Assembly: GCA_016177025.1 (NCBI GenBank)
Contig: JACOWB010000008.1
Location: 14,076 to 78,075, forward strand
DNA from: Candidatus Aenigmatarchaeota archaeon
GTDB taxonomy: Archaea > Aenigmatarchaeota > Aenigmatarchaeia > CG10238-14 > SCSR01
DNA length: 64,000 nucleotides
Direction of reading: 5' to 3'
Under the pieces are notes generated by a model. That model searched no databases, was not told the DNA's origin, and saw nothing but the letters and a program-made list of their open reading frames with translations. Shown one piece after another: positions 1 through 64,000 of this stretch. The position numbers were made by a program, and so were the translations under genes. How positions within the stretch are numbered: the stretch's first letter is position 1; each line of letters opens with the position of its first letter.

Positions 1-2479
1 CGAAAGAAAGACTCAAATTGAATTTCCTCCGGATATAATGATAACGACATTGGAACAACTGCAACCGATGCTGACAGGCAAAAACATAAGAGAACTTTTA
101 AGAAATGTCAAGCACATTGTCCTTGATGAAGTACATGAAGTCATTGATTCAAAGCGTGGCGTTCAGCTGGCTGTTGCGCTTGAGAGAATAAAGGAATTGT
201 GCGGCGATTTCCAACTTATAATGTTGTCCGCTACCGTATCCGACCCTGAGCGCGTTGCAGAATTTTTCTCTGGAGGAAAGATTACAAAAGTAGTGAATGC
301 TGATACCGATAAAAAATTTGAAATAACTGTAATTAATCCGAAGCCTGTTCCAGCAGATGACAAGATTGTTGGGAAGATATTCTCCTCAAAGGATACTGCA
401 GCGAGACTAAGGACGATAATGGACTTGATTAAGAATTCCAGGGCAACTCTGACATTTACGAACACAAGAGACTTTGCAGAAATACTGGCGTCAAGAATAA
501 GAGTTGTGGATAGCAAATTTCCTGTTGCCATACATCATGGCTCGCTGAGCAAGGACGTTAGGATAAAGGCTGAGAAAGAGTTTAAGGAGGAAAAAATCAA
601 GTCGCTGATTTCCACAAGCAGCCTGCAATTAGGCATCGACATAGGCAGCGTTGACCAGACCATACAATACATGTCGCCACGCCAGGTAAGCCAGTTGGTT
701 CAAAGAGTGGGAAGAAGCGGGCACGAGCTGTCGAAAGTCAGCAAAGGTATTGTAATCACCACGGGTGATGATGACATGTTCGAATCGACTGTAATCGCAA
801 GGAAAGCTTTGGCTGGAGAAATAGAGCAGATGACGCCGCACAGGAATTCTTATGATGTGCTAGCCCACCAGTTGATAGGTCTCACATTTGATTTCGGCAA
901 GGTAGAACTGGAAAAGGCCTACAGCATTATAAAACGGGCATATCCGTACCGAGATTTGACTTATCAGGAATTTCTTGATGTATGCAAGCAATTGGAAAGA
1001 CTGGGATTGATATTCATGGATGGCTATATCAAAAAGCGCATCAGGGGATTCCAGTATTATTTCGAAAATCTCAGCACGATTCCCAACATAAAACAATTCA
1101 GGGTGTTCAACATGTTCGACAATTCTTTTGTTGGCGTTCTGGATGAAGAATTTATTGCAGTTCATGGTGAGCCTAATACTACATTCATAGTTAAAGGCCA
1201 GCCGTGGAGGATTGTCACAGTCGAAGATGACAAAGTGATGGTGGAGCCTGTGGAGGATATAGAGGCTGCTGTTCCTGGATGGGAGGGGGAATTGATACCT
1301 GTTTTACATGATGTCACGCAAGAAGTTGGGTTGTTGAGAAGAACGATTGCCGAAAAATTGAAAACAGTGTCGCAGAGTGAAATCATAGGCGATTTGCAAA
1401 AGACATATCCGATTGACGAGAATTGCGCCAAAGAAATGATTGGTACAATCAAGAAGCAGGCTAAATTTGGTGTGGTTCCTGATGATAGGACTGTTCTTGT
1501 AGAAGATTATGAGAATTTGGTTGTCATTCATACATGCTATGGAAACAACGTTAACGAAACTTTGGGAAGATTTATTGTTGCTTTATTGACAAGCAGAGTT
1601 GGTTCTGTTGGATTGAAGACGGATCCCTACAGGATAATGATACAGTTCCAGAAGAAGAATGTGGACTTGATTAAGGAAATATTGTTCAACACAAAACCTG
1701 AGCATCTGCAGAGTTACCTTGAGATGTCGCTGGCTAATAGCGAGCTGTTTGCGTGGAAGTTTGTGCACGTGGCCAAAAGATTTGGCGCGATAACGAGAGA
1801 TGCCGAATTTGGCCAAGTTAGAATGAAAAAAATTATTGAAGATTATGTCGGGACGCCGATATACAAGGAGACATTAAAAGAACTGGAAACAGAAAAGTTC
1901 GACATATCGAAAGCTACAGAGATATTGCAGAAAATACAGAATAAAGAAATTAAAGTTGTTTTCAAGAATGGTCTGTCGTATCTGGGAAAAATTGGTGTAG
2001 AGCACAAGTATGCGGAAGTTGTCGGTCCTGAGAAGCCCGAGATGGAAATTTTTGAGTTGTTCAAGCAGAGGCTGCTGAACACGCAAATGAGACTGGTGTG
2101 TGTTAATTGTGGTGATTGGGATCAACTGTATTTTGTCAAAGAAGTGAATGACAGGGTTAAATGCAACAAATGCGATTCGAAATTGTTGGCGCCATTGAAG
2201 AAACAATGGATTGGTGGAGGTAAGGTTGTCAAGAAGGCTCTAAGAAAGATCGGAATGGACGAACTTGAAAGGAAGCGGTATGAAAATATGAAGAATAGGG
2301 CTGAACTTTTCATGTATTTTAGGGGCAAATCCGTCAAAGCTTTAGCCGGTAAAGGCGTAGGACCTACTACAGCTAAAAGGATTCTAGGAAAGTATCATAA
2401 GGATGACAACAACCTATTTAGGGATATATTAGAAGCGGAAAAGACTTTCGCGAAAACGAAGCGATATTGGAAGATTTAA
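1..2479 (+). CDS. SF2 ATP-dependent helicase (Lhr/Hel308-like), 3' portion; 5' end lies outside the window
   Basis: Reading frame is open to the window edge. DEVH box (VLDEVHEV), motif III (MLSAT), HHGSLS and QRVGRSGH helicase motifs; C-terminal CxxC...CxxC zinc ribbon. Confidence 0.75.
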   Translation, partial: ERKTQIEFPPDIMITTLEQLQPMLTGKNIRELLRNVKHIVLDEVHEVIDSKRGVQLAVALERIKELCGDFQLIMLSATVSDPERVAEFFSGGKITKVVNADTDKKFEITVINPKPVPADDKIVGKIFSSKDTAARLRTIMDLIKNSRATLTFTNTRDFAEILASRIRVVDSKFPVAIHHGSLSKDVRIKAEKEFKEEKIKSLISTSSLQLGIDIGSVDQTIQYMSPRQVSQLVQRVGRSGHELSKVSKGIVITTGDDDMFESTVIARKALAGEIEQMTPHRNSYDVLAHQLIGLTFDFGKVELEKAYSIIKRAYPYRDLTYQEFLDVCKQLERLGLIFMDGYIKKRIRGFQYYFENLSTIPNIKQFRVFNMFDNSFVGVLDEEFIAVHGEPNTTFIVKGQPWRIVTVEDDKVMVEPVEDIEAAVPGWEGELIPVLHDVTQEVGLLRRTIAEKLKTVSQSEIIGDLQKTYPIDENCAKEMIGTIKKQAKFGVVPDDRTVLVEDYENLVVIHTCYGNNVNETLGRFIVALLTSRVGSVGLKTDPYRIMIQFQKKNVDLIKEILFNTKPEHLQSYLEMSLANSELFAWKFVHVAKRFGAITRDAEFGQVRMKKIIEDYVGTPIYKETLKELETEKFDISKATEILQKIQNKEIKVVFKNGLSYLGKIGVEHKYAEVVGPEKPEMEIFELFKQRLLNTQMRLVCVNCGDWDQLYFVKEVNDRVKCNKCDSKLLAPLKKQWIGGGKVVKKALRKIGMDELERKRYENMKNRAELFMYFRGKSVKALAGKGVGPTTAKRILGKYHKDDNNLFRDILEAEKTFAKTKRYWKI

Positions 2480-2501
2480 AAGTAGCTTTCAATAGACAAT
2501 T

Positions 2502-3143
2502 ATGCCAGCGCTTGTAGTAAGTATAGATGGGCCAGACTTCTCGGGCAAGTCCACAATAGCGAATCTTTTAATGGAAATACTGCGAAAGAGTAACAATGAC
2601 ATCATATTCAAGCGAACGGAAGTCCCTAGCACTTTAAGCACAGGGTTTTTCACAAAGATTCTTCGGAACTCTGCGGACGAAATTTCGTCTAACGTGTTTG
2701 CCTTGGCATATGCCACCGATCATCTGCACCACTATGAGACTGTGATCGAACCATTGAACGGATCGGGGAAAAATTATGTGGTTATCCAAGAACGCTCACT
2801 TCTGTCCACATATATTTATCAAAGCTTGATAGGTAAGACAGATTTGAAATGGTTGAAAGAAATAAACAAATTTGACAAAAATATACCTAACTTGACAATT
2901 CTACTGAAGGTTCCTGCGAATGAAATCATAAAAAGGAGCCAATTGGAAAAAAGAGATCACGACAAGTTTGAGACACCAGAACACCTTGAGGAAGAATTAA
3001 AAGTTTACTACAATTTACCTGAAGAGCTGGCAAATGAGTTTAATGTCGAATATATAGATGCTGGAGACAACCCAGAAAACGTAGCTGAAAGATGCGCGAA
3101 AAGAATTCAGAAAGAAATTGATGAAAGATTAAAGTGGCACTAG
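2502..3143 (+). CDS. tmk: thymidylate kinase
   Basis: P-loop DGPDFSGKST at N-terminus; ~210 aa; typical dTMP-kinase length and lid region. Confidence 0.75.
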   Translation: MPALVVSIDGPDFSGKSTIANLLMEILRKSNNDIIFKRTEVPSTLSTGFFTKILRNSADEISSNVFALAYATDHLHHYETVIEPLNGSGKNYVVIQERSLLSTYIYQSLIGKTDLKWLKEINKFDKNIPNLTILLKVPANEIIKRSQLEKRDHDKFETPEHLEEELKVYYNLPEELANEFNVEYIDAGDNPENVAERCAKRIQKEIDERLKWH

Positions 3144-3144
3144 A

Positions 3145-3597
3145 TTATTTTGTCGACCAGTAAGTTCCCTTCTTCTTTTTCCACATGACGTAATCCTTCA
3201 GGATTTTTGTGTGGTCAAACCCTAGCTTCTTAGATTTGACTTTATCGATATCGCACCAAATGGGTTCGCCTTCAAAACTTCCTCTTAATCTTCCTCCGAT
3301 GGGTTCCATAATAAAAGCAACTGACACAGAAAGAAATCTAGGATCTCTAGACTTTCCAGAATAAACGCCGAGTATCTCTTTTATCCTGACTTTAAGCCCT
3401 GTTTCCTCTCGGGATTCCCTAACAACAGCGTGCTCGATAGTTTCACCATATTCAACCATCCCACCTGGAAGCTGCAACATTCCTTTGAACGGAGTTATCG
3501 TTCGCTTTGACAAAACTATTTTGTTCTTCTTCACAATCAGAGGGTCTACCGCAATCTTTGGTGATTTAGACGGTTCTTTCCAACTACTGACCTTCAT
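3145..3597 (-). CDS. NUDIX hydrolase
   Basis: Nudix box GGMVEYGETIEHAVVRESREETGL (Gx5Ex7REUxEExGU). Confidence 0.8.
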   Translation of the reverse strand: MKVSSWKEPSKSPKIAVDPLIVKKNKIVLSKRTITPFKGMLQLPGGMVEYGETIEHAVVRESREETGLKVRIKEILGVYSGKSRDPRFLSVSVAFIMEPIGGRLRGSFEGEPIWCDIDKVKSKKLGFDHTKILKDYVMWKKKKGTYWSTK

Positions 3598-3600
3598 ATA

Positions 3601-3750
3601 TTAACTAACGTATCCCTTTACTAATAATCGTCCCAACTCCGTCAATCGAACCTTTATCCTCCCTCGTTTTTCTTCAGTTTCAACCAGTCCCATCGTTTTC
3701 AATCCTTCCGACTTCATGTTTCCAACCGGAGCTATCATTGTGTATTTCAT
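3601..3750 (-). pseudogene. remnant (49 codons) of a paralog of the CARF-like/wHTH regulator at 18332-18982; N-terminal 10 aa fused to C-terminal ~37 aa
   Basis: Translation MKYTMIAPVGNMKSEGLKTMGLVETEEKRGRIKVRLTELGRLLVKGYVS matches the first 10 and last ~40 residues of the 216-aa protein. The adjacent 5' region is also conserved. Confidence 0.5.
3667..3707. repeat. 41-nt exact repeat shared with 18416-18456 (3' end of regulator gene copies)
   Basis: TTTTTCTTCAGTTTCAACCAGTCCCATCGTTTTCAATCCTT is identical at both loci; flanks are ~70-85% identical. Confidence 0.7.
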
Positions 3751-3835
3751 GATAAATTAAATGTTTCCTTATCTTTTAAATCTAATGTTTAATTGTTAAA
3801 TGCCACTTATATAGTGGCAAATTGTCTTCTTAATA
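3751..3835 (-). promoter_or_regulatory. conserved 5' region (TATA-like TTAAAAG plus AAGGA SD-like) shared with the promoter of the 18332-18982 gene
   Basis: About 85% identity over ~50 nt with 18983-19035. Contains TTAAAAGATAAGGA on the coding strand about 12-25 nt upstream of the ATG. Confidence 0.35.
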
Positions 3836-3839
3836 AAAG

Positions 3840-4574
3840 GTGAAAACGATTAAAGTAAGTTTCGATGTCTCCAAATCAACGGTTGCTTTGCTTGTGTTCG
3901 CACTAGGCATAGGATACTTATTAGGAAATGTATTCGGAGTGTCCAGTTTTACAGGAAAGACTACTGAAATTACAGCTATAACTCAGACACAGCCTACGCA
4001 ACAGCAACAACCGTCAAAAGTTCAAGTATCGATTGATGATGATCCTTCAATGGGCGAAAAGGATGCCAAAGTTATAGTTATAGAATTTTCTGATTTCCAA
4101 TGTCCGTTCTGTAGAAGATCCTACACAGATACAATATCTCAACTGAAGAAGGATTATATTGATACAGGGAAGGTGCTTTTTGTATACAGAGATTTCCCAT
4201 TAAGCTCCATACATCCTAGCGCATCATCTGCTGCCATGGCTGCCAACTGTGCGAATGAACAAGGCAAGTTCTGGGAAATGCACAACAAAATATTTGATGA
4301 ACAAAACAAGCAAGGGCAGGGAACAGTACAATTTTCTAGTGATGACTTGAAGAAATGGGCCGATGAGATTGGTTTAGACACTGATAAATTCAATTCTTGC
4401 TTAGACTCACAAAAATACAAAGATGAAGTTGATAAAGACTTTCAAGACGGTGTAACAGCTGGCGTCACAGGGACTCCGACATTCTATATAGGGAATCCAA
4501 AAGACGGATATACAGAAATCGTAGGTGCTCAACCGTATTCTGTTATCAGGCAAGTGATAGATTCAATGCTTTAA
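3840..4574 (+). CDS. DsbA-like thiol:disulfide oxidoreductase (thioredoxin fold), N-terminal signal anchor
   Basis: FQCPFCRR CxxC active site in DsbA-like context; hydrophobic N-terminal segment; GTG start. Confidence 0.7.
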   Translation: MKTIKVSFDVSKSTVALLVFALGIGYLLGNVFGVSSFTGKTTEITAITQTQPTQQQQPSKVQVSIDDDPSMGEKDAKVIVIEFSDFQCPFCRRSYTDTISQLKKDYIDTGKVLFVYRDFPLSSIHPSASSAAMAANCANEQGKFWEMHNKIFDEQNKQGQGTVQFSSDDLKKWADEIGLDTDKFNSCLDSQKYKDEVDKDFQDGVTAGVTGTPTFYIGNPKDGYTEIVGAQPYSVIRQVIDSML

Positions 4575-5143
4575 TGAACATTATGGGAAAAAGGAATGTA
4601 TTTGTACATAACTTGAAAGAAATAAAAGAGTCTGTAGTGCTCGTCTTTAGCAAACAGGTTTATATATTTTCCGCGATTTCAATTTCAGCTTTTCTTTTTT
4701 TCTTATTTATTTTCCTTACAAACATGCCACTCTTTCTCCAAGCATGGTCGGTGGGCGGATTTGCACTTTTTCCTAAAGTTTCGTTGAATATTATCAATAC
4801 TATCTTGTCTGTTTCGGGTAACTTGGCTTTAAGCCTGATGGTTGCTGTAGCTCTAGCCGGGGGAATTAACATTTCCATGATTGCTTTCAAGTTTCTGGCA
4901 ACAAGAAACAGAGAAATTAATTTGTTCAGCATAGGCGGCTTAATCGGGAGTGCATTCGGTGCAGGCTGTCCTGCCTGTTCAACCTCCTTACTTTCGATAT
5001 TAGGTGTTACGGGCGGTTTGTCAATTCTTCCCTTCAAAGGTATTGAGTTCACATTCAGCGGTTTGATAATTCTTCTTATTTCTTTATATTTTATAGCCAA
5101 GTCAATAAGTAATTGCGAAGAGTGCAAGATTAGAGCTAATTAG
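4574..5143 (+). CDS. polytopic membrane protein with intramembrane GAGCPAC motif and C-terminal CEEC; candidate redox partner of DsbA or metal permease
   Basis: About 5 predicted TM helices. GSAFGAGCPACSTSLLSILG lies in a hydrophobic segment; NCEECK is at the C-terminus. N-terminal domain of the 7581-9002 protein shares the same motif arrangement. Confidence 0.45.
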   Translation: MNIMGKRNVFVHNLKEIKESVVLVFSKQVYIFSAISISAFLFFLFIFLTNMPLFLQAWSVGGFALFPKVSLNIINTILSVSGNLALSLMVAVALAGGINISMIAFKFLATRNREINLFSIGGLIGSAFGAGCPACSTSLLSILGVTGGLSILPFKGIEFTFSGLIILLISLYFIAKSISNCEECKIRAN

Positions 5144-5196
5144 TTTGATTTAACTTAATCAAAAGATTTAAATAGTATATATGCCATAGATATCAT

Positions 5197-5508
5197 ATGA
5201 TAAAAACACCATATAAATTATTCTTCGGTACATTAAGCAATGAGATAAGATTAAAAATATTGCATGCATTAGCGGAAAAACCTAAAAACGTCACACAACT
5301 TACTAATGAACTCGGGTTTGACCAAACAACTGTGTCAAAGAACTTAAAGCGTTTGGCTACATGCCAATTTATTACAAACAAGAAAATAGGAAAACACAGC
5401 ATCTACTCTTTAAATAAGAAGACCATCTTGCCTTTGCTCAAGCTTATAGATAGACATGTTGATAAGTATTGTAAAAACTGCGAGTTGCTCCTGAATGAAA
5501 GAATATGA
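5197..5508 (+). CDS. ArsR/SmtB-family HTH transcriptional regulator (archaeal MerR-like position)
   Basis: ArsR HTH signature LKILHALAEKPKNVTQLTNELGFDQTTVSKNLKRL. Immediately upstream of and overlapping the merA-like gene. Confidence 0.75.
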   Translation: MIKTPYKLFFGTLSNEIRLKILHALAEKPKNVTQLTNELGFDQTTVSKNLKRLATCQFITNKKIGKHSIYSLNKKTILPLLKLIDRHVDKYCKNCELLLNERI

Positions 5509-6782
5509 TTTAATAATCTTGGGTCAAGGGTCAGCCGCATTTGCTGCAGCAATAAAAGCAAATGATTTAGGAATAAAAACAGCTATGGTTGGTGGCAATG
5601 CCACTTCCGGTGCGTTAATAGGTGGTACTTGTGTTAATGTTGGTTGCATGCCAAGCAAGAATCTAATCACAGTGGGGACCCTCTATTACCATGCGGTGAA
5701 TAATTCTTTCGAAGGGATTAAATATGGAAAAGGAAGACTCAATTTCAAGAAAGTTATCGAACAAAAGGATAGGCTTGTAAAGAAGTTTAGAAAAGAAAAA
5801 TATGCTGATGTTGTGAAAGGTTTGGAGAACGTGACTTATTTTGAAGGCAAAGGTAAGTTCATTTCTAAGGATGAAGTCGAAGTTGAAGGTAAAACACTAA
5901 AAGGAAAAAAGTTCTTGGTTGCTGTCGGTGCAATATCTAACATAATTCCTGTTCAAGGAATAGAAAAAATAGAGTACCTAACAAATGAAGAAGCTCTGAG
6001 TTTGAAGGAATTACCTAAATCAATGTGTGTCATTGGTGGCAGGGCTTTAGGACTGGAATTTGCACAAATGTATGCACACTTTGGAACTAAGGTAACAGTT
6101 TTGCAAAGAAGCGATAGAATTCTTCCAGAGGGGGAACCTGAAATTTCTGAAGCATTGAGAAAATACTTGGAAGAAGAAGGTATAATTATTTACACAGGGA
6201 CAGAGATTAACAGTGTAGATAAGAAAGGGAAAAATAAAACTGTTAATTTCACTGTTGGCAATGAAACAAAAGAAGCTGAATTTGAGCAAATTCTATTTGC
6301 AACTGGCAGAAAACCAAATACAGAAAATCTGGGATTAGAGAAAGTAGACGTGAAAACTGATGAAAAGGGTTTCATTATAGTGAATGATGAAATGCAAACA
6401 TCTGCACCAAGTATTTGGGCTGCCGGAGACGTCATTGGGGAACCTATGCTGGAAACTATTGCAGCGAAAGAAGGTGCTGTAGCAGTGGATAATGCTTTTA
6501 CGGAAAGCAAAAGGAAGATTAATTTTAATGAAGTTCCTTCTGCTGTATTTACCTATCCTGATAGTTGCAGACAATGATACAAAACAGATTGTGGGCGTTC
6601 ATATAGTAGCACCCCACGCAGCCGATCTTATACATGAAGGAACGCTAGCCGTTAAATTCAAGATGAAAATAGATGACATAATTGACACAGTCCATGTTTT
6701 TCCAACATTATCTGAAGCGATTAAATTAGCTGCACAGTCATTCTATAAGGATGTTAGCAGGCTGAGCTGTTGTACCGAGTGA
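5495..6782 (+). pseudogene. merA: mercuric reductase (MerA)-like pyridine nucleotide-disulfide oxidoreductase, disrupted by an internal deletion and a frameshift
   Basis: N-terminal FAD motif and redox-active GGTCVNVGCMPSK (CxxxxC). The dimerisation domain ([15 protein letters not shown]...[15 protein letters not shown]) continues in a second frame from ~6580. The C-terminus [11 protein letters not shown] carries the MerA-type vicinal Cys pair. About 45 aa of the interface domain is missing between TYPD and KQIVGV. Confidence 0.6.
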
Positions 6783-6894
6783 CATTTTTGGTTATAGTAG
6801 GTGATTATCTGTTTTTATCGTCGGTATTCGTAGAAGAATTTGCATCTTTACTCTTTTCCCAATAATTTAAATCTTAATTAACAATAGGATTGTT

Positions 6895-7566
6895 ATGGAA
6901 AAAGTTTCTTGTGATGTCTGCGGTAGAAAGTTCAAGACTAGTGAAGCCTTGACCCAACATAAAAATGATGCGCATAAACAGACTAGTGACGAAAAACAAC
7001 AAAGAAAAAAGAAGATATCAACAGGTAAGATACTTGCTTTTTTGATACCATCCTTGATTGTTTTAGGCATTGGATACGGGATTTATTGGGCTTTGTCAAC
7101 AGAAGGTGTGGGAACTATTGGGTCAACGCATATCCACGCTGACTTTGCTGTTTTTCTGGATAGTGAAGAAATTACCCCGCTTCCAGAGCAGTATTTTGTA
7201 GCTAGTCCGTATGTGCATGTCGAGACTGGAGCTGGAGCTGGTACTGTAATTCATATACATGCCACTGACGTACCTCTGAAGATGTTTTTCAACAGTCTCG
7301 GTATGAAGTTTAACTCAGAGTGTTTCGAAGCTGGTCAGGACAACAAATACTGTAATTACGGTGATACTACTCTGAAAATGTTTGTAAAGCATGCTAATAG
7401 TACATGGGAACAGAATTTCGAATATGAAAAATACATCTCCCAAGATTTGGATAAAATATTGATTACATACGGGAGCGACACGGACGAGGAGATTCAGCTA
7501 CAACAGAATAATGTAACAGATTTCTCAAAAGACAACTCTGGCAGAAGCATGGCTCTAAGAAGATAA
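6895..7566 (+). CDS. membrane protein: N-terminal C2H2/zinc-ribbon-like Cys2His2 element, one TM helix, extracytoplasmic His-rich domain (paralog family A)
   Basis: CDVCGRKFKTSEALTQHKNDAH; TM ILAFLIPSLIVLGIGYGIYWAL; then HIHADF...IHIHATD...KMFFNSLG...C...C, homologous to 10042-10551 and 14344-15015. Confidence 0.55.
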   Translation: MEKVSCDVCGRKFKTSEALTQHKNDAHKQTSDEKQQRKKKISTGKILAFLIPSLIVLGIGYGIYWALSTEGVGTIGSTHIHADFAVFLDSEEITPLPEQYFVASPYVHVETGAGAGTVIHIHATDVPLKMFFNSLGMKFNSECFEAGQDNKYCNYGDTTLKMFVKHANSTWEQNFEYEKYISQDLDKILITYGSDTDEEIQLQQNNVTDFSKDNSGRSMALRR

Positions 7567-7580
7567 ATTTAATAGCTCTA

Positions 7581-9002
7581 ATGGAGAAAGAATATATAAT
7601 GAAACGGAAATCCGGCATTCGAGAAATGGTATCGAACACATTTACCGTTGTAGCACGCAAAAATCTTGCGTTCTTTCTGATTTCATTAATAGCATTCACC
7701 CTTCTATATCTGTTCTTTTACGGTGTTTTCACAATCCCTGTCCTTGAGATAGGATTCTTCAAGGATGTCAAGCCTGGTGCATTTGATTACTTCTACATTT
7801 TCTCTTCGTCTTTATTGTCGGCATTGATAGTGACGTTGACAAAATATTCAATCACGAACAAAGTTCTTACCAGAGGAACATCCATTTTTGGCATATCTGC
7901 AGGTGTATTCGGTGCAATATGCCCTGTATGCTTGGGTGTGAATTTCCTAGTATTTGGTAGTTTTGTAACGCTTCCTCTGGTTTCATTGATTCCTTATTTA
8001 TTCTGGATACAGCTTGCTGGTCTCACGTTATTGACATTGGGCTTAGGGGCGACTATAAAAAATTCTTATGATAATATTTGCCTGGCATGCACAACTGAGA
8101 TTAAAGAAAAGAAAATCAAGACAAGTCTATTGGGTAGTACACTAAATCCTTTCCAAAGTTTTGTATTTTTTGCGTTATTGCTGTTGGCTATTTTTGCCTT
8201 GGGGTATCAGATTCTACCGCTGGTGTTGGGAGACGTATTTACTAGCACGGGTGCAGCAGTCGCTACAAATGGTCATGATAGTGATTTAGATTTAGAAACA
8301 GTAGTTTCGCAGGTTCTTCCTGAAGAAGGATTTACAATAGATGCTATATGGGAGGACTCTGTAAGCAAGATGGTGAAAGCTGGTACATTAGATATTGATA
8401 AATTGAACGACATATTGACAAAGCGGTATGGTCAACCATTGACAGAAGAACAGAAGAAACTATTGACATCGGATTATTCTAATGAAAAACTTACAATAAA
8501 CTCAAAGAATGCGGTTTTCATGATGTATGTTCTTTGGGCTCTAGCGAAAGACAATGACAACCAGATTCTGCATGACAGTCCGTTTGCACAGTATTTTGAA
8601 GATTATGATATAGGAGTTGGTAAGGCTGGTTATGGTGATACTAAATTAATTGACTTGACTCCCGAGCAGCAGGAGATTGCAAAATACGCTGCACTTAATT
8701 CCTACAGACCATGCTGCGGCAATCCTACAGGTCATCCCGATTGTTCGCACGGATTTTCTGCATTGGGGTTGATTGAATTGATGGCAGAACAAGGATATAC
8801 CAAAGAACAGATATTCGATGCTTTCGTGAAATTCAACTCATACTGGTTCCCGTCCACGTATATCCAAGATGCGCTATACTTTAAATTGGCAGAAAACAAA
8901 GATTGGAGTGATGTTGACAGAGAACTTGTTGCTGGAAAGCAGTATTCGTCCTTATCTGGCTCTTATGCGGTTAAGCAATACTTGCAAAATCTAGGAGTAT
9001 AG
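7581..9002 (+). CDS. large membrane protein: N-terminal domain with intramembrane GAICPVCLG and loop CLAC motifs; C-terminal soluble Cys-containing domain of unknown function
   Basis: About 6 TM helices in the first ~200 aa, paralogous to the 4574-5143 protein. C-terminal domain contains PCCGNPTGHPDCSHG. Confidence 0.5.
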   Translation: MEKEYIMKRKSGIREMVSNTFTVVARKNLAFFLISLIAFTLLYLFFYGVFTIPVLEIGFFKDVKPGAFDYFYIFSSSLLSALIVTLTKYSITNKVLTRGTSIFGISAGVFGAICPVCLGVNFLVFGSFVTLPLVSLIPYLFWIQLAGLTLLTLGLGATIKNSYDNICLACTTEIKEKKIKTSLLGSTLNPFQSFVFFALLLLAIFALGYQILPLVLGDVFTSTGAAVATNGHDSDLDLETVVSQVLPEEGFTIDAIWEDSVSKMVKAGTLDIDKLNDILTKRYGQPLTEEQKKLLTSDYSNEKLTINSKNAVFMMYVLWALAKDNDNQILHDSPFAQYFEDYDIGVGKAGYGDTKLIDLTPEQQEIAKYAALNSYRPCCGNPTGHPDCSHGFSALGLIELMAEQGYTKEQIFDAFVKFNSYWFPSTYIQDALYFKLAENKDWSDVDRELVAGKQYSSLSGSYAVKQYLQNLGV

Positions 9003-9012
9003 GAGGTTAAAA

Positions 9013-9204
9013 ATGAATACAAATGTCGTGTTGCTTGCGCTGATAGGCATACTGGTGTTGATGGCTGGAATACAGGCTTTCCAATTGACTACACTGTCAC
9101 AGGCTATCTCCGGCGGTACATTAATGTCCTCATCAGTGTCAGGTGCGGGATCTGGCGTACTATCGCAACTGTCGCAAGCTTCACAAGTCGGCGGATGCGG
9201 ATAG
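9013..9204 (+). CDS. small secreted/membrane-anchored Ser/Gly-rich peptide ending in GGCG
   Basis: 63 aa; hydrophobic N-terminus then S/G-rich tail with C-terminal ...VGGCG; AGGAGG RBS 8 nt upstream. Confidence 0.4.
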   Translation: MNTNVVLLALIGILVLMAGIQAFQLTTLSQAISGGTLMSSSVSGAGSGVLSQLSQASQVGGCG

Positions 9205-9232
9205 GTTTTCTTCTTTAATTGGAGATGAATAA

Positions 9233-10039
9233 TTGAGAAAACAAAAAAGGTCAGATAACAGATTATTCTGGAATATGTTTTTCGGACTTGTGGTAGTTCT
9301 GATAGTTCTGTACGGAGTGAACATTTTTATAACTGGCAATATAATCGGTCCTTTAAAAGATTCTGCTGAAAAGGAAAGACCGGCGAACTTGCATCTGGCT
9401 TTAATCACGAATGATTGTGACAACTGTTACGACATGAACAATGCTGCATCATTCATAAAAAGACAGACTACTGTGAAAGTAATTACGGAAAAAAATCTTA
9501 CATATGCCGATAAAGCGGCGCAAGAACTTGTATCTGCGAACAACATCAAAACGCTACCGGCTTTGGTGATTACAGGCGAGACTCTTCAAGATAATGTAAT
9601 GCCATTGTGGAATAGCATGGGTGCAGAATTTGTGGGCAATGTTGTCATTGTAAACGGCATACCACCTTATTACAGTTTAGACGCACAAAAAATCGTGGGA
9701 CTTGTACAAGTAACCAAATTGACAGATAACTCCTGTGCAGAATGCTACGATGTTGAAAACCATATGGCGATATTGCCGAGATTTGGCATCTACATAGACA
9801 AGTCAATACCTTATGATGTGTCCTCAGCCAACGGCAAGACTTTGGTACAGAAGTACAACATAACTAAAGTCCCTACGATAGTCCTTTCATCGGACGCTTC
9901 TGCATACACTTCGCTAAATAATGTATGGGGAGATGTGGGTACTGTTGAAAGCGACGGGCAGTATGTTTTCAGAGCTGTAGAACAGATGGGAACCTATAAA
10001 GATCTTGCTCGGAATAATGTAATCAATGCGACCAGATAA
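9233..10039 (+). CDS. membrane-anchored protein with two thioredoxin-like CxxC repeats
   Basis: N-terminal TM, then two ~110-aa repeats, each with a CxxC (NDCDNCYD and NSCAECYD) followed by a cis-Pro-like VPT/LPAL pattern typical of the Trx fold. Confidence 0.5.
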   Translation: MRKQKRSDNRLFWNMFFGLVVVLIVLYGVNIFITGNIIGPLKDSAEKERPANLHLALITNDCDNCYDMNNAASFIKRQTTVKVITEKNLTYADKAAQELVSANNIKTLPALVITGETLQDNVMPLWNSMGAEFVGNVVIVNGIPPYYSLDAQKIVGLVQVTKLTDNSCAECYDVENHMAILPRFGIYIDKSIPYDVSSANGKTLVQKYNITKVPTIVLSSDASAYTSLNNVWGDVGTVESDGQYVFRAVEQMGTYKDLARNNVINATR

Positions 10040-10041
10040 AA

Positions 10042-10551
10042 ATGAAAAAGTCAAAAAAAAATCAAAATCTAATTTTAGTTTTTATTATAGTCATTGCTAC
10101 TATCGGTTTGGGACTAGGTTTGTATTCTTTGCTTGCTGTTTCGAAAACTACCGGTTATGTCAGTTTACCTAATAAGCCGATACATTGGCATCCTCACCTT
10201 GAAATAATTATAAAGGGTGAAAAAGTTGTCATACCTACCAACATAGGAATTGGTACAAGTTATTCGGGTAGCCCATTCTACGATTCGATGATGGACATGA
10301 CTAACATGCATACTCATGATGACAGCGGCACATTACACTGGGAAGTTATGATGCATGCACCAACACGTGAAGACATGTACCTCGGTAATTTCTTCCAAGT
10401 CTGGGGAAAGACTTTTAATGAGAATTGCATTTTTGAATTTTGCAACGGTCCTGAAGGAAGTATGAAAGTGTCTGTAAATGGAAAAGAAAATAATGATTTT
10501 GAGAGTTATATTATCAGAGATGGAGATGAAATAGTAATAGAATTTAAGTGA
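10042..10551 (+). CDS. membrane-anchored extracytoplasmic His-rich domain protein (paralog family A)
   Basis: N-terminal TM; IHWHPHLEI...HTHDDSGTLHWE...LGNFFQVWG...C...C...SVNG; homologous to 6895-7566 and 14344-15015. Confidence 0.55.
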   Translation: MKKSKKNQNLILVFIIVIATIGLGLGLYSLLAVSKTTGYVSLPNKPIHWHPHLEIIIKGEKVVIPTNIGIGTSYSGSPFYDSMMDMTNMHTHDDSGTLHWEVMMHAPTREDMYLGNFFQVWGKTFNENCIFEFCNGPEGSMKVSVNGKENNDFESYIIRDGDEIVIEFK

Positions 10552-10556
10552 AGATA

Positions 10557-10694
10557 ATGGTAATAGACCCTGTTTGCAAGATGGAAATCCCCGAAGGAAA
10601 CATCAAAGCCCAAAATAAAGGAAAGACATACTATTTCTGCAGCAGCAACTGCCAAGCTGAATTCATGATATATCCGAATAAGTTTGTAAAATAA
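10557..10694 (+). CDS. YHS/TRASH-domain small metallochaperone (CopM-like), 45 aa; not in ORF track
   Basis: MVIDPVCKMEI...KTYYFCSSNCQAEF is a YHS/TRASH Cys pattern. It is closely similar to the N-terminal domain of the CopA immediately downstream, in the CopM-CopA arrangement known from Sulfolobus. Confidence 0.6.
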   Translation: MVIDPVCKMEIPEGNIKAQNKGKTYYFCSSNCQAEFMIYPNKFVK

Positions 10695-10703
10695 TATAAT
10701 TAT

Positions 10704-12776
10704 ATGACTGTAGATCCTGTCTGCGGAATGTATGTCGATGAAAAGAAAGCTATCTTCAAGAAGGATATCGACAGTAAGACTATTTATTTCTGTAGTGAAA
10801 ATTGCCTGAAAACTTATGAGTCCCGTGAAAAGGAATTCAAAAAATTAAGATTACTTGTTATCCTAAGCGGATTGATAGCTGTTCCTGTGGTTGCTTTGTC
10901 ATTCTTTTACAAACTCCCGTACAATAATTGGATTCTGCTTTTGCTCGCTACGCCAGTGCAGTTTGTTGCGGGCTGGAGGTTTTACAAAGGCATGTGGGAC
11001 GGGCTGAAAGCTAGAAGCGCGAATATGGACACGCTAATCGCAACCGGAACTTCTGCCGCATGGTTTTATAGTGTGTCGGTGGTTTTCTTCCCAGCAATCT
11101 TTACAGGAGAAACTTATTTTGACGCTTCTGTAATCATCATCGCACTTGTATTATTCGGAAAGCTTTTGGAAGAAATTGCCAAAGGGAAGGCATCCGAATC
11201 CATCAAAAAATTGATGGGATTGCAACCGAAAACTGCACGGATAATTAAAAACGGAAAGGAGGTTGAGATTCCTATCGAAAATGTTCAAATTAATGACATA
11301 ATTGTTGTCAGACCAGGAGAAAAGTTCCCTGTTGATGGCATTGTCGTTGAAGGGGAGTCCTCTGTTGATGAAAGCATGATTACTGGTGAATCGATGCCGG
11401 TGACAAAAAGGAAAGGTGATGAAGTCATTGGTGCGACTATAAATAAATCCGGATTGCTGAGATTCAAAGCCACTAAGGTCGGCAAGGATACTGTCCTGCA
11501 GCAGATAATTAAAGTTGTTCAGGAAGCGCAAACTGGCAAAGCACCTATACAGAGACTGGCTGACAAAGTTGCGTCTATCTTCACCCCGAGTGTTATCGCT
11601 GTTGCCATCTTATCGGGAATATTATGGTTCTTTCTGGGGCAGAATTTCATTTTTGCATTGACGATATTCATTACGGTTCTGATAATAGCATGCCCGTGTG
11701 CATTGGGAATAGCCACGCCAACCGCAATTCTGGTAGGTACAGGATTGGGAGCTCAGAATGGAATTTTAATCAAGGGTGGCGAAGCATTGGAAATCGCCAA
11801 GAAAATAAACACAATAATTTTTGACAAGACTGGAACACTGACGAAAGGCGAACCTTCTGTTACTGATGTTGTAAGACTAGGAAATGTGAAAGAGAACGAA
11901 GTTTTGAGATTGGCTGCCATTGCCGAAGTAGGCTCTGAACATCCTATCGGGGAAGCTATCGTTAAGAAAGCCATGGAAAGTAATCTGACACTGCCGAATG
12001 TAAAATCTTACCAGACTGTTTCTGGTAAAGGAATTAAAGTCACATATCTGAATAAAAGGATTCTGGTGGGCAACAGGACTTTCATGAAAGAGAATGGAAT
12101 TGTTATCACAGAGCTTGAAGGTGAGATACAAAAACTGGAAGATGAGGGGAAAACGACTGTGATTGTTGCTTATGGTGATAAAGTTATCGGATTGATTGGA
12201 GTTGCAGATACTCTTAAAGAGTTTTCGAAGGATGCTGTTCAACAGCTGAAGAAAATGGGGATTGGTGTCTGGATGATTACAGGGGATAATGAGAGAACTG
12301 CAAATTCTATTGCAAGTGACGTTGGCATTGATTATGTTATGGCGGGCGTCTTGCCTGAGGATAAAGCGAAGAAGGTGAAAGAACTGCAGGATAAAGGAAT
12401 GATAGTCTCCGCTGTTGGTGACGGAATTAATGATGCTCCCATGCTGGCACAGGCTGATTTGGGAATTGCGATAGGTTCTGGAACAGATGTTGCACTTGAG
12501 ACAGGTAAGATAGTTCTGATTAAGAATGATTTGAGAGATGTTGTTACTTCGATTGACTTGAGCAAGTATACTGTCAACAAGATAAAACAGAATCTTTTTT
12601 GGGCATTCTTTTACAATACTGTCGGGATACCGTTAGCTGCAGGAATATTATATCCATTCTTCGGATTGTTGCTTTCGCCGATAATTGCTGGTGCAGCCAT
12701 GGCATTTAGCTCATTTTCTGTAGTTGGAAATTCACTTTTAATGAGAATGTACAGACCAAGAATACAAACGAAATAA
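10704..12776 (+). CDS. copA: copper-translocating P1B-type ATPase with N-terminal YHS/TRASH metal-binding domain
   Basis: DPVCGMYVD...YFCSENC N-domain, TGES, CPC ([11 protein letters not shown]), [15 protein letters not shown] motifs; 8 TM topology. Confidence 0.9.
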
Positions 12777-12799
12777 CATTTAAAAGCAATAGTGATTGT

Positions 12800-13306
12800 A
12801 TGAAAACTCTATGGATAGCACTAGCAAGCATCCTTGCTTTAGTCACTTCTGCATATGCCCATATGGAAACATCTTCTGTCGAAGACATGATGGGTTCTAT
12901 GATGGCTGAGCAAAATGCTAGCGAGTTGGGACAATTAGATTGTAGCAAAATACCTGACAGTGAATTCGAAGAACTTGGCGACGCTACGATGGAAAGAATG
13001 GTAGGTGGTAGTGAATTACACGAGCAGATGGATACTATGATGGGTGGGGAAGGTTCTGCGAGTTTGACGCAAATGCATATTATAATGGGAAAGAACTGGT
13101 TGAGTTGCACGAGTCTCCAAGGCATGATGGGAAGCAATATGATGCCTATGATGATGAGAATGATGGGAAATTACTATCCATCTTATTACACAGGTTATAA
13201 TGCAGCTTTAATTTTTGCTATACTTGGTTGGGGATTGGCTGCTGTATTGATTGTGATTTTGGTTTTAATTCTCACGGGCAACATTAAAATTAAAAAAAGA
13301 AAATAA
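12800..13306 (+). CDS. secreted Met-rich protein with C-terminal membrane anchor; putative Cu(I)-binding
   Basis: Signal peptide ...SAYA/HM; multiple MMGSMM / MxxM / MMPMMMRMMG Mets motifs; C-terminal TM plus KKRK; adjacent to copA. Confidence 0.5.
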   Translation: MKTLWIALASILALVTSAYAHMETSSVEDMMGSMMAEQNASELGQLDCSKIPDSEFEELGDATMERMVGGSELHEQMDTMMGGEGSASLTQMHIIMGKNWLSCTSLQGMMGSNMMPMMMRMMGNYYPSYYTGYNAALIFAILGWGLAAVLIVILVLILTGNIKIKKRK

Positions 13307-13357
13307 CGGAAGGTAGGATATTAACTATCTTAATTCCGCTAGTTCACTTGAAAAACT

Positions 13358-13636
13358 CTAAGAAATATCACGATAAGTATCGTACATGAAAGTGCATTCT
13401 TTATTATGTTTCGCCAACAGCTTTTTCACACGATTAAAAATCGCATCAGATTTTATCTCCTTTCTACCCTTCGCCAACAGTTGTATATTCTCCATGATGT
13501 CTCTGGAAATTTTCTTTGCTATTTTTTCTTCCATCTCAGCACTTAAGCAGGCATTATAAACAGACTTGTACAGCTTCGCTCCACTGAATTTCTCCTTTTT
13601 ATTACTTCTTTTTACGACGTACATAACTTCACCCAA
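13358..13636 (-). CDS. stand-alone ATP-cone domain protein
   Basis: YVVKRSNKKEKFSGAKLYKSVYNAC...IAKKI matches the ATP-cone (VIKRDG..E.F...KI..AI) pattern; 92 aa. Confidence 0.45.
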   Translation of the reverse strand: MGEVMYVVKRSNKKEKFSGAKLYKSVYNACLSAEMEEKIAKKISRDIMENIQLLAKGRKEIKSDAIFNRVKKLLAKHNKECTFMYDTYRDIS

Positions 13637-14351
13637 AGTTTATCGTACCGTTCGCTATTAATATTAATAGCCAACTCAAACCGATTAAAAGCAATCCTGT
13701 AAACAATCGCATGTGTGCACGATATTTTTGTTTCCATATTTTTATGCTAGTTATTCTTGCACCAATTAAAAATATAATCAGAATTACAATTAAAGGTAAA
13801 ACAAAAATCAAATTATACAAAACTAATAAACTGAATGCGGTAAAGTCGAAATGTTGTGATAGAAGTAGAATGATGGCAAGATAAGGTCCGCCAGTGCATG
13901 GTAACTCGATAGCAGCTACGAAAGCACCGAGGAATAGTAAACTTGGAAATGTTATTTTTGTTGAATACTCGCTTATTTTCTTCGCCATACTAGGTGCGAT
14001 ACTTAAACTGAATCCTTTTCCATACCATAAGAAATCTTTTATTTCCACTAGTCCGGCTAATGTCAATACCGATGCAACAGCAACGCTAATATATGCGGCT
14101 ACGACAAGTGGAATTTGGCTAAGAAATGTCATCAGTCCCAAACCCGCTAAAAGATAAGTTGTAAAAACAGCGCCAATATAAGCCAGACCAAATATAAACA
14201 TCTTCCTCTTTGTCTGACGCATTATTAAAAATGTCGACAAAAGTAGAAGCAACACCCCGATAGCACAAGGATTGATAGAATCTACTAATGCAGTCGCCAT
14301 TACAATACCCAATGCAGGCAACCCGGCCTCTACAACCATATTATCACTCAA
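13629..14351 (-). CDS. ccdA: CcdA/DsbD-family transmembrane thiol-disulfide electron transporter
   Basis: Two conserved Cys in TM helices 1 and 4 (SINPCAIGVL and ELPCTGGPYL); ~6 TM; 240 aa. Confidence 0.7.
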   Translation of the reverse strand: MSDNMVVEAGLPALGIVMATALVDSINPCAIGVLLLLLSTFLIMRQTKRKMFIFGLAYIGAVFTTYLLAGLGLMTFLSQIPLVVAAYISVAVASVLTLAGLVEIKDFLWYGKGFSLSIAPSMAKKISEYSTKITFPSLLFLGAFVAAIELPCTGGPYLAIILLLSQHFDFTAFSLLVLYNLIFVLPLIVILIIFLIGARITSIKIWKQKYRAHMRLFTGLLLIGLSWLLILIANGTINFG

Positions 14352-15015
14352 AAACTATTTTTATGAAATCACCTGGTGGAACCTGTGAATAAGGTGAGAT
14401 GATGTAATCACGATAATTTCCCGTGTAAAGTTTATCATTTACAGACATTTCCACGCTTCCTTTCTTCCCATCAGGACAATAATCACCGTTTCCAACGTTT
14501 AGAATTTTCTCATTTGAGAAAGGAACATCGATTGCATCGAAAAAGTTACCGAGAGTGGCATCTTCTCTTTCTTTCATGACACCCTCCAAATGAATTCTAT
14601 AATCACCGTGATGATGAATTTCTTCTGTTCCAATTCTGTTTGCCAACCCTGTCGGTTCAGGTAAAACAACTTTTTGACCACATATCCAAATTTCAAAATC
14701 AGCATGCCAGTGTACCAATCCCTTACTCCAAGATGTTAATGACATGTACACAGTATTTCCAACAAGATACCCGGTAGATACAACAGCTGACACAACTATT
14801 ATCCCAAAAATAATTCTTTTTTGACTCTCCTTCAAACTATCTTTATAAGTTAACAACATTGTTGTTGATGCGAGTATAACAACAACTGTTAGAGCTAGTA
14901 CAGTTGTTGAACTAAATTGGTGAGTTAGACTTTCTGAAGCAGTTTCGTGTAGTTCTCCTGTATGAGCAAACGTAGCAGGCATCAGAAAGATAAACAATAC
15001 CAAGCTGGCAAGTCT
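14344..15015 (-). CDS. secreted/membrane-anchored His-rich domain protein (paralog family A); likely start at MRLASLVLF
   Basis: Signal peptide MRLASLVLFIFLMPATFAH; HWHADFEI...HHHGDYRIH...LGNFFDA...C...SVN...IKIVFE, homologous to 10042-10551. The track ORF extends to 15120 but overlaps the upstream small gene. Confidence 0.55.
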   Translation of the reverse strand, partial: RLASLVLFIFLMPATFAHTGELHETASESLTHQFSSTTVLALTVVVILASTTMLLTYKDSLKESQKRIIFGIIVVSAVVSTGYLVGNTVYMSLTSWSKGLVHWHADFEIWICGQKVVLPEPTGLANRIGTEEIHHHGDYRIHLEGVMKEREDATLGNFFDAIDVPFSNEKILNVGNGDYCPDGKKGSVEMSVNDKLYTGNYRDYIISPYSQVPPGDFIKIVFE

Positions 15016-15022
15016 CATGAAA

Positions 15023-15208
15023 TCAACAAACCTCACATATGTTAGCTTTCTTTTTCTTTCCCTTATGTTTTTCGTAATGTTGAACGCATTTTCCGCAACA
15101 AAATAATCGTTTATGAACATGGACTTTCTTTCTTAGATGAAGAGTCTTGCCACATTCATAACATTTCTCCAAGTTTGTTGCTTTCCACGAGAGAATTTTT
15201 TTAATCAT
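15023..15208 (-). CDS. small TRASH-like zinc-ribbon protein (Cys4/His-rich, Lys-rich tail)
   Basis: CYECGKTLHLRKKVHVHKRLFCCGKC has C-x2-C-x17-C-x3-C spacing, like TRASH/YHS metal-binding modules; 61 aa. Confidence 0.45.
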   Translation of the reverse strand: MIKKILSWKATNLEKCYECGKTLHLRKKVHVHKRLFCCGKCVQHYEKHKGKKKKANICEVC

Positions 15209-15218
15209 TTAATATTTA

Positions 15219-15548
15219 TTGGGTTTAATAGTAAATAAATTTGAAAATAGAAGAATTAACATGGCATTGGATAAAAGAACTGTCTTGAAAGAACTTGAGA
15301 AGGTGATGGATCCCGAATTAGGTGTGCCAATAACGGAAATGGAACTAGTGGACAAGATAGAAATAAAAGACGGGGAAGTTACTGTGGACTTTCACTTGAC
15401 AGCCCCCTATTGTCCTCCTATGCTTGCGATGAAGATGGCTTATGACATAAAGGAAATTGTCTCTCATATTCCTGAAGTGAAGTCTGTAAAGCTGAACATG
15501 AGCGGACATTATCTTTCTGCCGAGTTGAATAAGGAAGTTAATAAATAA
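15219..15548 (+). CDS. DUF59/MIP18-family Fe-S cluster assembly protein (SufT-like)
   Basis: VLKELEKVMDPELGVPITEMELV...VDFHLTAPYCP matches DUF59; the real start may be the internal MALDK at 15261. Confidence 0.65.
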   Translation: MGLIVNKFENRRINMALDKRTVLKELEKVMDPELGVPITEMELVDKIEIKDGEVTVDFHLTAPYCPPMLAMKMAYDIKEIVSHIPEVKSVKLNMSGHYLSAELNKEVNK

Positions 15549-15890
15549 TTTAAATAAGTTGTGTTGCATTAGATTGTTATGCCGAAAGGTACGATATATT
15601 TTTACGCAGATGGGAGAAACAGGTCGGGATTGTATGGGTATAATGTCCTAGGAACCATAGGAACCATCATAGCGTCTGATAGCGGATTAACTGGAAATGA
15701 ACTTTTAAGTGGCGAAAAGGTACGATAGTAATAATTATTCATGTAACTTCACAGGTATTCCCCACGGCTTACAGGAAGATCTCAAGAGACGGCTAAGGCG
15801 CTAATTAAACTATTTCTCTTCTCCTGTAGCAAACATTTCATACAAGTTAATTAAATAGTTGTCTGGCTATATTTTTTAAAGGTTTATTTA

Positions 15891-16466
15891 ATGGATTTAA
15901 GACAGATCGCAGTTGCAGCCGCAGTAGCCATCCTGTCAGCCGTGTTTGTCATTCTCCTGATTGATCTTTTGTATGAGGAACCGCAGTGGAATGATTACTG
16001 CAAAAATGACTACGGACCACGTGCCAAGCCTGTTCCTGCAGGCGTCGAACTCAAATGTGATTATGAATACGGCGAGGAAGAGCAGAAATGCATGGAAGAC
16101 GGGGGATTAATAAGAACCAAGTTGAATGAATCTGGATGCCCTGTATTTGATTATTGCGATCCTTGTAGCAAAGATTATGACGCGACTAGAAAGATATACA
16201 CTAGAAATGTTTTCATTATTGCTGGAGTGATTGGTGTAATTGCTATATTCGCCGGTACTTTATGGAAGATTGAATTCCTTGCAAGCGGATTGATGTTCGG
16301 CGGGTTGATTTTATTGTTCTATGCAACCGTCAGGTTTTTCGGAGATGCGGACAAGCTGTTGAGGGTAATAATTATTTTCGTCGAGCTTCTACTTGTCCTG
16401 TGGATAGGATATAAAAAGCTGTACAAAAGTGAAGGTAAGAAAGAAAAACGAAAGAAAAAATCTTAA
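15891..16466 (+). CDS. membrane protein with Cys-rich ectodomain, unknown function
   Basis: N-terminal TM, ~90-aa segment with 7 Cys (CKNDYG...CDYEYG...CMEDGG...CPVFDYCDPC), then 2-3 TM helices and a Lys-rich tail. Confidence 0.45.
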   Translation: MDLRQIAVAAAVAILSAVFVILLIDLLYEEPQWNDYCKNDYGPRAKPVPAGVELKCDYEYGEEEQKCMEDGGLIRTKLNESGCPVFDYCDPCSKDYDATRKIYTRNVFIIAGVIGVIAIFAGTLWKIEFLASGLMFGGLILLFYATVRFFGDADKLLRVIIIFVELLLVLWIGYKKLYKSEGKKEKRKKKS

Positions 16467-16822
16467 GATTTCCTTGCTAGCTGGTAGACAGCCTTGACTG
16501 CCACGATTACTGCAGCGGGTGCCACGAACGTTGAGATGTTAACCAAGATAGCACCTAAATAGTCGCCTACTCCCGGCAATATTCCATAGCCAGCTGAACC
16601 TGCTACAAGCAGAGCTACAGCTGCCAACAGGAATCCGTGCGACTCTTTTGAAGTAACGTTAACCAATCCTACAATAATTCCAAGAACTACGAGGACTGCC
16701 GTTACTGTCGTGGCTGCTAGTGCCTGTGGGAACAACCCAAGGACTATAGCTAGCAAAAGTCCGACTAGAAAAGCCCATTCTCCAACTCTGGGAGCTGAAG
16801 CGGCTTTACGTCTTGTTGCCAT
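16463..16822 (-). CDS. small Ala/Gly/Val-rich polytopic membrane protein
   Basis: 119 aa, 3-4 hydrophobic helices; coding statistics distinct from the antisense frame. Confidence 0.4.
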   Translation of the reverse strand: MATRRKAASAPRVGEWAFLVGLLLAIVLGLFPQALAATTVTAVLVVLGIIVGLVNVTSKESHGFLLAAVALLVAGSAGYGILPGVGDYLGAILVNISTFVAPAAVIVAVKAVYQLARKS

Positions 16823-16861
16823 ATAATATTATTTAAAGAACCTGTCTTTTAAAGGTATCTT

Positions 16862-17230
16862 TTGATTGGAGATAATATCTTTATAAATATGCGTTATCTT
16901 ATTTTAAATATGCCTACGTATAGTAAAAACGTTGGTGTAGCAAATCATGCCGTCACACGATATAGACAACGTGTGAATGATGGTAAAAAAGGTCTCACCC
17001 ACAAACAAATAGAGAGAAAAATTAAAGATGCCCTCAGCGATGTTAACCCATCCAGTTTACCTGAACTAAATGGTGGAGGTTATGCGGCTCCAGTTAGATT
17101 TAATACAAATAGGGGACATACTAGAAACTACTATTGTATCCTAAAACCTAGCTACAATAAAGATGAATGGTCTGTGGTGAGTTTGCTGACTGAAGATATG
17201 CTAGATGGCGATATACGAAATCTTATTTGA
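16862..17230 (+). CDS. hypothetical protein (weak resemblance to DUF4258/RelE-like fold: ANHAVTRYRQR)
   Basis: ORF only; start uncertain (several in-frame Met). Confidence 0.3.
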   Translation: MIGDNIFINMRYLILNMPTYSKNVGVANHAVTRYRQRVNDGKKGLTHKQIERKIKDALSDVNPSSLPELNGGGYAAPVRFNTNRGHTRNYYCILKPSYNKDEWSVVSLLTEDMLDGDIRNLI

Positions 17231-17495
17231 AAATATGGAACTCGTCGAATTCTTTTATAGGTTCCTCTTCTCTTACTTCAACCTTATCGACAATAGCCAA
17301 CAGAGGACCTTTCTTGCATTTTTCTACGAGTTCTGATATAGAATTCTCCTCTCCTTCGAAGAGAGCCTCTACAGTGCCGTCAAAATTGTTCTTCACCCAG
17401 CCTGTAATCCCCAGTTTATCTGCATTTTTCCTGACGAAATTCCTGAATCCCACATGCTGGACAATACCATGTATCCTGGCGTTTATTCTTTTCAT
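17223..17495 (-). CDS. acyP: acylphosphatase
   Basis: IHGIVQHVGFRNFV matches acylphosphatase signature 1 (VxGxVQGVxFR); 90 aa. Confidence 0.8.
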   Translation of the reverse strand: MKRINARIHGIVQHVGFRNFVRKNADKLGITGWVKNNFDGTVEALFEGEENSISELVEKCKKGPLLAIVDKVEVREEEPIKEFDEFHIFK

Positions 17496-17514
17496 ACTCC
17501 CACAGTTAATTGGT

Positions 17515-18348
17515 TTATTTTGACGGTAATTGCAAAAAATAACCCAAAATTATAAGAATGATACCAGCAACTGTCAAATAGCTTTCCTTTCTGAAATTAC
17601 TTCGTACCATTTCATTTAGATATTCATCTTTTAAAAACATGTGATCTGCGCCTTCAATGATTTTTAAATCCTTAGGTTCATTCGCATTCTCAAATAAAGC
17701 TTGTGCATTCTTTACTGGAACTATGTCATCATTGTCACCTTGGATTATTCTGACGGGTCGTTTAACATTCTTTATTATCTTGGTACCGTCGTATTCTTGA
17801 AGGTCTTCTATGAAAGAGTGATGTAATTTTATGTGCCCTCTTTTGTAGCTTTGATAATCTAGCGAACCTTCTTGTAGCCACTTCGTGATTGTATTTTCAT
17901 CAAACAAGTTCTGCCATTCTCTTTTAGCTGGTGCTGATATAGGGACTATTGCTTTAATTCTTTTGTCAGTTGTCGATGCAACTACAGCAGTAAGCCCACC
18001 AAGTGAATGGCCGGTTAATCCGATTTTATTTCTATCAACAAATTTCAAATCTTCTACAAAGTTCATAGCAGATATCGTATCGTTGACTTGATGGCTCAAC
18101 ATCATATCTTCGCATTTCCCTTCACTCTCACCGATGCAGTCAGAAAAATCAAATCTTAGAGCAACAAATCCATTTTCTACAAATGTCTTACCCAATTCAT
18201 GTAAAGGTTTGAACTCTTTGAATCCTGTGAACCCGTGACAAATCACAACCGCGGGTAGTTTACCGTCTGTATCAGGCTTATCTAAAATACCAGCAAGATT
18301 CAACCCTCTACTATTTTGAAAGGATACTTTTTCACTTGTCATCGGCAT
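17515..18348 (-). CDS. alpha/beta-fold hydrolase (dienelactone hydrolase/esterase-like)
   Basis: Nucleophile elbow GHSLGG; catalytic Asp/His candidates downstream (DNDDIV, GADHMF). Confidence 0.7.
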   Translation of the reverse strand: MPMTSEKVSFQNSRGLNLAGILDKPDTDGKLPAVVICHGFTGFKEFKPLHELGKTFVENGFVALRFDFSDCIGESEGKCEDMMLSHQVNDTISAMNFVEDLKFVDRNKIGLTGHSLGGLTAVVASTTDKRIKAIVPISAPAKREWQNLFDENTITKWLQEGSLDYQSYKRGHIKLHHSFIEDLQEYDGTKIIKNVKRPVRIIQGDNDDIVPVKNAQALFENANEPKDLKIIEGADHMFLKDEYLNEMVRSNFRKESYLTVAGIILIILGYFLQLPSK

Positions 18349-18982
18349 CGCTGGTCACATAACCTTTCACGAGCAACCTTCCCAATTCAGTCAACCTTAC
18401 TTTTATTCTTCCTCTTTTTTCTTCAGTTTCAACCAGTCCCATCGTTTTCAATCCTTCTGATTTTACATTTCCGTTTATGTGGTAAACTAACAGAGGCAGG
18501 CTCATCTTGACTCTCTTGCTCAGGTCTTCTAAAGAAGAACAGCAGTCGATCTCTTTTGATAAAGTTTTAAGTACCGACATCTTCTTATCTGACAAGAGTT
18601 TGTAATATGAAAATTTTAGGATGGGAAACATCATCACTTTATCATCCATTACATCTATAGCCTTCAATCCATTGACAAATGCTGCGCTAGTTGCCGCACA
18701 CATCATGTTCCTATCAGCAGCTGCTACATTTACTATAACTTTTTCTTTGTTAATTGCAGCAATATTAGAAATCACCTTGAAAGTTTCCTCCCACAGGTTT
18801 CCTTCTATTGTTACCGTGTCAACATCTATTCGAAATTTTGAGAAATCTTTTTTTATTTTTTCTACTTGATTTGATTTATCTTCCGTTGTTATGGCAACAA
18901 GCCTTTCTATTGGAAATTCATTAATTGAAGCGTATAGTGCATCTGGATTGTCGCCTATCGGAGCTATCATTGTGTATTTCAT
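18332..18982 (-). CDS. putative transcription regulator: N-terminal Rossmann-like (CARF-like) domain plus C-terminal winged helix (Csa3-like architecture)
   Basis: N-terminus MKYTMIAPIGDNPD then alternating beta/alpha pattern; C-terminus LKTMGLVETEEKRGRIKVRLTELGRLL is wHTH-like. A remnant paralog is at 3601-3750. Confidence 0.4.
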   Translation of the reverse strand: MKYTMIAPIGDNPDALYASINEFPIERLVAITTEDKSNQVEKIKKDFSKFRIDVDTVTIEGNLWEETFKVISNIAAINKEKVIVNVAAADRNMMCAATSAAFVNGLKAIDVMDDKVMMFPILKFSYYKLLSDKKMSVLKTLSKEIDCCSSLEDLSKRVKMSLPLLVYHINGNVKSEGLKTMGLVETEEKRGRIKVRLTELGRLLVKGYVTSDADDK

Positions 18983-19040
18983 GATAAACTAAACGTCTCC
19001 TTATCTTTTAAGGTTTATGTTTAACTGGTAAATGATAGTT
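18983..19040 (-). promoter_or_regulatory. promoter region of 18332-18982 gene (TATA-like TTAAAAG plus AAGGAG SD), conserved with 3751-3835
   Basis: Coding-strand TTAAAAGATAAGGAGACG lies 12-25 nt upstream of the ATG; paralogous copy upstream of the remnant. Confidence 0.35.
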
Positions 19041-19152
19041 TATTTTGATTGTTCCACTGAATTTCTTCACATGTTGAATAAGTAAAATCCAGTTTAAGCT
19101 TTAAACAGCATCATTATCCAATTCGTTCGATAAGATTATAGTGGGTGAGAAA

Positions 19153-19236
19153 ATGACTAAGTTTGTTTGTTCATCTTGTGGAAACACGTCGAGTAAGCAG
19201 GCGAGCTGTTGTGGAACTTCCATGAAAAGGCAGTGA
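19153..19236 (+). CDS. Cys-rich micro-ORF (27 aa)
   Basis: MTKFVCSSCGNTSSKQASCCGTSMKRQ; not in ORF track; see findings. Confidence 0.25.
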   Translation: MTKFVCSSCGNTSSKQASCCGTSMKRQ

Positions 19237-19296
19237 ATTTTGCGATGAGCCTGCTCTTCCCACGCTTTTTTATTCTTTTAAATCCAATTACTGAAC

Positions 19297-19368
19297 ATGA
19301 AATCTAAAATGAAAACGACTAAGCAGAAGGAATCCTCTTGCATGTGTGGGGCTAATTGCTGTAGCTAA
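19297..19368 (+). CDS. Cys-rich micro-ORF (23 aa)
   Basis: MKSKMKTTKQKESSCMCGANCCS; tandem with the 19153 micro-ORF. Confidence 0.2.
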   Translation: MKSKMKTTKQKESSCMCGANCCS

Positions 19369-19369
19369 C

Positions 19370-20848
19370 CTAGTCTATATCTATTTGCGCGCGTTGAAGC
19401 TTCCCAGAATAATCAACAAAAACTGTTTTTTCATCAGAATAGAAATCCAACGCTGACCAACCCATTTCTTTCCAACCCGAACCAGATACTTTAGTTCCAC
19501 CGAAAGGCAGATGAACTTCCGCTCCTATTGTCGATGTGTTGATATAAGTAATGCCGTATTCGAGATTCTTAATCGCTAACATCATTCTTCTGATGTCGTT
19601 TGTATATATCGATGAACTTAAGCCGTATTCAACCGCATTGGCCAAGTCAATAGCATGGTCTAAGCTATTAGCTTCTGATATTGCTGTTACAGGACCGAAT
19701 ATTTCATCTTGGAAGATTTTCATGTCTTTTGATGTGTCAGTGAATACCGTGGGTTGAACGAACCAACCTTTTAATTTTGGTATTTTGCCACCACAACAGA
19801 GTTTTGCTCCTTCCTGTTTTCCTATCTCCAGGTATTTAGCAACCTTATCTTGCGCTGCTTTATTCACCAGAGGGCCGATGTCAGTCTTCAAATCTAGTCC
19901 GCTACCCAATCTCAATTTATTTGTCCTTTCTACCAGCATCCTCTCGAATTTTTGTTTTATTTTCTTGTGAACAATAACTCTGCTTGCTGCTGTACATCTC
20001 TGACCGCTAGTGCCGAAGGCTCCCCAGATAACTCCGTCCAATGCCAACTTCAAATCAGCATCATCCATTACAATTATCGGGTTCTTACTCCCCATTTCCA
20101 TTCCCAATTTCTTGCCCACTCCAACATTTTTCATAATCACATCGCCTGTATCCTTGTGCCCAGTAAAAGACACCGCTCTCACTTTTTTGTGTTTAACAAG
20201 CCTAGTACCGACACTTCCACCAGAACCAGTAACAAGATTGACAACGCCTTTCGGTACTCCAGCTTTTTCCAATATTTCTATCAATTTGACTGCACATATG
20301 GGTGTGTCGCTTGACGGCTTTAGGACAACTGTATTTCCGCAAATTAGTGCCATAGATAATTTCCAAGAAGGAATTGCAATTGGAAAGTTCCATGGTGTAA
20401 TGCAAGAAACAACTCCTAACGGCAACCTAACAGTCATGGCAAATTTGTCCCGCAATTCGCTTGTGGTCGTTCTACCGAATAATCTCCTGCCTTCACCTGC
20501 TGCTAATATCCACGCATCTATCGCCTCTTGAACATCACCTCTAGCTTCTGTAAGAACTTTACCCATTTCTCGGGTCATTATTCGTGCTAATTCTTCTTTA
20601 TTTTCTTTCAGTAATTGTGCTACTCGGAAAAGAATTTCTCCTCTTTTCGGCGGGGGAACATCCCTCCATTTCTCAAAAGCGATTTCAGCTGCATCCACAG
20701 CCTTGTCGACATCTTTCTCATTTCCTTGCTGAAATCTACCAAGAGGCTCATTGTAATTGGCAGGATTAACACGGGAATAAGTTTCTCTAGACTCACTCGA
20801 AATCCATCTACCATCTATATACAATTTATATATTGCACTCTTAGGCAT
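19370..20848 (-). CDS. NAD(P)-dependent aldehyde dehydrogenase
   Basis: ALDH Glu active site (MEMGSKNP) and Cys active site (GQRCTAASR); 492 aa. Confidence 0.85.
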   Translation of the reverse strand: MPKSAIYKLYIDGRWISSESRETYSRVNPANYNEPLGRFQQGNEKDVDKAVDAAEIAFEKWRDVPPPKRGEILFRVAQLLKENKEELARIMTREMGKVLTEARGDVQEAIDAWILAAGEGRRLFGRTTTSELRDKFAMTVRLPLGVVSCITPWNFPIAIPSWKLSMALICGNTVVLKPSSDTPICAVKLIEILEKAGVPKGVVNLVTGSGGSVGTRLVKHKKVRAVSFTGHKDTGDVIMKNVGVGKKLGMEMGSKNPIIVMDDADLKLALDGVIWGAFGTSGQRCTAASRVIVHKKIKQKFERMLVERTNKLRLGSGLDLKTDIGPLVNKAAQDKVAKYLEIGKQEGAKLCCGGKIPKLKGWFVQPTVFTDTSKDMKIFQDEIFGPVTAISEANSLDHAIDLANAVEYGLSSSIYTNDIRRMMLAIKNLEYGITYINTSTIGAEVHLPFGGTKVSGSGWKEMGWSALDFYSDEKTVFVDYSGKLQRAQIDID

Positions 20849-20866
20849 TAATTGTAATTAGATTCC

Positions 20867-21262
20867 TTATAAGAAAAGTTTTGTAAATCCTAATTCGAGT
20901 AACGATTCTGGTATAAATCTGTAACAAAAGCCTTGATGCGAACTAGGCGTCCTTTCAACAATTCCTCTTTCAAATAGGCAAGCCACTCTTCCATAAGGAG
21001 TCCAAGATGTTCTGCTAGAATAAAACTCTGGATTCGTCTCTTCTTCCTTTTTTCTCTTCTCAATTAAAAGTTCTTCTGCATCTTTTGCTTTAAACGGTCT
21101 GCTGCCAAAACGATCAACAAGAATTCCTATAAACTCTGGCAGATCTGGAGAGTATTTGGAACGCCTAGGATCAGGTAATCCTATATACCCCATTCGATAC
21201 CATTGTGTAAGTCCGTCTATTTCTTGTTCATAACTCCCTACAACTGCATTGCCTTCTGTCAT
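20867..21262 (-). CDS. hypothetical protein
   Basis: ORF only, 131 aa. Confidence 0.4.
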   Translation of the reverse strand: MTEGNAVVGSYEQEIDGLTQWYRMGYIGLPDPRRSKYSPDLPEFIGILVDRFGSRPFKAKDAEELLIEKRKKEEETNPEFYSSRTSWTPYGRVACLFERGIVERTPSSHQGFCYRFIPESLLELGFTKLFL

Positions 21263-21312
21263 GCTATAGAATATATACTACGATTATTTAAGATTACTGT
21301 CTGTGGAAGATG

Positions 21313-21570
21313 CTATCTTTTCTTCAAATACTTCTTCTTGACGTATGCTGCAAAGCTTGCCGCAGCTCTTTTATTTTTCCTTCTTAAAGTTGTTATTACA
21401 AGTTTTGAAAGCCTCTCTGCTCTTACTGTCCCTTCTCCTACTTTCTTTGCGACTTCTTCTGCAACCATCATCGCTGACTTGGCGCTAGCACCTGCCTTTT
21501 TGCATGCTTTCACTATTTTGTTTTTGTTAAAAGTTTGTAGTGTCCCGTTCCTTTTTCTTACTTTTGCCAT
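21313..21570 (-). CDS. stand-alone ATP-cone domain protein (basic C-terminal tail)
   Basis: MAKVRKRNGTLQTFNKNKIVKACKKAG...AEEVAKKV fits the ATP-cone pattern; 85 aa. Confidence 0.5.
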   Translation of the reverse strand: MAKVRKRNGTLQTFNKNKIVKACKKAGASAKSAMMVAEEVAKKVGEGTVRAERLSKLVITTLRRKNKRAAASFAAYVKKKYLKKR

Positions 21571-21584
21571 AAAACTAATTGGTT

Positions 21585-22451
21585 TTACTTAATTAAAAGT
21601 TTGAGAATTGCCTTCTCTGTGTGGAGCCTATTCTCGGCTTGGTTCCAGACTACTGAGTGCTTACCGTCTATAACATTATCTGTGATCTCTACATTGCGGT
21701 GGGCAGGGAGCGGGTGAAGAACAATAGCATCCTTCTTGGCTAACTTAACCAAATCCGAATTTAATTGATACTTTCGCAAATCTCTCAATCTTTTAGCCTG
21801 CTCTGCTTCTTCGCCCATGCTAACGAATGTGTCTGTGTATAGGACATCAGCATCTTTAACAGCTTTCTTCGGATCTTCAATAATTCTATATTTCCCCTTT
21901 ATTTTCGGTCTGTATTTTTTGGGGCATGAAGCAATAGTTCTTACTCCAAAAATTTGACACAGCATTATAAGAGAATGGAACGTGTTATTTGCACCGTCAC
22001 CTAGAAAAACTATTTTCAAACCTTTCAACCTTTTCTTTTTCTGTTTGATCGTATACAAATCAGCTATAGCTTGGCATGGATGCTCCAAATCTGACAGGGC
22101 ATTGATAACTGGCTCTTTGGACACTTTAGCTATTCTTACTAAATCATTTTGAGAAAATACACGCGCGATAATGGCATCCCCGTAACCTTCCAGTACTCTG
22201 GCAGTATCTTCGATCGTCTCCCCTCTTCCTAGCTGGAGTTCATTCCAATTCAGAACTATCGCATTTCCCCCCATCTGATTGATGGCAACCGTAAAGGAGA
22301 CCCTCGTCCGAGTTGAAGCTTTTTGGAAAATTAAAACGATGTTTTTCCCTTTCAAATAGCTTGTCTGTTTGTTTTTCAACTTGTCAGTTAGCTTGAATAT
22401 TTTTTCGACATCCGACTTCGATAAATCGTTAACTGAAAGTAAATCTCTCAT
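21585..22451 (-). CDS. ornithine-carbamoyltransferase-family transcarbamylase (atypical HPLP instead of HCLP)
   Basis: STRTRVSF carbamoyl-phosphate motif; DTFVSMGEE (OTC-type DxxxSMG); HPLPAHRNVEITDNV. Confidence 0.7.
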   Translation of the reverse strand: MRDLLSVNDLSKSDVEKIFKLTDKLKNKQTSYLKGKNIVLIFQKASTRTRVSFTVAINQMGGNAIVLNWNELQLGRGETIEDTARVLEGYGDAIIARVFSQNDLVRIAKVSKEPVINALSDLEHPCQAIADLYTIKQKKKRLKGLKIVFLGDGANNTFHSLIMLCQIFGVRTIASCPKKYRPKIKGKYRIIEDPKKAVKDADVLYTDTFVSMGEEAEQAKRLRDLRKYQLNSDLVKLAKKDAIVLHPLPAHRNVEITDNVIDGKHSVVWNQAENRLHTEKAILKLLIK

Positions 22452-23335
22452 TCAATCACAGTTCCTGTTTTTCCCTTTAAAGCTAAATTCAATTTTTCTG
22501 GTGAAGTAATCAAAACTCGCTTACCGCCTCTCTTTAGGAATTCCACGCTAGCTTCAATTTTGGGTTTCATAGAACCTTCACCAAACTGATTCTCTTTAAG
22601 ATAATTTATCGCTTCTTTTACAGTTAATCTTCTAAGCGGTTTTTTATTTGGTTTTCCATAATTACAGTACACATAATCTACATCTGTCAAGAAAATGACA
22701 GTTTCTGCTTTCAATTGCGATGCCAGTTTCTGCGTGGCATAATCTTTATCAATAACAGCTTCCACCCCAACGAATCGATTGTTTTTTTCAATTACCGGTA
22801 CCCCGCCGCCACCGCAAGCTATAACAACAAAATTTCTTCTAACCAAGCTTTCAATTTCTTTTATATCAATTATTTTCACTGGCTTTGGTGAAGGCACCAC
22901 TCTTCTCCAGCCTTCAGGCTCTTTAATCATGCCCTTAAAAGTTTTTCTTTTATAATACGGACCGATTGGTTTTGTAGGATGGCTGAATGCACTGTCGCTC
23001 TTCTTGACCAAAACTCTGGTTACTACTGTGACTGCATTCTTTTTTAGAATGTTTTCTACAGATTGCTGTATCCAATAGCCTAGTTCGCCTTGTGTCATCG
23101 CATCTAAAGTGTCCAATGACATTTGTGGTAGAATCCTTTTGGTTTTTTCTTGTTGAATTAACAGGGCGCCTGCCTGAGGTGCGTTTCCGTGGGTTAAAAC
23201 CAATGAAAATTTTCTTATTAAAGGTTTGAGATATGAAACGGTCTTATCTATTCTTACAATCTGACTTTTTGCTGTACCTCTTTCTTTCGGACGAATTAGA
23301 GAATTACCACCCAAAGCAACAGCAGCTAGTCTCAT
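22448..23335 (-). CDS. arcC: carbamate kinase
   Basis: Amino-acid kinase fold: AVALGGNSL N-terminus, VIACGGGGVPV glycine-rich motif; ~295 aa. Confidence 0.8.
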   Translation of the reverse strand: MRLAAVALGGNSLIRPKERGTAKSQIVRIDKTVSYLKPLIRKFSLVLTHGNAPQAGALLIQQEKTKRILPQMSLDTLDAMTQGELGYWIQQSVENILKKNAVTVVTRVLVKKSDSAFSHPTKPIGPYYKRKTFKGMIKEPEGWRRVVPSPKPVKIIDIKEIESLVRRNFVVIACGGGGVPVIEKNNRFVGVEAVIDKDYATQKLASQLKAETVIFLTDVDYVYCNYGKPNKKPLRRLTVKEAINYLKENQFGEGSMKPKIEASVEFLKRGGKRVLITSPEKLNLALKGKTGTVIE

Positions 23336-24636
23336 AATTTAATAACCTTCTCTAAATTCAATTTTCCAACTTCTTCCAATTCGTAACCAACTTGAACTAT
23401 TGGTTTGTTTATTTTCATGATTCTAGGCAACGTGACTGGAGTCGCGTCAATAACGGCATCACATTTTGCAGAATTAATTGTACGTTCCAATTCCTTGGTT
23501 TGCTTTTTACTATAACCCATAGCAGGCAATTCTTTTGTGAGATGTGAATACTTTTTGTAAATTTCCTTTATGGAACCTACAGCATATTTTCGCGCATCAA
23601 CAATCTTGGATCTATATTTAGCTGCAACTACAGTTCCAGCACCATAAGGCATTCCACCATGCGTCAAAGTAGGACCGTCTTCAACTACCAGAACTTTCTT
23701 TCCTTTGATTAATTCTGGTTTATCGACTGTCACTATAGATTTAGCTAGAATTATTTTCGCCTTTGTGTTAACAGATTTTGTATTTCTTATGACTTGTTGT
23801 ATGTCAGATTTTTTAGCAGAATCAATCTTATTCACGATAACAACATCCGCCATTCGAAGATTCGTTTCACCAGGATGATAAGTCAGTTCGTGACCTGCAC
23901 GGTGTGGGTCAACAACTACGATATACAAATCAGACTTTAGAAAACTTATGTCATTATTTCCACCGTCCCACAGTATGATATCAGCTTCTTTCTCCGCTCT
24001 TCTCAAAATTTTTTCATAATCAACACCTGCATACACAACAATTCCATTATTGATATGAGGTTCGTACTCCTCTCTTTCCTCGATTGTCACATTATACCAG
24101 TCCAAATCTTCGTAAGTAGCAAATCTCTGAACGATTTGTTTTTTCAAGTCACCATAAGGCATTGGATGTCGAATGACAACAACTTTTTTACCCTGTTCCT
24201 TAAGAATTTTTGCTATTTTTCTCGTTACTTGGCTTTTCCCAGAGCCCGTTCTTACAGCTGTCACGGAAATCACTGGTTTAGAAGATTTTAACATTGTCGA
24301 ATTAGGACCAAGTAAAACAAAATCAGCACCATTTGCCAGAGAAACAGAAGCTTTGTGCATTACATATTCATGAGGTGCATCTGAATAGGCAAAAACAACT
24401 TGGTCAACTTTGAATTTCTTAATCAACTCGGGTAATTGTTTTTCAGTATATATAGAAATGCCTTTAGGATATAAACTCCCAGCTAATTCTTTCGGATACA
24501 ATCTTCCGGATATACCAGGTATTTGTGTGGCTGTAAATGCAACAACTTCGTAATTGGGCTTATCGCGGTATACTGTATTGAAATTATGAAAATCTCTTCC
24601 CGCCGCTCCCATTATAAGAATTCTTTTCGGTTTCAT
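23332..24636 (-). CDS. P-loop NTPase-domain protein (DUF1611 / cyclic-2,3-diphosphoglycerate-synthetase-like), unknown function
   Basis: N-terminal Rossmann-like ILIMGAAGRDF; central Walker A TAVRTGSGKSQVT; translationally coupled to carbamate kinase and the transcarbamylase. Confidence 0.45.
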   Translation of the reverse strand: MKPKRILIMGAAGRDFHNFNTVYRDKPNYEVVAFTATQIPGISGRLYPKELAGSLYPKGISIYTEKQLPELIKKFKVDQVVFAYSDAPHEYVMHKASVSLANGADFVLLGPNSTMLKSSKPVISVTAVRTGSGKSQVTRKIAKILKEQGKKVVVIRHPMPYGDLKKQIVQRFATYEDLDWYNVTIEEREEYEPHINNGIVVYAGVDYEKILRRAEKEADIILWDGGNNDISFLKSDLYIVVVDPHRAGHELTYHPGETNLRMADVVIVNKIDSAKKSDIQQVIRNTKSVNTKAKIILAKSIVTVDKPELIKGKKVLVVEDGPTLTHGGMPYGAGTVVAAKYRSKIVDARKYAVGSIKEIYKKYSHLTKELPAMGYSKKQTKELERTINSAKCDAVIDATPVTLPRIMKINKPIVQVGYELEEVGKLNLEKVIKL

Positions 24637-24670
24637 CTACATTTAATTGGTAGTTTAGACAAAATTATAT

Positions 24671-25255
24671 ATGGTATTGGACGTATCCGCTATCATACAG
24701 TCTGCACTTCTTCTTTTCATCGTGATGGACCCTTTGGGCAATGTCCCAATTTTCTACAGCGTAACAAAAGATATCAAGGAAAATAAAAAATCTAAGACAA
24801 TTCAGAATGCTGTCATAACAGCTTTTATAGTATTGACAGTTTTTGCCCTTGCTGGAATTAAAATTCTAGATTATTTCAAAGTTTCATTCGAGAGTTTCCT
24901 GATTGCAGGTGGTGCTCTATTGTTTTTCATTGGATTTCAAATGGTTGTTGGAAAGATAAAAACTCAGTTTGACAAATCGGGAAACTTTGGTGTTGTGCCT
25001 TTAGGAGTTCCTTTGATTGCTGGACCAGGTGCCATAACTATGATAATAATCATTTCCCAGACGCAGGGTATGCTGGCAGCATTTATCGCTATTCTGATAT
25101 CGATGATATTAATGGAGCTTGTGTTGGCTTACTGCAACAAGATAGTGAAAACTATCGGGACAAAAAGTTCTGAAACATTGACTAGAATAATGGGAATCAT
25201 CTTGGCTGTAATCGCAGTTCAATTAATTCTGGATGGTTTGCAGATTTTATTCTAG
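24671..25255 (+). CDS. MarC-family (UPF0056) integral membrane protein
   Basis: LLFIVMDPLGNVPIFYSV N-terminal MarC signature; 6 TM. Confidence 0.75.
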   Translation: MVLDVSAIIQSALLLFIVMDPLGNVPIFYSVTKDIKENKKSKTIQNAVITAFIVLTVFALAGIKILDYFKVSFESFLIAGGALLFFIGFQMVVGKIKTQFDKSGNFGVVPLGVPLIAGPGAITMIIIISQTQGMLAAFIAILISMILMELVLAYCNKIVKTIGTKSSETLTRIMGIILAVIAVQLILDGLQILF

Positions 25256-26268
25256 ACTAGACAAACCAAAGGCGGCTTCTTCAGCAAGATTTCTAATATC
25301 TTTATTGTATTCCTAATGTCGTTCGTATTTGCTACGCCAACAGCAGTATGAATGTTTCTTACTGGCACAGAGACTGTAGTAGCCGGTATTCCGCCACGAG
25401 AAAGTGAGATTGTTAAAGCGTCGGTTGCTCCGTATTCGCTGACGTCGTATTGGACAGGAATGTCGTGCTTTTTCCCTATGTCTTTCAGCCAACCGTTTAT
25501 GCACTTGTTTCCAATCATAAGAGCGTCTTTTATAGTCAGGCACGGCCCTCCGCCTAAGGAACGCGTGGGGGTTGAATAGACGTCGTCGGTTGTGGTTGTG
25601 TCGACTGCAATTGCCCATGCCGGATCAATGGTGTATGCCGATGTCCTTGCGCCCGATAAACCGATTTCCTCTTGGACAGTGAAAACATAGAATAGTTCAT
25701 TCTTGTTGTCCTTCAGGGATTTTGCCAATTCTATTAGGATGTAACATCCCAGCCGATTGTCTAGGGCCTTTCCACAAATAAAATCTCCGTCTCCTACGAA
25801 ACAGCAATTTGAATCATAGAAATGGACGTAACTTCCCGTCTCAACACCCAGTTTTGTCAGTTCCTCTTTCTTCAGCCCTGTGTCTATAAACAAATCTGTT
25901 ACTTTCGGTAGTTCTTTTATAGTATCTCCAGAAGACATTTGGTCTGCGGTTATTACACCTATTATCGGATTCTTAGTCTGTATAGCGACCTTCTGTCCTA
26001 TTAGTGCGGAGACTTCGATGCCGCCTATAGTTGAAAAAATTATTTTCCCTTTAGGATTTATTCTTTTCACCATCAGGCCTATCTCATCCATGTGAGCTGC
26101 TAACATCACTCTCGGAACTTTTCCTTTTTTATGACCAATCAAGTTCCCGAATTTATCGGTGTATACTTCATCGACATATTTTTTAATTTCATTCTCAATA
26201 AGGTCCCTTATTTCCCCCTCATCGCCGCTGACACCGTAGGAATTAATCAGTTTTTGAAGAAGCTCCAT
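25252..26268 (-). CDS. M42-family aminopeptidase (TET/FrvX-like)
   Basis: MELLQKLINSYGVSGDEGEIRD N-terminus; HMDEIG, EEIG metal ligand motifs. Confidence 0.75.
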   Translation of the reverse strand: MELLQKLINSYGVSGDEGEIRDLIENEIKKYVDEVYTDKFGNLIGHKKGKVPRVMLAAHMDEIGLMVKRINPKGKIIFSTIGGIEVSALIGQKVAIQTKNPIIGVITADQMSSGDTIKELPKVTDLFIDTGLKKEELTKLGVETGSYVHFYDSNCCFVGDGDFICGKALDNRLGCYILIELAKSLKDNKNELFYVFTVQEEIGLSGARTSAYTIDPAWAIAVDTTTTDDVYSTPTRSLGGGPCLTIKDALMIGNKCINGWLKDIGKKHDIPVQYDVSEYGATDALTISLSRGGIPATTVSVPVRNIHTAVGVANTNDIRNTIKILEILLKKPPLVCLV

Positions 26269-26312
26269 ATGCTCACTAGTAATTATTTGTTAACTGGTAA
26301 TTAAATTATATT

Positions 26313-27623
26313 ATGGGACCAAAGTTCATTTGCAGAAAGCCAGGCCCTAAATCTGTTGAGATTCTTGAGAGGGACAGGAAAGTCATTTCGCCTTCCCTGA
26401 CTAGGGAGTATTCGTTTGTTTTCAAGAAGGCTAAAGGTTGTCATGTCTGGGATGTTGACGGGAGGAAATACCTAGATTTCTCTGCGGGTGTGGCGGTAAT
26501 GAATATAGGCCACACAAATCCAGTGATTGAAAAGGCTATCCATCAGCAGGCAAAGAATGCTATTCATGCTGGGTTTTCTGATTTTTATGCCGAACTGCCT
26601 GTGAAATTTGTCGAATATCTTTTGACATTTTTGCCTAAACATTTGAACAAAGCATTCCTCTCAAATTCAGGAACAGAATCTGTAGAAGCTGCATACAAAC
26701 TTGCTAGATGGCATACGAATAAAAAATGGGTTATTGCTTTCAAACCATCATTTCATGGAAGAACCATGGCGAGTTTGTCTTTAACAAACGCGAAACCTGT
26801 ACAAAAAGAGAGATTTTATCCTTTTCTGCCTGTTAAGCACGCTTTGTATCCTTATTGTTACCGTTGCCCTTTCAAAAACAAAGAACATGATGCTTGCACG
26901 AATTTGTATCTAGATGTCCTGGAGCAAAAAATATCTGAATGCGATAAGGATTTGGCTGCTATATTTTTAGAACCGATAGCTGGCGAAGGTGGATATATTG
27001 TCCCGCCGAAAGATTTTGTTCAAGGTGTGAAAGAATTATGCGACAAGTATGATATATTATTATGTGATGATGAAGTACAGTCTGGATGTTATAGAACAGG
27101 GGAATTTCTTGCGATAGAAAATTTTGACGTAAAGCCTGACATTGTCTCACTCAGCAAAGCTATAGGCGGCGGTATTCCTTTGGGCGCTACTGTCGCTAAT
27201 GAGAAGATAATGGATTGGTTGCCTGGAAGCCATGCAAACACATTTGGCGGAAATCTTTTGGCTTGTTCTGCAGGAATATCCACATTGAAATTTATGCGGG
27301 AGAAGAAGCTGGGACAAAACGCGACAAAGATTGGAAATTACATGATGAGGAGATTGTATGAAATGAAAGAGCGATATGAGCTTATCGGTGATGTTAGAGG
27401 AATAGGATTAATGATTGGTGTTGAGATTGTGAAGGATAAAAAAACGAAAGAATATGGAGTGAAAGAAAGGACAGATATTTTGTGCAAAGCTAGTGAGAAA
27501 GGATTGCTGCTGTTACCTGCTGGTATAAGCTCGATAAGAATCTGCCCGCCGTTAATTCTAACTAAAAAACAAGCCGATTTGGGTCTGGATATATTTGAGG
27601 ATTCTGTAAAGGAAATTTGTTAA
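26313..27623 (+). CDS. class III PLP-dependent aminotransferase (GabT/ArgD-like)
   Basis: GTESVEAAYKLA, DEVQSG and PLP-Lys motif SLSKAIGGG. Confidence 0.8.
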   Translation: MGPKFICRKPGPKSVEILERDRKVISPSLTREYSFVFKKAKGCHVWDVDGRKYLDFSAGVAVMNIGHTNPVIEKAIHQQAKNAIHAGFSDFYAELPVKFVEYLLTFLPKHLNKAFLSNSGTESVEAAYKLARWHTNKKWVIAFKPSFHGRTMASLSLTNAKPVQKERFYPFLPVKHALYPYCYRCPFKNKEHDACTNLYLDVLEQKISECDKDLAAIFLEPIAGEGGYIVPPKDFVQGVKELCDKYDILLCDDEVQSGCYRTGEFLAIENFDVKPDIVSLSKAIGGGIPLGATVANEKIMDWLPGSHANTFGGNLLACSAGISTLKFMREKKLGQNATKIGNYMMRRLYEMKERYELIGDVRGIGLMIGVEIVKDKKTKEYGVKERTDILCKASEKGLLLLPAGISSIRICPPLILTKKQADLGLDIFEDSVKEIC

Positions 27624-28621
27624 TTATGGCAAAAGGAATTTCAACTGTTATCGCATCTATCTTAATGTTAATGATTGTTGTTGCTTTAGGAGGGACATCT
27701 TATCTCTATATATCAGGAACATTTGCAAGCAAGACTTCCACCGCATTTTCTACACTTGATTCAATTGGTAGTAAGGTTACGATTAGAAATGATGGTACTG
27801 GACAGATAAATGAAATTACAGCTACATTAGACGGACAATCTGTAAATTTGAAAATTATACCAAGTGTTGTTCAAGGAGGACAAGTTGCAGAAGTTATACC
27901 GTTGACATCCCAGACATTATCTGCAGGCACACATATTTTGCGATTGTGCGCATCAAACATGTGCAATACAGCATATCTGACTATTCTAAGTGCTGGAACT
28001 GGCAAAAGTTGTCTCGAGATTTTGAACAATGGGGGTTCTGTAGGTGATGGTTTATACACTATAAATCCTGACGGCTCTTCTAACATTCAGGCTTATTGTG
28101 ACATGTCTACCGATGAGGGAGGATGGACTTTGGTTGTAAGGGCTTTGGCAGGAAGCCAAGTCCATAATACTGGGGGCGGTCTCGGCACTTTGTCAAGCCC
28201 TACACAAGGCACAGTTGCTAAATTGAGCAATGCTATGATAATCAATATTGGAAAATCTGTTAATCCTGTTTATGAAACTAGAGTTTTATTTGATTCATTT
28301 GCTGATAGATATTATCATCAATGGAACAACGGCTATGCTGCTGATTTCAACAACTTTAAACCTGTTCTTGGGGATCCAGCCGAACAGACACGAAAGAATA
28401 GCTATGTCGGGTCATGGATCAACGAAGCGGTGGCTTATTCAAGTGGCTGCAGTGGTGGGTATGCGCCGTTTTCAGCAAACGGACAGTGCAGTACTATTTG
28501 GGCATATATCGGATGCTCCCCTGGATTCGGCCACTCGGGATTCGGAATATCTGCGAGCTGTGCAGTGTCATACCCCCCAGAGAGTTTATACCATAGATTC
28601 GGAACTATGTGGGTGAGGTAG
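27617..28621 (+). CDS. archaeal type IV pilin-like protein (class III signal peptide) with C-terminal fibrinogen-related (FReD-like) domain
   Basis: MAKGISTVIASILMLMIVVALGG prepilin-like N-terminus. GDGLYTINPDGSSNIQAYCDMSTDEGGWTLVVR closely resembles the fibrinogen C-domain core (VYCDM.TDGGGWTV). Confidence 0.55.
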   Translation: MLIMAKGISTVIASILMLMIVVALGGTSYLYISGTFASKTSTAFSTLDSIGSKVTIRNDGTGQINEITATLDGQSVNLKIIPSVVQGGQVAEVIPLTSQTLSAGTHILRLCASNMCNTAYLTILSAGTGKSCLEILNNGGSVGDGLYTINPDGSSNIQAYCDMSTDEGGWTLVVRALAGSQVHNTGGGLGTLSSPTQGTVAKLSNAMIINIGKSVNPVYETRVLFDSFADRYYHQWNNGYAADFNNFKPVLGDPAEQTRKNSYVGSWINEAVAYSSGCSGGYAPFSANGQCSTIWAYIGCSPGFGHSGFGISASCAVSYPPESLYHRFGTMWVR

Positions 28622-28640
28622 ATTATTGTTAACGTTCTCT

Positions 28641-29057
28641 CTACTTTTCCATTCCCTTTTCAAACCATTTGAACGGAACAAGAATTATCAAGATTAGAAT
28701 CGTCGCTATTATTGCTGTCATAAAGTCGCCCAGACCTACAAGAATGCCGACAGCTGACAAGCTCCAAATTTCAGCCGCTGTTGTCAATCCCTTCACTCTG
28801 TCCCTGGCTTGGAATATAATTCCTGCACCGAGGAAACCGATGCCGGTTATAACCCCCTGAAGGACTCGTGAAAGGGCATCGCCGTTTTCGCCAACTAAAA
28901 TTGACCCCATTATCGTGAATAAGCATGCACCCAAAGCGACCAGTGAATGCGTTCTTAGGCCTGCAGGTTTCTTGTGCAGCTGACGTTCTGCCCCGATTAT
29001 AGCCCCCAATCCGGCAGATAACACAAGCTTAACTAGAATTTCTGTTTCTATGACCAT
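28641..29057 (-). CDS. MgtC/SapB-family membrane protein
   Basis: About 4 TM; LSAGLGAIIGAERQ MgtC signature. Confidence 0.7.
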   Translation of the reverse strand: MVIETEILVKLVLSAGLGAIIGAERQLHKKPAGLRTHSLVALGACLFTIMGSILVGENGDALSRVLQGVITGIGFLGAGIIFQARDRVKGLTTAAEIWSLSAVGILVGLGDFMTAIIATILILIILVPFKWFEKGMEK

Positions 29058-29136
29058 TTATTCTAATATAGAATTTGTTTTATAAATTGTTTTAGAGTCA
29101 ATCATAATATTAAGTTGGGATAAGAAATGGTATTGT

Positions 29137-29301
29137 ATGGTAAAGGTATTGAAAATTAAAAATAAGAAAGTTTTTGCGTGCGAAATCTGCGGGTTTGGCT
29201 ACAAGGATAAAGCTACAGCACAATCATGCCAAAACTGGTGCAGTGAAAGTCCGAGCTGCAATCTGCAGATAACAAAGAAAGCAGTTTATTTCCCAAAATG
29301 A
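29137..29301 (+). CDS. small zinc-ribbon-like protein (54 aa); not in ORF track
   Basis: FACEICGFGYKDKATAQSCQNWCSESPSC has C-x2-C...C-x3-C spacing. Confidence 0.3.
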   Translation: MVKVLKIKNKKVFACEICGFGYKDKATAQSCQNWCSESPSCNLQITKKAVYFPK

Positions 29302-29374
29302 GTTAAAATACTTTTAAGAGCTTAAACACAAGTTATATCTTACTTAATAATTATAAGATGTAAGAGGTTAGAAA

Positions 29375-29620
29375 ATGGTTAAAGTTCAGTTGGTCTACAC
29401 CAAACAGTGCGTTTATTGCCCCAGCACGAAAGCAATGTTCAAGGACTTGAAAAAACAGTACAAGTTCGATTACGAGGAAATAGATGCCATGTCTCCTGAA
29501 GGACAGAAGATGGTAGCTAAATATTCGATAATGTCTGTACCGACAATAATTGTTGATAACCGAGTCCAGTGGGTTGGCGTGCCTCAAAAAGATAAAGTCA
29601 TTGCTGTTGTAGGTAAGTAA
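29375..29620 (+). CDS. small thioredoxin/glutaredoxin-like protein
   Basis: CVYCP CxxC motif near N-terminus; VPTII cis-Pro region; 81 aa. Confidence 0.7.
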   Translation: MVKVQLVYTKQCVYCPSTKAMFKDLKKQYKFDYEEIDAMSPEGQKMVAKYSIMSVPTIIVDNRVQWVGVPQKDKVIAVVGK

Positions 29621-29621
29621 C

Positions 29622-29759
29622 ATGCTTAATGAAGACGAAGAAAGTCTTGCTGGGAAATATACAGAATTAATCTTTGCGTGTGCCGTTTGCAAGAAAGTTT
29701 ACAAGAAGCCCGGTATATGCAGGACATGTGATGAAATGCTAAAACCGAAAGGTGGTTAA
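29622..29759 (+). CDS. small C4 zinc-ribbon protein (45 aa); not in ORF track
   Basis: CAVCKK...CRTCDE; begins 2 nt after the trx stop; overlaps the extended trxB start. Confidence 0.3.
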   Translation: MLNEDEESLAGKYTELIFACAVCKKVYKKPGICRTCDEMLKPKGG

Positions 29760-29772
29760 TTTTCCTGAAGAG

Positions 29773-30762
29773 ATGTATGATACAATTGTCATCGGTGGAG
29801 CGGCTGCCTCGTTAACTGCTGCAATCTATGCTGCTAGAAGGGCGATGAAAACTTTGGTTATAGCCAAGAGCATTGGCGGACAGGCTGCGATGACAGATGT
29901 CATAGAAAATTATCCTGGATTCTTGTCTATTGGTGGGATCCCTTTGATGAACAAAATGCTGAAGCAGGCGATGAAAGCTGGTGCTGAAGTTATTTACGAA
30001 GAAGTGAACGCTATAGAGGAAATTCCTAATGGCAATAACGGAAAACCATTGTTTAATGTTAAGACAGTTTCCGATAATAACTACAAGACAAAAACTGTTA
30101 TGTTAACTTATGGTAAGACGCCGAGAACCTTAGACGTTCCAGGTGAAGGCGAATTCGGAGCGAAGGGTGTATCTTACTGCGTTACATGTGACGGACCATT
30201 ATTCAAAGGTAAGAAAGTTGTTGTAGTTGGCGGAGGCAATTCTGCATTGGAAGGTGCTGAATATCTTAGCAAGATTTGCCCTAAAGTTTACCTGATTCAT
30301 CGCAGGGATCAGTTTCGTGGATTTGAGTATTTGGTTGAAGAAGTGAAAAGCAGAAAGAATGTCGAAATTTTGTACAATTCTGTTGTAAAAGAAATTAAAG
30401 GTGAACACATAGTCCATTCTGTTGTTGTGCAGAATGTTGTTAATAATGAAACGAAAGAAATACCTGTTTCTGGTGTGTTTGTTGAGATTGGTTCTGTGAC
30501 CAAGACTGATTTCATCAAGCATCTTGTTAAGCTGGATCAATTAGGACAAGTTCTTACTACTAACAATGCTGAGACGTATTATCCTGATAATGAGAAGATC
30601 AGACCTGGGATTTTTGCAGCTGGAGATATAACACAGACGCCGTTCAAACAGATTGTCGTTTCTGCAGGTGAGGGATGTAAAGCTGCACTACAGGCGTATA
30701 ATTATCTTGCCGGGCAGCATCCTACTTTTGTCGCTGATTGGGTTGCGAAGAAGAAACATTAA
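29773..30762 (+). CDS. trxB: thioredoxin-disulfide reductase
   Basis: FAD motif IVIGGAAAS, redox-active CVTCDG, NADPH motif VVVGGGNSA. Start placed at MYDTIVIGG; the track ORF begins at GTG 29752. Confidence 0.85.
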   Translation: MYDTIVIGGAAASLTAAIYAARRAMKTLVIAKSIGGQAAMTDVIENYPGFLSIGGIPLMNKMLKQAMKAGAEVIYEEVNAIEEIPNGNNGKPLFNVKTVSDNNYKTKTVMLTYGKTPRTLDVPGEGEFGAKGVSYCVTCDGPLFKGKKVVVVGGGNSALEGAEYLSKICPKVYLIHRRDQFRGFEYLVEEVKSRKNVEILYNSVVKEIKGEHIVHSVVVQNVVNNETKEIPVSGVFVEIGSVTKTDFIKHLVKLDQLGQVLTTNNAETYYPDNEKIRPGIFAAGDITQTPFKQIVVSAGEGCKAALQAYNYLAGQHPTFVADWVAKKKH

Positions 30763-31469
30763 ATTTCAATGTATTTTTCAATTCTAAGTTTTTTTGCCAT
30801 ATCTTTCGTGACAATCGCATAATATTTGGTCGGTCTTTCAATCACACCCCACTGTTTCTTATAAGATTCATCACCAACCTCAAGATCATAGTATTTAATT
30901 TTTCTATTTATCGCCTGTTCGATATCCTTCTTCAACAGGAAAGTCGGCACGGACCTGTTTTTGTATTTCCTATTCCACCAACATCCAAAGTAATAGATTG
31001 TATTTCTTTCTTGCATCGCGATGTGGACTGCAATCAATTCTTTTCTAAAATATGCACTAAGCGTGTAGCATTTCTGCTTCCATAACTCCAATCTCCTTTT
31101 AAAATCCTTTTTATTTTCTTTCCAAAGTTCAAGAAACCATTTCTTGCTTTTATCCAAAGCGTCCTTCTCATTCCAGACAAGCTTTAAATCGGCATTCTTT
31201 TTCTCTACTCGTCTCAAATCTTTTTTCAGATCTTTATCTATCGTTAGTTCGTCGAAACTTTTTGGGACTTGTATTATGTTTGTGTAATTTGATTTGTCAT
31301 TCGAAACGAAACCTATAGGGCAATCTGGATGTATTTCGCTAACATAGAAAGGCCTGGGTAGAGTTTTCAAATCCTTTTTGTCTAGCCATGCATATGGAAC
31401 AAACCAAACGTCTCTTAATGTCCAATAAAATAACTTTGTTCCCTGTATATACTCTTTAACAAACTCCAT
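30759..31469 (-). CDS. hypothetical protein
   Basis: ORF only; Lys/Trp-rich 236 aa. Confidence 0.4.
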   Translation of the reverse strand: MEFVKEYIQGTKLFYWTLRDVWFVPYAWLDKKDLKTLPRPFYVSEIHPDCPIGFVSNDKSNYTNIIQVPKSFDELTIDKDLKKDLRRVEKKNADLKLVWNEKDALDKSKKWFLELWKENKKDFKRRLELWKQKCYTLSAYFRKELIAVHIAMQERNTIYYFGCWWNRKYKNRSVPTFLLKKDIEQAINRKIKYYDLEVGDESYKKQWGVIERPTKYYAIVTKDMAKKLRIEKYIEI

Positions 31470-31895
31470 TTAATGTTCTCCTTGCTTATGCCAGTCCCAA
31501 AAAACTTCAAGTTCGTGAGCTCTCCAATTGCCACCTATGCTTTTGAGATATTCCTTTTCCTTCTGCGTTGCAACAACATGCGCCTCTTCATCGAGTTTCA
31601 AACCAAACTTCTCGACCAAAAACTTCTCAATCACCTCATGCACGCACAATGCTTTAAACGATTTTTCCCTGTCTGCTTCGCTGAAAGTCTTATCGATGAA
31701 GACTTCTTTCATCTTCCTGCTCCATTCTGCAACATGATCTTCCTTTTTGATTGTGAATTTGTCGGCTATTCGACGGCCAAAAAAATCAAGTGAGATCTTC
31801 CTGCCTGAAAATTTCACACCGCTAACAGGGGACTTTAGAAGAACCCTCATAAAAGTTTGACGCAGTGTTTCAAGCCGCTTATTAGCCTTTTTCAT
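31470..31895 (-). CDS. hypothetical protein
   Basis: ORF only; 141 aa; translationally coupled to 30759-31469. Confidence 0.4.
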   Translation of the reverse strand: MKKANKRLETLRQTFMRVLLKSPVSGVKFSGRKISLDFFGRRIADKFTIKKEDHVAEWSRKMKEVFIDKTFSEADREKSFKALCVHEVIEKFLVEKFGLKLDEEAHVVATQKEKEYLKSIGGNWRAHELEVFWDWHKQGEH

Positions 31896-31919
31896 AATTA
31901 AATCTAGTTTTTTATCTAT

Positions 31920-33122
31920 TCATTTCTTCGGTTTTCTTTTCCATTCTTCAGCCATTTTGATTCTTTTGATTGTCGAAGGGTGTGAAAGCAGCCAGAATTC
32001 TGTCAACGGGTGCACTTTTAACTCGGCTAAATGAAGATCAGCGAGCCTTTTTTCAAGCGAGACTTGTGCTACAGGTTTTCTGACATGCTTTAATGCAAAT
32101 TCATCTGCCTGTGATTCTCTCCACCGAGAATGCGCATTTACTAGTGGCATTAATAAGAATGCCAGTGCGCCGTTAATCATCCCTATCAAAGGCAATGATG
32201 CCAAATCGCCTATGCCTTGTATACTTAACATCGGCGCGAATACACCAACTAGATAATCTATAATAAAAAATGCTGGAAAGACTATGATTGCTTCTAGAAT
32301 CAATCCTCGTATTATGTCTTTGTTTATATAATGCCCCAATTCATGGCCGACCACCGCCTCTACCTCGTCTTTGGTGAAATCGTTCAACAAATTATCAAAC
32401 AGCGCTATTTTCTGTTGGTTACCGATCCCGTAAAAGAATGCATTGGGCCTTACAGTCTTTTCACTTTCCTTGATTACGAAAACATTCCTTATTTTTGCCA
32501 CCCCCAGCTTTCTGCAGAGGTTGAGAATTTTTTGTTTCATTGCCTTGTCCGTATACGGCTCTGTTTTCCACATGAAAGGAACTATAATCAACGGGTAGAC
32601 GTAGTTCATGATTAGTGAGAAGATGATGTAAAATATCCCGGCGAATATCCACCATAACGAAAATGTTCTTATCGAGAAATAAAGAAACCATATCATGATT
32701 AGCGAAAGTATGTAAGAGATCAGATTCCCTTTCAGATAGTCCTTGAACCAGCCTGAAAGTTTGTATCGTGCGAGCTTGAACTTGTGGTCGTAGACGAAAG
32801 TGGAATAAAGTGCAACTGGAAATCCTGTGATGGTGAATATTGACAATATCAAGAAACCGTAAAACAGAGTTGGAAGAGGGTATTGAAGAACAAATTCTCT
32901 AATTGTGATGTTTAATCCGCTGAATAGAACGGTCAGGCCTGTTACCAACGAGATCAACAAGCTGAGAAAATAAAACAGTAACTTGCCCCTGCGATAGCTC
33001 TTGGCAATCCTTCTCTTCTTCGGGTCAAATTCGTACGGGTATTTTATCCTTGGCATACAACCACTAAAAGTTCTTTTAAAAATTAAATAGGAAGCTTTTA
33101 CGTAAATAATAATAGTAATCAT
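31920..33122 (-). CDS. M48-family membrane zinc metalloprotease (HtpX/Ste24-like)
   Basis: Multiple TM helices; HEXXH motif VVGHELGHY; real start possibly internal (MPRIKY). Confidence 0.75.
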   Translation of the reverse strand: MITIIIYVKASYLIFKRTFSGCMPRIKYPYEFDPKKRRIAKSYRRGKLLFYFLSLLISLVTGLTVLFSGLNITIREFVLQYPLPTLFYGFLILSIFTITGFPVALYSTFVYDHKFKLARYKLSGWFKDYLKGNLISYILSLIMIWFLYFSIRTFSLWWIFAGIFYIIFSLIMNYVYPLIIVPFMWKTEPYTDKAMKQKILNLCRKLGVAKIRNVFVIKESEKTVRPNAFFYGIGNQQKIALFDNLLNDFTKDEVEAVVGHELGHYINKDIIRGLILEAIIVFPAFFIIDYLVGVFAPMLSIQGIGDLASLPLIGMINGALAFLLMPLVNAHSRWRESQADEFALKHVRKPVAQVSLEKRLADLHLAELKVHPLTEFWLLSHPSTIKRIKMAEEWKRKPKK

Positions 33123-33123
33123 T

Positions 33124-34257
33124 ATGGAACTTGAAAACTTTGTCGATGAGTTTGGACCTGAGTATGTGATTGAAGTTCATGATAAGAAGATTGGACTGAA
33201 AGGTGTTTTGATAATAGATTCGACGGCTTTAGGACCGGGAAAAGGCGGTATCCGGATGACACCCACTGTTGACGTAACAGAAGTTTTTAGACTGGCAAGA
33301 ACAATGACATGGAAGAATGCTCTTGCCGAACTACCGTTTGGGGGGGCTAAAGCGGGAATTAAAGCGTCGTCCGAGAATATCAAAAATAAAGAACGTAAGA
33401 AAGCCCTGATACAAGCTTTTTCGAAAGCATTGAAACCTGTTGTGCCAAAGCTGTATGTAGCAGGCCCTGATGTCAACACCGGAGAGGAGGAAATGAAATG
33501 GTTTTTCGAGGCTAATGGTGACTGGAGAGCATGCACTGGGAAGCCTGCGAATGTTTGCATGAAACTTTTCGGTAAAGGTAGTAAAAAATGTGGTATTCCA
33601 CATGAATATGGTTCCACGGGATTCGGTGTCGCGCATGCTACTGCTGTTGCGACGAGACATATCGGATTGGAAATTAAAGATGCTACGATTGCGATAGAAG
33701 GATTCGGTAATGTGGGCACTTTTGCTTTCCAACACCTGTCAGATTTTGGTGCGAAGATTGTTGCTGTTAGTGACAGTAAAGGTGTGATTTACAATGAAAA
33801 TGGCTTGGATGTCAAAAAATTGTATGGTGTCAAACAGAAAACTGGAAGTGTGGTTAATTACAAATCTGGGAAAGTCCTTCCTAATAAGGAGATTTTTGAA
33901 TTGCCTGTTGATGTTGTGATTCCTGGCGCTTTGCCTGATGTGATAACAAAAGACAATGTAGACAAAATTAAGGCGAAGATTGTTGTGGAAGCAGCAAATA
34001 TCCCAACCACACCTGAGATGGAGGGTATATTACATAGGAAAGGGATTTTGGTAGTTCCTGATTTTGTCGCTAATGCAGGTGGTGTGATTTCTTCGTATGC
34101 AGAATATCGGGGGCACAATCCTAAGAAGATGTTCGAACTTGTGGAGAAGAAGATTAAGAGGAATGTGAAGATTGTTTTGGAGAGAGCTGAGAAAGAGAAT
34201 GTGAAGCCGAGAGATGCGGCATTAAAGATTGCACAGGAAAGAGTAAGAAAAGGTTAA
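33124..34257 (+). CDS. Glu/Leu/Phe/Val-family amino acid dehydrogenase (short GDH/LeuDH-like)
   Basis: Catalytic Lys motif LPFGGAKAGI; Rossmann GFGNVG; 377 aa. Confidence 0.8.
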   Translation: MELENFVDEFGPEYVIEVHDKKIGLKGVLIIDSTALGPGKGGIRMTPTVDVTEVFRLARTMTWKNALAELPFGGAKAGIKASSENIKNKERKKALIQAFSKALKPVVPKLYVAGPDVNTGEEEMKWFFEANGDWRACTGKPANVCMKLFGKGSKKCGIPHEYGSTGFGVAHATAVATRHIGLEIKDATIAIEGFGNVGTFAFQHLSDFGAKIVAVSDSKGVIYNENGLDVKKLYGVKQKTGSVVNYKSGKVLPNKEIFELPVDVVIPGALPDVITKDNVDKIKAKIVVEAANIPTTPEMEGILHRKGILVVPDFVANAGGVISSYAEYRGHNPKKMFELVEKKIKRNVKIVLERAEKENVKPRDAALKIAQERVRKG

Positions 34258-34877
34258 TTCGTCGCAATTCGTGCATCGACTATTTTAATTTCCTTTCCAT
34301 TTGTCATTAACGGATTGATGTCCAATTCTTCTATTTTTTTATATTTTTGTGGTAGTTTTGAGACTTTGACAAGAATTTGTTTTAATAGCTTGGTATTAAC
34401 TGGCTTCTGCCCCCTAGTTCCTGTGATTAACCATTGATTTTTCAAGTCAGACAACATACCTTTTGCGTCATTTTCGTCTATAGGACAAATTCTGAATGTC
34501 ACATCTTTTAGTGACTCTACAAAAATACCTCCTGCACCGAACATTATCACATGATCAAATGTAGGATCTTTTTTGATTCCTATTATAAACTCTCTTCCTT
34601 TAACATATTCTTGGATCAAAATTCCTGTTAGCTTCATTTTTTTTGTTTTGGTTGATTTCATAAAGTTGTTGAAAGAATCTTGAGCTTCTTTAGAACTATT
34701 GGCTGTCTTTATACCATCGATGTCTGTTTTGTGTACAGCTTGCGGAGAGATTATTTTCATTACTACAGGGTACTTTTTAATTTTTAACAATTCTTTGGCA
34801 TCTTTTATCAAAAAACTCTTGGCAAGTGGGAGTCCCTTAAGGAATTTTTCGGCGTCTTTGCCTAGGAAAACTTTCAT
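34254..34877 (-). CDS. acetyl-CoA synthetase (ADP-forming) beta subunit, ATP-grasp domain
   Basis: ATP-grasp N-terminal pattern LIKDAKELLKIKKYPVVMKIISPQAVHKTDIDGI; the alpha subunit is encoded at 36340. Confidence 0.65.
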   Translation of the reverse strand: MKVFLGKDAEKFLKGLPLAKSFLIKDAKELLKIKKYPVVMKIISPQAVHKTDIDGIKTANSSKEAQDSFNNFMKSTKTKKMKLTGILIQEYVKGREFIIGIKKDPTFDHVIMFGAGGIFVESLKDVTFRICPIDENDAKGMLSDLKNQWLITGTRGQKPVNTKLLKQILVKVSKLPQKYKKIEELDINPLMTNGKEIKIVDARIATN

Positions 34878-34899
34878 ATTCTTATTTTATTTTCAATTA

Positions 34900-36249
34900 T
34901 TAAATTGCAATTCTATACTGCATATGGTCGATACCTAGTGTTTTAAGCAATTTGCTATAATGGTATTCACTAATACCTAAATCTGAGGATGACCTTCGTA
35001 TGAAACCTCTATTAGCTCTTAAATTTGCTTTTATAATGTCTGTTAGTTCCTCATCGGAAATCAAACCGTATCTTTTCATATACAATAACAATTCACCATC
35101 TGTCAAGCACAGCACTTCGGCCGTTTTTCTTCTATCTCCATCAAATCTAATTAAGTTGTCGGTAACAGCCTGCTCTCTTTGCTCTCTATATTCGATATCT
35201 TTGAGTCTCCCCTCAAAAACTTGAGGTTCAACATACTCCCTCTTTTCAGCCTCGCTTATTACTGCTTTTAAAAGCCGAGGACGCAATGACCTGTGCCTTT
35301 TTAGGCGATCCATATATCTAGTTAAAATAGAGGGCGTGAATCTGAATAAGTCACGATGTCTTTCCAATAAATCAATTATGGTGTCGCGGTATAACCACAC
35401 TCTGGCTGATGATAATCTTGAAGATTGTGTATTACTAGGATAAATCCTGAGATCTCTGTCAGAGTCTATGTCAACATCCGGTAGTGCATGTTGTAACAAT
35501 TCAATAGTTTGTTTTCCCTCACTTTCTGCATGTGTTCTATCATTCTTTTTTGGTAAGTCTATATACCATTGATACCCTCTTTCTCTGTTAATAATAAGCT
35601 TTGTGGCGAAAAGTATGGTAGTGAAATCAAACAAAAGTTTTCTTGCAGTCTGTTTATCTCCACCATGTAAAACACCAGAATTTTGCCAGTTTATAAGGTT
35701 TTGAATGTAGGGTGGGAGTTTCAACTCAGCATCAATATCCATCTGTCGGTTGTTCACCTCAAGAAGATTAAGGACTCTTCCGAAAAGAGCACCTATACCG
35801 TTCCCTTTTAAAGAGACTCCGTATAGTCTAGTATCATATTCCCCCATAATACCAAGCGGTGCAAGTTCTTCCATGAAAAACTCCAACTCCAGTGGTCCCC
35901 CATATAAAACAGGTCTGAATTTTTGAATATCGCAACGACCACTATAAGTGACCCATGCAGCCAGCATGTTTATCGGGGGAAATCTGTTATTGACATAACT
36001 TAAAGGAAATAATTCTAATCTATTAGCAATATTCGTCGCTTTGATAGAATCAGGAATTTTTTCTCCTTTTCTCCAATACCTAACAATGCTGGAACTTGTA
36101 TTATGTCGATCTGCAATAGCAGTACTTTTAGCATCTGTCGACACTGCCTCGACGTAGGCATTGTAGTAACTAGAACCAAATCTGTAGGTATTCAGAAATT
36201 CTTCTAAGCTCACTAACGTCTCCTGTTCAAGACTAACTCTTGGTTTCAT
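34900..36249 (-). CDS. hypothetical 449-aa protein with N- and C-terminal HTH-like segments
   Basis: ORF only; sigma-region-4-like HTH near the C-terminus (ISEYHYSKLLKTLGI). Confidence 0.4.
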   Translation of the reverse strand: MKPRVSLEQETLVSLEEFLNTYRFGSSYYNAYVEAVSTDAKSTAIADRHNTSSSIVRYWRKGEKIPDSIKATNIANRLELFPLSYVNNRFPPINMLAAWVTYSGRCDIQKFRPVLYGGPLELEFFMEELAPLGIMGEYDTRLYGVSLKGNGIGALFGRVLNLLEVNNRQMDIDAELKLPPYIQNLINWQNSGVLHGGDKQTARKLLFDFTTILFATKLIINRERGYQWYIDLPKKNDRTHAESEGKQTIELLQHALPDVDIDSDRDLRIYPSNTQSSRLSSARVWLYRDTIIDLLERHRDLFRFTPSILTRYMDRLKRHRSLRPRLLKAVISEAEKREYVEPQVFEGRLKDIEYREQREQAVTDNLIRFDGDRRKTAEVLCLTDGELLLYMKRYGLISDEELTDIIKANLRANRGFIRRSSSDLGISEYHYSKLLKTLGIDHMQYRIAI

Positions 36250-36339
36250 AACTATCGATAAAACCGTATAGATTTAAAACTAATGTTTTTAGCTTTGCTT
36301 TTTGGAAAAACTTAAGCCCAGAAAGACAAAATAACTATT

Positions 36340-37704
36340 ATGGACCTGGATAGTTTTTTCAATGCTCAGAGTATAGCTATCATCGGCGTTTCAAGAGATT
36401 CGAACAAGGTCGGGCATGTGATTTTCAGGAACTTTGTCGACGGCGGCTATCAGGGGAAGATATTTGCTGTGAATCCCAATGCCGAGAGTATCTTGAATTA
36501 CCGTTCGTATGCTTCTGTTTCGGATATACAGGAGAATGTCAATCTGGCAATTGTGGCTGTCCCTGCAGAGGCGGTTCCTAAGGTCTTGGAGGAATGTGGT
36601 AGAAAGAAGATTCAGAACGTGATAATCGACAGTGCCGGATTTAAGGAAGTTGGCAACTACAAGCTGGAAAAGAAACTAGAAGATACGATTAAAAGATACA
36701 AGCTCAGAGTTATCGGACCCAATGCTCTTGGTGTATACGATGCTTACAGTAAAATCGACTCATTGTTCTTGCCGAGATTCAGGATGAGCAGACCGAAGGA
36801 GGGTGTGATATCTTTCGTGTGCCAATCGGGTGCTATCGGCTCATCAGTTGTTGATTTAGCTACTGCTGAAGGATATGGATTCGCCAAATTCATAAGTTAT
36901 GGCAACGCTGTTGATGTTGATGAATCGGATTTGATTGAATATCTTGGCAATGACGAGAAGACCAAAGTTATCTGCCTGTATATCGAAGCTGTGAAGGATG
37001 GAAGGAGATTTTTGGAGGTATGCAAGAAAGTTTCAAAGAAAAAACCTATTATCGCGATTAAAGGCGGTGTGACGGAAGCCGGTGCCAAGGCGACATTATC
37101 TCATACAGGCTCTCTTGCTGGAAGTGCTGAGATCTATTTTGGAGCTTTCAAACAAGCCGGAATAATTCATGCGGAGAATTTGGAGGACATGTTTGATTTT
37201 GCGAAGATTTTAGAGAAATGCATTCCGCCGAAAGGCGGAAACGTTCAGATAATAACCAATGGCGGTGGATATGGTATACTGGCTGTAGATGCGATGGTTA
37301 AAAATGGCATGGCACTTTCTGACCTCTCAAAAGAGACCAAAAAAGAATTAAGGAAACAACTACCGCCGATAATCAACATAGAGAATCCGTTGGACTTGGT
37401 TGGCGACGCTACTTCTGCAAGATACAAGCTCTGCATAGACGCGTGCATGAAGGATAGGAATGTAGATGTTCTGTTGATAATAGTTTTGGTCCAGACACCG
37501 CTGATAGCAACAGATATAGTGGATGTCTTGGTGGAGGCGAACGATTCGAAGAAGAAACCCATTATAGTCGTGTCAGCTGGCGGGGAGTATACAGAAGTTA
37601 TGCGGAAGAACCTTGAACAGAATGGAATACCGACTTATACTTACCCAGAGGATGCTGTGAGGTCTGTGCAGCAGTTGGTAAAGTATTATAAAAATAATCT
37701 GTGA
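36340..37704 (+). CDS. acetyl-CoA synthetase (ADP-forming) alpha subunit
   Basis: CoA-binding N-terminus IAIIGVSRDSNKVGHVI; SCS-like VCQSGAIGS; phospho-His region. Confidence 0.8.
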   Translation: MDLDSFFNAQSIAIIGVSRDSNKVGHVIFRNFVDGGYQGKIFAVNPNAESILNYRSYASVSDIQENVNLAIVAVPAEAVPKVLEECGRKKIQNVIIDSAGFKEVGNYKLEKKLEDTIKRYKLRVIGPNALGVYDAYSKIDSLFLPRFRMSRPKEGVISFVCQSGAIGSSVVDLATAEGYGFAKFISYGNAVDVDESDLIEYLGNDEKTKVICLYIEAVKDGRRFLEVCKKVSKKKPIIAIKGGVTEAGAKATLSHTGSLAGSAEIYFGAFKQAGIIHAENLEDMFDFAKILEKCIPPKGGNVQIITNGGGYGILAVDAMVKNGMALSDLSKETKKELRKQLPPIINIENPLDLVGDATSARYKLCIDACMKDRNVDVLLIIVLVQTPLIATDIVDVLVEANDSKKKPIIVVSAGGEYTEVMRKNLEQNGIPTYTYPEDAVRSVQQLVKYYKNNL

Positions 37705-37708
37705 TTCT

Positions 37709-38089
37709 ATGCTAGATAGAGATGTGATTAAAGAAGAATATGGAATCGATGGGGATAGAATTGATCGTGTGAAAGTTGCAATTCTGCACGGAATAGAAAA
37801 TTTCCTTTATAATGCCGGACATTTCTCAATATTTGGAGTGGACAGGTTTGGCGTAAAATATAGGGATGTGGAAAGATTTGTTGATAAGGGCATGGGTACT
37901 AAAAGGATTGATGGGTATATGGTTGATTTTGAAGTCAATGGTTCTGTTGTATACAGTACAGATGCGTTAGACCTTGTTTTTGCTATAGAAGAGCTTAGTG
38001 ATGAAAGATTAATCGAACCGTGCAGAGGTAGAAAAATGAACATGATTGGATTAACTGCAAGCGGCTATTTTTATTTAAGAAGAAATTAA
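37709..38089 (+). CDS. hypothetical protein
   Basis: ORF only, 126 aa. Confidence 0.35.
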   Translation: MLDRDVIKEEYGIDGDRIDRVKVAILHGIENFLYNAGHFSIFGVDRFGVKYRDVERFVDKGMGTKRIDGYMVDFEVNGSVVYSTDALDLVFAIEELSDERLIEPCRGRKMNMIGLTASGYFYLRRN

Positions 38090-38142
38090 ACTGTTAAACA
38101 GAAAATTTAAATTAAAAAGATGCTATATAGATTAAGATTGTT

Positions 38143-38409
38143 ATGGCTGACGACCTTTTGAAATTTGAAGGTACTGAATGCGTTCATTGCCACAGAATGG
38201 ATCCATTGGACGAGAAATTGGAGAAGGAGTTCAAGGTTAAGATAAAAAGGATTGAGGTGTGGCACAATGCAAAGAATGCTGCACTACTGGAGCAATATGA
38301 TAAGGGGTTCTGCGGTGGAGTGCCGTTTTACTTTAATACTAAAACAGGAAAATGGATTTGCGGGGAAGTCGATTACGAAACCTTGAAGAAGTGGGCATTG
38401 GGAAAGTAA
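38143..38409 (+). CDS. glutaredoxin/thioredoxin-fold small protein
   Basis: CVHC CxxC motif, GGVPFYFN cis-Pro region. Confidence 0.45.
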   Translation: MADDLLKFEGTECVHCHRMDPLDEKLEKEFKVKIKRIEVWHNAKNAALLEQYDKGFCGGVPFYFNTKTGKWICGEVDYETLKKWALGK

Positions 38410-38437
38410 TTTAAACTAGCCATGCCATCTGATAAAA

Positions 38438-39367
38438 ATGCCTGATAGATTGTTTGATTACGAACATTGGGGTACTGGAGTCCTCTCTGCTGACACCAAT
38501 ATGGCCCTTGAAGAATATCTATTGAAAAGGGTTGCGGAACAGAAGTCCTTTGCCGCAATGAGATTTTATTCATTTGCAAGAGACACAATAGTTCTTGGAT
38601 ATGCTCAAGCCAATGATGCGGTAAAACGTTTAGATGCCGGTGTTGAACTTACGCGACGTATTACTGGCGGTTCGCATGTTCAGACTGGAAAGAATATAGT
38701 TGCATATTCCTTTGTGGTACCAAGAGACGGAAGTTTTAGACATTTTGAAGATATGCGCGCGTATTATGCAGAACGTGTTGCGAACTCCCTTGGCAATATA
38801 GGAATAGAATCCGTCACAGTTGACAATAAAGCTTCAACTATAAATGTCGGTGGTAGGATAATCGCAAGCCACGCAATATTCTGGGGAGTTAACAGTGCTT
38901 TGCTTCATGGATTGATACATCTGACTCCTTATGATGTTGACAGAATAGCTGAACGTGTTATGTTGCAACAACGCCAAATAGGAAGTCATACTTATTCAGA
39001 ATATGCCGCGTTAAAGAACTTGCCGACTGTAGCAACAGAGCTTAACGGCAGAATATCTGGTAATCGCATAAAAGATCACGTGTTAAGGCAACTTGTTAGT
39101 GATGCCATATCACAGGAAGTTACTGGAGGCCATTTTGAAAAGAAACAAATCGATGATAATGTGATGGCTAGGTCTTCTGAATTGTTCCAAAAGAGATATG
39201 GAACGCCACTATGGGTGAACGAACATAGGCCGACGTTTACGCCTGTTGAAGTCGAAGCCATCCCTGGGGAAGAATTGGACGGTCCACTAAGGAAAAACCT
39301 TGGATACTGCTTATTCATACAAGTGCCTGACAGTGACTTCAAAGAAATGTCTGAACCTGTAGAATAA
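38438..39367 (+). CDS. lplA: lipoate-protein ligase (LplA/BPL family)
   Basis: BPL/LplA catalytic core RRITGGSHV...; genomic context with lipoyl-dependent E2. Confidence 0.6.
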   Translation: MPDRLFDYEHWGTGVLSADTNMALEEYLLKRVAEQKSFAAMRFYSFARDTIVLGYAQANDAVKRLDAGVELTRRITGGSHVQTGKNIVAYSFVVPRDGSFRHFEDMRAYYAERVANSLGNIGIESVTVDNKASTINVGGRIIASHAIFWGVNSALLHGLIHLTPYDVDRIAERVMLQQRQIGSHTYSEYAALKNLPTVATELNGRISGNRIKDHVLRQLVSDAISQEVTGGHFEKKQIDDNVMARSSELFQKRYGTPLWVNEHRPTFTPVEVEAIPGEELDGPLRKNLGYCLFIQVPDSDFKEMSEPVE

Positions 39368-39396
39368 TTTATTTATTAAAACATAAGAGAGTTTAT

Positions 39397-40455
39397 ATGC
39401 CGAAAGATGATATTAAAATTGATTTGGATATTTTCCAGATTCTGAATGAAGACGGCAAGATTGTAAATACAAAGGAAATGCCGCAGCTGAAGAATGATGA
39501 TATCAAAAGAATGTACGAACTGATGGTTCTTGCACGCGTGTTCGATGATACTGCACTGAAACTACAGAGAGAGGGCAGAATGCTAACATATGCTTCACTT
39601 CAGGGGCAGGAAGCTGCACAAATCGGATCCGCACTTGCATTCCAGAAGAATGACTGGTTTGTTCCTTCTTATCGCGAGAATGGCGTTTTCATTACAGTTA
39701 ATTATCCGCTGGACATGCTTTACCAGTATTGGGCTGGTGATGAAAGGGGGATGAAGATTCCCGATGACATCAATGCATTGCCTGTCGCGATTCCTGTTGG
39801 AAGCCAGATACCGCATGCAGTTGGCATAGCATGGGCTAACAAATTGATGGGAAGAGATTCTGTTGCGGTTGTATATTTCGGTGATGGCGCCACGAGCAAG
39901 GGGGATTTCCATGAAGGAGCTAATTTTGCCGGGGTTTTTCAGGTTCCTTGCGTTTTCATTTGCCAGAATAACCAGTGGGCCATATCTGTTCCGTTCAAGA
40001 AACAGACACATGCCGAGACGGTAGCACAGAAGGCGATCGCATACGGAATTGAGGGCGTTCGCGTGGATGGCAATGATGTTTTTGCTGTTTTCAAAATTGT
40101 GAAAGATGCTGTTGCCAAGGCTCGTGCAGGAAAGGGGCCGACGCTAATCGAATGCGTGACTTACAGATTGCAGCACCACACTACCGCAGACGACTGGACA
40201 AAATACAGAACACCTGAAGAAGTTGATATGTGGAAACGGAAGGATCCTATTGCACGATTGAAGAAATACATGGAAGATGAGGGGATATGGAATGAAGCTT
40301 ATGAGATGCAAGTTTTGAATGATGCCAAGGCCAAAGTAAGTGAGGCTACGAAGAAATTCGAATCGGCAGAGCCACCAAAACCAATAGACATGTTCACGAA
40401 TGTTTACGAGGAATTGCCTCCTGAAATAGAGGAACAGAGGAAGGATTTTGAGTGA
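39397..40455 (+). CDS. 2-oxoacid dehydrogenase E1 component alpha subunit (TPP-dependent)
   Basis: TPP motif GDGATSKGDFHEGANFA...N; YRENG. Confidence 0.85.
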   Translation: MPKDDIKIDLDIFQILNEDGKIVNTKEMPQLKNDDIKRMYELMVLARVFDDTALKLQREGRMLTYASLQGQEAAQIGSALAFQKNDWFVPSYRENGVFITVNYPLDMLYQYWAGDERGMKIPDDINALPVAIPVGSQIPHAVGIAWANKLMGRDSVAVVYFGDGATSKGDFHEGANFAGVFQVPCVFICQNNQWAISVPFKKQTHAETVAQKAIAYGIEGVRVDGNDVFAVFKIVKDAVAKARAGKGPTLIECVTYRLQHHTTADDWTKYRTPEEVDMWKRKDPIARLKKYMEDEGIWNEAYEMQVLNDAKAKVSEATKKFESAEPPKPIDMFTNVYEELPPEIEEQRKDFE

Positions 40456-41431
40456 TGTTATGAAAATGAATCTGGTTCAAGCAATCGGTCTTGCGTTGAC
40501 GCAGGAAATGGAAAATGATCCGAGTGTAATTCTTTTGGGTGAGGACATTGGAGAAGACGGTGGTGTGTTCAGAGTTACAGAAGGTTTGTGGCAACAATTC
40601 GGTGACAATCGTGTTATTGACACTCCTCTGGCTGAAGTCGGGATAATTGCTACTTCCATTGGCTTGGCTATTGCAGGGATGAAACCGATACCGGAAGTTC
40701 AATTCGATGGATTTTCATTACCTATGCTCGATCAAATTTACAATCATGCGGGGAGAATGAGAAAAAGATCGCAGGGAAAATATCATGTGCCACTTGTATT
40801 CAGAGTTCCGCATGGCGGCGGCATCAGGGCATTGGAGCATCACTCGGAATCATTGGAAGCTTTCTTCACGCACATACCAGGGATTAAAGTTGTCACACCA
40901 TCCGGACCTTATAATGCGAAAGGATTGTTGGTTAGTTCTATTCGTGATCCTGACCCTGTTGTGTTTCTTGAGCCTAAGAGAATCTATCGCGCGATTAAAG
41001 AGGAGGTCCCTGAGGAGGAGTATACGATTCCTTTGAACAAGGCTGAAATCAGGCAGGAAGGAAGTGATGTTACTGTCATTGCATGGGGCGCGATGCAGAA
41101 GATTGTAAAGGAAGCTGTCGAGAAATTAGCTGGAAAGTATTCTGTTGAAATTCTAGATTTGTTGACGCTATATCCTGTTGATAGGAATACTATAATTGAT
41201 TCTGTTAAAAAGACTGGAAGATGTGTTGTTGTGCAGGAAGCACCTAGGACATGCGGATATGGTGCTGAGTTGATTGCGACGATTAATGATAAGGCCTTGT
41301 TGAGTTTGGAAGCGCCTGTTCAGAGGGTGACTGGATACGACATTCCTGTGCCGTTGCCAAAGCTGGAGAATTATTACATTCCCGATGTTACTAGGATTAA
41401 TAAGGCAATCGAAGCCGCGATGAGTTTCTAA
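40448..41431 (+). CDS. 2-oxoacid dehydrogenase E1 component beta subunit
   Basis: Transketolase-like pyrimidine-binding and C-terminal domains; overlaps E1 alpha stop. Confidence 0.85.
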   Translation: MSDVMKMNLVQAIGLALTQEMENDPSVILLGEDIGEDGGVFRVTEGLWQQFGDNRVIDTPLAEVGIIATSIGLAIAGMKPIPEVQFDGFSLPMLDQIYNHAGRMRKRSQGKYHVPLVFRVPHGGGIRALEHHSESLEAFFTHIPGIKVVTPSGPYNAKGLLVSSIRDPDPVVFLEPKRIYRAIKEEVPEEEYTIPLNKAEIRQEGSDVTVIAWGAMQKIVKEAVEKLAGKYSVEILDLLTLYPVDRNTIIDSVKKTGRCVVVQEAPRTCGYGAELIATINDKALLSLEAPVQRVTGYDIPVPLPKLENYYIPDVTRINKAIEAAMSF

Positions 41432-41610
41432 AACCCGCATTATCTCAACTTGAGGCTATCATGGGTTTTAATTATTTTATTCCAAATTAATGGGACTTTA
41501 TAAATGAAAATTAAGGTAATTACAATAGATGGAAGGGAAATGGGAGAAATGCTCAGCCCAATCGGTACCAATATTTCTGATTGACTAAAAATGAGAATTC
41601 AGAGTGTTTC

Positions 41611-42201
41611 TTAAGAAGTCATACCGTCTATGCTTTCAATGACATACCGAATATTTCCCTTTGGCGCATTGACATCTACTTCGTCACCAACCCGTTTACC
41701 AAGTAAAGAACTGCCTACGGGAGAGGTTTTAGATATTTTGCCTTGTTCCAGATTTGCTTGCCCATTCACAATAGTATACATATGTTCGCCTCCTGAACCA
41801 ACCTCTCGAATATGCACAGTCATACCCACTCTCACGACATTTTCATAAGTGGGGAAAGCTTCTGGCATATCGCCGGGGTCACCGTATACATTAAAGGCGC
41901 TTCCAGTCGTTCTTCTTGCCGGTACGTTTCTCCTAGGCACTTTTCGCTGAACTCGATAAGTCAAATGCCCAGGATCTATTTGTGCAACTCGAGCCAGTCC
42001 ATACGAAGTAAGATCATATGGGCCGTCTGCCGGGCCCCATTCGATTAATCCTCCTTTTCTCAAGCGTGTTATTGTATTTTTAACTTGCTTCTGGTTACCT
42101 TCAACAAGCTCTAATAAAAGGCTTATATCAGGGTGCCTGTAATAAATGTTTTCTAATACAACATTCTCTTTTTCACCCGGGGTTAGTTTGCTATACGACA
42201 T
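41611..42201 (-). CDS. wHTH plus GreA/GreB C-terminal (FKBP-like) domain protein
   Basis: C-terminal MYTIVNGQANLEQGKISKTSPVGSSLLGKRVGDEVDVNAPKGNIRYVIESI matches the GreA C-domain consensus (ISxxSPxGxALxGxxxGDxV). Confidence 0.5.
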   Translation of the reverse strand: MSYSKLTPGEKENVVLENIYYRHPDISLLLELVEGNQKQVKNTITRLRKGGLIEWGPADGPYDLTSYGLARVAQIDPGHLTYRVQRKVPRRNVPARRTTGSAFNVYGDPGDMPEAFPTYENVVRVGMTVHIREVGSGGEHMYTIVNGQANLEQGKISKTSPVGSSLLGKRVGDEVDVNAPKGNIRYVIESIDGMTS

Positions 42202-42294
42202 ATATAGCTAATTTATTGAAATCTTAGGTTTAAGCATTTTTCTAATTTCAGAGTTAAAAGAACGAACTTTTGAATGCGTCTGATGCGTTCTTAG

Positions 42295-42504
42295 TTAAAA
42301 AACTAATTTCTCCTCCAAGATACTCGCACTACCGCCGGATTTCTTGATGAAAGTTGCTATTTCTATTAAGGAACGCAAATCTCGTGATTTCCAAAGAGAC
42401 TGTTGAAATTTTTTGGAATCAATTTTAATTAAATCTCTGTGAACTTTCTTTCTAACTCTAGTCAGCTCCCTTGGCATATCGAAAGTTAAAATAAACTCTT
42501 TCAT
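42295..42504 (-). CDS. hypothetical small protein
   Basis: ORF only, 69 aa, basic. Confidence 0.3.
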   Translation of the reverse strand: MKEFILTFDMPRELTRVRKKVHRDLIKIDSKKFQQSLWKSRDLRSLIEIATFIKKSGGSASILEEKLVF

Positions 42505-42566
42505 GATATTGATGTCACACGTGTGACATTTAAACTTTTCTATACTTCAAAAACAAAAGAAAGATA

Positions 42567-43823
42567 ATGCCAAAAGAGTTCAAGTTCCCTGACATCGGCG
42601 AAGGAATAGAAGAAGGAGAGATAGTCAAGTGGCACGTCAAGGAAGGCGACAAGGTAGAAGAGCATCAAGTAGTCGGCGAAGTGGAGACTGACAAGGCTGT
42701 TGCTGAAATTCCGTCCCCATATTCTGGTATCGTGCTGAAGATTAATTTCAAGGAAGGCGAGACTGTAAAAGTTGGCCAAGTGTTATTTGTTATAGGAGAG
42801 GAAGGAGAAACTGTTTCTGAAACTAAGCCCGAGGTTAAAGCTCCTGTATTTAAAGCGGCTGGTGCGGTTGGTTATCTTGAAGAGGCCCCTGAAGAGGAGG
42901 ATGTTCAACCTAGACATGTGGTTGCAAAGCCCGTCACTGTCGAATCTGCTGTATTGGCTACCCCTATAGTAAGAAATCTTGCGAGACAGTTAGGTGTTGA
43001 TATAACAAAAGTTGTCGGAACTGGTCCTGAGGGAAGAATAACCGAAGACGATGTGAAAAAGTCTATTGAAACAACAGAAGAAAAATCTCCTGAAATAAAG
43101 AAAGTGAGAAAATACGATATGTGGGGTTATGTCGACCATGTCCCATTGAAGGGAATAAGGAAATCTATCGCTAGACACATGGTAGAATCCGTGAAGCACA
43201 TACCGCATGTAGCGACAATGGACGAGGCTGATGTAACTGAATTGGCAAAACTGCGGGAGCGAGAAAAAATTAAAGCGCAAGAGAAGGGAATCAAATTAAC
43301 ATATCTACCATTCATAATGAAAGCCTGCGTTGCCGCACTGAAAGAATTCCCGTTATTGAACGCCACACTCGACGAGGAGAATGAAGACATTATTGTTAGG
43401 AAATACTACAGCATTGGGTTTGCTGTTGATGTCGACGGCGAGGGGTTGGTCGTACCTGTGATAAAGTATGCAGAAAATAAAAGCATATTGGATATAGCCA
43501 AAGAATTGCAGGATCTTGCTGAAAAGGCCAGAATTAAAAAACTGGATTTGAACGACATGCGTGGCGGGTCCTTTTCAATCACCAATTACGGAAGCATTGG
43601 CGGGATATTCGCCACACCGATAATCAACTATCCTGAATCTGCGATACTCGGCATGGGAAGGATATACGAAAAACCTCTAATTGTCGAAGGCAAGATAGAA
43701 GTGAGGAAGGTCTTACCCTTGTCGCTAGTGTTTGACCATCGAGTTGCCGACGGCGCTTATGCTGCAAGATTTTTGAATGCTCTTATTCTGAATTTAAAAA
43801 ATCCAGAGAAGCTACTTGAATAA
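42567..43823 (+). CDS. dihydrolipoamide acyltransferase (E2) of 2-oxoacid dehydrogenase complex
   Basis: Lipoyl domain ETDKAVAEIPSP; catalytic DHRVADGA. Confidence 0.85.
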   Translation: MPKEFKFPDIGEGIEEGEIVKWHVKEGDKVEEHQVVGEVETDKAVAEIPSPYSGIVLKINFKEGETVKVGQVLFVIGEEGETVSETKPEVKAPVFKAAGAVGYLEEAPEEEDVQPRHVVAKPVTVESAVLATPIVRNLARQLGVDITKVVGTGPEGRITEDDVKKSIETTEEKSPEIKKVRKYDMWGYVDHVPLKGIRKSIARHMVESVKHIPHVATMDEADVTELAKLREREKIKAQEKGIKLTYLPFIMKACVAALKEFPLLNATLDEENEDIIVRKYYSIGFAVDVDGEGLVVPVIKYAENKSILDIAKELQDLAEKARIKKLDLNDMRGGSFSITNYGSIGGIFATPIINYPESAILGMGRIYEKPLIVEGKIEVRKVLPLSLVFDHRVADGAYAARFLNALILNLKNPEKLLE

Positions 43824-43882
43824 GGTATTTATAATCTTCTGATTAAACCTATTTATCAGGTGGAATAACGCCGTTCGAAACA

Positions 43883-44179
43883 TTGCTGTTCTCGTGGGGA
43901 ATTGTTGATGTAATTGCTGGGTCTTTATTGGCTTTAAATTTTGTATCTTTCTTCCACACCTTGCTTTTCTATTTCGGTGTGATAATTCTCGTAAAGGGTA
44001 TGTGGACACTTGTTATGAGATGGCGCAATAAGATTTATTTTGATGTGACAAACTGGGTAGATGTGTTATCGGGCGCTATCATGCTTTTAATTTACTTTGG
44101 CGTATCAACGCCTTTCTCATGGATTCTAGGATTAGCGATCATAATCAAAGGCCTGTGGTCAATGATTACAGCGATGTAG
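43883..44179 (+). CDS. small membrane protein with internal repeat (KGxW motif)
   Basis: Two ~45-aa repeats, each ending in I(L/I)VKGMW / IIIKGLW. Confidence 0.35.
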   Translation: MLFSWGIVDVIAGSLLALNFVSFFHTLLFYFGVIILVKGMWTLVMRWRNKIYFDVTNWVDVLSGAIMLLIYFGVSTPFSWILGLAIIIKGLWSMITAM

Positions 44180-44225
44180 ATTTTACCATAACAAAGTTTA
44201 TATTTCTGCAAACAGATTCCCCGTT

Positions 44226-44444
44226 ATGGTTATTGTATATCTTCTGACAATTCTAGATGCGGTGACGGCATTCGTGCTGGCTACTCATGTTGCACTAGGA
44301 TGGTTTTCTGCAGAGGTTGTGGCATACCATGCCGCAGCATTTGACATCCTTTCTTTTAATATGGCCACTGTCACTTCTGTTGTCTGGCTTTTGCAAAAAG
44401 GTATCTTTTTATTTATAACACCTATTCTTAAGATATTTTTCTAG
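44226..44444 (+). CDS. small membrane protein, paralogous to the 43883 repeat unit
   Basis: Hydrophobic 72 aa, LLQKGIFLF. Confidence 0.3.
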   Translation: MVIVYLLTILDAVTAFVLATHVALGWFSAEVVAYHAAAFDILSFNMATVTSVVWLLQKGIFLFITPILKIFF

Positions 44445-44451
44445 TGGTCGA

Positions 44452-44652
44452 ATGAATCTGGAATTTTTCGAATTTAGCCTGCGCAAACTGGTGATAGCCA
44501 AGACTTTCGGCATACCCCTCCTGATAGCAGACTATGCATTCGATGTTTTCTCGTACATACAGCTTGGCACAGCACTAAAAATCATTCTGCTTATAATCGG
44601 AAGCTATCTGCTAGGGTGCACGGTCGACTATCTCATTTACAAGTCTAGATAA
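44452..44652 (+). CDS. small membrane protein
   Basis: ORF only, 66 aa, 2 TM. Confidence 0.3.
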   Translation: MNLEFFEFSLRKLVIAKTFGIPLLIADYAFDVFSYIQLGTALKIILLIIGSYLLGCTVDYLIYKSR

Positions 44653-45364
44653 AGTAGTGAACAGCGCCCCCGATAAAATATGCGACAGAAGCCGCAAACA
44701 CTCCTATAACAAGCATCTCCAGACCGCTCCTGAGCCATCCTATCTGCGTGAACATACTCTTCAGACTGCCGAGGATGAATATGCTTGCAAAGGAACTTGT
44801 CAATGCTATAATAAGCGCCGTGTTGACATCGTTAAAAAAATAAGGCACCAGCGGTATGCCACCTCCTATGAGAAAGGCGATGAAAATTATAATTCCCACT
44901 TTCAAGGGGTTTGGGTAACTGCTCTCCACCAATCCAAGCTCCTCCTTCATCATAACGTCCAGCCATCTCTCCTTTTTTGACGTTATCGTTTTCACAATCT
45001 TCTCCAGAGTTTTTCCCCTGAAACCCTTCTGCATGTATATATGCATTATTTCCTCCCTCTCTGCATCCGGCGATTTTTCGATCTCCTTTCTTTCCCTCCC
45101 CTTTATCTTTTTATAGACTTCCACCTGAGACTTGGATGATATGTATCCGCCCAGAGACATGGAAATACCGTCTGCCAAAATGTTCGCCATGCCCGCAAAA
45201 ATTATTATAAGATTGGAAATGCCTGTAGCGGTAAGCGCGGCAACAATGGCCAGAGTAGTTATTATTCCGTCATTGAACCCGAAAATAAAATCCCTTATAT
45301 GCTGACCGTAATTAACTTTTGATTGTTCATAAATCCTGTGGGACTCGAACTCGGAAGGATTCAT
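44645..45364 (-). CDS. VIT1/CCC1-family Fe/Mn transporter
   Basis: FGFNDGIITTLAIVAAL plus GMANILADGISMSLGGYIS signature. Confidence 0.75.
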   Translation of the reverse strand: MNPSEFESHRIYEQSKVNYGQHIRDFIFGFNDGIITTLAIVAALTATGISNLIIIFAGMANILADGISMSLGGYISSKSQVEVYKKIKGRERKEIEKSPDAEREEIMHIYMQKGFRGKTLEKIVKTITSKKERWLDVMMKEELGLVESSYPNPLKVGIIIFIAFLIGGGIPLVPYFFNDVNTALIIALTSSFASIFILGSLKSMFTQIGWLRSGLEMLVIGVFAASVAYFIGGAVHYFI

Positions 45365-45387
45365 TAAAAATAATTAACAGAAGAAGT

Positions 45388-48300
45388 TTAAGAGCATCCG
45401 CTAGTCGCACCGCATGAGGTGCAGACATAACAACTCCCGCTCCTAACCATCATCCCGCCGCATTCATGGCATGTGGGAGCATCTCCGGCCAAGTCATACT
45501 TGAACCCCTCTTTCTCTCTGGTGAATTGCGATAACTTGGCTATCTCCCGGCTCTGACTTTCGACGTCTTCTGCCTCCTTTTCAATGACAATCTTCTCCCC
45601 GTTCAGCAATCCCAGTTCCTTCAAATCCTCCTTCGGCAGGAACTTGATTGCAAGCCATCTGAAAATGTAATCCATGATTGATTTGGCAACAGGTATATCC
45701 GGATTATCGGTCCACCCCATAGGTTCGAATCTGTTGTTGATGTGCTTGCTGACCCATACTTTCAGCGGCACGCCATATTGCAGTCCTATAGATACAGCCT
45801 GCGCGAATGAATCCAACAATCCTCTTAAAGTGCTGCCCTGCTTCGCAACTGTGATGAATATCTCTCCTGGTGTATTCTCATCGAACAGTCCAACATGCAG
45901 ATAACCTTCCTGATTACCGACCCTGAACTTGTGCGCAATGGCTTGCCTTTCATCGGGCAGTCTTCTTCTTTCCAGTCTCATTTCTTCCTTCTTTTCCTTA
46001 AAAACATTAAGCGGCTGGATGACCTTGCTTCCATCGCGGTAAAGCGCAAGCGACTTCAATCCCAATTTCCACGATTCAAAATAAACCTTCTTAATCTCTT
46101 CAACAGTGGCATGATTGGGCATATTGATTGTCTTGCTTATGCTTCCTGATAGGAAAGGCTGTACAGCAGCCATCATGTACACATGCGCCATGTAATCGAT
46201 ATATCTCTCTCCCTTCTTTCCGCATCTGTTTGCGCAATCAAAAATCGGATAGTGCTCTGTCTTCAGATGCGGCGCGCCTTCTATAGTCTGTGTCCCGCAG
46301 ATGAATTCATTCGCAGCCTCAATTTCGTCATCCCTGAATCCAAGAGCTTTCAACAAATTGAAACCAGGTTCTGTGTACTGCGACTCCCTGATTCCCAATC
46401 TCTCCATGCAGTCCTTGCCAAGGGTGTTGATATTGAAAACGAATGACAACTCCAACGAGCCCGGCAACAACTTTTCCATCTTGGCTATATCATCATCGGT
46501 TATCCCCTTTCTCTTTAGCGTGAATGTATTAATGTAAGGCACGCCTTCAAACCTGTTGCTTCCAACCATGTACCTTAGGACATCTTTAATCTGGTCTTCT
46601 GTATATCCGAGATTTTTCAGTGCATGCGGGACGCTTTGATTGACAATCTTGAAATATCCCCCGCCAACCAATTTCTTGAACTTGACCAAAGCGAAATCCG
46701 GCTCCACCCCGGTTGTATCAGCGTCCATTACAAAACTGATGGTCCCTGTCGGAGCAATCAAAGTGGCTTGTGCATTCCTGTATCCATATTGCTCGCCCAA
46801 CATCAGCGCCCTGTCCCAGGATTCTATCGCTGTTTTCAAAAGATATTCGGGACACTGTGTATGATCAATGCCGGGAGGCACTATACTTAATTTTTCGTAT
46901 TCTTCTTTAGGTGCATTGTAAACTGCTCTTCTGTGATTTTTAATTACTCTCAGCATGTATTCTTTGTTCTTTTCAAATTCCTCAAAAGGACCCAATACAC
47001 TAGCAAGTTCCGCAGATGTGGCATAACTTTCGCCGCCCATTATTGCGCTTATTGCAGCTGCGATTGTTCTTGCTTTATCAGAATCGTAAGGGATTCCCAT
47101 CAGCATCAGAATAGAGCCGAGATTAGTGTACCCTAAACCAAGACTTCTTGTCTTGTAAGTTACGTCAGCGATTTCCTTTGAAGGGAATTGGGCCATTAAA
47201 ATCGAAATTTCAAGGACAATCGTCCATAAACGGACAGCATGCTTGAATGTTTCTGCATTGAATGTTCCTCCGTTTTCTAAGAATTTCCCGACATTTAATG
47301 ATGCCAAGTTGCATGCCGAATTATCAAGGTATGCGAACTCACTGCACGGGTTAGTTGCATTTATTCTACCGGATGCAGGTGATGTATGCCAATCATTGTA
47401 TGTTGTATCGAATTGCAATCCCGGATCGGCACATTCCCATGCTGCCTGCGCAATCGCATCCCACAAGTGACGAGCCTTGATTGTTTTCGCAATTCTGCCA
47501 TCGGTTCTCCATGTCAAGTTCCAATCCTTGTCATCGATAACGGCCTTCATGAATTCATCTGTCACACGAACTGAATTATTAGAATTCTGGCCGAAGACAT
47601 GTTCGCCTGCAGATTCGATATTATAACCATCGACTAATCCCGCGCCAACTAATGTTGCGAATTTTTTCTCTTCGTTCGCCTTCCATCTTATGAATGACTC
47701 TATCTCAGGATGGTCGATGTTCAACAGAACCATCTTTGCTGCTCTGCGAGTTGTGCCTCCAGATTTAATCGAGCCTGCGACAGTATCGTAAATCTTCAAG
47801 AAAGACATCACTCCGCTTGATGTTCCCCCACCTGACAAATGTTCGCCTTTGGCTCTCAAGTTTGAGAAATTCGTCCCTGTCCCACTTCCATATTTGAAAA
47901 TTCTTGCTTCCCTAACAGCTAAATCTAAAATACCGCCTTCATTAACCAAATCGTCTCTTACGGGCTGGATGAAGCATGCGTGACATTGCGAGTGGGAATA
48001 AGCATCTTTCGATTGTGTCAATTCCTTTGTGTCGGGATCCACATACCAATGCCCCTGTGCTGATCCAGTGATTCCATAAGCCCACTGCAATCCTGTGTTG
48101 AACCATTGAGGTGAATTTGGTGCCGCGAATTGTTGTAACAGTGTGTATGAGATTTCATCATAAAATGCCTGTGCGTCACCTTCTGTTGCAAAATAATTGT
48201 ATTTCTTTCCCCACCATGTCCAGCATCCTGCAAGCCTGTGAATAACTTGCTTCAATGACGTCTCGCTACCGAGAATTTGCTGACCGTTCGCATCTAGAAC

Positions 48301-48570
48301 CGGATTTCCATTTGCATCATATTGTGGAACTCCTCGCTTTCTGAAATATTTCTGCGCGAGAATATCCAGTGCAGTCTGCGACCAGAATTTCGGAATTTCA
48401 ACATTGTCCATCTGGAATACAACGGTACCATCAGGGTTTTTTATTAGTGACGTCCTCTTTTCCCATTCAACTGTATCAAAAACATTTTGATCTTCCTTTG
48501 TAAACATCCTTGGTATTTTCAAGCCTTTCTGCTCACCAACAAGCTGAACTCTTTGATCAAGGCCGTCCAT
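45388..48570 (-). CDS. nrdJ: class II (B12-dependent) ribonucleotide reductase
   Basis: NPCSEFAYLDNSACNLASLN thiyl-radical motif; 1060 aa; C-terminal Cys zinc-ribbon tail. Confidence 0.9.
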   Translation of the reverse strand: MDGLDQRVQLVGEQKGLKIPRMFTKEDQNVFDTVEWEKRTSLIKNPDGTVVFQMDNVEIPKFWSQTALDILAQKYFRKRGVPQYDANGNPVLDANGQQILGSETSLKQVIHRLAGCWTWWGKKYNYFATEGDAQAFYDEISYTLLQQFAAPNSPQWFNTGLQWAYGITGSAQGHWYVDPDTKELTQSKDAYSHSQCHACFIQPVRDDLVNEGGILDLAVREARIFKYGSGTGTNFSNLRAKGEHLSGGGTSSGVMSFLKIYDTVAGSIKSGGTTRRAAKMVLLNIDHPEIESFIRWKANEEKKFATLVGAGLVDGYNIESAGEHVFGQNSNNSVRVTDEFMKAVIDDKDWNLTWRTDGRIAKTIKARHLWDAIAQAAWECADPGLQFDTTYNDWHTSPASGRINATNPCSEFAYLDNSACNLASLNVGKFLENGGTFNAETFKHAVRLWTIVLEISILMAQFPSKEIADVTYKTRSLGLGYTNLGSILMLMGIPYDSDKARTIAAAISAIMGGESYATSAELASVLGPFEEFEKNKEYMLRVIKNHRRAVYNAPKEEYEKLSIVPPGIDHTQCPEYLLKTAIESWDRALMLGEQYGYRNAQATLIAPTGTISFVMDADTTGVEPDFALVKFKKLVGGGYFKIVNQSVPHALKNLGYTEDQIKDVLRYMVGSNRFEGVPYINTFTLKRKGITDDDIAKMEKLLPGSLELSFVFNINTLGKDCMERLGIRESQYTEPGFNLLKALGFRDDEIEAANEFICGTQTIEGAPHLKTEHYPIFDCANRCGKKGERYIDYMAHVYMMAAVQPFLSGSISKTINMPNHATVEEIKKVYFESWKLGLKSLALYRDGSKVIQPLNVFKEKKEEMRLERRRLPDERQAIAHKFRVGNQEGYLHVGLFDENTPGEIFITVAKQGSTLRGLLDSFAQAVSIGLQYGVPLKVWVSKHINNRFEPMGWTDNPDIPVAKSIMDYIFRWLAIKFLPKEDLKELGLLNGEKIVIEKEAEDVESQSREIAKLSQFTREKEGFKYDLAGDAPTCHECGGMMVRSGSCYVCTSCGATSGCS

Positions 48571-48576
48571 AAAAAT

Positions 48577-49026
48577 CTATCCTCGTTTAAGTTCTTTAAG
48601 TTCTTTTTCAAAGGATTCTATGTCTTTAAACTTTTTATAGACAGAAGCAAATCTGATGTAAGCAACCTCGTCCAATGTTTTTAATCTCTCACTCACCATG
48701 TCACCAATAATTTTTGATTTTATTTCGGTTGAATCCATGTTCCTTAGTTCGTTCTCGATTTCGTCCACAACTTTTTCTATCTTTTCCTGGTTTATCGGTC
48801 TCTTTTCGCAGGCTTTCATTATCCCTATTCTTATCTTGTTTCTGTCGAAATCTTCCCTGCGACCGTCGCGCTTGATTATTGTCAACGGCACAATCTCTAT
48901 CCGCTCATATGTCGTGAATCTCTTGTGGCATTTATCGCATTCCCTGCGTCTTCTGAACGTTTTGTCGTCGCTGGGACGCTTGTCTATAACTTTTGTATCC
49001 TCGCTGCTGCAGTATGGACAGTTCAT
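48577..49026 (-). CDS. nrdR: transcriptional repressor NrdR (zinc ribbon plus ATP-cone)
   Basis: MNCPYCSS...[12 protein letters not shown] zinc ribbon then ATP-cone [16 protein letters not shown]; start at internal Met (track ORF extends to 49065). Confidence 0.85.
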
Positions 49027-49171
49027 ATGTATAATTGTGTTCCTGGAATTATTTAAACACAACATCTTGTGTTTTTAGGCTCTTAGAAGACTTTATGTTC
49101 GACTTAAATACCATTTTCTGTAGAGTAACAATTGTGATTAAGAATCTAAGTTAGAAATTACTTGAATGTAG

Positions 49172-49774
49172 TTAACTTGCTTCAGGCGTTCCTTCGAAAT
49201 CCTTTATTTCGTATTTAAAGTCTTTATCCGATTCTATCTGTCCTCTTTCTTTTAGAATTTCTCGCGCTAACAGCCAGAAAATTGTTGCGAGTGACTTTTT
49301 GCCTTTATTGTTCGCGGGTACAATCAAATCGATGTCCTTCACTTCGTTAAACGTGTCGCACAGAGCCACTATCGGAACGCGTGCCTTGACGGCCTCCTGC
49401 AAAGCCTGTATATCACTTAGCGGATCCACAATCACTATTGCCTGAGCTTCAAAAAAATTTTTGTAAGAAGGGTTTGTGAGTGTGCCTGGCATGAATCTGC
49501 CTGCTACAACATGCGCGTTCACAACCTCTGCAAACTTTTTAATTGCGTCGAATGCAATGGTCTTCCTGGTTACAACCAGTATATTCTCACGTTTGGTCAG
49601 AAATTTTGATGCGGTTTTTATTCTTTCGTCAATCTTACTCAAGTTCAATACAGCAAGCCCGTCTTCCCTAATTTTGTAAATAAAATCCTTCATCTGGTCT
49701 GTCTTTTGCTTCATGCCGATATGTACACCAGATGCTAGGTATTCTTCTTTTGGCATCAAAAGCTTCGTGGGCAT
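49172..49774 (-). CDS. rps2: 30S ribosomal protein S2 (uS2)
   Basis: LASGVHIGMKQKT..M; typical archaeal uS2 length, 200 aa. Confidence 0.85.
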   Translation of the reverse strand: MPTKLLMPKEEYLASGVHIGMKQKTDQMKDFIYKIREDGLAVLNLSKIDERIKTASKFLTKRENILVVTRKTIAFDAIKKFAEVVNAHVVAGRFMPGTLTNPSYKNFFEAQAIVIVDPLSDIQALQEAVKARVPIVALCDTFNEVKDIDLIVPANNKGKKSLATIFWLLAREILKERGQIESDKDFKYEIKDFEGTPEAS

Positions 49775-49808
49775 GAATATCTTATTGTTGGGGAATGTTT
49801 TTAAAGAT

Positions 49809-50752
49809 TCACTGAATTGCCAGAATAGCCGTATTGCACATGCTGGATGTGCACAACCTTAGGGTGTGTGTTCCTCTTGATAATTGGTTGTATATCTTCA
49901 TTGTTGCTATTTCGCCGGGATTTATTTGCGAGCCTATGTCGTATTCAGCTTTTATTTCTTGTGCTGACAAGGCACGATTATAAATTTTAACTTCATCTAT
50001 CATACCGCTGAAGAATGGTGCTTGCCGATTGCCGCCTATATTAAGTGGGCGTGCTTCATTGGCTATATCACCGGAGGAAAACCAACTTGCTGAGGCCTTT
50101 TGTACGCCACCGACGTAAACCTTGAAGTAGTTGCCTAACTTGGAACCTGTGCAAACGACATGATACCATTGGCCTGTGTTATACTGTGTAGGATCTGTGA
50201 CATATACATAGATTCCTGGAGAGGAGCTTGCAAACTCTCCCATGTATCACTATTTGTTTTTATCCATGTCTCAATGGTGATTTCCTGTGTTATGCCCAAA
50301 GAAGCAGAATGCGGTACTTGTATGTATCCTCCGTTTGATGTGAATCCTGCACCATTTCCGAAATAGCCTGAAGCTGGACTGCCATAGTCAGCTCCGCCTG
50401 TACATGATTTTCCGTTATTATTTTTATCGGAAGAATCTTTTATCGAGTTTGTTGTGCAATCGTTTGTCCAAGAGCTTTCGTCCATCTTCCAATAACCTAC
50501 AAGCGAGGAATCCTGCTTGGATACACGATAAACAGCGTCGTTACCATCTATTTTAACAGACGAAAAGGCATCTATCGGTTCCGTCCCATCATTTCTTATA
50601 ATTACAGTATCGTTTACAGAGTCTACTAATGAAAATGTTGTTGATGTCTTGCCGGTGAATAACCCAGAGACATATAAGTAAGCCGTCCCTGCCAAAGCAA
50701 TCGTGATCGTCAGCATCAGAATAGACGCTATAATAGTAGAAATCGCCTTCAT
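49809..50752 (-). CDS. archaeal pilin-like protein with LamG/concanavalin-A-like lectin domain; two overlapping frames (apparent frameshift near 50225)
   Basis: N-terminus MKAISTIIASILMLTITIALAG; ...ITIETWIKTNSDTW then +1 frame continues ...QWYHVVCTGSKLGNYFKVYVGG...IDEVKIYNRALSAQEI (LamG). C-terminus shares GTHTLRLCTSSMCNTA with 27617-28621. Confidence 0.5.
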
Positions 50753-50761
50753 ATAATACGT

Positions 50762-51565
50762 TTACCCTATGTAGCTTAACTCTTCTTTCCCTTCCTTCCC
50801 TGTTGGCGGCACTTGCTGCTGCATCATCTGACCTATAGCTTTCCTCTGCATTTCTTCTATCTTCTTGATAAATTCCTCCATTTCCTTTACCTTTTCGTCG
50901 AGTTTGCCCATGTTTAGTTTGATGTTCAGCATTTTCATCAAAACTTTCAATACAGCTTCGGCGGCGCGTGGATCTGGCAGAATAGGATAGCCGGATGTCT
51001 CACCAAGCAGACATATCCCTTTCATTCCATAAACTTTACCCAAACCGAGTAGCAGACCGGATGCACCAATTATCGTTCCCACTTTATTTCCGGCATCAAA
51101 AGTAATGCCATAATTCTTGTATTTCTTGTCCAGTCCCTCATCGCTCACAGCACCTATGACCTTAGGCTTTTCCTTGACTTCGCCTATCCCAAGACCGCCG
51201 AGTGTTATCATTTCCTTTACACCAAATTTCTTGATGTAATCAAGAATTTCATGAGAAATCTCGTAATGCCCTTCAGGATCGATGCTCTGCGAATCGCCGA
51301 CAAGTATAATCAAATCTCTCTGCCCTCTGCCCTTGCCTTTCGCATAATAAAACTCGTTCTTGAGCACATGAACAGAGGACGACTGCTGCAAAAGAACATA
51401 ATGCATGAAATGGGATGATAACAATTCTGCAAATTTTTTCGCTTTCAACTCGTCGACAATAAACTGGGCCGTTATTCTGCCGACATGGCCTATTCCCGGC
51501 AGACCTTCGATAAAGAGAGGATCTTTCAATTTGGGTTTTTCAGATTCGAATATTCTTGTTGCCAT
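50762..51565 (-). CDS. PAC2-family proteasome assembly chaperone
   Basis: KLKDPLFIEGLPGIGHVG N-terminal PAC2 signature. Confidence 0.7.
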   Translation of the reverse strand: MATRIFESEKPKLKDPLFIEGLPGIGHVGRITAQFIVDELKAKKFAELLSSHFMHYVLLQQSSSVHVLKNEFYYAKGKGRGQRDLIILVGDSQSIDPEGHYEISHEILDYIKKFGVKEMITLGGLGIGEVKEKPKVIGAVSDEGLDKKYKNYGITFDAGNKVGTIIGASGLLLGLGKVYGMKGICLLGETSGYPILPDPRAAEAVLKVLMKMLNIKLNMGKLDEKVKEMEEFIKKIEEMQRKAIGQMMQQQVPPTGKEGKEELSYIG

Positions 51566-51587
51566 ATCACTTATTTGTCTTCATATC

Positions 51588-51740
51588 TTATTTAAATTGT
51601 TTACCCAGGCGTCTGTATTTGCCGTATACATCTTCAGGTGAATACTTCGGAGGGTTCGGATTTTTTGCATTATTTCCGCATTTGGGGCAGAGCTGCTTGA
51701 AAGTGTACACGTTGCAATTGGTACATTTGTTGAGCTTCAT
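51588..51740 (-). CDS. nop10: H/ACA RNP protein Nop10 (50 aa); not in ORF track
   Basis: MKLNKCTNCNVYTFKQLCPKCG...PPKYSPEDVYGKYRR matches the Nop10 zinc ribbon and C-terminal helix. Confidence 0.75.
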   Translation of the reverse strand: MKLNKCTNCNVYTFKQLCPKCGNNAKNPNPPKYSPEDVYGKYRRLGKQFK

Positions 51741-52528
51741 TACATCATACTATAAGTTGCATTTACATTGGATCTGTCAGCCTCTGATATGATCTTTTGG
51801 ATGTCCTGTTCGAACTTCCTTGTATCAGATTTAGGATTTTTTGTTTTGAGGCCAAGTCTGTATTTCGGGGCCGATATGTAAGAGACTGATACGCCACTTT
51901 TCTCAAGACTTTGCAACAGTTTCTTGATTCTTTCCACACCATCACCTTCATAACTCACCATCTGAAGCTCGGCTTTTATCTCGAACTCTTTTTCCACGAA
52001 AGCTTTTTCGAGAATTTTCTTTATAGCATCATGCCATTTCTGTGGTATCCCAAGTTCTGACAATACGGATGGTGATTTGTTAATCTCCTCGAAACCTGAA
52101 TAAATGTCGCCGAATTCTTCCTGCAATTTGAATCCTATCTGCTCTCGAGCATCATCAATTGATATGCCCAACTCCTTTGACATAACTTTTAGGATACCGA
52201 AGCCACGTTGTTCTTTCTTGAATTCATTCCATTTATTTCTCTCCTCGCTTCTCGATACTCGCTTCAAGCTTAGGTTGAGCACGTTTGCTTGCGGATCCAC
52301 TTTAACAACTTTTGCAACATACTGCTTGTTCGGCTTGATGAACTTCTTGATGTCGTGCACCCACTTGCCAGCAGCCTCGGAAATGTGAATCATGCCTTCG
52401 AGGTTCTGGTATTCGTCAAGAGAGCACCATGCAGCAAACTGGCTGATTCTTCTGGCTGTGCAAAAAACCAATTCCCCGAATTTTGGATATCCCTGTTTTG
52501 TCGTCATTGTCTCATCTTTACTATTCAA
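51740..52528 (-). CDS. translation initiation factor 2 alpha subunit (aIF2-alpha)
   Basis: S1 domain (PKFGELVFCTARRISQFAAWCSLDEYQNLEGMIHISE) plus helical and alpha/beta domains; 262 aa. Confidence 0.85.
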   Translation of the reverse strand: MNSKDETMTTKQGYPKFGELVFCTARRISQFAAWCSLDEYQNLEGMIHISEAAGKWVHDIKKFIKPNKQYVAKVVKVDPQANVLNLSLKRVSRSEERNKWNEFKKEQRGFGILKVMSKELGISIDDAREQIGFKLQEEFGDIYSGFEEINKSPSVLSELGIPQKWHDAIKKILEKAFVEKEFEIKAELQMVSYEGDGVERIKKLLQSLEKSGVSVSYISAPKYRLGLKTKNPKSDTRKFEQDIQKIISEADRSNVNATYSMM

Positions 52529-52560
52529 CAGATATTATTTTAAACGTTTAATCTATTTGT

Positions 52561-53313
52561 ATGGTACTGCTTGCTATCTTAGGAATAGTCTTTGCGATAA
52601 GCATAGCTGCTTTAATCGGCGGGATTCTCCTTCTTTACAAAAAGTCTTGGGCGATGTTCCTTTCAAAATACTTAATAAGCTTCGCCATAGGATCTCTGCT
52701 TGGTGTAGCGTTTTTAGATCTCTTGCCGGAAGCTGTCGAACTACAGTCTGCGGGAAATGTTCTTGTCTATTCTCTTCTCGGCATAATCGTATTCTATCTA
52801 GGTGAAAGAACTCTTCTCTGGTACCACCACCACTCGCTTGAACACATTACCGAACATGGAAAATCGCACCCTGAAGAAGAAAAGGCGCATCCTGTCGGAT
52901 ATCTCATTACAATTGGCGATGCCTTTCATAATTTCTTGGATGGTGTGATTATCGCCGCTAGCTTTTTGGTAGACATGAAATTAGGACTTTTAACCTCGAT
53001 GGCTGTTTTGTTCCACGAACTACCGCAAGAGATAGGGGATTTTGCAATAATGCTCCATGCAAAATTGAGCAGATTTAGGGTGTTCGCTTATAACCTTTTG
53101 GCGCAACTTACAGCTGTATTGGGGGCTCTGCTTGGTTTCTATTATTTGCCTGTATTTGGAAATTTCGAAGCTGGAATGCTGGCATTTGCTGCAGGCGGGT
53201 TCATCTACATAGCTGCTACAGATCTTTTGCCTGAAACCCATAGAGAAAGAAGACTTGGAAAGTCATTATTGCAATTTGCGATCTGGTATATGGGGCAGAT
53301 ATTTCCTGAGTGA
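52561..53313 (+). CDS. ZIP-family zinc/iron permease (ZupT-like)
   Basis: HNFLDGV and HELPQEIGDF motifs; 8 TM. Confidence 0.8.
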   Translation: MVLLAILGIVFAISIAALIGGILLLYKKSWAMFLSKYLISFAIGSLLGVAFLDLLPEAVELQSAGNVLVYSLLGIIVFYLGERTLLWYHHHSLEHITEHGKSHPEEEKAHPVGYLITIGDAFHNFLDGVIIAASFLVDMKLGLLTSMAVLFHELPQEIGDFAIMLHAKLSRFRVFAYNLLAQLTAVLGALLGFYYLPVFGNFEAGMLAFAAGGFIYIAATDLLPETHRERRLGKSLLQFAIWYMGQIFPE

Positions 53314-54917
53314 ACTTTATAAGCATGAGCTGTAAATCAGTATCTGATGACATGTCTATAGTGCCGAACAAAGAGAACAAGAATATTGAATTCAAGGAGA
53401 AGCTGAGTAGTGCAACTCATCTGAAACAGGATAAAAAACAGCACCTTGCTTCCCAAATGAAATACCTGTTGGAAATTGGCAGGGGTACTGCTGTATACGT
53501 GATTGGCGTTGACGACGACGGCAAGACAAAGGGGTTAACCGAATTGGAATTTGAAGAGACGTTGAATGTTCTGAAAGTTGTGGCATCAGAAAATAATGCT
53601 AATGTTGCCAAAATTGAGAAATTCGCTGATAATGGAAATCTCCTTGGAAAGATTGTGATTAACAAAGCTTATACAAACGGGTTCAAATCGCACATAGTCA
53701 TTGCAAGCAGCGGCCATGTAAACCACGGCAAATCTACATTAATAGGAACTTTGATGACTGGAAAGCAGGACACCGAGTTGAAGAATTGGTTGTTTCTTGA
53801 CACTTTACCGCATGAAATTGAAAGAAACCTGTCTGCTGATTTGCATTACGCACTGTTGGGATTCAAGGACAACAAACCTCTGCATTTGAAAAATCCTTTG
53901 GACAAAAAAGAAAGAAGCAGAGTTGTCGAGCAATCCGACAAGATGATCAGTTTTGTCGATGCGCCTGGACATGAAGGATTCCTCAGGACAGCAATTCGTG
54001 GAGTAGTCGGACAAGATATTGATTACGGGATGTTAGTAGTAGCCGCTGACGATGGTGTGATGAATATGACCAAGGAACACCTTGGGCTGTTGCTAGCGGT
54101 AAATCTGCCTGTAATAGTTTGCATTACAAAAGTTGACAAAATCGGTAAAAGAAAAATTGAAGAAACAGAATTACAAATGGAGGAATTATTAAAACATGTC
54201 GGTAGGGTTCCTTACTTGGTAAAGGACGAGAATGACTTGAACGTTGTTATTGACAAGCTTGACACAATCGTTCCGATAATAAGAACTTCCGCAGTAACCT
54301 TGGAAGGGTATGATATTTTGAATAAGACTTTGTTAGCATTGCCAGAAAGGAGAAGAAATCTTGACAAACCTTTCCTGATGTTCATCGACAAGATATACAA
54401 TGTATCTGGTGTTGGGACTGTAATCTCTGGGACCATCAAGCAGGGAAGGCTGCAGGCTGGAAGTGAATTGTTGTTAGGACCAGATGCGACAGGAAAGATG
54501 AAGAAAGTCAAAGCTCCTAGTATTGAAATGCATTACCATAGGCTGGCAGAGGCTGACACAGGATTTGTAGTTGGAGTTGCATTGAGAGGAGTGAATTATG
54601 ATGACGTTAAGAGAGGAATGATACTTTGCTCGCCGGAATTAAGCCCGAGCCCTGCGAAGAATTTCGAGGCCGAAGTTCTGATTCTTACGCATCCGACAAG
54701 GATAACAAATGGATACGAGCCGGTAATTCACTTGTTTACAGTAGGTGAATCTGCTAAGGTCGAATTAATTGACAAGGAATATTTGAAATCTGGGGAAAAT
54801 GGGAAAATTAGATTTGCTTTCAAGTATTCGCCACATTATCTGGAAGAAGGGGACAGATTCATTTTCAGGGAAGGCAAGACTAAAGGAATCGGGACTATAA
54901 CCAAGATTTTAAATTAA
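53310..54917 (+). CDS. EF-Tu/EF-1A-family translational GTPase paralog with N-terminal extension (GTPBP1-like)
   Basis: G1 GHVNHGKST, G3 DAPGHEGF, G4 TKVD; beta-barrel domains II/III; ~130-aa N-terminal extension. Confidence 0.6.
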   Translation: MNFISMSCKSVSDDMSIVPNKENKNIEFKEKLSSATHLKQDKKQHLASQMKYLLEIGRGTAVYVIGVDDDGKTKGLTELEFEETLNVLKVVASENNANVAKIEKFADNGNLLGKIVINKAYTNGFKSHIVIASSGHVNHGKSTLIGTLMTGKQDTELKNWLFLDTLPHEIERNLSADLHYALLGFKDNKPLHLKNPLDKKERSRVVEQSDKMISFVDAPGHEGFLRTAIRGVVGQDIDYGMLVVAADDGVMNMTKEHLGLLLAVNLPVIVCITKVDKIGKRKIEETELQMEELLKHVGRVPYLVKDENDLNVVIDKLDTIVPIIRTSAVTLEGYDILNKTLLALPERRRNLDKPFLMFIDKIYNVSGVGTVISGTIKQGRLQAGSELLLGPDATGKMKKVKAPSIEMHYHRLAEADTGFVVGVALRGVNYDDVKRGMILCSPELSPSPAKNFEAEVLILTHPTRITNGYEPVIHLFTVGESAKVELIDKEYLKSGENGKIRFAFKYSPHYLEEGDRFIFREGKTKGIGTITKILN

Positions 54918-55330
54918 ATGCAAAAAACGACTCCCGATGCAGATGATCCCCCAGCGGAGACTATAATGTTATTGTTACCGTCAGATCCTGTTACTGTATT
55001 GTCACATGTTGCTCTGCCGCCGGCAGCTAAGGTTCCTGTAGCCGAACATGAAACAGACGGGATAACGCCTCCTGTGGAGTTCGCCCCTGTTATTATGACT
55101 GATGACAATGGCAACGATGATGTCCCTGAATTTCTAACTCCAATTGTTATCACATCGGTAGTTGCATCACATTGGGTGATACTTGCGTCTACCTCCAGTA
55201 TAACTGCTATCCTTTGTGTAGTTGTTCCTGAAATAAAAGTGTATGCCAGTCCTCCCAGTGCCAGAACAATGACGAGAATCATCAAAGTGGCTATTATGGT
55301 AGATACACCTTTCATAAAATAATATTGCAT
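54914..55330 (-). CDS. archaeal type IV pilin-like protein (class III signal peptide)
   Basis: MKGVSTIIATLMILVIVLALGG N-terminus; Ser/Thr/Gly-rich body with 4 Cys. Confidence 0.55.
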   Translation of the reverse strand: MQYYFMKGVSTIIATLMILVIVLALGGLAYTFISGTTTQRIAVILEVDASITQCDATTDVITIGVRNSGTSSLPLSSVIITGANSTGGVIPSVSCSATGTLAAGGRATCDNTVTGSDGNNNIIVSAGGSSASGVVFCI

Positions 55331-55381
55331 AATATTGTATATAAGCTCTTCTGCTTTATGGGTTAGGCTTAAAAAGATTTA

Positions 55382-56692
55382 CTAACCCACAACCGCAGTC
55401 CCACCCGCATGGTGGCTGACTCTTGGACGTATATTGACCGTGAATATCTTTTCCAAGTTATCATCGAGAATTACGGCTGACCCTGGCGTGCGTGGCAATC
55501 TGTTTAGATACTTCTCCAATTCCTCTTGGACATAAGTCTGCATCACTGCGTGAAGAGATTCCAAGTCATCCCGGCTTGTCAATCTAAAAGATATCACAGT
55601 GTCTGTTTGGGATATCACATCCTGGTGGACTTTAGCAGGCATCTGGGTTATGCAAATCAGTCCTACCCCAGGTTCTCTTCCCTCCTTCGCTATTCGTTTG
55701 ATATCTGCGCTTGAACTGACATCCTTGTCATTTGGGATGAAATTGTGGCTCTCCTCAAAAACCAACCACGTCATTGGAAATTTTATATTCTGCCTCTCGC
55801 CCGTGATTTTCGCTACTTCCTCTTCTTTCCTCGACAGAATTCTTTGGTGTAGAATTTCCCTTGTGATTAATCCTGCAACTAATGTCCTTACTTCTTGAGA
55901 CTTCAGTCGCGAAAAATCAAAAACTATCACCTCACCAGGCTTAATTAATTCGCTAACTCTAGTCCCCTCTCTTTTAATTATGCCCCATTGAGACAGCACA
56001 TCCAACAAACTTGTTAGCGCATCTTTAGTTTCCTTTTTTGCTTTTGCATCGCTTGTGATTGAATCGATTAAATCGTCTAAACCGAATGTTTTATCAGCTT
56101 CCAACAGAGAATTGAAATTCTTTTCCAGAGTAACAGCGAATTCACTTGTTCTTTCCAAATTAAATGCGAGGATTAAATCTTCAGCTGTCAAGTCGCTCAA
56201 GGATATACTAATTGTACCGTCAACTGGTATCTCAGCTTTCTCATATTCTTCTAGCTGTTTTTCAGGAACGTAAATCTTTATTTTATCGAATCCTTTCGGT
56301 TCAAGTTCCCAGTTGTTTAATAATTGAATTTGAGTCTCGTTTGGAAATTTCATGCTCCAATAAATACCCACAGGGTCGAAAACGACAAATGCCATCTTCT
56401 GACGGAATCCTTCTGGCAGTGAGAGAAATTCTTCTAAAATCACTGATGCGGAATAAGACTTGCCCGACCCACGTTTACCGGCAACTAGAATTACATGCGG
56501 TTTTAACAAATCGATATATACTTTTGTTGTCAGATGCGCATCTTCACCAGTACCAACTATATGCTTGCCGATATATCCTGTAGCTTTATTGCCGAATTTT
56601 TCATAGTCTTCCTTTGTTCTGCCTACAATGGTTTCAGTGACTATTGAGAATGGTTTCTCTTCTGAAGGCATATATAAAGAATTTAACTTCAA
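55382..56692 (-). CDS. DUF87/HerA-FtsK-like P-loop ATPase
   Basis: Walker A ILVAGKRGSGKS; Walker B VFDF...E; Arg finger region; 436 aa. Confidence 0.6.
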   Translation of the reverse strand: MKLNSLYMPSEEKPFSIVTETIVGRTKEDYEKFGNKATGYIGKHIVGTGEDAHLTTKVYIDLLKPHVILVAGKRGSGKSYSASVILEEFLSLPEGFRQKMAFVVFDPVGIYWSMKFPNETQIQLLNNWELEPKGFDKIKIYVPEKQLEEYEKAEIPVDGTISISLSDLTAEDLILAFNLERTSEFAVTLEKNFNSLLEADKTFGLDDLIDSITSDAKAKKETKDALTSLLDVLSQWGIIKREGTRVSELIKPGEVIVFDFSRLKSQEVRTLVAGLITREILHQRILSRKEEEVAKITGERQNIKFPMTWLVFEESHNFIPNDKDVSSSADIKRIAKEGREPGVGLICITQMPAKVHQDVISQTDTVISFRLTSRDDLESLHAVMQTYVQEELEKYLNRLPRTPGSAVILDDNLEKIFTVNIRPRVSHHAGGTAVVG

Positions 56693-56711
56693 ATCAAATA
56701 TTGTTCTTGTT

Positions 56712-56797
56712 GGGGACTTGGTATAACTTGGTTAGAATTCGACCTTGGGGTTAAGGACAGATTGGTCGCGATCCGAGTTCAAATCTCGGGGTCCCCA
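56712..56797 (+). tRNA. tRNA-Pro (anticodon GGG) with ~12-nt intron at canonical 37/38 position
   Basis: Acceptor GGGGACT/GGTCCCC, T-arm CCGAG-TTCAAAT-CTCGG, anticodon stem CGACC/GGTCG with loop TTGGGG+T; D-arm irregular. Confidence 0.55.
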
Positions 56798-56832
56798 TTA
56801 ATTTTAAAAGCCAAACTGTGTATCATTCTTAG

Positions 56833-56920
56833 GGGGTTGTGGTCTAACTTGGTATGACACCAGCCTTGGGAAGTTACTCAAGAACGCTGGAGGTTCAGGG
56901 TTCAAATCCCTGCGACCCCA
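56833..56920 (+). tRNA. tRNA-Pro (anticodon UGG) with ~14-nt intron after position 37
   Basis: Acceptor GGGGTTG/CGACCCC, T-arm CAGGG-TTCAAAT-CCCTG, anticodon stem CCAGC/GCTGG, loop CTTGGG+intron. Confidence 0.6.
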
Positions 56921-56930
56921 TTTAATAATT

Positions 56931-57413
56931 ATGGATAAGATTACATCAAGTGGGTACAAAGCCGTCAACAACGAAGCGAATTTCGGCAAGCCGATTGAAA
57001 ATGAGATTGTAGGAGGCACTCATCTAGCTCCGGAAATAATAACATGGGACGGTGAAAAGTTTTATGCCGTTCATTGGTTCGATGGACTACCCAGACATGA
57101 CAAACTAAATGCTATAAGATTTCCACATGGTTTGATAATCTGGGGAGAGACTATATTTGATTGTGCGAAAAGGCTTGTGGAAGAACAGCTTCGTATGAAC
57201 GTAAAATCTGCTAAAGTACTGACAATAGAATCGTATGTCGATAAGGAAAATCATTGGCATATCGAACCGGAAATCCTGGCAAAAGTTTCGGGAAACCCCC
57301 GGAAACCTGTAAAGAATTCTGAGATTATCATATTTGAACTAGAGAACACTCCTGAAATGGCATATTGGAAAAGCAAGAAATTCAAAAAATTTATCAGTAA
57401 CCATTTACTGTAA
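56931..57413 (+). CDS. hypothetical protein
   Basis: ORF only, 160 aa. Confidence 0.35.
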   Translation: MDKITSSGYKAVNNEANFGKPIENEIVGGTHLAPEIITWDGEKFYAVHWFDGLPRHDKLNAIRFPHGLIIWGETIFDCAKRLVEEQLRMNVKSAKVLTIESYVDKENHWHIEPEILAKVSGNPRKPVKNSEIIIFELENTPEMAYWKSKKFKKFISNHLL

Positions 57414-57449
57414 TGATATCCTTTAATTTTCTAAAGCATAACTAAACTT

Positions 57450-57764
57450 ATGAGAAGATCGCAAAAGCCGGAATGGCAGACAAAAATTGCAGAAGAAAGG
57501 ATAGAAATTCTATTCTCGCTTGCAGAGAAAGAATTTAGAAAACATCCTGAAAGAAGCAGGCGATATGTAGAATTAGCACGAAAGATAGGTTTACGTTATA
57601 ATGTCAGATTATCAAAAGATGAAAAGAAAAAATTCTGCAAAAAATGCAACACGCTATTAAAACCTGGAATAACCAGCCAAGTAAGACTGGACAAGTCAAC
57701 AAAAACAATCAGAATATTGTGCCTGAACTGTAAGAAGGTTTATAGATATCCGTATAAAATATAG
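57450..57764 (+). CDS. RNase P protein component Rpp21 (Rpr2)
   Basis: ERIEILFSLAEKEF...RRYVELARKIG helices plus zinc ribbon CKKCNTLL...CLNCKK. Confidence 0.75.
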   Translation: MRRSQKPEWQTKIAEERIEILFSLAEKEFRKHPERSRRYVELARKIGLRYNVRLSKDEKKKFCKKCNTLLKPGITSQVRLDKSTKTIRILCLNCKKVYRYPYKI

Positions 57765-57766
57765 AT

Positions 57767-58879
57767 ATGCAACTAACTCAAGACTTGTTAAAAGTTTTAT
57801 TAAATTTTAGAAATTTCAACGAAGAGATTATCGAAATTCTACATAGAGCAATGCATAATGAATTAGAATTGGTTGGAAGAGCCGACTTGTTTCTACAATC
57901 AAATGCTTTTTTGAAAACTTTGATAATGTCAACTGCTATAAAATTAGGTATATTTGAGTATCTCTCTAATAAAAGTGCAACTTTGCAACAGATAGCTAAA
58001 GATTTGAAACTAAACAAAAAAGCTTTAGGAAGATTACTGTACGGATTGGAAGCACATACTTTCATCGAAAGAGAATATAAAAATAGAACACATTTTTATA
58101 GAAATTCTAAGCTTGTAGAAGCATTCTTGATTAAATCAAGTGAATATTATTTAGGTAATTATTTAGAATTAATTAATAAGACCTGGAATTATTGGTATCA
58201 GTTACCAGATGTGGTAAGATCGGGTAAACCAAATACTTCTATGGAACTTTTCCATGGTGAAAAGAATATAATATATCTATATTACGAAGTCGCAAACTCG
58301 ATAATGATACATTTAAGTAAACAACTTGTAGGCCAATTGAATTTATCAAATGTTAATCGTGTTATAACAGGAGAAGTAGGAATTACCTTTGTAAATGAGC
58401 TTCTGAATAAAAAGCCAGAAATAAGCTATGTAATAGCTGGTCTTGAAGATCATTTACCATTCATAGAAAAATTATTTGAGAGATTTACCTGCCAAAAAGG
58501 TCCAGAGGAGGTCATTACATCAAAAAAGGGAGAAGCATCCAAAGATAAATGGGGTAAGAAAGAAAAGTATGATTTAGTTTTCTTATATAGAAAATTAGCA
58601 TTCAAAAACTATGGATTAAATTACTTGAAAAAAGCTTATGAAGTACTCGATAAAGATGGATTTGTCATAGTTATAGAACCAACAACAGACTCTTTACAGC
58701 CTTCTATGTGGAACATTGCAGATATACAACTAATGGATTTAATGGTTGGTGGTGAGGAGGCGCCTCAAATATACTCCTCAGATAAAATACAGGAAATGCT
58801 AGAAGGTGTTGGGTTCAGAGATTGTAAGAAAGTTGAATGTATGGGTGGTATGGCAATTTTTGTTATTGGGTATAAATAA
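57767..58879 (+). CDS. O-methyltransferase-family (Methyltransf_2-like) protein with degenerate SAM motif
   Basis: N-terminal dimerisation/wHTH region typical of OMTs; C-terminal VIVIEP; weak G-rich motif (ITGEVGI). Confidence 0.4.
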   Translation: MQLTQDLLKVLLNFRNFNEEIIEILHRAMHNELELVGRADLFLQSNAFLKTLIMSTAIKLGIFEYLSNKSATLQQIAKDLKLNKKALGRLLYGLEAHTFIEREYKNRTHFYRNSKLVEAFLIKSSEYYLGNYLELINKTWNYWYQLPDVVRSGKPNTSMELFHGEKNIIYLYYEVANSIMIHLSKQLVGQLNLSNVNRVITGEVGITFVNELLNKKPEISYVIAGLEDHLPFIEKLFERFTCQKGPEEVITSKKGEASKDKWGKKEKYDLVFLYRKLAFKNYGLNYLKKAYEVLDKDGFVIVIEPTTDSLQPSMWNIADIQLMDLMVGGEEAPQIYSSDKIQEMLEGVGFRDCKKVECMGGMAIFVIGYK

Positions 58880-58921
58880 AACGAAAAAGTATTAAAATCT
58901 TGTGATTCCAAAGGATATAGT

Positions 58922-59344
58922 ATGATTTCGCCAAGAGAAGTTGACGCACAGAAATTCAACAGCATGCTAAAGGAAGAGCTGAAGAAGGTCAAGGAAATCT
59001 CTCCTCCTGCATGGAGCCAGTTTGTCAAGTCGGGTGCGCATAGGGAGAGAATACCCCAGCAAGACGATTTCTGGCATGTCAGAAGTGCTACCATTTTAAG
59101 AAGGTTGTATGTCGACGGGGATGTCGGTGTTGGGAGATTGAGGAGCTATTTTGGTGGTAAGAAAAGACGTGGACACAAACCAGCCCATTTTAGGAAGTCT
59201 TCCGGAAGCATAGTAAGAAAAATTATGCAACAATTAGAAACCGCTGGGTTTGTCGAAAAGAATACGAATAAAATCGGAAGAAAATTATCACCTGCTGGAA
59301 GGAAGCTTCTGGATAAAGTAGCGCATGAAGTGAGCAAACAATGA
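58922..59344 (+). CDS. rps19e: 30S ribosomal protein S19e (eS19)
   Basis: PAWSQFVKSGAHRERIPQQDDFWHVRSATILRRLY matches eS19. Confidence 0.85.
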   Translation: MISPREVDAQKFNSMLKEELKKVKEISPPAWSQFVKSGAHRERIPQQDDFWHVRSATILRRLYVDGDVGVGRLRSYFGGKKRRGHKPAHFRKSSGSIVRKIMQQLETAGFVEKNTNKIGRKLSPAGRKLLDKVAHEVSKQ

Positions 59345-59595
59345 ATGAAGAAGCCGAGCAGTTGCAACAAATGGAAATAATGAAGAAGGCTGTTTTGAAG
59401 AAAGTTCTAACAAAGGAAGCCACCGAAAGATTGGGAAGAATCAGGCTTGTAAAGCCTGAGATAGCGAACCAATTGGAATTATATCTCATGCAACTCTACC
59501 AATCTGGTAAAATAGGCGCAATGATTACAGACGAGCAATTAAAAACGATACTAGAACAGATAGCTACAAAACAGAAGTTCAGGATATTGAAGTGA
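59341..59595 (+). CDS. PDCD5/TFAR19-like dsDNA-binding protein (archaeal DUF296 family in the S19e operon)
   Basis: Conserved position after rps19e; helical 84-aa protein [26 protein letters not shown]. Confidence 0.65.
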
Positions 59596-59599
59596 TTTT

Positions 59600-59827
59600 A
59601 TGGCGACAAAGAAAGTTGGTTCTGCCGGGAGATTTGGTCCGAGATACGGGAAGAAAGCACGTGATTTAGTCAGGGATATAGAGAAAATAGAGAAACAAAG
59701 GCATGTGTGCCCTAGATGCAGTTTGCCTTATGCAAAAAGATTATCCAAAGGAATCTTTAAGTGTGAAAAATGTGGTAATAAGTTCACTGGACAAGCATAT
59801 TTTCCAAGGGGTAGTGTGAGTGTATAA
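59600..59827 (+). CDS. rpl37ae: 50S ribosomal protein L37Ae (eL43)
   Basis: GRFGPRYG...CPRCS...CEKCG zinc ribbon. Confidence 0.85.
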
Positions 59828-59948
59828 GTGTATATCATGCAAGAAGACTGTAGCCAAACTTGAAGATAGGATAAGGTGTCCTTACTGTGGGCACAGGGTG
59901 TTTGTACTTGAAAGACCTGAAGTTGTGAAAAGAGTTCTGGCCAGATAA
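59820..59948 (+). CDS. rpoP: DNA-directed RNA polymerase subunit P (RpoP/Rpo12), 42 aa, GTG start overlapping rpl37ae stop; not in ORF track
   Basis: (M)YKCISCKK...[15 protein letters not shown] zinc ribbon, typical RpoP; conserved position after L37Ae. Confidence 0.6.
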
Positions 59949-59980
59949 CTAATTTAAACTTTGTTCTGGAACAATAGTTC

Positions 59981-60205
59981 ATGCACGAGGCAACTTTAAT
60001 TCTAAAATGCTCAAGACCAGAATTAGTTAAGCAAAGCCTGGAGCCAGACATCAAGAATGACGAAACAGTAGAAACCGTCCTGAATGTCAAAAACGACGTT
60101 CTCGAAATAGTTATAAAAAGCAAGAAGTTGAACTATTTGAAAGCCGTCATTAATTCTTACATCTCGACGGTGAACATGCTGGAAGAGGTTGATAAAATTG
60201 GATGA
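59981..60205 (+). CDS. KEOPS subunit Pcc1-like protein
   Basis: 74-aa protein ATLILKCSRPELVKQSLEPD...VLEIVIKSKKLNYLKAVINSY with Pcc1-like beta-alpha pattern, located next to prefoldin beta. Confidence 0.45.
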   Translation: MHEATLILKCSRPELVKQSLEPDIKNDETVETVLNVKNDVLEIVIKSKKLNYLKAVINSYISTVNMLEEVDKIG

Positions 60206-60527
60206 CGAGCAGACAAGGGAAATGGTGGGGCAGTTCCAGACATACCAGCAGCAGCTACAGTCTGTATTGATACAGAAGGAAACCATGCAGCTGCAACTTA
60301 TGGAGATAAGCAAGGCGCTGGAAGAGCTTGATTCTACCAAGAATGAAAAAGCTTATAAAATCACCGGACAGATAATGGTAAGCAAGCCGGTTGAAGAACT
60401 GAAAAAGGACCTTGGGGAAACCAAAGAAGCAATTGAGGTAAGGATTAATTCCTTGGGAAAGACTGAAGAAAAGATAACGGCAAAACTAAAGGAAATGGAA
60501 GCAGAATTGAGAAAATTGGTGAAATAG
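60189..60527 (+). CDS. pfdB: prefoldin beta subunit
   Basis: Coiled-coil/beta-hairpin/coiled-coil, 112 aa, QQLQSVLIQKETMQLQL... Confidence 0.75.
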   Translation: MIKLDDEQTREMVGQFQTYQQQLQSVLIQKETMQLQLMEISKALEELDSTKNEKAYKITGQIMVSKPVEELKKDLGETKEAIEVRINSLGKTEEKITAKLKEMEAELRKLVK

Positions 60528-60800
60528 GTGTTGGATATGGAATTAGCAGAATTTGAACCTGTGATGAGAATATTGGATGAGATTATCAACGATAGGACTG
60601 TGCCGAAGAACATCCGGGCTGCGGCTGAAGAATCCAAGACGAATCTGAATAACAATGGCGACACGTGGGAACTGAGGATAAGCACTGCCATACATATCCT
60701 TGACGAGATAACTAACGACCCTAATATGCCTCTTTATGCTAGGACGAAGATTTGGAGTGTTGTCTCTGCTCTAGAACAGAAAAGAAGAGAATTGAGTTGA
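60528..60800 (+). CDS. UPF0147-like small helical protein
   Basis: 90 aa; ILDEIINDRTVPKNIRAAA...ILDEITNDPNMPLYARTKIWSV internal repeat typical of UPF0147. Confidence 0.4.
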   Translation: MLDMELAEFEPVMRILDEIINDRTVPKNIRAAAEESKTNLNNNGDTWELRISTAIHILDEITNDPNMPLYARTKIWSVVSALEQKRRELS

Positions 60801-60861
60801 ACCATATTTTTTTGACTAATCAGTTATTTAAATTTATAAACCGAATCTATATCAGATAACA

Positions 60862-61188
60862 ATGGCGCTTTTTGGCAAACCACCAGAACAGAATCCTGAA
60901 GATAGAATAGAACTCGATGAGAATGCTTTCAGAGAGGAAAGAAATTTTCAGGTGGCTGTCGAAAATCTGAAGGCTTATTCTGACGCCGAAAAGATACAGG
61001 AGATGGTAAGGGAAGGCAAGCTTGTCTTCCTGAGGATAAAGGAACTTAGAGAGGCTGACATCAACGAATTGAAGCGCGCGGTGGAAAGGCTGAAGAAGAC
61101 TATAAATGCGAGCGATGGGGACATCGTCGGTGTAGACGAGGATGTGCTGATTTGCTGCCCGCCCAATGCGAGAGTTTTCAGAGGTTAG
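60862..61188 (+). CDS. SepF-like (DUF552) protein
   Basis: VFLRIKELREADINELKRAVERLKKTINASDGDIVGVDEDVLICCPPNARV matches the SepF core pattern. Confidence 0.45.
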   Translation: MALFGKPPEQNPEDRIELDENAFREERNFQVAVENLKAYSDAEKIQEMVREGKLVFLRIKELREADINELKRAVERLKKTINASDGDIVGVDEDVLICCPPNARVFRG

Positions 61189-62632
61189 TTAATTTCCTTA
61201 TTTCTTCAATTAATTTATCTGTTTTGACTTTGATCTGCTTGGTAGTATCGCGATTTCTTAAAGTTACTGTGTCCTTTCTTAAAGTGTCCTCGTCCACAGT
61301 GACCGCCAGAAATGTACCGATTTCATCTTGTCTGTAATATCTTTTGCCTATGCTTCCCGTATCGTCATAGACTGTATCGAAACATTGTTTTAGTTCACTA
61401 TAAATTTTCTGCGCTTTCTCTGGAAGTTTGTCCTTGTTCACCAGAGGAAATACTGCGACTGTAAATGGTGATAAACCCGCAGGCAATTTAAGGATTATCC
61501 TGTCTTTGTCTTCCGCGTAATTCAATTCCAAAAGAGCATAAAAGATTCTATCTACACCAAATGATAGTTCTAATATATGCGGGATAAATCTTTTACCATC
61601 ATAAAATATTTCTTGCGATTGGTTTGAAATCTTCTGATGACCAGATAAATCATGGTCTGTTCTGTAGTGCACACCGCCGCATTCCTTGAAACCTATTCCT
61701 TCCAGTTCAATCTCGACATCAAAATGAATTTTGTTGTAGAATGCCTTTTCCTCGTCTGAAAGCTGGCGGAATCTGAATTTTGATTTTGGTATTTTCAGTG
61801 TATCCAAGAAGAATTGCTGAACTTTTGCAAGATGATAGACATAAAATTTCGGTAGTTTGAATTTTTTGGCAATATTTTCGCAACTAACTTCCGTTATTTT
61901 TTTCCCAGATAGAACCATGAGCTTGTATTTGGATATGCCCTTCCAGTCCTCATGTTCGTCTGTTTTTTTAGGGTCGAAAAATATTTGCAGTTCAGCCTGT
62001 GTGAATTCCCTTTGTCGCAGAAGCAATTGACGCGGTGATATCTCATTTCTGAATGCCTTGCCGACTATAGCCAATCCTAGAGGTAATCTCATTCGAAGTA
62101 TGTTAAAATGTCTTAGAAAATTCACATAAGCTCCCTGTGCTGTTTCTGGCCGTAAATATCCGCGTGATTCTTTGCCTGCTCCCATGTCGACAGGAAACAT
62201 CATGTTTAAGACAGAAACCTCTCCAAATTCTCCCTTGCATCTCGGACATTTCACATTATGTTTTTTGATTAATGCAGTCAACTCTTGTGCAGTTTTACCT
62301 TCGAAGTTTTCATGCAAAAATTCTTCCATTATTTGGTCGGCACGGTGGAAAGTACCGCATTTCATGCATTTTGCAACAGGATCTACAAAGTTAGTTATGT
62401 GTCCAGATGCTTCAAAAACTCTCTCCGGCATTATGTTTGCTGTTTCTATCTCGAAAAAATTCTCATTTAATCTCAAGAAATATCTTCTCCACGTATTCTC
62501 TAATTTTCTTTTAAGCATAGTCCCGATTGCACCGTAGTCATACAGCCCGGCTACGCCACCGTATATCTCGCTGCTTACAAAAAAGAATCCTCTCCTTTTC
62601 GCAAGTTCTACAACCTTTTCAGAAACTGTCAT
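61178..62632 (-). CDS. glyS: glycyl-tRNA synthetase (archaeal/eukaryotic-type class II)
   Basis: N-terminus RRGFFFVSSEIYGGVAGLYDYG; class II motifs; C-terminal anticodon-binding domain. Confidence 0.9.
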   Translation of the reverse strand: MTVSEKVVELAKRRGFFFVSSEIYGGVAGLYDYGAIGTMLKRKLENTWRRYFLRLNENFFEIETANIMPERVFEASGHITNFVDPVAKCMKCGTFHRADQIMEEFLHENFEGKTAQELTALIKKHNVKCPRCKGEFGEVSVLNMMFPVDMGAGKESRGYLRPETAQGAYVNFLRHFNILRMRLPLGLAIVGKAFRNEISPRQLLLRQREFTQAELQIFFDPKKTDEHEDWKGISKYKLMVLSGKKITEVSCENIAKKFKLPKFYVYHLAKVQQFFLDTLKIPKSKFRFRQLSDEEKAFYNKIHFDVEIELEGIGFKECGGVHYRTDHDLSGHQKISNQSQEIFYDGKRFIPHILELSFGVDRIFYALLELNYAEDKDRIILKLPAGLSPFTVAVFPLVNKDKLPEKAQKIYSELKQCFDTVYDDTGSIGKRYYRQDEIGTFLAVTVDEDTLRKDTVTLRNRDTTKQIKVKTDKLIEEIRKLTNL

Positions 62633-62656
62633 GATAAATCATTTGTTTTTCTAAAT

Positions 62657-63679
62657 TTATTTAACCCATCCGCTTAGGCTAGATTGCTTTGTTTTGCCAT
62701 AGCTTTCCTGGAGTTTATCAATAATTTTTTCCATCCTTTCCTGCGAGAAATCATGTTCGTCGACCATGAACTTGAGCAGTTTTTCTTTATCTGTCTCGTT
62801 TGGTTTCAGATTATAGTTATCCGTATAGGGCGGGTTCAAGAAAAAATTGAAAACTCTTTCTATGTCAATTTCGCCGGGAAATTCAACCGAAGTCAGCAAT
62901 TTGTCCAAAGTTTTGTGCTCCTTCACAAGTTTCAATGCAGTCTTCGGTCCAACGCCTTTCACGCCTTCATTATAATCAGTTCCTATCAGCAATCCGATCA
63001 TTATCAGCTGTTCTCTTGTCAGATTTAACGTTTTCAGAATGTTGTTTAGCTCGATTAACTGTGGTTTGACTTCTATGTATACTTCCTTGCCCGGCATTTT
63101 TTTCCTTCCGCTTATAGACAGATTTCTTACAAGTCGTGGCGAACCGAATAACAAACTATCTGCATCCTGCGAGCCTGTGGCAAACACCTCACCTTTTTTG
63201 CATACATAAGAACATTGAGCCTCACCCTCGGATGGTGCTTGTATCCAAGGAATGCCCATTAATTCCAAGATATTCTTTGAACTCTCCAGAATATCTTCAT
63301 CCATTTGCGAAGCGGCCTGCGCATACCTGATCGCCTTTTCGCCCTTCCTGACAGCATCCTCCCATTTTTTCCTTGCCTCCTCCCGCACTTTCTGCCTCTC
63401 TTCGATGGTTTTTTTCTTGAATTCCGGGTATTGCCCGTCAAAGACGAAAACTGGAGATATGCCTGCCTCTATTAAATTTGCAGTTCTGTAAAGCAAGCCT
63501 GAAAGATGGCTAGTAACATTGCCTGAATGGTCTTTCAAAGGCTCTCCTGTCATCCTGTCTCTGATGATTGAAAGGAATTGAAAAATCGTGTTGAACGCAT
63601 CTATAGCAATCTTCTTTCCAGACAAGTCTCTTAATTCAATTTCCTTGGAGAGAATGATGCTAGAAATCTGCACGCCCAT
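62657..63679 (-). CDS. fen: flap endonuclease FEN-1
   Basis: MGVQISSII...GKKIAIDAFNTIFQFLS...GxPxxDxxG...TSHL; start at MGVQ (track ORF extended to 63751). Confidence 0.85.
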   Translation of the reverse strand: MGVQISSIILSKEIELRDLSGKKIAIDAFNTIFQFLSIIRDRMTGEPLKDHSGNVTSHLSGLLYRTANLIEAGISPVFVFDGQYPEFKKKTIEERQKVREEARKKWEDAVRKGEKAIRYAQAASQMDEDILESSKNILELMGIPWIQAPSEGEAQCSYVCKKGEVFATGSQDADSLLFGSPRLVRNLSISGRKKMPGKEVYIEVKPQLIELNNILKTLNLTREQLIMIGLLIGTDYNEGVKGVGPKTALKLVKEHKTLDKLLTSVEFPGEIDIERVFNFFLNPPYTDNYNLKPNETDKEKLLKFMVDEHDFSQERMEKIIDKLQESYGKTKQSSLSGWVK

Positions 63680-63692
63680 AAATAATGTATGT

Positions 63693-63956
63693 CTACTCTT
63701 TCTTTTCTTCTTTAGCAAGCTCTTTTTGTATTTTGAAATTATCCCATTCAAGCCATACTACTAAGAGTCCGATAAGAACAATAAATGGTGGTAGTCCTCC
63801 ATTGACCAGTGTAATCAGGTCTGCAAGTGCCGGCCTGCTTGTAACAAAGCCCGCATCCTTCACAGGCTGGATATAGCCAGAACCTTGAACGATCCACCAA
63901 ACACCTACAACAATTAAAACCGCACCAACTATGATCTTAACTAATGAACCTGACAT
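63693..63956 (-). CDS. small membrane protein
   Basis: 87 aa, two hydrophobic helices, Lys/Glu-rich tail. Confidence 0.35.
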   Translation of the reverse strand: MSGSLVKIIVGAVLIVVGVWWIVQGSGYIQPVKDAGFVTSRPALADLITLVNGGLPPFIVLIGLLVVWLEWDNFKIQKELAKEEKKE

Positions 63957-64000
63957 TTTATCTAAGATATTTAATGGGTGGAAAGAAATATAAACCTTAT

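Follow-up and report, generated by a model that had tools for sequence, protein, structure and literature searches.

A paralogue of a Csa3-like regulator probably decayed by a short-repeat deletion beside dsbA in an Aenigmarchaeota genome

Introduction

Two described archaeal regulators are closest to the genes treated here. Csa3 of the Sulfolobales is a transcription factor that joins a CARF domain to a winged helix (PDB 2wte, 6wxq and 6w11), and HFX_2341 of Haloferax mediterranei is a global transcriptional repressor of many genes (PMC11434293). The intact regulator in the DNA analyzed here has the same two-domain order as Csa3 and its AF2 model aligns over the full length, although the sequence identity is only 17–20% and the likeness is one of predicted fold. 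It also matches PF19810, the family of HFX_2341/DUF6293, above the gathering score; HFX_2341 is a haloarchaeal protein of 308 aa, whereas the DPANN proteins have about 210–216 aa. Unlike Csa3, the family of the intact regulator is widespread in DPANN beside thiol-redox genes rather than CRISPR loci, and no cas genes were seen near it among the Pfam-scanned ORFs at 1–23 kb of the window, by which we mean the whole stretch of 64,000 nucleotides analyzed, from a metagenome-assembled genome (MAG) of Candidatus Aenigmatarchaeota archaeon (GCA_016177025.1).

Two further kinds of locus invite comparison. Like genomic islands with flanking direct repeats, the window has ~15 kb of accessory-looking metal/redox genes between same-strand repeats, but here the repeats are paralogous genes that have diverged, rather than duplicated att sites, and relatives lacking the left repeat still carry the cargo in synteny. 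Like pseudogenes made by deletion between short direct repeats, the left element has lost 483 bp exactly between two copies of TGGAAACA, one of which is kept; the difference is that the loss was in frame, and what is left is an ORF that keeps the start, stop and promoter of the original gene.

Results

The left element is a minus-strand ORF of 49 aa at 3601–3750 (MKYTMIAPVGNMKSEGLKTMGLVETEEKRGRIKVRLTELGRLLVKGYVS), and the right one, on the same strand, is an ORF of 216 aa at 18332–18982. A repeat search of the window linked them by two families of direct repeats, one of 116 nt at 80% identity (3608–3723 and 18357–18472) and one of 86 nt at 85% (3717–3802 and 18949–19034) that extends ~50 nt upstream of the ATG, and this nucleotide alignment confirmed that the left element is truly related to the right one. 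When the 216-aa protein was compared with the window by tblastn, residues 171–210 matched 3723–3604 with 95% identity (E = 4e-19) and residues 1–11 matched 3750–3718, and beyond these segments of the left ORF there was no further credible match in the window. The longest exact matches are 42 nt (3667–3708 = 18416–18457) and 30 nt (3727–3756 = 18959–18988); a sequence-only reading had noticed both, giving each length one base short, as 41 and 29 nt. The tblastn matches and the exact cores place the likeness far beyond chance and show that the left ORF is an in-frame fusion of the N- and C-termini. That reading was thus right that the two elements share strand, promoter, the first 10 codons and the last ~37 (we count ~38), and that the right copy is intact and the left one fused, which both tblastn and the alignment with a related MAG (L008, below) bear out.

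The left ORF retains residues equivalent to 1–10 and about 171–209. On the AF2 secondary-structure map of the intact paralogue this corresponds to strand beta1, a loop, the wing hairpin and the C-terminal helix, while all three HTH helices and the CARF-like N-domain save beta1 are missing. In keeping with the map, a Pfam scan of the 49-aa ORF gave no match, neither the N-domain nor the HTH helices of the PF19810 regulator being found. The ORF is annotated in NCBI as a hypothetical protein.

The right copy, which we call B-type, consists of a CARF-like Rossmann N-domain and a C-terminal wHTH. Residues 6–109 match PF19810 (HFX_2341_N; E = 2e-8, 35.1 bits against a gathering cut-off of 30). In the AF2 model (pLDDT 83.6) the wHTH is made up of helices 131–142, 150–156 and 161–169, a wing at 183–196 and a helix at 198–207, and the best PDB match of the model is Csa3 (Foldseek E = 2e-10, probability 1.0, full-length). 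We collected 609 homologues, mostly from DPANN and named "DUF6293 family protein" by NCBI; in a 42-sequence alignment Cys94, Cys146 and Cys147 are invariant. Gene order downstream of the right copy is conserved as regulator, hydrolase and acyP: the alpha/beta hydrolase gene (17515–18348, minus strand) overlaps the 3' end of the regulator by 17 nt, the pairing recurs in L001, L013 and L021, and acyP (17223–17495, minus strand), which had been taken as the outer flank of the block, sits within it. In all close relatives examined the divergent partner of the regulator is DsbA or AhpC-DUF3179-DsbD, and among 53 upstream neighbours from metagenomes AhpC/Redoxin-DUF3179 occurred 9 times, glutaredoxin 6 times and rubrerythrin 3 times. 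Gene neighbourhood therefore suggests a tie between the regulator family and thiol-redox genes.

The left copy has a full-length counterpart at the same position in L008, where the order is Lhr-tmk-NUDIX, a 210-aa regulator gene pointing toward NUDIX, and DsbA diverging from it, and where the flanking genes share 79–93% aa identity with those of the window. Comparison of the two loci identifies the left element as the positional orthologue of the L008 gene, hereafter A-type, and thus as a different sub-lineage of the family from the right copy. Window and L008 are collinear at 85–92% nt identity with a single gap of 483 nt (161 codons). In L008, TGGAAACA stands at both gap ends (579–586 and 1062–1069, 483 nt apart); in the window one copy remains, at 3717–3724 on the minus strand. 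The junction accordingly reads GTTGGAAACATG in the window, against GTTGGAAACAA at 580 and AATGGAAACAT at 1063 in L008. An intact collinear orthologue, one gap, a short direct repeat at both its ends and one repeat copy kept are what a pseudogene formed by microhomology deletion should leave.

Because the source is a MAG, the gap could in principle be an assembly artefact or a strain-mixture chimera. The deletion is known from this one assembly; L018, the one independent contig, is 100% identical and breaks off within the promoter, at 3804, before reaching the remnant, possibly at a branch of the assembly graph. Against this, the loss is clean, in frame and between 8-bp repeats, with collinear flanks and ordinary divergence; assemblers rarely make such deletions, and two genes with just 78% identity are too different to be collapsed in assembly. 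We consider an artefact extremely improbable.

The three-way comparison of the remnant, the L008 gene and the right copy also bears on how the two copies arose. The remnant is 96.2% (5' segment) and 92.7% (3' segment) identical to L008, compared with 86.1% and 76.4% to the right copy over about 200 nt. Informative sites favour L008 over the right copy as its partner by 35 to 7, and it has the L008-lineage residues APVGN, GNMKSEG and the terminal GYVS*. In an NJ tree the L008 protein branches outside the clade formed by the right copy and seven orthologues. A recent duplication of the regulator within this genome, followed by deletion, would account for two same-strand copies, 15 kb from each other, that have similar promoters and exact matches of 42 and 30 nt, but the left copy is much nearer the L008 gene than the right copy, the tree sets the remnant's lineage apart, and synonymous changes separate left from right in 16 of the 20 codons that lie beyond the 42-nt core. 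The promoter likeness, moreover, is family-wide. Recent duplication is already contradicted by these sequence comparisons, and we give it very little credence. Of the earlier proposal of an old duplication-deletion event, what stands is that the genes are paralogues and the left one a deletion derivative; that they are recent duplicates does not, the left being nearer L008 (93–96%) than its neighbour (76–86%).

The exact cores seem better explained by short conversion patches together with conservation of the 5' end. Within the right copy an 89-nt patch (18531–18619, minus strand; gene nt 364–452) is 95.5% identical to the L008 gene, whereas identity to the A-type gene is 78% gene-wide and B-type orthologues match the right copy at 72–82% in 90-nt windows over the patch; such a value was reached in 2 of 2000 codon-position-preserving permutations. 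An identity so far above both levels makes the patch a probable tract of ectopic gene conversion, which implies, as far as the sequences can tell, that intact A and B paralogues once coexisted and exchanged sequence, leaving the right copy mosaic. Four clustered sites that tie the remnant to the right copy point the same way.

We then compared the genes between and around the copies with those of relatives. Three nucleotides separate the remnant's stop codon from the start of the NUDIX hydrolase gene (3145–3597, minus strand), a junction shared with L008, and the two are probably transcribed together from the regulator promoter. On the other side, dsbA and a gene for a 189-aa membrane Cys protein (3840–5143, plus strand) form an operon whose divergent pairing with the regulator is conserved, the same layout occurring in L001, L006 and L008. 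They are followed on the plus strand by an ArsR-family regulator gene and a pyridine-nucleotide disulfide oxidoreductase pseudogene (5197–6782), which has a frame change and misses residues 357–396 of its 471-aa L006 orthologue, and by a metal/thiol block (6895–13306) encoding a C2H2 membrane protein, a 473-aa membrane protein, a 63-aa protein, Trx-like and His-rich proteins, a YHS mini-protein, a YHS-CopA P-type ATPase and a Met/His-rich protein. The rest of the interval (13358–17495) encodes ATP-cone, SfLAP/DsbD-like, DUF59/FeS-assembly and membrane proteins, a His-rich paralogue and acyP; the two His-rich paralogues share 30% identity. Pfam confirmed DsbA, ArsR, a truncated Pyr_redox_2, Trx-like, YHS/P-type ATPase and SfLAP/DsbD-like membrane proteins, in agreement with the cargo first listed as DsbA, a merA remnant, copA, His-rich paralogs, CcdA and Trx-like proteins.

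The same arrangement is found without the regulator. L015–L017 (64-nt spacer) and L102 (50 nt) have none between NUDIX and DsbA, and in L019 tmk and DsbA are directly adjacent, so these five related contigs have tmk-(NUDIX)|dsbA without it. In L015–L017 the junction is followed by the cargo through copA in the window's order, the 6895–13306 proteins being 62–79% identical; all told, the order of the C2H2, 467-aa, Trx and copA genes is kept in three related MAG contigs, and in a fourth as far as C2H2. At the other end, 15219–18982, with its 15219–17495 stretch, is syntenic with L013. Two histories would fit the NUDIX|dsbA site: an ancestral regulator that disappeared from L015, L102 and L019, or one that was copied in by the ancestor which the window shares with L008. 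No relative's contig spanning both regulator copies was found, and of the two edges of the block it is the left one that the comparisons cover.

The interval had been read as a genomic island, and its topology does fit a Campbell-type single crossover of a circular element, [regulator-promoter-dsbA…cargo…acyP-hydrolase], into a chromosomal regulator gene by NUDIX, with one hybrid copy later deleted: the left copy joins NUDIX to dsbA, the right joins hydrolase to the small Cys ORF/aldh side, L001 shows the "circle-junction" arrangement DsbA|regulator→hydrolase, and the regulator genes are demonstrably recombinogenic and mosaic. Flanking copies could also mediate excision. However, at least five related lineages have the tmk-NUDIX|dsbA-cargo junction (DsbA identity 74–88%), mostly with no regulator in it, which would put any integration far back in time and make the block a feature of the chromosome throughout the clade today. 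An empty site was not found at the left edge, where L015–L017, L102 and L019 keep the junction, and L008 has one intact regulator there and no remnant, which counts against an island. Composition is native: the tetranucleotide correlation of 3.6–19 kb with the rest is 0.965 (other 15-kb blocks, 0.94–0.98), and GC is 0.36–0.41 against 0.398 overall. We found no integrase, recombinase, transposase or phage family by Pfam in 30 ORFs at 1–23 kb, no mobility or phage-like gene by a PHROG scan of 10 interval ORFs, mostly Pfam-unmatched, and no tRNA near the interval, the nearest calls lying at 56.7 kb. Nor do the repeats look made by integration (att or split target), since no att-like exact repeats were found and the copies are only 76–86% identical over about 200 nt. 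An island by such a crossover is hardly probable, and its supposed boundary is not borne out. The gene orders instead indicate that most of the interval did not arrive by insertion: at least 9.5 kb on the left, together with 3.8 kb at the right end, appear to be an ancestral thiol/metal-redox neighbourhood of the regulator family. On this view no less than the left two-thirds of the interval is inherited chromosome.

The 89-bp region between remnant and dsbA (3751–3839) is a bidirectional promoter region and, at 96% identity to L008, the best-conserved stretch of the locus. A TATA box for the remnant and NUDIX lies at about 3773–3780, 30 nt before the ATG, which suggests a leaderless transcript. 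A predicted palindromic operator, TTTAACAATTAAACA, follows at 3786–3800, and a TATA-containing palindrome, GCCACTTATATAGTGGC, at 3803–3819, about 25 nt ahead of the dsbA start codon. The right-copy promoter (18983–19110) has a TATA box at about 19005–19012 and the predicted operator TTTACCAGTTAAACA at 19018–19032. Strict TTTAA-N3-TTAAA was present within 100 nt upstream of the regulator at 38 of 81 family loci, compared with 1.7% of random windows, and the related pattern TTTAANNNTTAAACA, with one mismatch allowed, matched the window 8 times against 1.35 expected. From these counts, the shared promoter appears to be a family-wide palindromic operator with a TATA box and no sign of recent duplication.

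Four substitutions are unique to the remnant lineage and all are synonymous; and although about 18 synonymous differences separate the remnant from the right copy, the two agree at 36 of its last 37 residues. This pattern is unlike that of a long-dead pseudogene, and either the deletion is recent or the peptide is still constrained. The latter would agree with a functional micro-protein that modulates the intact paralogue, for example by non-productive heterodimers, or with a leader peptide translated ahead of NUDIX: the deletion preserved the reading frame as well as the native promoter, start and stop, the wing and C-terminal helix are still encoded, the promoter/operator is so well conserved and NUDIX begins so close to the stop. 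If true, a single slippage deletion would have turned an archaeal regulator paralogue into a dominant-negative or leader peptide. Yet the fused form was found nowhere else among 5.8 billion clusters, save the identical NCBI record of the same ORF; the gene is wholly missing at the same site in five relatives; a fragment that has lost the HTH helices and almost the whole CARF-like domain is unlikely to fold by itself; one deletion in three would be in frame by chance; and a recent deletion explains the synonymous-only pattern equally well. We regard a functional 49-aa product as very unlikely, and we likewise doubt that the remnant, expressed from the intact promoter, titrates or modifies the intact paralogue or is a leader coupling NUDIX to a redox-responsive operator.

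Discussion

The reading that we favour, and hold with considerable confidence, is that an A-type regulator paralogue decayed by a slippage-type deletion within an inherited neighbourhood, with no island involved. This Aenigmarchaeota (DPANN) genome carries two paralogous copies of a DUF6293/HFX_2341-family regulator of Csa3-like architecture, the A copy at its inherited position between NUDIX and dsbA. An in-frame deletion of 483 bp between the 8-bp TGGAAACA repeats, of replication-slippage or microhomology type, would then have inactivated it, removing the CARF-like domain save beta1 and the three HTH helices and sparing promoter, operator, start and native stop. These parts may have survived because the divergent dsbA operon is transcribed from the same 89-bp intergenic region, and because NUDIX, 3 nt past the stop codon, depends on the regulator promoter. 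The intact B copy, with its own hydrolase and acyP, would make the A copy redundant, a plausible reason for its decay, and presumably acts in trans on the palindromic operator kept at both loci. The finding would then amount to ordinary gene decay, of a redundant paralogue within a conserved thiol/metal-redox neighbourhood.

Divergent from the right copy, a conserved ORF of 27 aa with a CxxC…CC pattern (19154–19236, plus strand; MTKFVCSSCGNTSSKQASCCGTSMKRQ) is preceded by a second operator-like palindrome at 19091–19107. L005 and L006 conserve the ORF, its upstream palindrome and a downstream element, and it is a candidate member of the regulon.

A 49-codon ORF is a fused remnant of a CARF-wHTH regulator gene

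Two ORFs on the minus strand, of 49 codons at 3601-3750 (the left copy) and 216 codons at 18332-18982 (the right copy), coincide with two direct-repeat families detected by a repeat search of the window. The first pairs 3608-3723 with 18357-18472 (116 nt, 80% identity) and the second pairs 3717-3802 with 18949-19034 (86 nt, 85%), taking in about 50 nt 5' of the ATG; the longest exact matches between the copies are 42 and 30 nt. When the 216-aa protein was compared with the window by tblastn, its residues 171-210 matched the short ORF (95% identity, E = 4e-19), residues 1-11 matched it as well, and no further credible match was found in the window. These tblastn and repeat matches show that in the left ORF the N-terminus of a protein of the right copy's family is joined in frame to its C-terminus. 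Thus the repeats, the fusion and the promoter shared by both elements, all proposed in the sequence-only reading, are real. No dsbA remnant was found 5' of the right copy, where the homology ends about 50 nt upstream of the ATG.

The 216-aa protein has 609 homologues, the named ones mostly from MAGs of Aenigmarchaeota, Woesearchaeota, Nanoarchaeota and other DPANN archaea at 50-90% identity, and its match to Pfam PF19810 (HFX_2341_N) exceeds the gathering threshold. In the only literature we found for the family, a global repressor function is described for HFX_2341 of Haloferax (PMC11434293). Because a sequence search of the PDB gave only a marginal CARF match (8bao, E = 0.035), family placement needed a fold search. 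An alignment of 42 sequences gave an AlphaFold model (pLDDT 83.6) with a Rossmann-like N-domain (residues 1-117) followed by a winged helix-turn-helix (H131-142, H150-156, H161-169, wing E183-196 and helix H198-207). Its best match in the PDB, over the full length, was the CARF-wHTH factor Csa3 (E = 2e-10), followed by other CARF proteins. The right copy is thus predicted to share the CARF-wHTH architecture of Csa3, and three of its cysteines, Cys94, Cys146 and Cys147, do not vary across the 42 aligned sequences. No cas genes were detected among the ORFs of window positions 1-23 kb scanned against Pfam. The 49-aa ORF retains only strand beta1, a loop, the wing and the last helix, without the HTH, and therefore it cannot be a DNA-binding regulator of the Csa3-like type. 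NCBI annotates it as hypothetical, on a 119.6-kb contig of a Candidatus Aenigmarchaeota MAG, an annotation to be corrected to pseudogene remnant; a protein search with it returned only itself and no second fused form, using a word index that is insensitive for so short a query. Exact-sequence look-ups with proteins of the window matched no record.

The remnant is a decayed orthologue of an intact gene

A related contig, L008 (CAZMWU010000049.1), carries the order Lhr, tmk, NUDIX(-), a full-length regulator of 210 aa(-) and dsbA(+), with flanking genes 79-93% identical to those of the window at the protein level. Apart from a single gap of exactly 483 nt, the two sequences are collinear and 85-92% identical in nucleotides; GTTGGAAACAA and AATGGAAACAT bound the gap in L008, and here the window holds a single TGGAAACA at 3717-3724. 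The 5' and 3' segments of the remnant are 96.2% and 92.7% identical to the L008 gene, as compared with 86.1% and 76.4% to the right copy, and the informative sites favour grouping the remnant with L008 over the right copy by 35 to 7. States specific to the L008 lineage (APVGN, GNMKSEG and the end at GYVS) are present in the remnant, and its stop codon is followed at a distance of 3 nt by the NUDIX start, as is the case in L008. This collinearity, the lineage-specific states and the closer identity show that the remnant is the decayed orthologue of the L008 gene (hereafter A-type, the right copy being B-type), which rules out a partial duplicate made at an island boundary. As judged from the alignment, the remnant lost 161 codons through deletion between 8-bp direct repeats (microhomology).

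The deletion is known from one assembly, since an independent, otherwise identical contig (L018) stops at 3804. All four changes that are peculiar to the remnant lineage are synonymous, and identity to L008 at four-fold sites over window 2502-4302 is 86% in the 5' part of dsbA, 70% in NUDIX and 49% in tmk. Given these changes and the local neutral divergence, the deletion is probably recent relative to the split from L008; the 49-aa peptide may also have remained under constraint. The steep drop in four-fold identity over 2 kb suggests that a recombination breakpoint lies here or that lineages recently exchanged the dsbA-regulator segment. A scan of JGI metagenomes with the A-type protein of L008 (P0008) returned no relative, and every close relative came from NCBI, ENA or Logan assemblies.

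The two copies are old paralogues that probably exchanged sequence

In a neighbour-joining tree of close homologues, P0008 falls outside a clade formed by the right copy and seven of its orthologues, whose members share 81-90% identity with one another and 76-80% with P0008. At 16 of the 20 codons outside the exact core the window copies differ, and every difference is synonymous, pointing to long separate evolution under purifying selection and ruling out a recent duplication.

Over nucleotides 364-452 (18531-18619), the right-copy gene shares 95.5% identity with the A-type gene of L008, while every B-type orthologue reaches only 72-82% to the same region in 90-nt windows, and only 2 of 2000 codon-position-preserving permutations attained the observed value. 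Likewise, four clustered sites in the 42-nt exact core tie the remnant to the right copy and not to L008. Together, the tract and the clustered sites indicate gene conversion between the A-type and B-type genes, which means that this lineage must once have had both as full-length paralogues, before the deletion took place. The right copy is also mosaic at its 5' end, where the first 210 nt (18772-18982) are 88-96% identical to the gene on contig L020 (P0002) and the rest about 75%; this L020-like third is a second recombination mosaic in one 650-bp gene.

The interval between the copies is probably an inherited neighbourhood

The sequence-only reading had proposed a genomic-island boundary or an old duplication-deletion event for the 3.6-19 kb interval. 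Synteny at the left edge goes against an island, as L008 and several relatives without the regulator have the same order. Three NCBI MAG contigs (L015-L017) carry Lhr-279aa-tmk-NUDIX|dsbA with a NUDIX-dsbA spacer of 64 nt and no regulator, followed in window order by C2H2, a 467-aa membrane protein, a 63-aa protein, and Trx-like, His-rich and CopA proteins. Their cargo proteins are mostly 62-79% identical to those of the window (44% for the His-rich protein); the Met/His-rich protein is also in the set, but out of window order, its gene lying in L015 about 2.8 kb past CopA and separated from it by five unrelated genes. In L102, the spacer of tmk-NUDIX|dsbA is 50 nt long, and in L019 the order is tmk->dsbA->194aa->x189->C2H2. 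On the right side, L013 shows the window order regulator->hydrolase->acyP->g16463->g15891->FeS-assembly protein, and regulator->hydrolase is common to L021 and L001.

Composition is likewise native: the tetranucleotide correlation of 3.6-19 kb with the rest of the window is 0.965, inside the 0.94-0.98 of other 15-kb blocks, and its GC content is unremarkable. No tRNA was found near either block edge, and no integrase, transposase or phage families were detected in Pfam scans of 30 ORFs at 1-23 kb and a PHROG scan of 10 ORFs of the interval. Single-crossover (Campbell-type) integration of a circular element into the regulator gene next to NUDIX would yield exactly the observed topology but could at most be an ancient, and unlikely, event. 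A recent event of this kind is rejected because the synteny is clade-wide and signals of mobility and composition are lacking; nothing marks the block as mobile today. Thus the block is not a mobile island.

A conserved operator and a proposed link of the regulator family to thiol-redox genes

The shared promoter is no sign of recent duplication, as its layout is common to all orthologues: a palindrome, tGTTTAA-N3-TTAAACa, directly 5' of the TATA box (TTTAAAAG), which lies about 30 nt before the ATG, a spacing that suggests a leaderless transcript. The promoter region is also the best conserved stretch between the window and L008 (96%). The strict form TTTAA-N3-TTAAA occurs within 100 nt upstream of the regulator at 38 of 81 family loci, as compared with 1.7% of random 100-nt windows of the same loci. 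This family-wide occurrence makes the shared promoter a conserved operator, which is probably autoregulatory.

The related pattern TTTAANNNTTAAACA (at most one mismatch) has 8 matches in the window against 1.35 expected; among them are the promoters of the two regulator copies and a further site at 19091-19107. This further site is located 5' of a 27-aa Cys-rich ORF, CxxC...CC (MTKFVCSSCGNTSSKQASCCGTSMKRQ, 19154-19236(+)), divergent from the right regulator and absent from the called genes listed for L005 and L006; the ORF, its upstream palindrome and a downstream element are conserved in L005 and L006. It may encode a 4-Cys zinc-ribbon or metal-binding peptide under the regulator's control. 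A second tiny Cys-rich ORF (MKSKMKTTKQKESSCMCGANCCS) lies at 19297-19368(+), also divergent from the right regulator. Farther away, an operator-like site at 38086-38100 (TTAAACTGTTAAACA, one mismatch) is upstream of ORF 38143-38409, whose product is homologous to the 107-aa protein encoded next after regulator->hydrolase in L001, and homologues of the Grx and TrxR of that operon are at about 29.4-30.8 kb; these may be dispersed regulon members.

The divergent partner of the regulator is dsbA with a Cys-containing membrane protein in L001, L006, L008 and the left locus of the window, and AhpC/Redoxin-DUF3179-DsbD in L005, L020 and L021. Across DPANN, diverse metagenome loci encode members 50-65% identical to the window's protein, usually in divergent orientation to a gene for AhpC, DsbA, glutaredoxin or rubrerythrin; in JGI metagenome loci, the 53 genes directly upstream include 9 AhpC/Redoxin-DUF3179, 6 glutaredoxins, 3 rubrerythrins and 1 disulfide oxidoreductase. 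This gene pairing, the palindromic operator and the three invariant Cys suggest a thiol/oxidative-stress regulator on a CARF scaffold outside CRISPR, most likely acting as a repressor or activator of such genes at the palindrome, with redox state or a CARF ligand as candidate signals. We consider this family-level link between CARF-wHTH proteins and thiol redox a more interesting lead than the structural finding.

Persistence of the remnant and history of the site

With the A copy inactive, the B copy would presumably serve both operator-bearing loci. Retention of the remnant is probably explained by its 89-bp upstream region, which would act as a bidirectional promoter for dsbA, and by the position of NUDIX 3 nt behind its stop codon. 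The regulator at the NUDIX|dsbA site may be ancestral and lost in L015, L102 and L019, or may have been copied into the ancestor of the window and L008. The intergenic promoters of those three are too different to polarise gain versus loss; similar spacing and a palindromic element common to the dsbA|regulator spacer of L001 favour ancestry.

The locus presents three states in the loss of one redundant paralogue of the regulator from reduced DPANN genomes, namely intact, in-frame remnant and absent, a series backed by direct evidence of microhomology deletion and paralogue gene conversion. The whole is best described as a redundant Csa3-like, redox-linked paralogue decaying by microhomology deletion in an inherited thiol/metal-homeostasis neighbourhood, and adds one more case of pseudogenisation, paralogue conversion and DPANN genome reduction, all of them known processes.

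Other features of the window

A pyridine-nucleotide disulfide oxidoreductase (merA-/DLD-like) pseudogene at 5495-6782(+) lacks residues 357-396 relative to its 471-aa L006 orthologue, and its C-terminal dimerisation part runs on in another frame; it is the second decaying gene of the neighbourhood. His-/Met-rich membrane-anchored proteins are encoded at 10042-10551, 12800-13306 and 14344-15120, the first and third being paralogues (30% identity). A 48-aa stand-alone YHS-like Cys mini-protein (10548-10694(+)) lies directly 5' of the CopA-type P-type ATPase (10704-12776(+)), which itself starts with a YHS domain. Stand-alone ATP-cone proteins of 85-92 aa, without a catalytic or NrdR zinc-ribbon domain, are encoded at 13358-13636(-) and 21313-21570(-). 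A 122-aa ORF at 16862-17230(+) has no Pfam or PHROG match and is missing from L013 and L005, where synteny otherwise holds; between g16463 and acyP it may represent a small insertion specific to this lineage. The ORF at 17227-17523(+) is not a gene of its own, being the antisense shadow of acyP (17223-17495(-)). Finally, ARAGORN places a pair of neighbouring tRNA-like genes, each of 88 nt and with an undefined anticodon of two bases ('tRNA-???'), at 56711-56798 and 56833-56920(+); they may be intron-containing or otherwise atypical archaeal tRNAs.

Follow-up and report, generated by a model that had tools for sequence, protein, structure and literature searches.

The window (the whole stretch of 64,000 nucleotides that was analysed) contains a gene for a DsbA-like protein followed by an ORF of 189 aa, the start of which overlaps the DsbA stop codon by one base (TAATG, 4572-4576). 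The pair is followed directly by ArsR-merA, with copA 5.5 kb away, and a conserved five-gene module that includes an ORF of 473 aa is also present (Table 1). The initial annotation had singled out the DsbA-like gene, the two ORFs and their cysteine motifs, all of which were found where it had placed them: GAGCPACS (C132/C135) and CEEC (C181/C184) in the 189-aa protein, GAICPVCLG (C114/C117) and CLAC (C167/C170) in the 473-aa protein. The merA gene is disrupted, with the TIGR02053 MerA model split over two ORFs (positions 1-350, 1e-116, and 392-464, 3e-30). A tblastn search, for which the undisrupted L018 orthologue (472 aa) was the query, showed that merA residues 358-397 are absent and that the frame changes from +3 to +1; with this internal deletion of ~40 codons and the frame change the gene is a pseudogene, or else the assembly is in error here.

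Table 1. Genes and sequence features of the region 3840-12776, by position in the window.
Feature	Position	Strand	Basis
Membrane-anchored DsbA-like thioredoxin-fold protein, DFQ-CPFC, GTPTF cis-Pro loop	3840-4574	+	Thioredoxin_4 8.5e-35, DSBA 1.2e-19 (Pfam)
189-aa stand-alone C-[PAST]-x-C member	4574-5143	+	ORF; four helices, predicted N-in
Codons of invariant intramembrane C132-P-A-C135	4967-4978	+	A1, A4, A5, 63/63 metagenome homologues
Codons of cytoplasmic-side C181-E-E-C184	5114-5125	+	Aligns with MerT Cys76/Cys82
ArsR/SmtB-type metalloregulator, 3' end overlapping merA start	5197-5508	+	HTH_metalloreg 1.4e-17 (NCBIfam), HTH_5 (Pfam)
merA, mercuric reductase (core type, C-terminal CC), disrupted	5495-6782	+	TIGR02053
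C2H2 zinc finger, one TM helix, extracytoplasmic His-rich domain	6895-7566	+	First gene of conserved five-gene module
473-aa fusion: four-helix C-P-x-C module ~1-170, fifth helix ~190-216, extracytoplasmic Cys3His ~236-473	7581-9002	+	Alignments A2, A3
63-aa membrane-anchored peptide, Gly/Ser-rich linker, conserved C-terminus ...SQVGGCG	9013-9204	+	ORF
Membrane-anchored protein, two thioredoxin-like domains, CDNC and CAEC, PDO-like	9233-10039	+	Weak Thioredoxin_3/_2, PDO_seleno_TRX
Membrane-anchored His-rich protein (HWHPH..., MHTHDD...)	10042-10551	+	Last gene of five-gene module
CopA-type P1B ATPase, N-terminal YHS, CPC in membrane	10704-12776	+	E1-E2_ATPase 7e-61, Hydrolase, YHS 1e-7 (Pfam)

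Direct comparison of the 189-aa and 473-aa proteins by BLASTP gave a weak match (17 aa, E 0.012). The 189-aa protein does match the N-domain of P0137, a member of the 473-aa family, over 162 aa (E 9e-15), and hhalign of profiles A1 and A3 gave 98.2% (E 5.5e-14) for an alignment of 165 columns that keeps the two Cys motifs in register. These comparisons show that the resemblance which the initial annotation had seen between the 189-aa protein and residues ~1-170 of the 473-aa protein is due to homology and not to chance. Both carry one four-helix membrane module of an unnamed and previously undescribed family, for which no match was found in Pfam, NCBIfam or the PDB. Its members are distributed among DPANN archaea and Nitrosopumilaceae, with Patescibacteria having it as fusions.

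The cysteines are kept by orthologues. The membrane C-[PAST]-x-C is invariant in alignments A1, A4 and A5, and all 63 metagenome homologues retain the CxxC (38 CPxC, 15 CAxC, 9 CSxC and 1 CTxC). A Cys on the cytoplasmic side was likewise found in 63/63, with a single Cys at that site in 59 of them; the second CxxC is clade-specific, C184 being conserved in 90% or more of the sequences and C181 restricted to this clade, and a few distant fused members are without any Cys after helix 4. C132, C135, G144 and P153 are the invariant residues of the family. Its alignment revealed no other conserved chemically active residues, no Cys in the outer loops and no conserved residues suggesting a cofactor site.

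A topology of four helices with the N-terminus inside is predicted from the positive-inside rule and from fusions to secreted domains. Among 26 diverse members the mean number of K+R was 3.8 in the N-terminus, 1.1 in loop 1, 2.4 in loop 2, 0.5 in loop 3 and 2.9 in the C-terminus, and the fused forms have a fifth helix, beyond which come domains that in other proteins bear a lipobox or signal peptide. Because of this topology the second Cys pair would be cytoplasmic, and the layout of DsbB and VKOR is thus not matched. In the AF2 model of the 189-aa protein (pLDDT 76, falling to 53-67 right at the CxxC) the CPAC is flanked by helices 118-127 and 133-146 and lies at a break in helix 3, mid-bilayer and away from the outer surface, with the CEEC after helix 4. 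A PDB fold search with this protein gave no match. Of the two Cys pairs for which the initial annotation had considered an oxidoreductase role, the first is therefore placed within the membrane and the second on the cytoplasmic face.

The Cys3His domain of the 473-aa protein has an invariant RPCC...DCxHG and is modelled by AF2 with pLDDT >95; no PDB match was found at E<=0.001. Among 110 proteins that combine this domain with a long N-terminus, 104 bear C[PSTA]xC in their N-domain, and other fusions of the four-helix module are to a cupredoxin (P0296) or a 4-Cys domain. An ORF for a ...GGCG peptide adjoins every CSHG-type C-domain gene examined (L018, L017, L020, L021 and L022, from DPANN and Patescibacteria), and in CNHG-type C-domains the tail is fused (GGxCG[VIA]), with a Cys among the last 5 residues in 135/263. 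The 63-aa peptide may act together with the Cys3His domain as a flexible cysteine arm. Within the module the double-thioredoxin gene is kept in L017, L018, L020 and L021, and the zinc-finger gene, whose zf-C2H2 matches fall under the Pfam cut-off (best 4.5e-4, 21.0 vs 25.2 bits), is syntenic in L018, L020 and L021 and paralogous to the last, His-rich gene (E 6e-9). The latter has a further paralogue at 14344-15120 (-) (E 1e-13), and in L012 its homologue follows the DsbA/four-helix pair.

The link to DsbA proved very robust. A DsbA-like CPFC gene is found beside the stand-alone gene in 7/7 Aenigmarchaeota loci, directly upstream in six of these and separated by a multicopper oxidase gene in L004, and it is directly adjacent on the same strand in 33/63 metagenome loci; D[FY][QE]CPFC occurs in every orthologue of this partner. 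In 11 of the 63 the directly adjacent, same-strand gene encodes a CupA homologue of cupredoxin fold, which matches S. pneumoniae CupA (2MRY/4F2E) with E 1.7e-12, ligand Cys and CxMxM being aligned, and in two the adjacent gene is DUF411/CopG. At least some of the CupA-like domains must be extracellular, since a cytoplasmic zinc finger and one TM helix precede them. CopA was found near the family gene in 13 of the loci retrieved and CsoR in two of them. The family loci are cop or mer loci, the genomic context being mostly copper rather than mercury; a MerA gene adjoins the family gene in the window alone, where it is disrupted.

Comparison of the family profile (Neff 5.8) with a MerT+MerF profile, for which the MerT part was shallow (10 sequences), gave 81.7% (E 1.1e-5, score 36.8, 78 columns). 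Both Cys pairs, that of the membrane and that of the cytoplasmic side, align in register, and so do the loop Pro and the second helix. The probability climbed with profile depth (11.7, 44.8, 74.3 and 81.7%), and the score clearly exceeds those of the controls, 24.2 for the reversed profile and a mean of 14.1 for block shuffles (sd 2.8, maximum 23.9). A match at 82% is suggestive of a relation between MerT/MerF and the family. Pfam models of MerT and MerC gave no match to family members, and MerC, run through hhalign as a single sequence that had been checked against plasmid annotations, reached 1.3-1.4% with the CxxC motifs aligned. No match to members was obtained with Pfam models of DsbB and VKOR even at E<=10 or with those of DsbD, and hhalign to CcdA gave 0.2%. 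Among the relatives that the initial annotation had put forward for comparison (VKOR, DsbB, MerT and CcdA), it is thus MerT that the profiles favour. Its remark that no DsbB or VKOR homologue is recognisable in the window held for the part of the ORFs that was checked: besides the two family proteins, the sole credible multi-helix ORF with CxxC, 15891-16466, had no Pfam match, and a fourth ORF, 21203-21592, was also flagged.

Passage of a soft metal across the membrane is the most likely function, given the mid-membrane Cys pair and the partners that handle copper or mercury. The initial annotation had offered a metal permease with an intramembrane Cys site as one of two possibilities, and the cop/mer loci, the CupA and CopG partners and the MerT/MerF match support this reading rather than prove it. 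By analogy, the family can be put forward with moderate confidence as a putative thiolate relay of MerT type that carries Cu(I)/Hg(II), in which the DsbA-like protein would take the place of MerP. We infer the metal cargo as well as its identity, plausibly Cu(I) in most genomes and Hg(II) here, and the direction of its transfer. The metal would be held outside on the Cys pair of a membrane-anchored partner, here the DsbA-like CPFC protein, its counterparts elsewhere being CupA-like or CopG-like proteins and fused domains (Cys3His, cupredoxin or 4-Cys). Through ligand exchange it would then reach the C-[PAST]-x-C where helix 3 breaks, and move on to the Cys or Cys pair after helix 4 at the cytoplasmic face, from where MerA, CopA/YHS or ArsR/CsoR sensors would accept it in the cytosol. 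The 473-aa protein would combine the same module with a fused outside Cys3His domain served by the tethered ...GGCG peptide. Among the points against such a relay, a resistance system would have no obvious use for importing Cu(I), and the membrane proteins known to partner the DsbA fold are redox enzymes (DsbB, VKOR and ScsB). The DsbA-like protein is more likely an outside hand-off partner, analogous to MerP or ScsC, than a substrate for oxidation.

The main rival, a distinctly less probable one, is export of reductant as in ScsB, CcdA or DsbD, in which electrons from thioredoxin would run through the cytoplasmic Cys and the mid-membrane CxxC to the outside partner. The thiols of DsbA-like, CupA-like, CopG-like or Cys3His proteins would thereby be kept reduced under copper stress, and could bind copper or isomerise disulfides. 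The commonest partner indeed has a DsbA fold (33/63 loci), and the assorted Cys-bearing partners resemble the clients of a hub enzyme; however, the four-helix protein has only 160-190 aa and, as its outer loops are without Cys, a mid-membrane disulfide would hardly be reachable for a folded partner. A C-P-x-C that caps the N-terminal end of a helix is classically a redox motif, yet similarity to CcdA and DsbD models is absent, the profile match in register is to MerT, and most members have one cytoplasmic Cys. Reductant supply is suggested by the double-thioredoxin protein and Cys arm of the five-gene module and by TrxR and Trx genes that in L001 lie within ~3 kb of the pair, but the same islands already contain canonical CcdA/DsbD-type genes (13629-14351 in the window, and L017, L019 and L080), which would make a second reductant conduit redundant and favours the metal relay. 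There is precedent in the Scs system, where the membrane reductase ScsB is induced by copper and its DsbA-like partner ScsC binds Cu(I) (PMC10907172, PMC8900818), and CPFC proteins of DsbA fold may be reductases instead of oxidases (PMC8280269).

The other proposal of the initial annotation, that the membrane CxxC re-oxidises the DsbA-like protein as a functional analogue of DsbB or VKOR, is very improbable. Electrons would pass to an acceptor, which in these quinone-poor hosts may be a cupredoxin or multicopper oxidase that hands them on to O2. Such a gene does lie beside the pair in L004, L008, L036, L048, L055 and L069, the module-cupredoxin fusion P0296 would fit, and the DsbA gene is tightly coupled; the module, however, has CupA-like and CopG-like proteins as partners too, and these are no substrates of DsbA. 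Neither DsbB nor VKOR models match, their solved structures gave no fold match, conserved cofactor-binding residues are absent, and the mid-membrane CxxC, the outer loops without Cys and the cytoplasmic second Cys all speak against it. Equally little credence can be given to a sulfane-sulfur or persulfide relay like YeeE/SoxT with TusA or SoxY, in which the mid-membrane Cys pair would hand sulfur between cytoplasm and outside carriers and the ...GGCG peptide would be a carrier arm. In its favour are the resemblance of the peptide to the SoxY GGCGG arm, whose Cys binds the sulfur substrate (PMC6067878), a rhodanese fused to the Cys3His domain (P0179), a cytoplasmic rhodanese gene overlapping the family gene end in L029 and DsrE near the module in L020. 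Rhodanese or DsrE links, however, were found in 2-3 loci only, whereas links to copper run into the dozens. The neighbouring regulators are metal regulators (CsoR and ArsR), and neither the window nor the related loci examined showed any Sox, Dsr or YeeE genes.

Among known systems DsbB and VKOR resemble the family in being four-helix proteins with CxxC that are genetically linked or fused to DsbA-like proteins, but their Cys pairs both face outward and they use quinone. In DsbD/CcdA, which are inverted repeats of 6-8 helices, the two Cys are contributed by two different helices, whereas the family has both in one helix of a four-helix protein. The ScsB-ScsC pair is similar in uniting a copper-linked membrane protein with bilayer Cys and a DsbA-like Cu(I)-binding partner (PMC10907172, PMC8900818). 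CupA of S. pneumoniae, with bis-thiolate and CxMxM sites, hands Cu(I) to the ATPase CopA (PMC7558416); in 11 loci the family gene comes directly after a CupA homologue with copA nearby, although here the operon partner is a small non-ATPase membrane protein. MerC has four helices, both termini inside and a membrane-helix CxxC, and its C-terminal tail bears a Cys pair in the cytoplasm, but its CxxC is in helix 1. MerT/MerF differ in having the Cys hairpin in helices 1-2 instead of helices 3-4 of four and a vicinal CC instead of CxxC, and MerP has an HMA fold whereas the partner here has a DsbA or cupredoxin fold. MerT/MerF and the family nevertheless share the small size, the inner-membrane location, a helix that contains a Cys pair, a short outer Pro loop, a second helix with an aromatic/basic end, a cytoplasmic Cys pair a few residues beyond it and a gene beside that of an extracytoplasmic Cys-pair protein, in the window also beside a regulator and merA. 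The precedent for the proposed relay is the transfer from MerP to Cys24/25 of MerT, then to its Cys76/82 and on to MerA (PMC5715351).

The two membrane proteins of 189 and 473 aa were found to share one four-helix module with a cysteine pair inside a membrane helix. A hypothetical protein from a Candidatus Aenigmarchaeota MAG matches the 473-aa ORF with 100% identity. Similarity between them is weak in direct BLASTP (E 0.012). The 189-aa protein matches P0137, a relative of the 473-aa protein, over 162 aa (E 9e-15), and profile-profile comparison of the two families gave 98.2% (E 5.5e-14, 165 columns) with both cysteine motifs aligned. One homologous module is therefore common to both, and the initial annotation, which had read a common pair of motifs in them (CPAC/CEEC and CPVC/CLAC), is borne out. 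Across the 26 diverse members of a membrane-only alignment, only C132, C135, G144 and P153 do not vary. The membrane CxxC is kept in 63/63 metagenome homologues found by a scan with the alignment of 189-aa-type proteins (38 CPxC, 15 CAxC, 9 CSxC and 1 CTxC), as is at least one cysteine after helix 4; a few distant fused members lack the latter. Since 59 of these 63 have a single cysteine there (3 have CxxC and 1 has CC), the CEEC/CLAC pair is clade-specific, an elaboration of a third cysteine that is conserved. A word-indexed search with the membrane-only alignment returned 29 proteins, and members of the family were found in DPANN archaea and Nitrosopumilaceae, with fused forms in Patescibacteria. 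Neither protein had a match in Pfam or NCBIfam, hmmscan of 20 members (E<=10) gave none to DsbB, VKOR, MerT, MerC, MerE or DsbD, Foldseek of the 189-aa model against the PDB gave none at E<=0.001 (best E 0.75) and HMM searches of PDB sequences with the 473-aa-family and membrane-only alignments returned noise only. Literature searches found no paper describing this four-helix family and nothing relevant on a described DsbA partner in DPANN or CPR.

Features of the window and of related loci (L numbers)
Source	Feature	Position	Strand	Remarks
Window	DsbA-like protein	3840-4574	+	Thioredoxin_4 8.5e-35; active site CPFC
Window	189-aa membrane protein	4574-5143	+	CPAC 132-135, CEEC 181-184
Window	ArsR-type regulator	5197-5508	+	
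Window	merA, split over two ORFs	5495-6782	+	
Window	Five-gene module	6895-10551		
Window	C2H2 zinc finger, one helix, His-rich domain	6895-7566	+	
Window	473-aa protein	7581-9002	+	CPVC 114-117, CLAC 167-170
Window	Cys3His domain of 473-aa protein (codons)	8286-8999	+	C-terminal ~235 aa
Window	63-aa ORF (GGCG peptide)	9013-9204	+	
Window	Double thioredoxin-like protein	9233-10039	+	CDNC, CAEC
Window	His-rich protein	10042-10551	+	
Window	CopA with YHS domain	10704-12776	+	
Window	Met-rich secreted or anchored protein	12800-13306	+	Directly 3' of copA; no Pfam match
Window	Membrane protein with CcdA-like motifs (NPCA..., LPCTGGP)	13629-14351	-	Pfam SfLAP 1.3e-9, not DsbD_TM; start overlaps end of His-rich protein gene
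Window	His-rich protein	14344-15120	-	
Window	Four-helix protein, Cys-rich outer loop incl. CDPC	15891-16466	+	No Pfam match
L017	GGCG-peptide ORF	3965-4222		
L018	GGCG-peptide ORF	6412-6594		
L020	GGCG-peptide ORF	4938-5135		
L021	GGCG-peptide ORF	4929-5105		
L022	GGCG-peptide ORF	4829-4987		
L019	Four-helix protein, CC type	5987-6415		
L021	DsbA-like gene translationally coupled to DedA/VTT-family membrane protein	2500-3863	-	Locus without four-helix module

The AF2 model of the 189-aa protein (pLDDT 76, pTM 0.71) breaks helix 3 at residues 128-132, around which confidence is lowest, so that C132 would cap the second half-helix. Mean K+R counts in the 26-member alignment (N-terminus 3.8, loop1 1.1, loop2 2.4, loop3 0.5, C-terminus 2.9) indicate four helices with the N-terminus inside. 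The CxxC is predicted to lie mid-membrane, with ~12 residues of helix 3 on either side of it, and the sequences place the cysteine after helix 4 on the cytoplasmic, K/R-rich side. Independent support for this orientation comes from the fusions. Downstream of the module, both the 473-aa protein and P0296 have a K-rich linker, next a fifth helix and finally a domain that in other proteins stands behind a lipobox (P0179) or behind a signal peptide (P0208). None of the outer loops in the 26-member alignment has a cysteine, and no cofactor residues are conserved.

In the window the start codon of the 189-aa gene overlaps the stop codon of the DsbA gene by one base (TAATG). The association with DsbA on which the initial annotation had built recurs elsewhere, a DsbA-like gene lying beside the stand-alone gene in 7/7 distinct Aenigmarchaeota loci (31-67% identity). 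Six of these loci have it immediately upstream (in L004 a multicopper oxidase gene stands between), and every such partner carries D[FY][QE]CPFC. Among the 63 metagenome loci, whose counts are subject to contig sampling bias, a DsbA-like gene is directly adjacent on the same strand in 33 (31 upstream), a gene for a cupredoxin-fold protein is directly upstream in 11, often with a 1-base gap, the neighbour encodes DUF411/CopG in two and a cytoplasmic rhodanese or a thioredoxin-like lipoprotein in one each, and in 10 it is cut off by the contig end; the fetched locus includes CopA in 13 and CsoR in two. The cupredoxin-fold partner is homologous to the Streptococcus pneumoniae Cu(I) chaperone CupA (E 1.7e-12 to 2MRY/4F2E), with which its ligand cysteine and CxMxM motif align. 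CupA is membrane-anchored, with a bis-thiolate and a Met-rich site (PMC7558416). The module is also found fused to a cupredoxin (P0296) and to a ~80-aa domain with four cysteines (L057, L062). Partners and fusions together thus link the module consistently to extracytoplasmic proteins whose cysteines handle copper. No HMA-fold MerP was found among the partners, which are DsbA-like, CupA-like or CopG-like. Mercury alone as the general function was rejected because the window is the one locus in which merA adjoins the stand-alone gene. This merA is disrupted: next to the 472-aa orthologue of L018, which is intact, residues 358-397 are absent and the frame is shifted, the C-terminal CC and the CVNVGC active site being otherwise intact. 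Either the gene is a pseudogene or the split comes from an assembly error. None of five Nitrosopumilaceae homologues has a DsbA-like gene next to it. Four were read in their full length: three (L013-L015) end in SCCSI and the fourth (L016) has instead a CC in the second cytoplasmic loop. A radical-SAM gene lies beside the homologue in all four of these ammonia-oxidising archaea, and an ArsR-like HTH gene in L013-L015.

In MerT and MerF, which take up Hg(II), a cysteine pair in a transmembrane helix is needed for transport and a second pair is cytoplasmic, and the gene lies in a mer operon with MerP and MerA. The sequences used here agree with annotated records (100% for both Tn501 MerT and Tn21 MerC), and that of MerF equals PDB 2M67 except for engineered Cys-to-Ser changes, the solved MerF constructs having Cys changed to Ser. 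The membrane-only alignment matched a single MerT sequence at 11.7% (E 0.0025) and a 7-sequence MerT profile at 44.8% (E 2.2e-4); a 122-representative family profile (Neff 5.8) matched the same MerT profile at 74.3% (E 2.7e-5) and a shallow 10-sequence profile of MerT plus MerF at 81.7% (E 1.1e-5, score 36.8, 78 columns). The register was identical in all MerT comparisons: family helix 3 with its CxxC aligns to MerT helix 1 with its CC (Cys24/25), the loop LPFKG to LEPYRP, helix 4 to MerT helix 2 and the cytoplasmic cysteine pair to Cys76/Cys82. The controls lay far below this: the reversed profile scored 24.2 (13%), 12-column block shuffles (n=40) had a mean of 14.1, sd 2.8 and a maximum of 23.9, column shuffles (n=60) reached at most 18.6, and the shuffles had a probability of at most 12%. 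The match is suggestive and probably reflects remote homology, or at least the same functional architecture.

In the accepted Mer model the ion passes from MerP Cys33/36 to MerT Cys24/25 in the membrane, on to Cys76/82 at the cytoplasmic face and then to MerA Cys558/559 (PMC5715351). We hold with moderate confidence that the module is likewise a thiolate relay for Cu(I) or Hg(II), the role of MerP being taken by a DsbA-like, CupA-like or CopG-like protein or by the fused domain. The suggestion of a metal-translocating permease in the initial annotation thus survives in the form of a relay, favoured by the extracytoplasmic copper-handling partners and the MerT register, while its cargo and direction are what we infer. 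The main rival, export of reducing equivalents as in ScsB/CcdA, appears rather unlikely. It would suit the DsbA-fold partner and has a precedent in the copper-induced, Cu(I)-binding pair ScsB/ScsC (PMC10907172, PMC8900818). However, the family has no similarity to CcdA (0.2% in hhalign against the CcdA/SfLAP-like protein of the window), a disulfide in mid-membrane would be nearly out of reach for a folded partner when the four-helix protein has no loop cysteines, and CcdA/DsbD-type genes are already present in the same islands. A DsbA re-oxidiser analogous to DsbB or VKOR, as the initial annotation had also proposed, is very improbable given that the later cysteine is cytoplasmic and that outer-loop cysteines and conserved cofactor residues are absent, and the topology also weakens it by the refuting condition that the initial annotation had set itself; a sulfur relay is a minor possibility of equally little weight.

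Individual families were also compared and rejected. DsbD/CcdA is built as an inverted repeat (3+3 helices) in which helices 1 and 4 each bear a conserved Cys; the present family has four helices with both cysteines in one, and no DsbD_TM/DsbD_2 Pfam match. DsbB has two periplasmic cysteine pairs and a quinone site; VKOR has loop cysteines besides a CxxC at the outer end of its helix 4. Neither gave a Pfam or PDB fold match, and the family CxxC is mid-membrane in helix 3. MerC (PF03203) has its CxxC in helix 1; there was no Pfam match, and hhalign against the verified Tn21 MerC gave 1.3-1.4%. The CPC/CPx motif of P1B-ATPases belongs to a 6-8-helix ATPase with A, P and N domains, whereas these proteins have 160-190 aa without ATPase domains and a variable residue after the first Cys (P, A, S or T).

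The C-terminal domain of the 473-aa protein is modelled with high confidence (AF2 pLDDT >95), has no match in the PDB (Foldseek, E<=0.001), Pfam or NCBIfam and is defined by the invariant residues R-P-C-C...D-C-x-H-G. An exhaustive profile search found 2,886 representatives of this Cys3His domain at 50% identity, with no name and no solved fold; the profile came from a mixed alignment (465 positions) dominated by the C-terminal domain, and the number therefore measures that domain and not the membrane module. Most are ~300-aa proteins of anchor plus domain, others being fused to rhodanese (P0179), BNR repeats (P0208) or other membrane domains, and C[PSTA]xC occurs in the N-terminal part of 104/110 with a long N-terminus. 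Another four-helix type, which has a vicinal CC(A/V)H inside the membrane, stands beside the domain in L019 and is fused to it in P0243; hhalign of the CxxC module against this type gave 39% (E 3e-4). Proteins of the CNHG subtype bear a Gly/Ser tail ending ...GGxCG[VIA]. Those of the CSHG subtype, including that of the window, lack the tail, and their genes always lie beside a small ORF (window, L018, L020, L021, L022 and the Patescibacteria locus L017) encoding a peptide of 52-85 aa with an anchor, a Gly/Ser/Ala-rich linker and a near-invariant ...SQVGGCG. This pairing is kept from DPANN archaea to Patescibacteria. The peptide tail resembles the GGCGG arm of SoxY, whose cysteine binds the sulfur substrate (PMC6067878).

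The double-thioredoxin protein, also kept within the five-gene module, is membrane-anchored with two thioredoxin-like halves and acidic CxxC motifs (three repeats in L020); it resembles archaeal PDO but is predicted to be extracytoplasmic. The module is syntenic in another Aenigmarchaeota genome, followed there by ArsR, intact merA, YHS and CopA. The DsbA/189-aa pair is absent from that site and is therefore a separate two-gene unit. The three His-rich domains of the window (HxH...HxHxD) are paralogous, membrane-anchored and without a family match. One is preceded by a C2H2 zinc finger in the cytoplasm and by a transmembrane helix, a layout also seen upstream of CupA-like domains in L048 and L055, which could be a membrane-tethered metal sensor or regulator. 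Tentatively, the 473-aa gene and its four neighbours may form an undescribed extracytoplasmic thiol machine of DPANN archaea and CPR bacteria. The tethered peptide would be a 'fishing line' with a flexible cysteine, comparable to the arm of SoxY or to a Cys-Gly thiol on a tether, capturing Cu(I), Hg(II) or sulfane sulfur as its thiophilic cargo and passing it to the new-fold Cys3His domain and the MerT-like transmembrane cysteine conduit fused to it, with assistance from the double-thioredoxin and His-rich proteins.

To our knowledge nothing recognisable as a counterpart of MerT/MerP, or of the proteins that hand off copper in the periplasm, has so far been available for the archaeal mer and cop systems; the family is a concrete and widespread candidate. 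On the favoured reading it would be a cysteine relay of the Mer type, set apart by its new family, its new partners and its copper context. Two further unnamed and widespread elements accompany it, the extracytoplasmic Cys3His domain with its confidently predicted fold and the small GGCG-ending peptide. In the alignment the family shares with MerT an invariant cysteine pair inside a transmembrane helix and cysteine after the next helix on the cytoplasmic face, mostly one residue and in a few fused members none; unlike MerT and MerF, it lacks an operon with MerP and MerA, merA being beside it only in the window, in broken form. In copper loci the membrane cysteine module is found time and again coupled with a DsbA-fold protein whose CPFC is invariant, which blurs the line between disulfide enzyme and metal chaperone, as Scs of Salmonella does.

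Follow-up and report, generated by a model that had tools for sequence, protein, structure and literature searches.

A probable, very young merA pseudogene with a single 128-bp deletion in a Candidatus Aenigmatarchaeota archaeon

The stretch of DNA analysed here (hereafter the window; 64,000 nucleotides of contig JACOWB010000008.1, assembly GCA_016177025.1, from an uncultured Candidatus Aenigmatarchaeota archaeon) carries a merA-like gene whose coding sequence is divided between two reading frames. The features of this locus are collected in Table 1. Directly upstream of merA, on the same strand, lies a winged-helix ArsR/SmtB gene, the stop of which overlaps the merA start by 14 nt. An ArsR-type regulator next to merA was already part of the first-pass annotation, and the HTH_5 match of this ORF supports it. 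The identical ArsR protein is encoded on 12 public contigs, and the same pairing with merA is found in two relatives, namely contig L002 and the Aenigmarchaeota MAG GCA_016187385.1 (L019). The region in front of arsR contains a candidate palindrome, TTGATT-N6-AATCAA, at 5145-5162 and a TATA-like box, TTTAAATA, at 5167-5174, which is 23 nt before the arsR ATG. These elements would act as operator and promoter of arsR-merA; in L002 this place is taken by another palindrome, AACCTT-N10-AAGGTT.

Table 1. Coordinates of merA and its surroundings in the window.
Feature	Position	Strand	Basis or remark
Remnant copy of the 216-aa gene at 18332-18982 (rearrangement scar)	3601..3802	-	483-bp in-frame internal deletion
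DsbA-like thioredoxin-fold protein (244 aa) and unannotated 189-aa membrane protein with GCPAC	3840..5143	+	
Putative operator and promoter of arsR-merA	5145..5174	+	Read from sequence
ArsR/SmtB-type metalloregulator, 103 aa, C-terminal CKNC, intact	5197..5508	+	Pfam HTH_5, 6e-10; NCBIfam NF033788, 63.3 bits vs. 55
merA locus	5495-6782	+	1288 nt, split over two frames by internal deletion
merA 5' segment	5495..6561	+	Gene nt 1-1067, codons 1-355
Deletion junction CCTGA/TAGTTGCAGAC	6561..6562	+	Alignment to L001; 1 nt strict microhomology
Out-of-frame tail D356 then SCRQ, and premature TGA stop	6562..6577	+	Sequence
merA 3' segment	6562..6782	+	Codons 399-471 and stop, now in the +1 frame
Stand-alone YHS/TRASH metal-binding protein, 45 aa, intact	10557..10694	+	Pfam YHS, 42 bits vs. 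cut-off 30.3
P1B-type heavy-metal ATPase with N-terminal YHS, intact	10704..12776	+	Pfam E1-E2_ATPase, Hydrolase, YHS

The genes on the upstream side, encoding the DsbA-like protein and the 189-aa membrane protein, travel with arsR-merA both in the window strain and in the public contig L001 described below. The 189-aa multi-pass protein (4574-5143, +) has a GAGCPAC motif and a C-terminal CEEC but no family match; a role as thiol or Hg(II) carrier is conceivable. Downstream of merA is a five-gene block (6895-10551, +; L002 5998-9668; L019 4053-7666), most members of which have no Pfam, NCBIfam or PDB match. It encodes a 223-aa C2H2-finger protein with a TM segment, a 473-aa membrane protein with CPVC and CCGNPTGHPDCSHG motifs, a 63-aa protein, a 268-aa double CxxC thioredoxin-like protein and a 169-aa protein, and may represent an extracytoplasmic thiol/disulfide or metal-handling system. 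The motif region of the 189-aa protein resembles GAICPVC of the 473-aa protein (BLASTP E = 0.012 over 17 residues), and neither membrane protein has a match in PDB sequence searches. The block is followed by the genes of the YHS protein and the heavy-metal ATPase. The Cys motif of TRASH/YHS proteins, C-x(19-22)-C-x3-C, is found both in the 45-aa protein and at the N-terminus of the ATPase, where Pfam YHS (PF04945) scores 32.2 bits against a cut-off of 30.3; the ATPase is 83% identical to its L019 orthologue.

Two other regions of the window contain unusual genes. At 49809-50752 (-) there is probably a frameshifted gene with an archaeal type IV pilin N-terminus and a Laminin_G_3 domain, which is divided into two overlapping ORFs (205 and 144 aa) with the break near ...TWIKTNSDTWE / GEFASSSPGIYVYV...; exact look-up of the 205-aa product returned no other record. 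In addition, two adjacent 88-nt tRNA-like genes lie at 56711-56798 and 56833-56920 (+), with anticodons left undetermined by ARAGORN. An Rfam tRNA match was obtained for 56833-56920 only (57 bits), and none for 56711-56798. The pair may be intron-containing or otherwise atypical archaeal tRNAs.

By translation, the first merA ORF (5495-6577, +; 360 aa) starts with MKEYDLIILGQGSAAFAAA and contains GGTCVNVGCMPSK. Its first 355 codons encode the FAD and NADPH domains (Pfam Pyr_redox_2 and Pyr_redox), the redox-active pair within GGTCVNVGC and the conserved EKY tyrosine; the redox-active CxxxxC and FAD motif noticed earlier in the N-terminal part are thus in place. The reading frame then ends at a premature stop, at 6575-6577. 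The second ORF (6492-6782, +) is in another frame and opens with 23 unrelated residues before it turns into MerA sequence, i.e. the second half of the dimerisation domain, the FPTLSE motif and the C-terminal LSCCTE. The last of these is coded at 6762-6779, in the +1 frame relative to the merA start, from which none of this segment is translated. The first-pass annotation had placed the dimerisation domain and the MerA tail in a different frame, and so they are, although only half of the domain is left: the sole Pfam match of the second ORF covers positions 53-109 of the 110-position Pyr_redox_dim model (PF02852). The window allele therefore lacks the complete interface domain of a class I pyridine nucleotide-disulfide oxidoreductase.

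An intact 471-codon merA is carried by L001, a 3632-bp public contig (Logan assembly, run SRR12113429) that is 99.9% identical to window 3679-7179. Its product, P0001 (471 aa), is the closest database protein and is identical to both window pieces at every aligned residue. The gene measures 1416 nt in L001 vs. 1288 nt in the window, and the two copies differ only by three synonymous SNPs (5677, 5854 and 6671) and one 128-bp gap. The window is missing L001 2884-3011, namely gene nt 1068-1195 (codon 356 position 3 to codon 399 position 1), and with it the 43 residues 356-398, EVASVGLTDKEAIRNGIKCNCGVLPLELVPKAHVIGDTRGLVK. The earlier proposal of an internal deletion of about 45 residues with a frameshift is hence borne out. 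Judged by these sequences, merA appears to be present in both the intact and the deleted state among near-identical strains. The lesion would be very recent, because the three synonymous SNPs alone separate the window merA from the intact allele outside the deletion.

That the gene belongs to the mercuric reductases is best seen from the intact allele, which scores 567.3 bits on the NCBIfam MerA equivalog TIGR02053 (cut-off 454.45), and the merA-like identity given at first pass is upheld. The best solved relatives of the window merA are 5x1y (E = 5e-100) and 4ywo (E = 4e-96), both of them MerA, which align to it as two blocks with about 38-45 residues of the chain skipped. The redox-active pair, C46/C51 in GGTCVNVGCMPSK, is invariant in 40 homologues (alignment A1) and aligned with GGTCVNIGCVPSK of 5x1y; in the numbering of the Bacillus RC607 enzyme, the redox-active CxxxxC of MerA is C207/C212 (PMC8261052). 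Similarly, the Hg(II)-site tyrosine is Y103, which shows no variation in A1; its context RKEKYADV aligns with RNQKYMDL of 5x1y, and it is equated with Y264 (RC607 numbering) by motif only. At RC607 position 605, which is Tyr in bacterial and Phe in archaeal enzymes, the Tyr of the bacterial APYLT aligns with the Thr of FPTLS; the Phe of FPTLS is two residues upstream of the aligned Thr, as in Metallosphaera sedula 4ywo (MFPT), and the motif is out of frame here. The C-terminal vicinal Cys pair (C628/C629, RC607 numbering), which as LSCCTE is a signature of MerA (PMC8261052), is absent from the translated window protein.

Were the enzyme instead another class I flavoprotein disulfide reductase, such as dihydrolipoamide dehydrogenase, the lesion would be uninformative on mercury. 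Several PDB matches are indeed dihydrolipoyl dehydrogenases, and the intact allele reaches 407 bits on the lipoamide dehydrogenase model, just below its cut-off of 409. However, its score on the MerA equivalog is far higher, the top PDB matches are the MerA structures 5x1y and 4ywo, the gene encodes the vicinal pair LSCCTE, and in relatives it stands between the ArsR regulator and a YHS protein with a heavy-metal ATPase. We consider such an identity very improbable and take the gene to be a merA.

The sequence across the junction of the deletion allele is CCTATCCTGATAGTTGCAGACAAT, and the corresponding sequences of the intact allele at the two breakpoints are CCTGAAGTTGCAAGTG and GTGAAAATAGTTGCAGAC. 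In the intact allele, the left breakpoint reads CCTGA-AGTTGCA-AGTG... and the right one ...GTGAAAAT-AGTTGCA-GAC, so that AGTTGCA forms a 7-bp direct repeat with copies 129 bp apart. The junction is one base off this repeat: a purely repeat-mediated event would delete 129 bp in frame, whereas here 128 bp were lost and one T was kept, with strict microhomology of 1 nt. A 7-mer repeat lies no more than 1 nt from both breakpoints in only 0.13% of all possible 60-299-bp deletions in merA, and the observed breakpoints are therefore non-random. They look like the outcome of slippage or microhomology-mediated joining, in the cell or, less likely, in the test tube. The 128-bp deletion would have arisen beside the two AGTTGCA copies, the likely cause being replication slippage or microhomology-mediated end joining with retention of one extra T.

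Two other explanations of the breakpoints were rejected. Promotion of the deletion by a hairpin is not favoured by the DNA fold of L001 2870-3030, which is nothing unusual (z = -0.26). A deletion hotspot shared with L018, a relative in which merA is truncated (see below), does not fit either, as the L018 stub begins at L001 2929, inside the segment lost here. Neither the deleted segment nor a second merA was found elsewhere within the window by blastn and tblastn.

The deletion could also be an artefact, with the genome really intact: the junction might stem from a chimeric read, from template switching in library PCR or in whole-genome amplification, or from an error in consensus or assembly. 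L001, the sole public contig that spans the site, is intact, and the junction is absent from every other contig or protein record searched. Exact look-up found no record of the junction products (360, 96 and 84 aa), a left-flank 23-mer did not retrieve the junction from genome and metagenome contigs, nor did a junction 24-mer from metagenome contigs, and a protein search with a junction-spanning chimeric query was equally negative. The absence of the junction is weak evidence, because the searched sets appear to omit products cut at contig ends. The repeat signature does not discriminate, since in vitro polymerase template switching also uses short repeats, and the lack of further degenerative change is equally expected of an artefact. 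On the other side, no assembler uses a k-mer nearly as short as a 7-bp repeat, so that, inferring from the de Bruijn principle, a graph mis-join is not expected, and a rare chimeric read should not beat the true path in a consensus. A generally error-prone assembly is rejected for 3679-10589, where 14 independent Logan contigs from two sample series are 99.8-100% identical to the window, with 0 indels in the remaining sequence.

Further evidence comes from the ends of public contigs. The population carries SNPs at 5677, 5854, 5905, 5934, 6671 and 7231, and its strains are represented in no fewer than 14 public runs (series SRR121133xx-134xx and SRR43434xx); a search of the literature with the sample accessions yielded no account of their environment. 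Since several Logan contigs stop exactly one base before SNP sites (e.g. L013 at 5676 and L009 at 5904), contig ends can be used as markers of polymorphism. L006 (SRR12113433), which matches the window at 100% identity and shares its SNP haplotype, terminates at 6559, 2 nt short of the junction, as would a contig at a branch of the graph; a simple two-allele branch would be expected to end at 6561, and this end is only suggestive of polymorphism at the site. Weighing both sides, we regard an artefact as unlikely and infer that the deletion is probably real, i.e. that cells, and not just reads, contain the junction.

The deleted segment is a conserved part of the enzyme. Twelve of its residues are invariant in the alignment of 40 homologues, namely E356, A358, G361, T363, C374, C376, V384, K386, T393, R394, G395 and K398, and these include the CxC pair C374/C376. 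In an AlphaFold (AF2) model built on the intact protein (mean pLDDT 78), the segment comprises strand 356-361, helix 364-369, strand 374-380, helix 387-390 and the start of strand 396-402, so that the dimerisation domain loses one to two helices and its interface sheet two to three strands. It had been noted from the sequence that other family members carry this segment, and among the best 120 homologues every full-length match (463-510 aa) retains it. As 128 is not divisible by three, only five wrong residues are added before translation stops, and 116 of the 471 native residues, including the C-terminal Cys-Cys, are lost in total. The two window ORFs score 390.7 (first) and 105.6 bits (second) on TIGR02053, both below the cut-off. 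By these measures the window gene appears to be of MerA descent with a product that would not be a MerA.

Class I flavoprotein disulfide reductases are homodimers in which the C-terminal region of the partner completes each active site. The predicted product of the window allele, 355 native residues followed by DSCRQ, would keep the FAD and NADPH domains and the redox-active Cys pair and would have neither a usable dimerisation domain nor the C-terminal Cys-Cys that hands Hg(II) to the active site of the partner subunit. Since the homodimer needs the partner's C-terminal region, here absent, the truncated product would fail as an obligate homodimeric Hg(II) reductase, and the window merA is most simply read as a null allele with an inactive product. 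A functional MerA is recognized by the C-terminal Cys pair together with the redox-active pair and the tyrosine (PMC8261052).

It is conceivable that the gene still functions, either through a programmed +1 frameshift (at 6562-6577) that yields a 428-aa MerA or with the two ORFs forming a split enzyme. Both parts of merA are otherwise perfectly conserved, an in-frame fusion made in silico scores 484 bits on TIGR02053, above the cut-off, and ATGs at 6492 or 6528 could start the second ORF. Nevertheless, restoring the frame still leaves 43 residues missing, among them 12 invariant positions and two to three interface-sheet strands, and none of the full-length homologues among the best 120 lacks the segment. 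Moreover, an ATG-initiated second ORF opens with 23 out-of-frame residues, and the recency of the lesion, with its three synonymous SNPs, explains the perfect conservation. We judge continued function to be extremely improbable. The interpretation that we prefer, and hold with good though not full confidence, is that window 5495-6782 is a very young merA pseudogene that arose by one 128-bp deletion.

The first-pass annotation had taken the gene for a remnant of a decaying mer operon. This stands insofar as merA is disrupted within an archaeal-type ArsR/TRASH context, but the lesion is single and fresh and does not reflect long decay. It is not an old decaying remnant, because protein identity outside the deletion is 100% and the regulator, the YHS protein and the ATPase are intact. 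In the proposed course of events all three would have stayed intact through the loss of merA, while near-identical strains of the same sample series keep merA itself.

A longer history is suggested by the relatives. In both L019 and L002 the gene order is Lhr-Tmk-NUDIX, the five-gene block and arsR-merA-YHS, with the block directly upstream of arsR; L019 continues into the ATPase after YHS, and the L002 contig ends first. The Lhr-type helicase of L002 (1-3721) is listed with an intein (PF14890 Intein_splicing), and Pfam finds no intein domain in the visible part of the window orthologue (38-2479). In the window, the five-gene block runs directly into the YHS gene with a 5-bp spacer, and arsR-merA lies upstream of the block. 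The site that arsR-merA occupies in L019 (7666-9424) and L002 (9668-11424), where its neighbours are the 164/168-aa gene and the gene of the 45-aa YHS protein, corresponds to window 10551-10557, where there is no trace of the pair, which is found 5 kb upstream. The arsR-merA module thus seems to have been either relocated, or lost and re-acquired. Proteins with TRASH motifs had been reported at first pass as nearby; they are present, as the 45-aa YHS protein and the ATPase N-terminus, but 3.8 kb downstream, a distance that arises because the arsR-merA pair has apparently moved. Housekeeping proteins are 63-82% identical to those of these relatives and the flanking proteins 70-82%, whereas the N-terminal part of merA is 91% identical to that of L002, a hint that merA has been exchanged between lineages.

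The left edge of the DsbA-189aa-arsR-merA block is marked by the remnant at 3601-3802 (-). Its 49-aa ORF, in which residues 1-11 are joined to residues 171-210 of a 216-aa protein, is 80-88% identical in nucleotides to the HFX_2341_N-like gene that encodes this protein (18332-18982, -). Four public contigs start at 3679 because 30 bp there are shared with 18428-18457. In L018 (JGI 3300021357, Ga0213870_1004725), a relative with about 90% nucleotide identity, only the last ~101 codons of merA are kept: the 3' ~307 bp (IKCNCG... to stop) lie inside the contig, at 379-685, with unrelated sequence upstream. Here merA would have decayed independently. Downstream of the stub is a 31-aa ORF that contains CGICGFGY and has no significant Pfam match. 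As far as these gene orders indicate, merA and the arsR-merA pair appear to be mobile, repeatedly lost and decaying in this Aenigmarchaeota-like group.

The lesion itself resembles those of known young pseudogenes. Young prokaryotic pseudogenes arise by short-repeat-associated deletions, in keeping with the deletional bias of bacterial and archaeal genomes. The window merA shares with them the single internal deletion by short direct repeats, the frameshift and premature stop in an otherwise undegraded gene, the intact allele in sister strains and the presence of other deletion remnants nearby (3601-3802; the L018 stub). It differs only in that its junction is one base off a perfect repeat, and otherwise nothing is unusual.

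The encoded enzyme belongs to the same family as M. sedula MerA (4YWO). Both are without the N-terminal HMA (NmerA) domain and have a CVNVGC active site, the HVFPT of the window merA resembles HMFPT of 4ywo, and the SRLSCC tail is identical. Unlike this archaeal core-type MerA, the window copy is broken, and its host is a DPANN-type archaeon rather than a crenarchaeote. In Sulfolobus, archaeal mer operons are known to include both an ArsR-type repressor and a TRASH protein (PMC3466566). As in the operon of Sulfolobus solfataricus, merA shares a transcript with an ArsR-family regulator, and the cluster includes a TRASH/YHS protein. The order is merR-merH-merA-merI in Sulfolobus, whereas it is arsR-merA-YHS-ATPase in relatives of the window organism; in the window, arsR-merA is 3.8 kb from the YHS gene and beside the DsbA-like and 189-aa membrane protein genes, unlike in the Sulfolobus operon. 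Bacterial MerA (Tn501, 1ZK7; Lysinibacillus, 5X1Y) has the same fold, redox-active pair and C-terminal vicinal pair. In contrast to it, the window gene has no NmerA metallochaperone domain, its regulator is of the ArsR rather than the MerR type, its FPTLS has Thr at the place of the APYLT Tyr, and the allele appears to be null.

Taken together, the locus is an ordinary young deletion-frameshift pseudogene of an archaeal-type merA and not a new system, and none of its consequences is mechanistically new. It should be annotated as a merA pseudogene, not as two genes and not as a mercury-resistance determinant, and the genome should receive no credit for Hg(II) reduction. More speculatively, the deletion could be a real, segregating loss-of-function variant in a natural DPANN population, where loss is tolerated or favoured in a Black-Queen manner; we think this rather doubtful. 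If true, mercury volatilisation by neighbours or hosts would be a shared benefit that allows or favours the loss of merA, and this would explain why merA has repeatedly moved, been truncated (as in L018) and been deleted in the lineage. The locus documents what appears to be a mobile, decaying arsR-merA module in the Aenigmarchaeota-like group. Near-identical strains set apart by one clean knockout in a detoxification gene could reveal if a host-dependent archaeon can do without merA.
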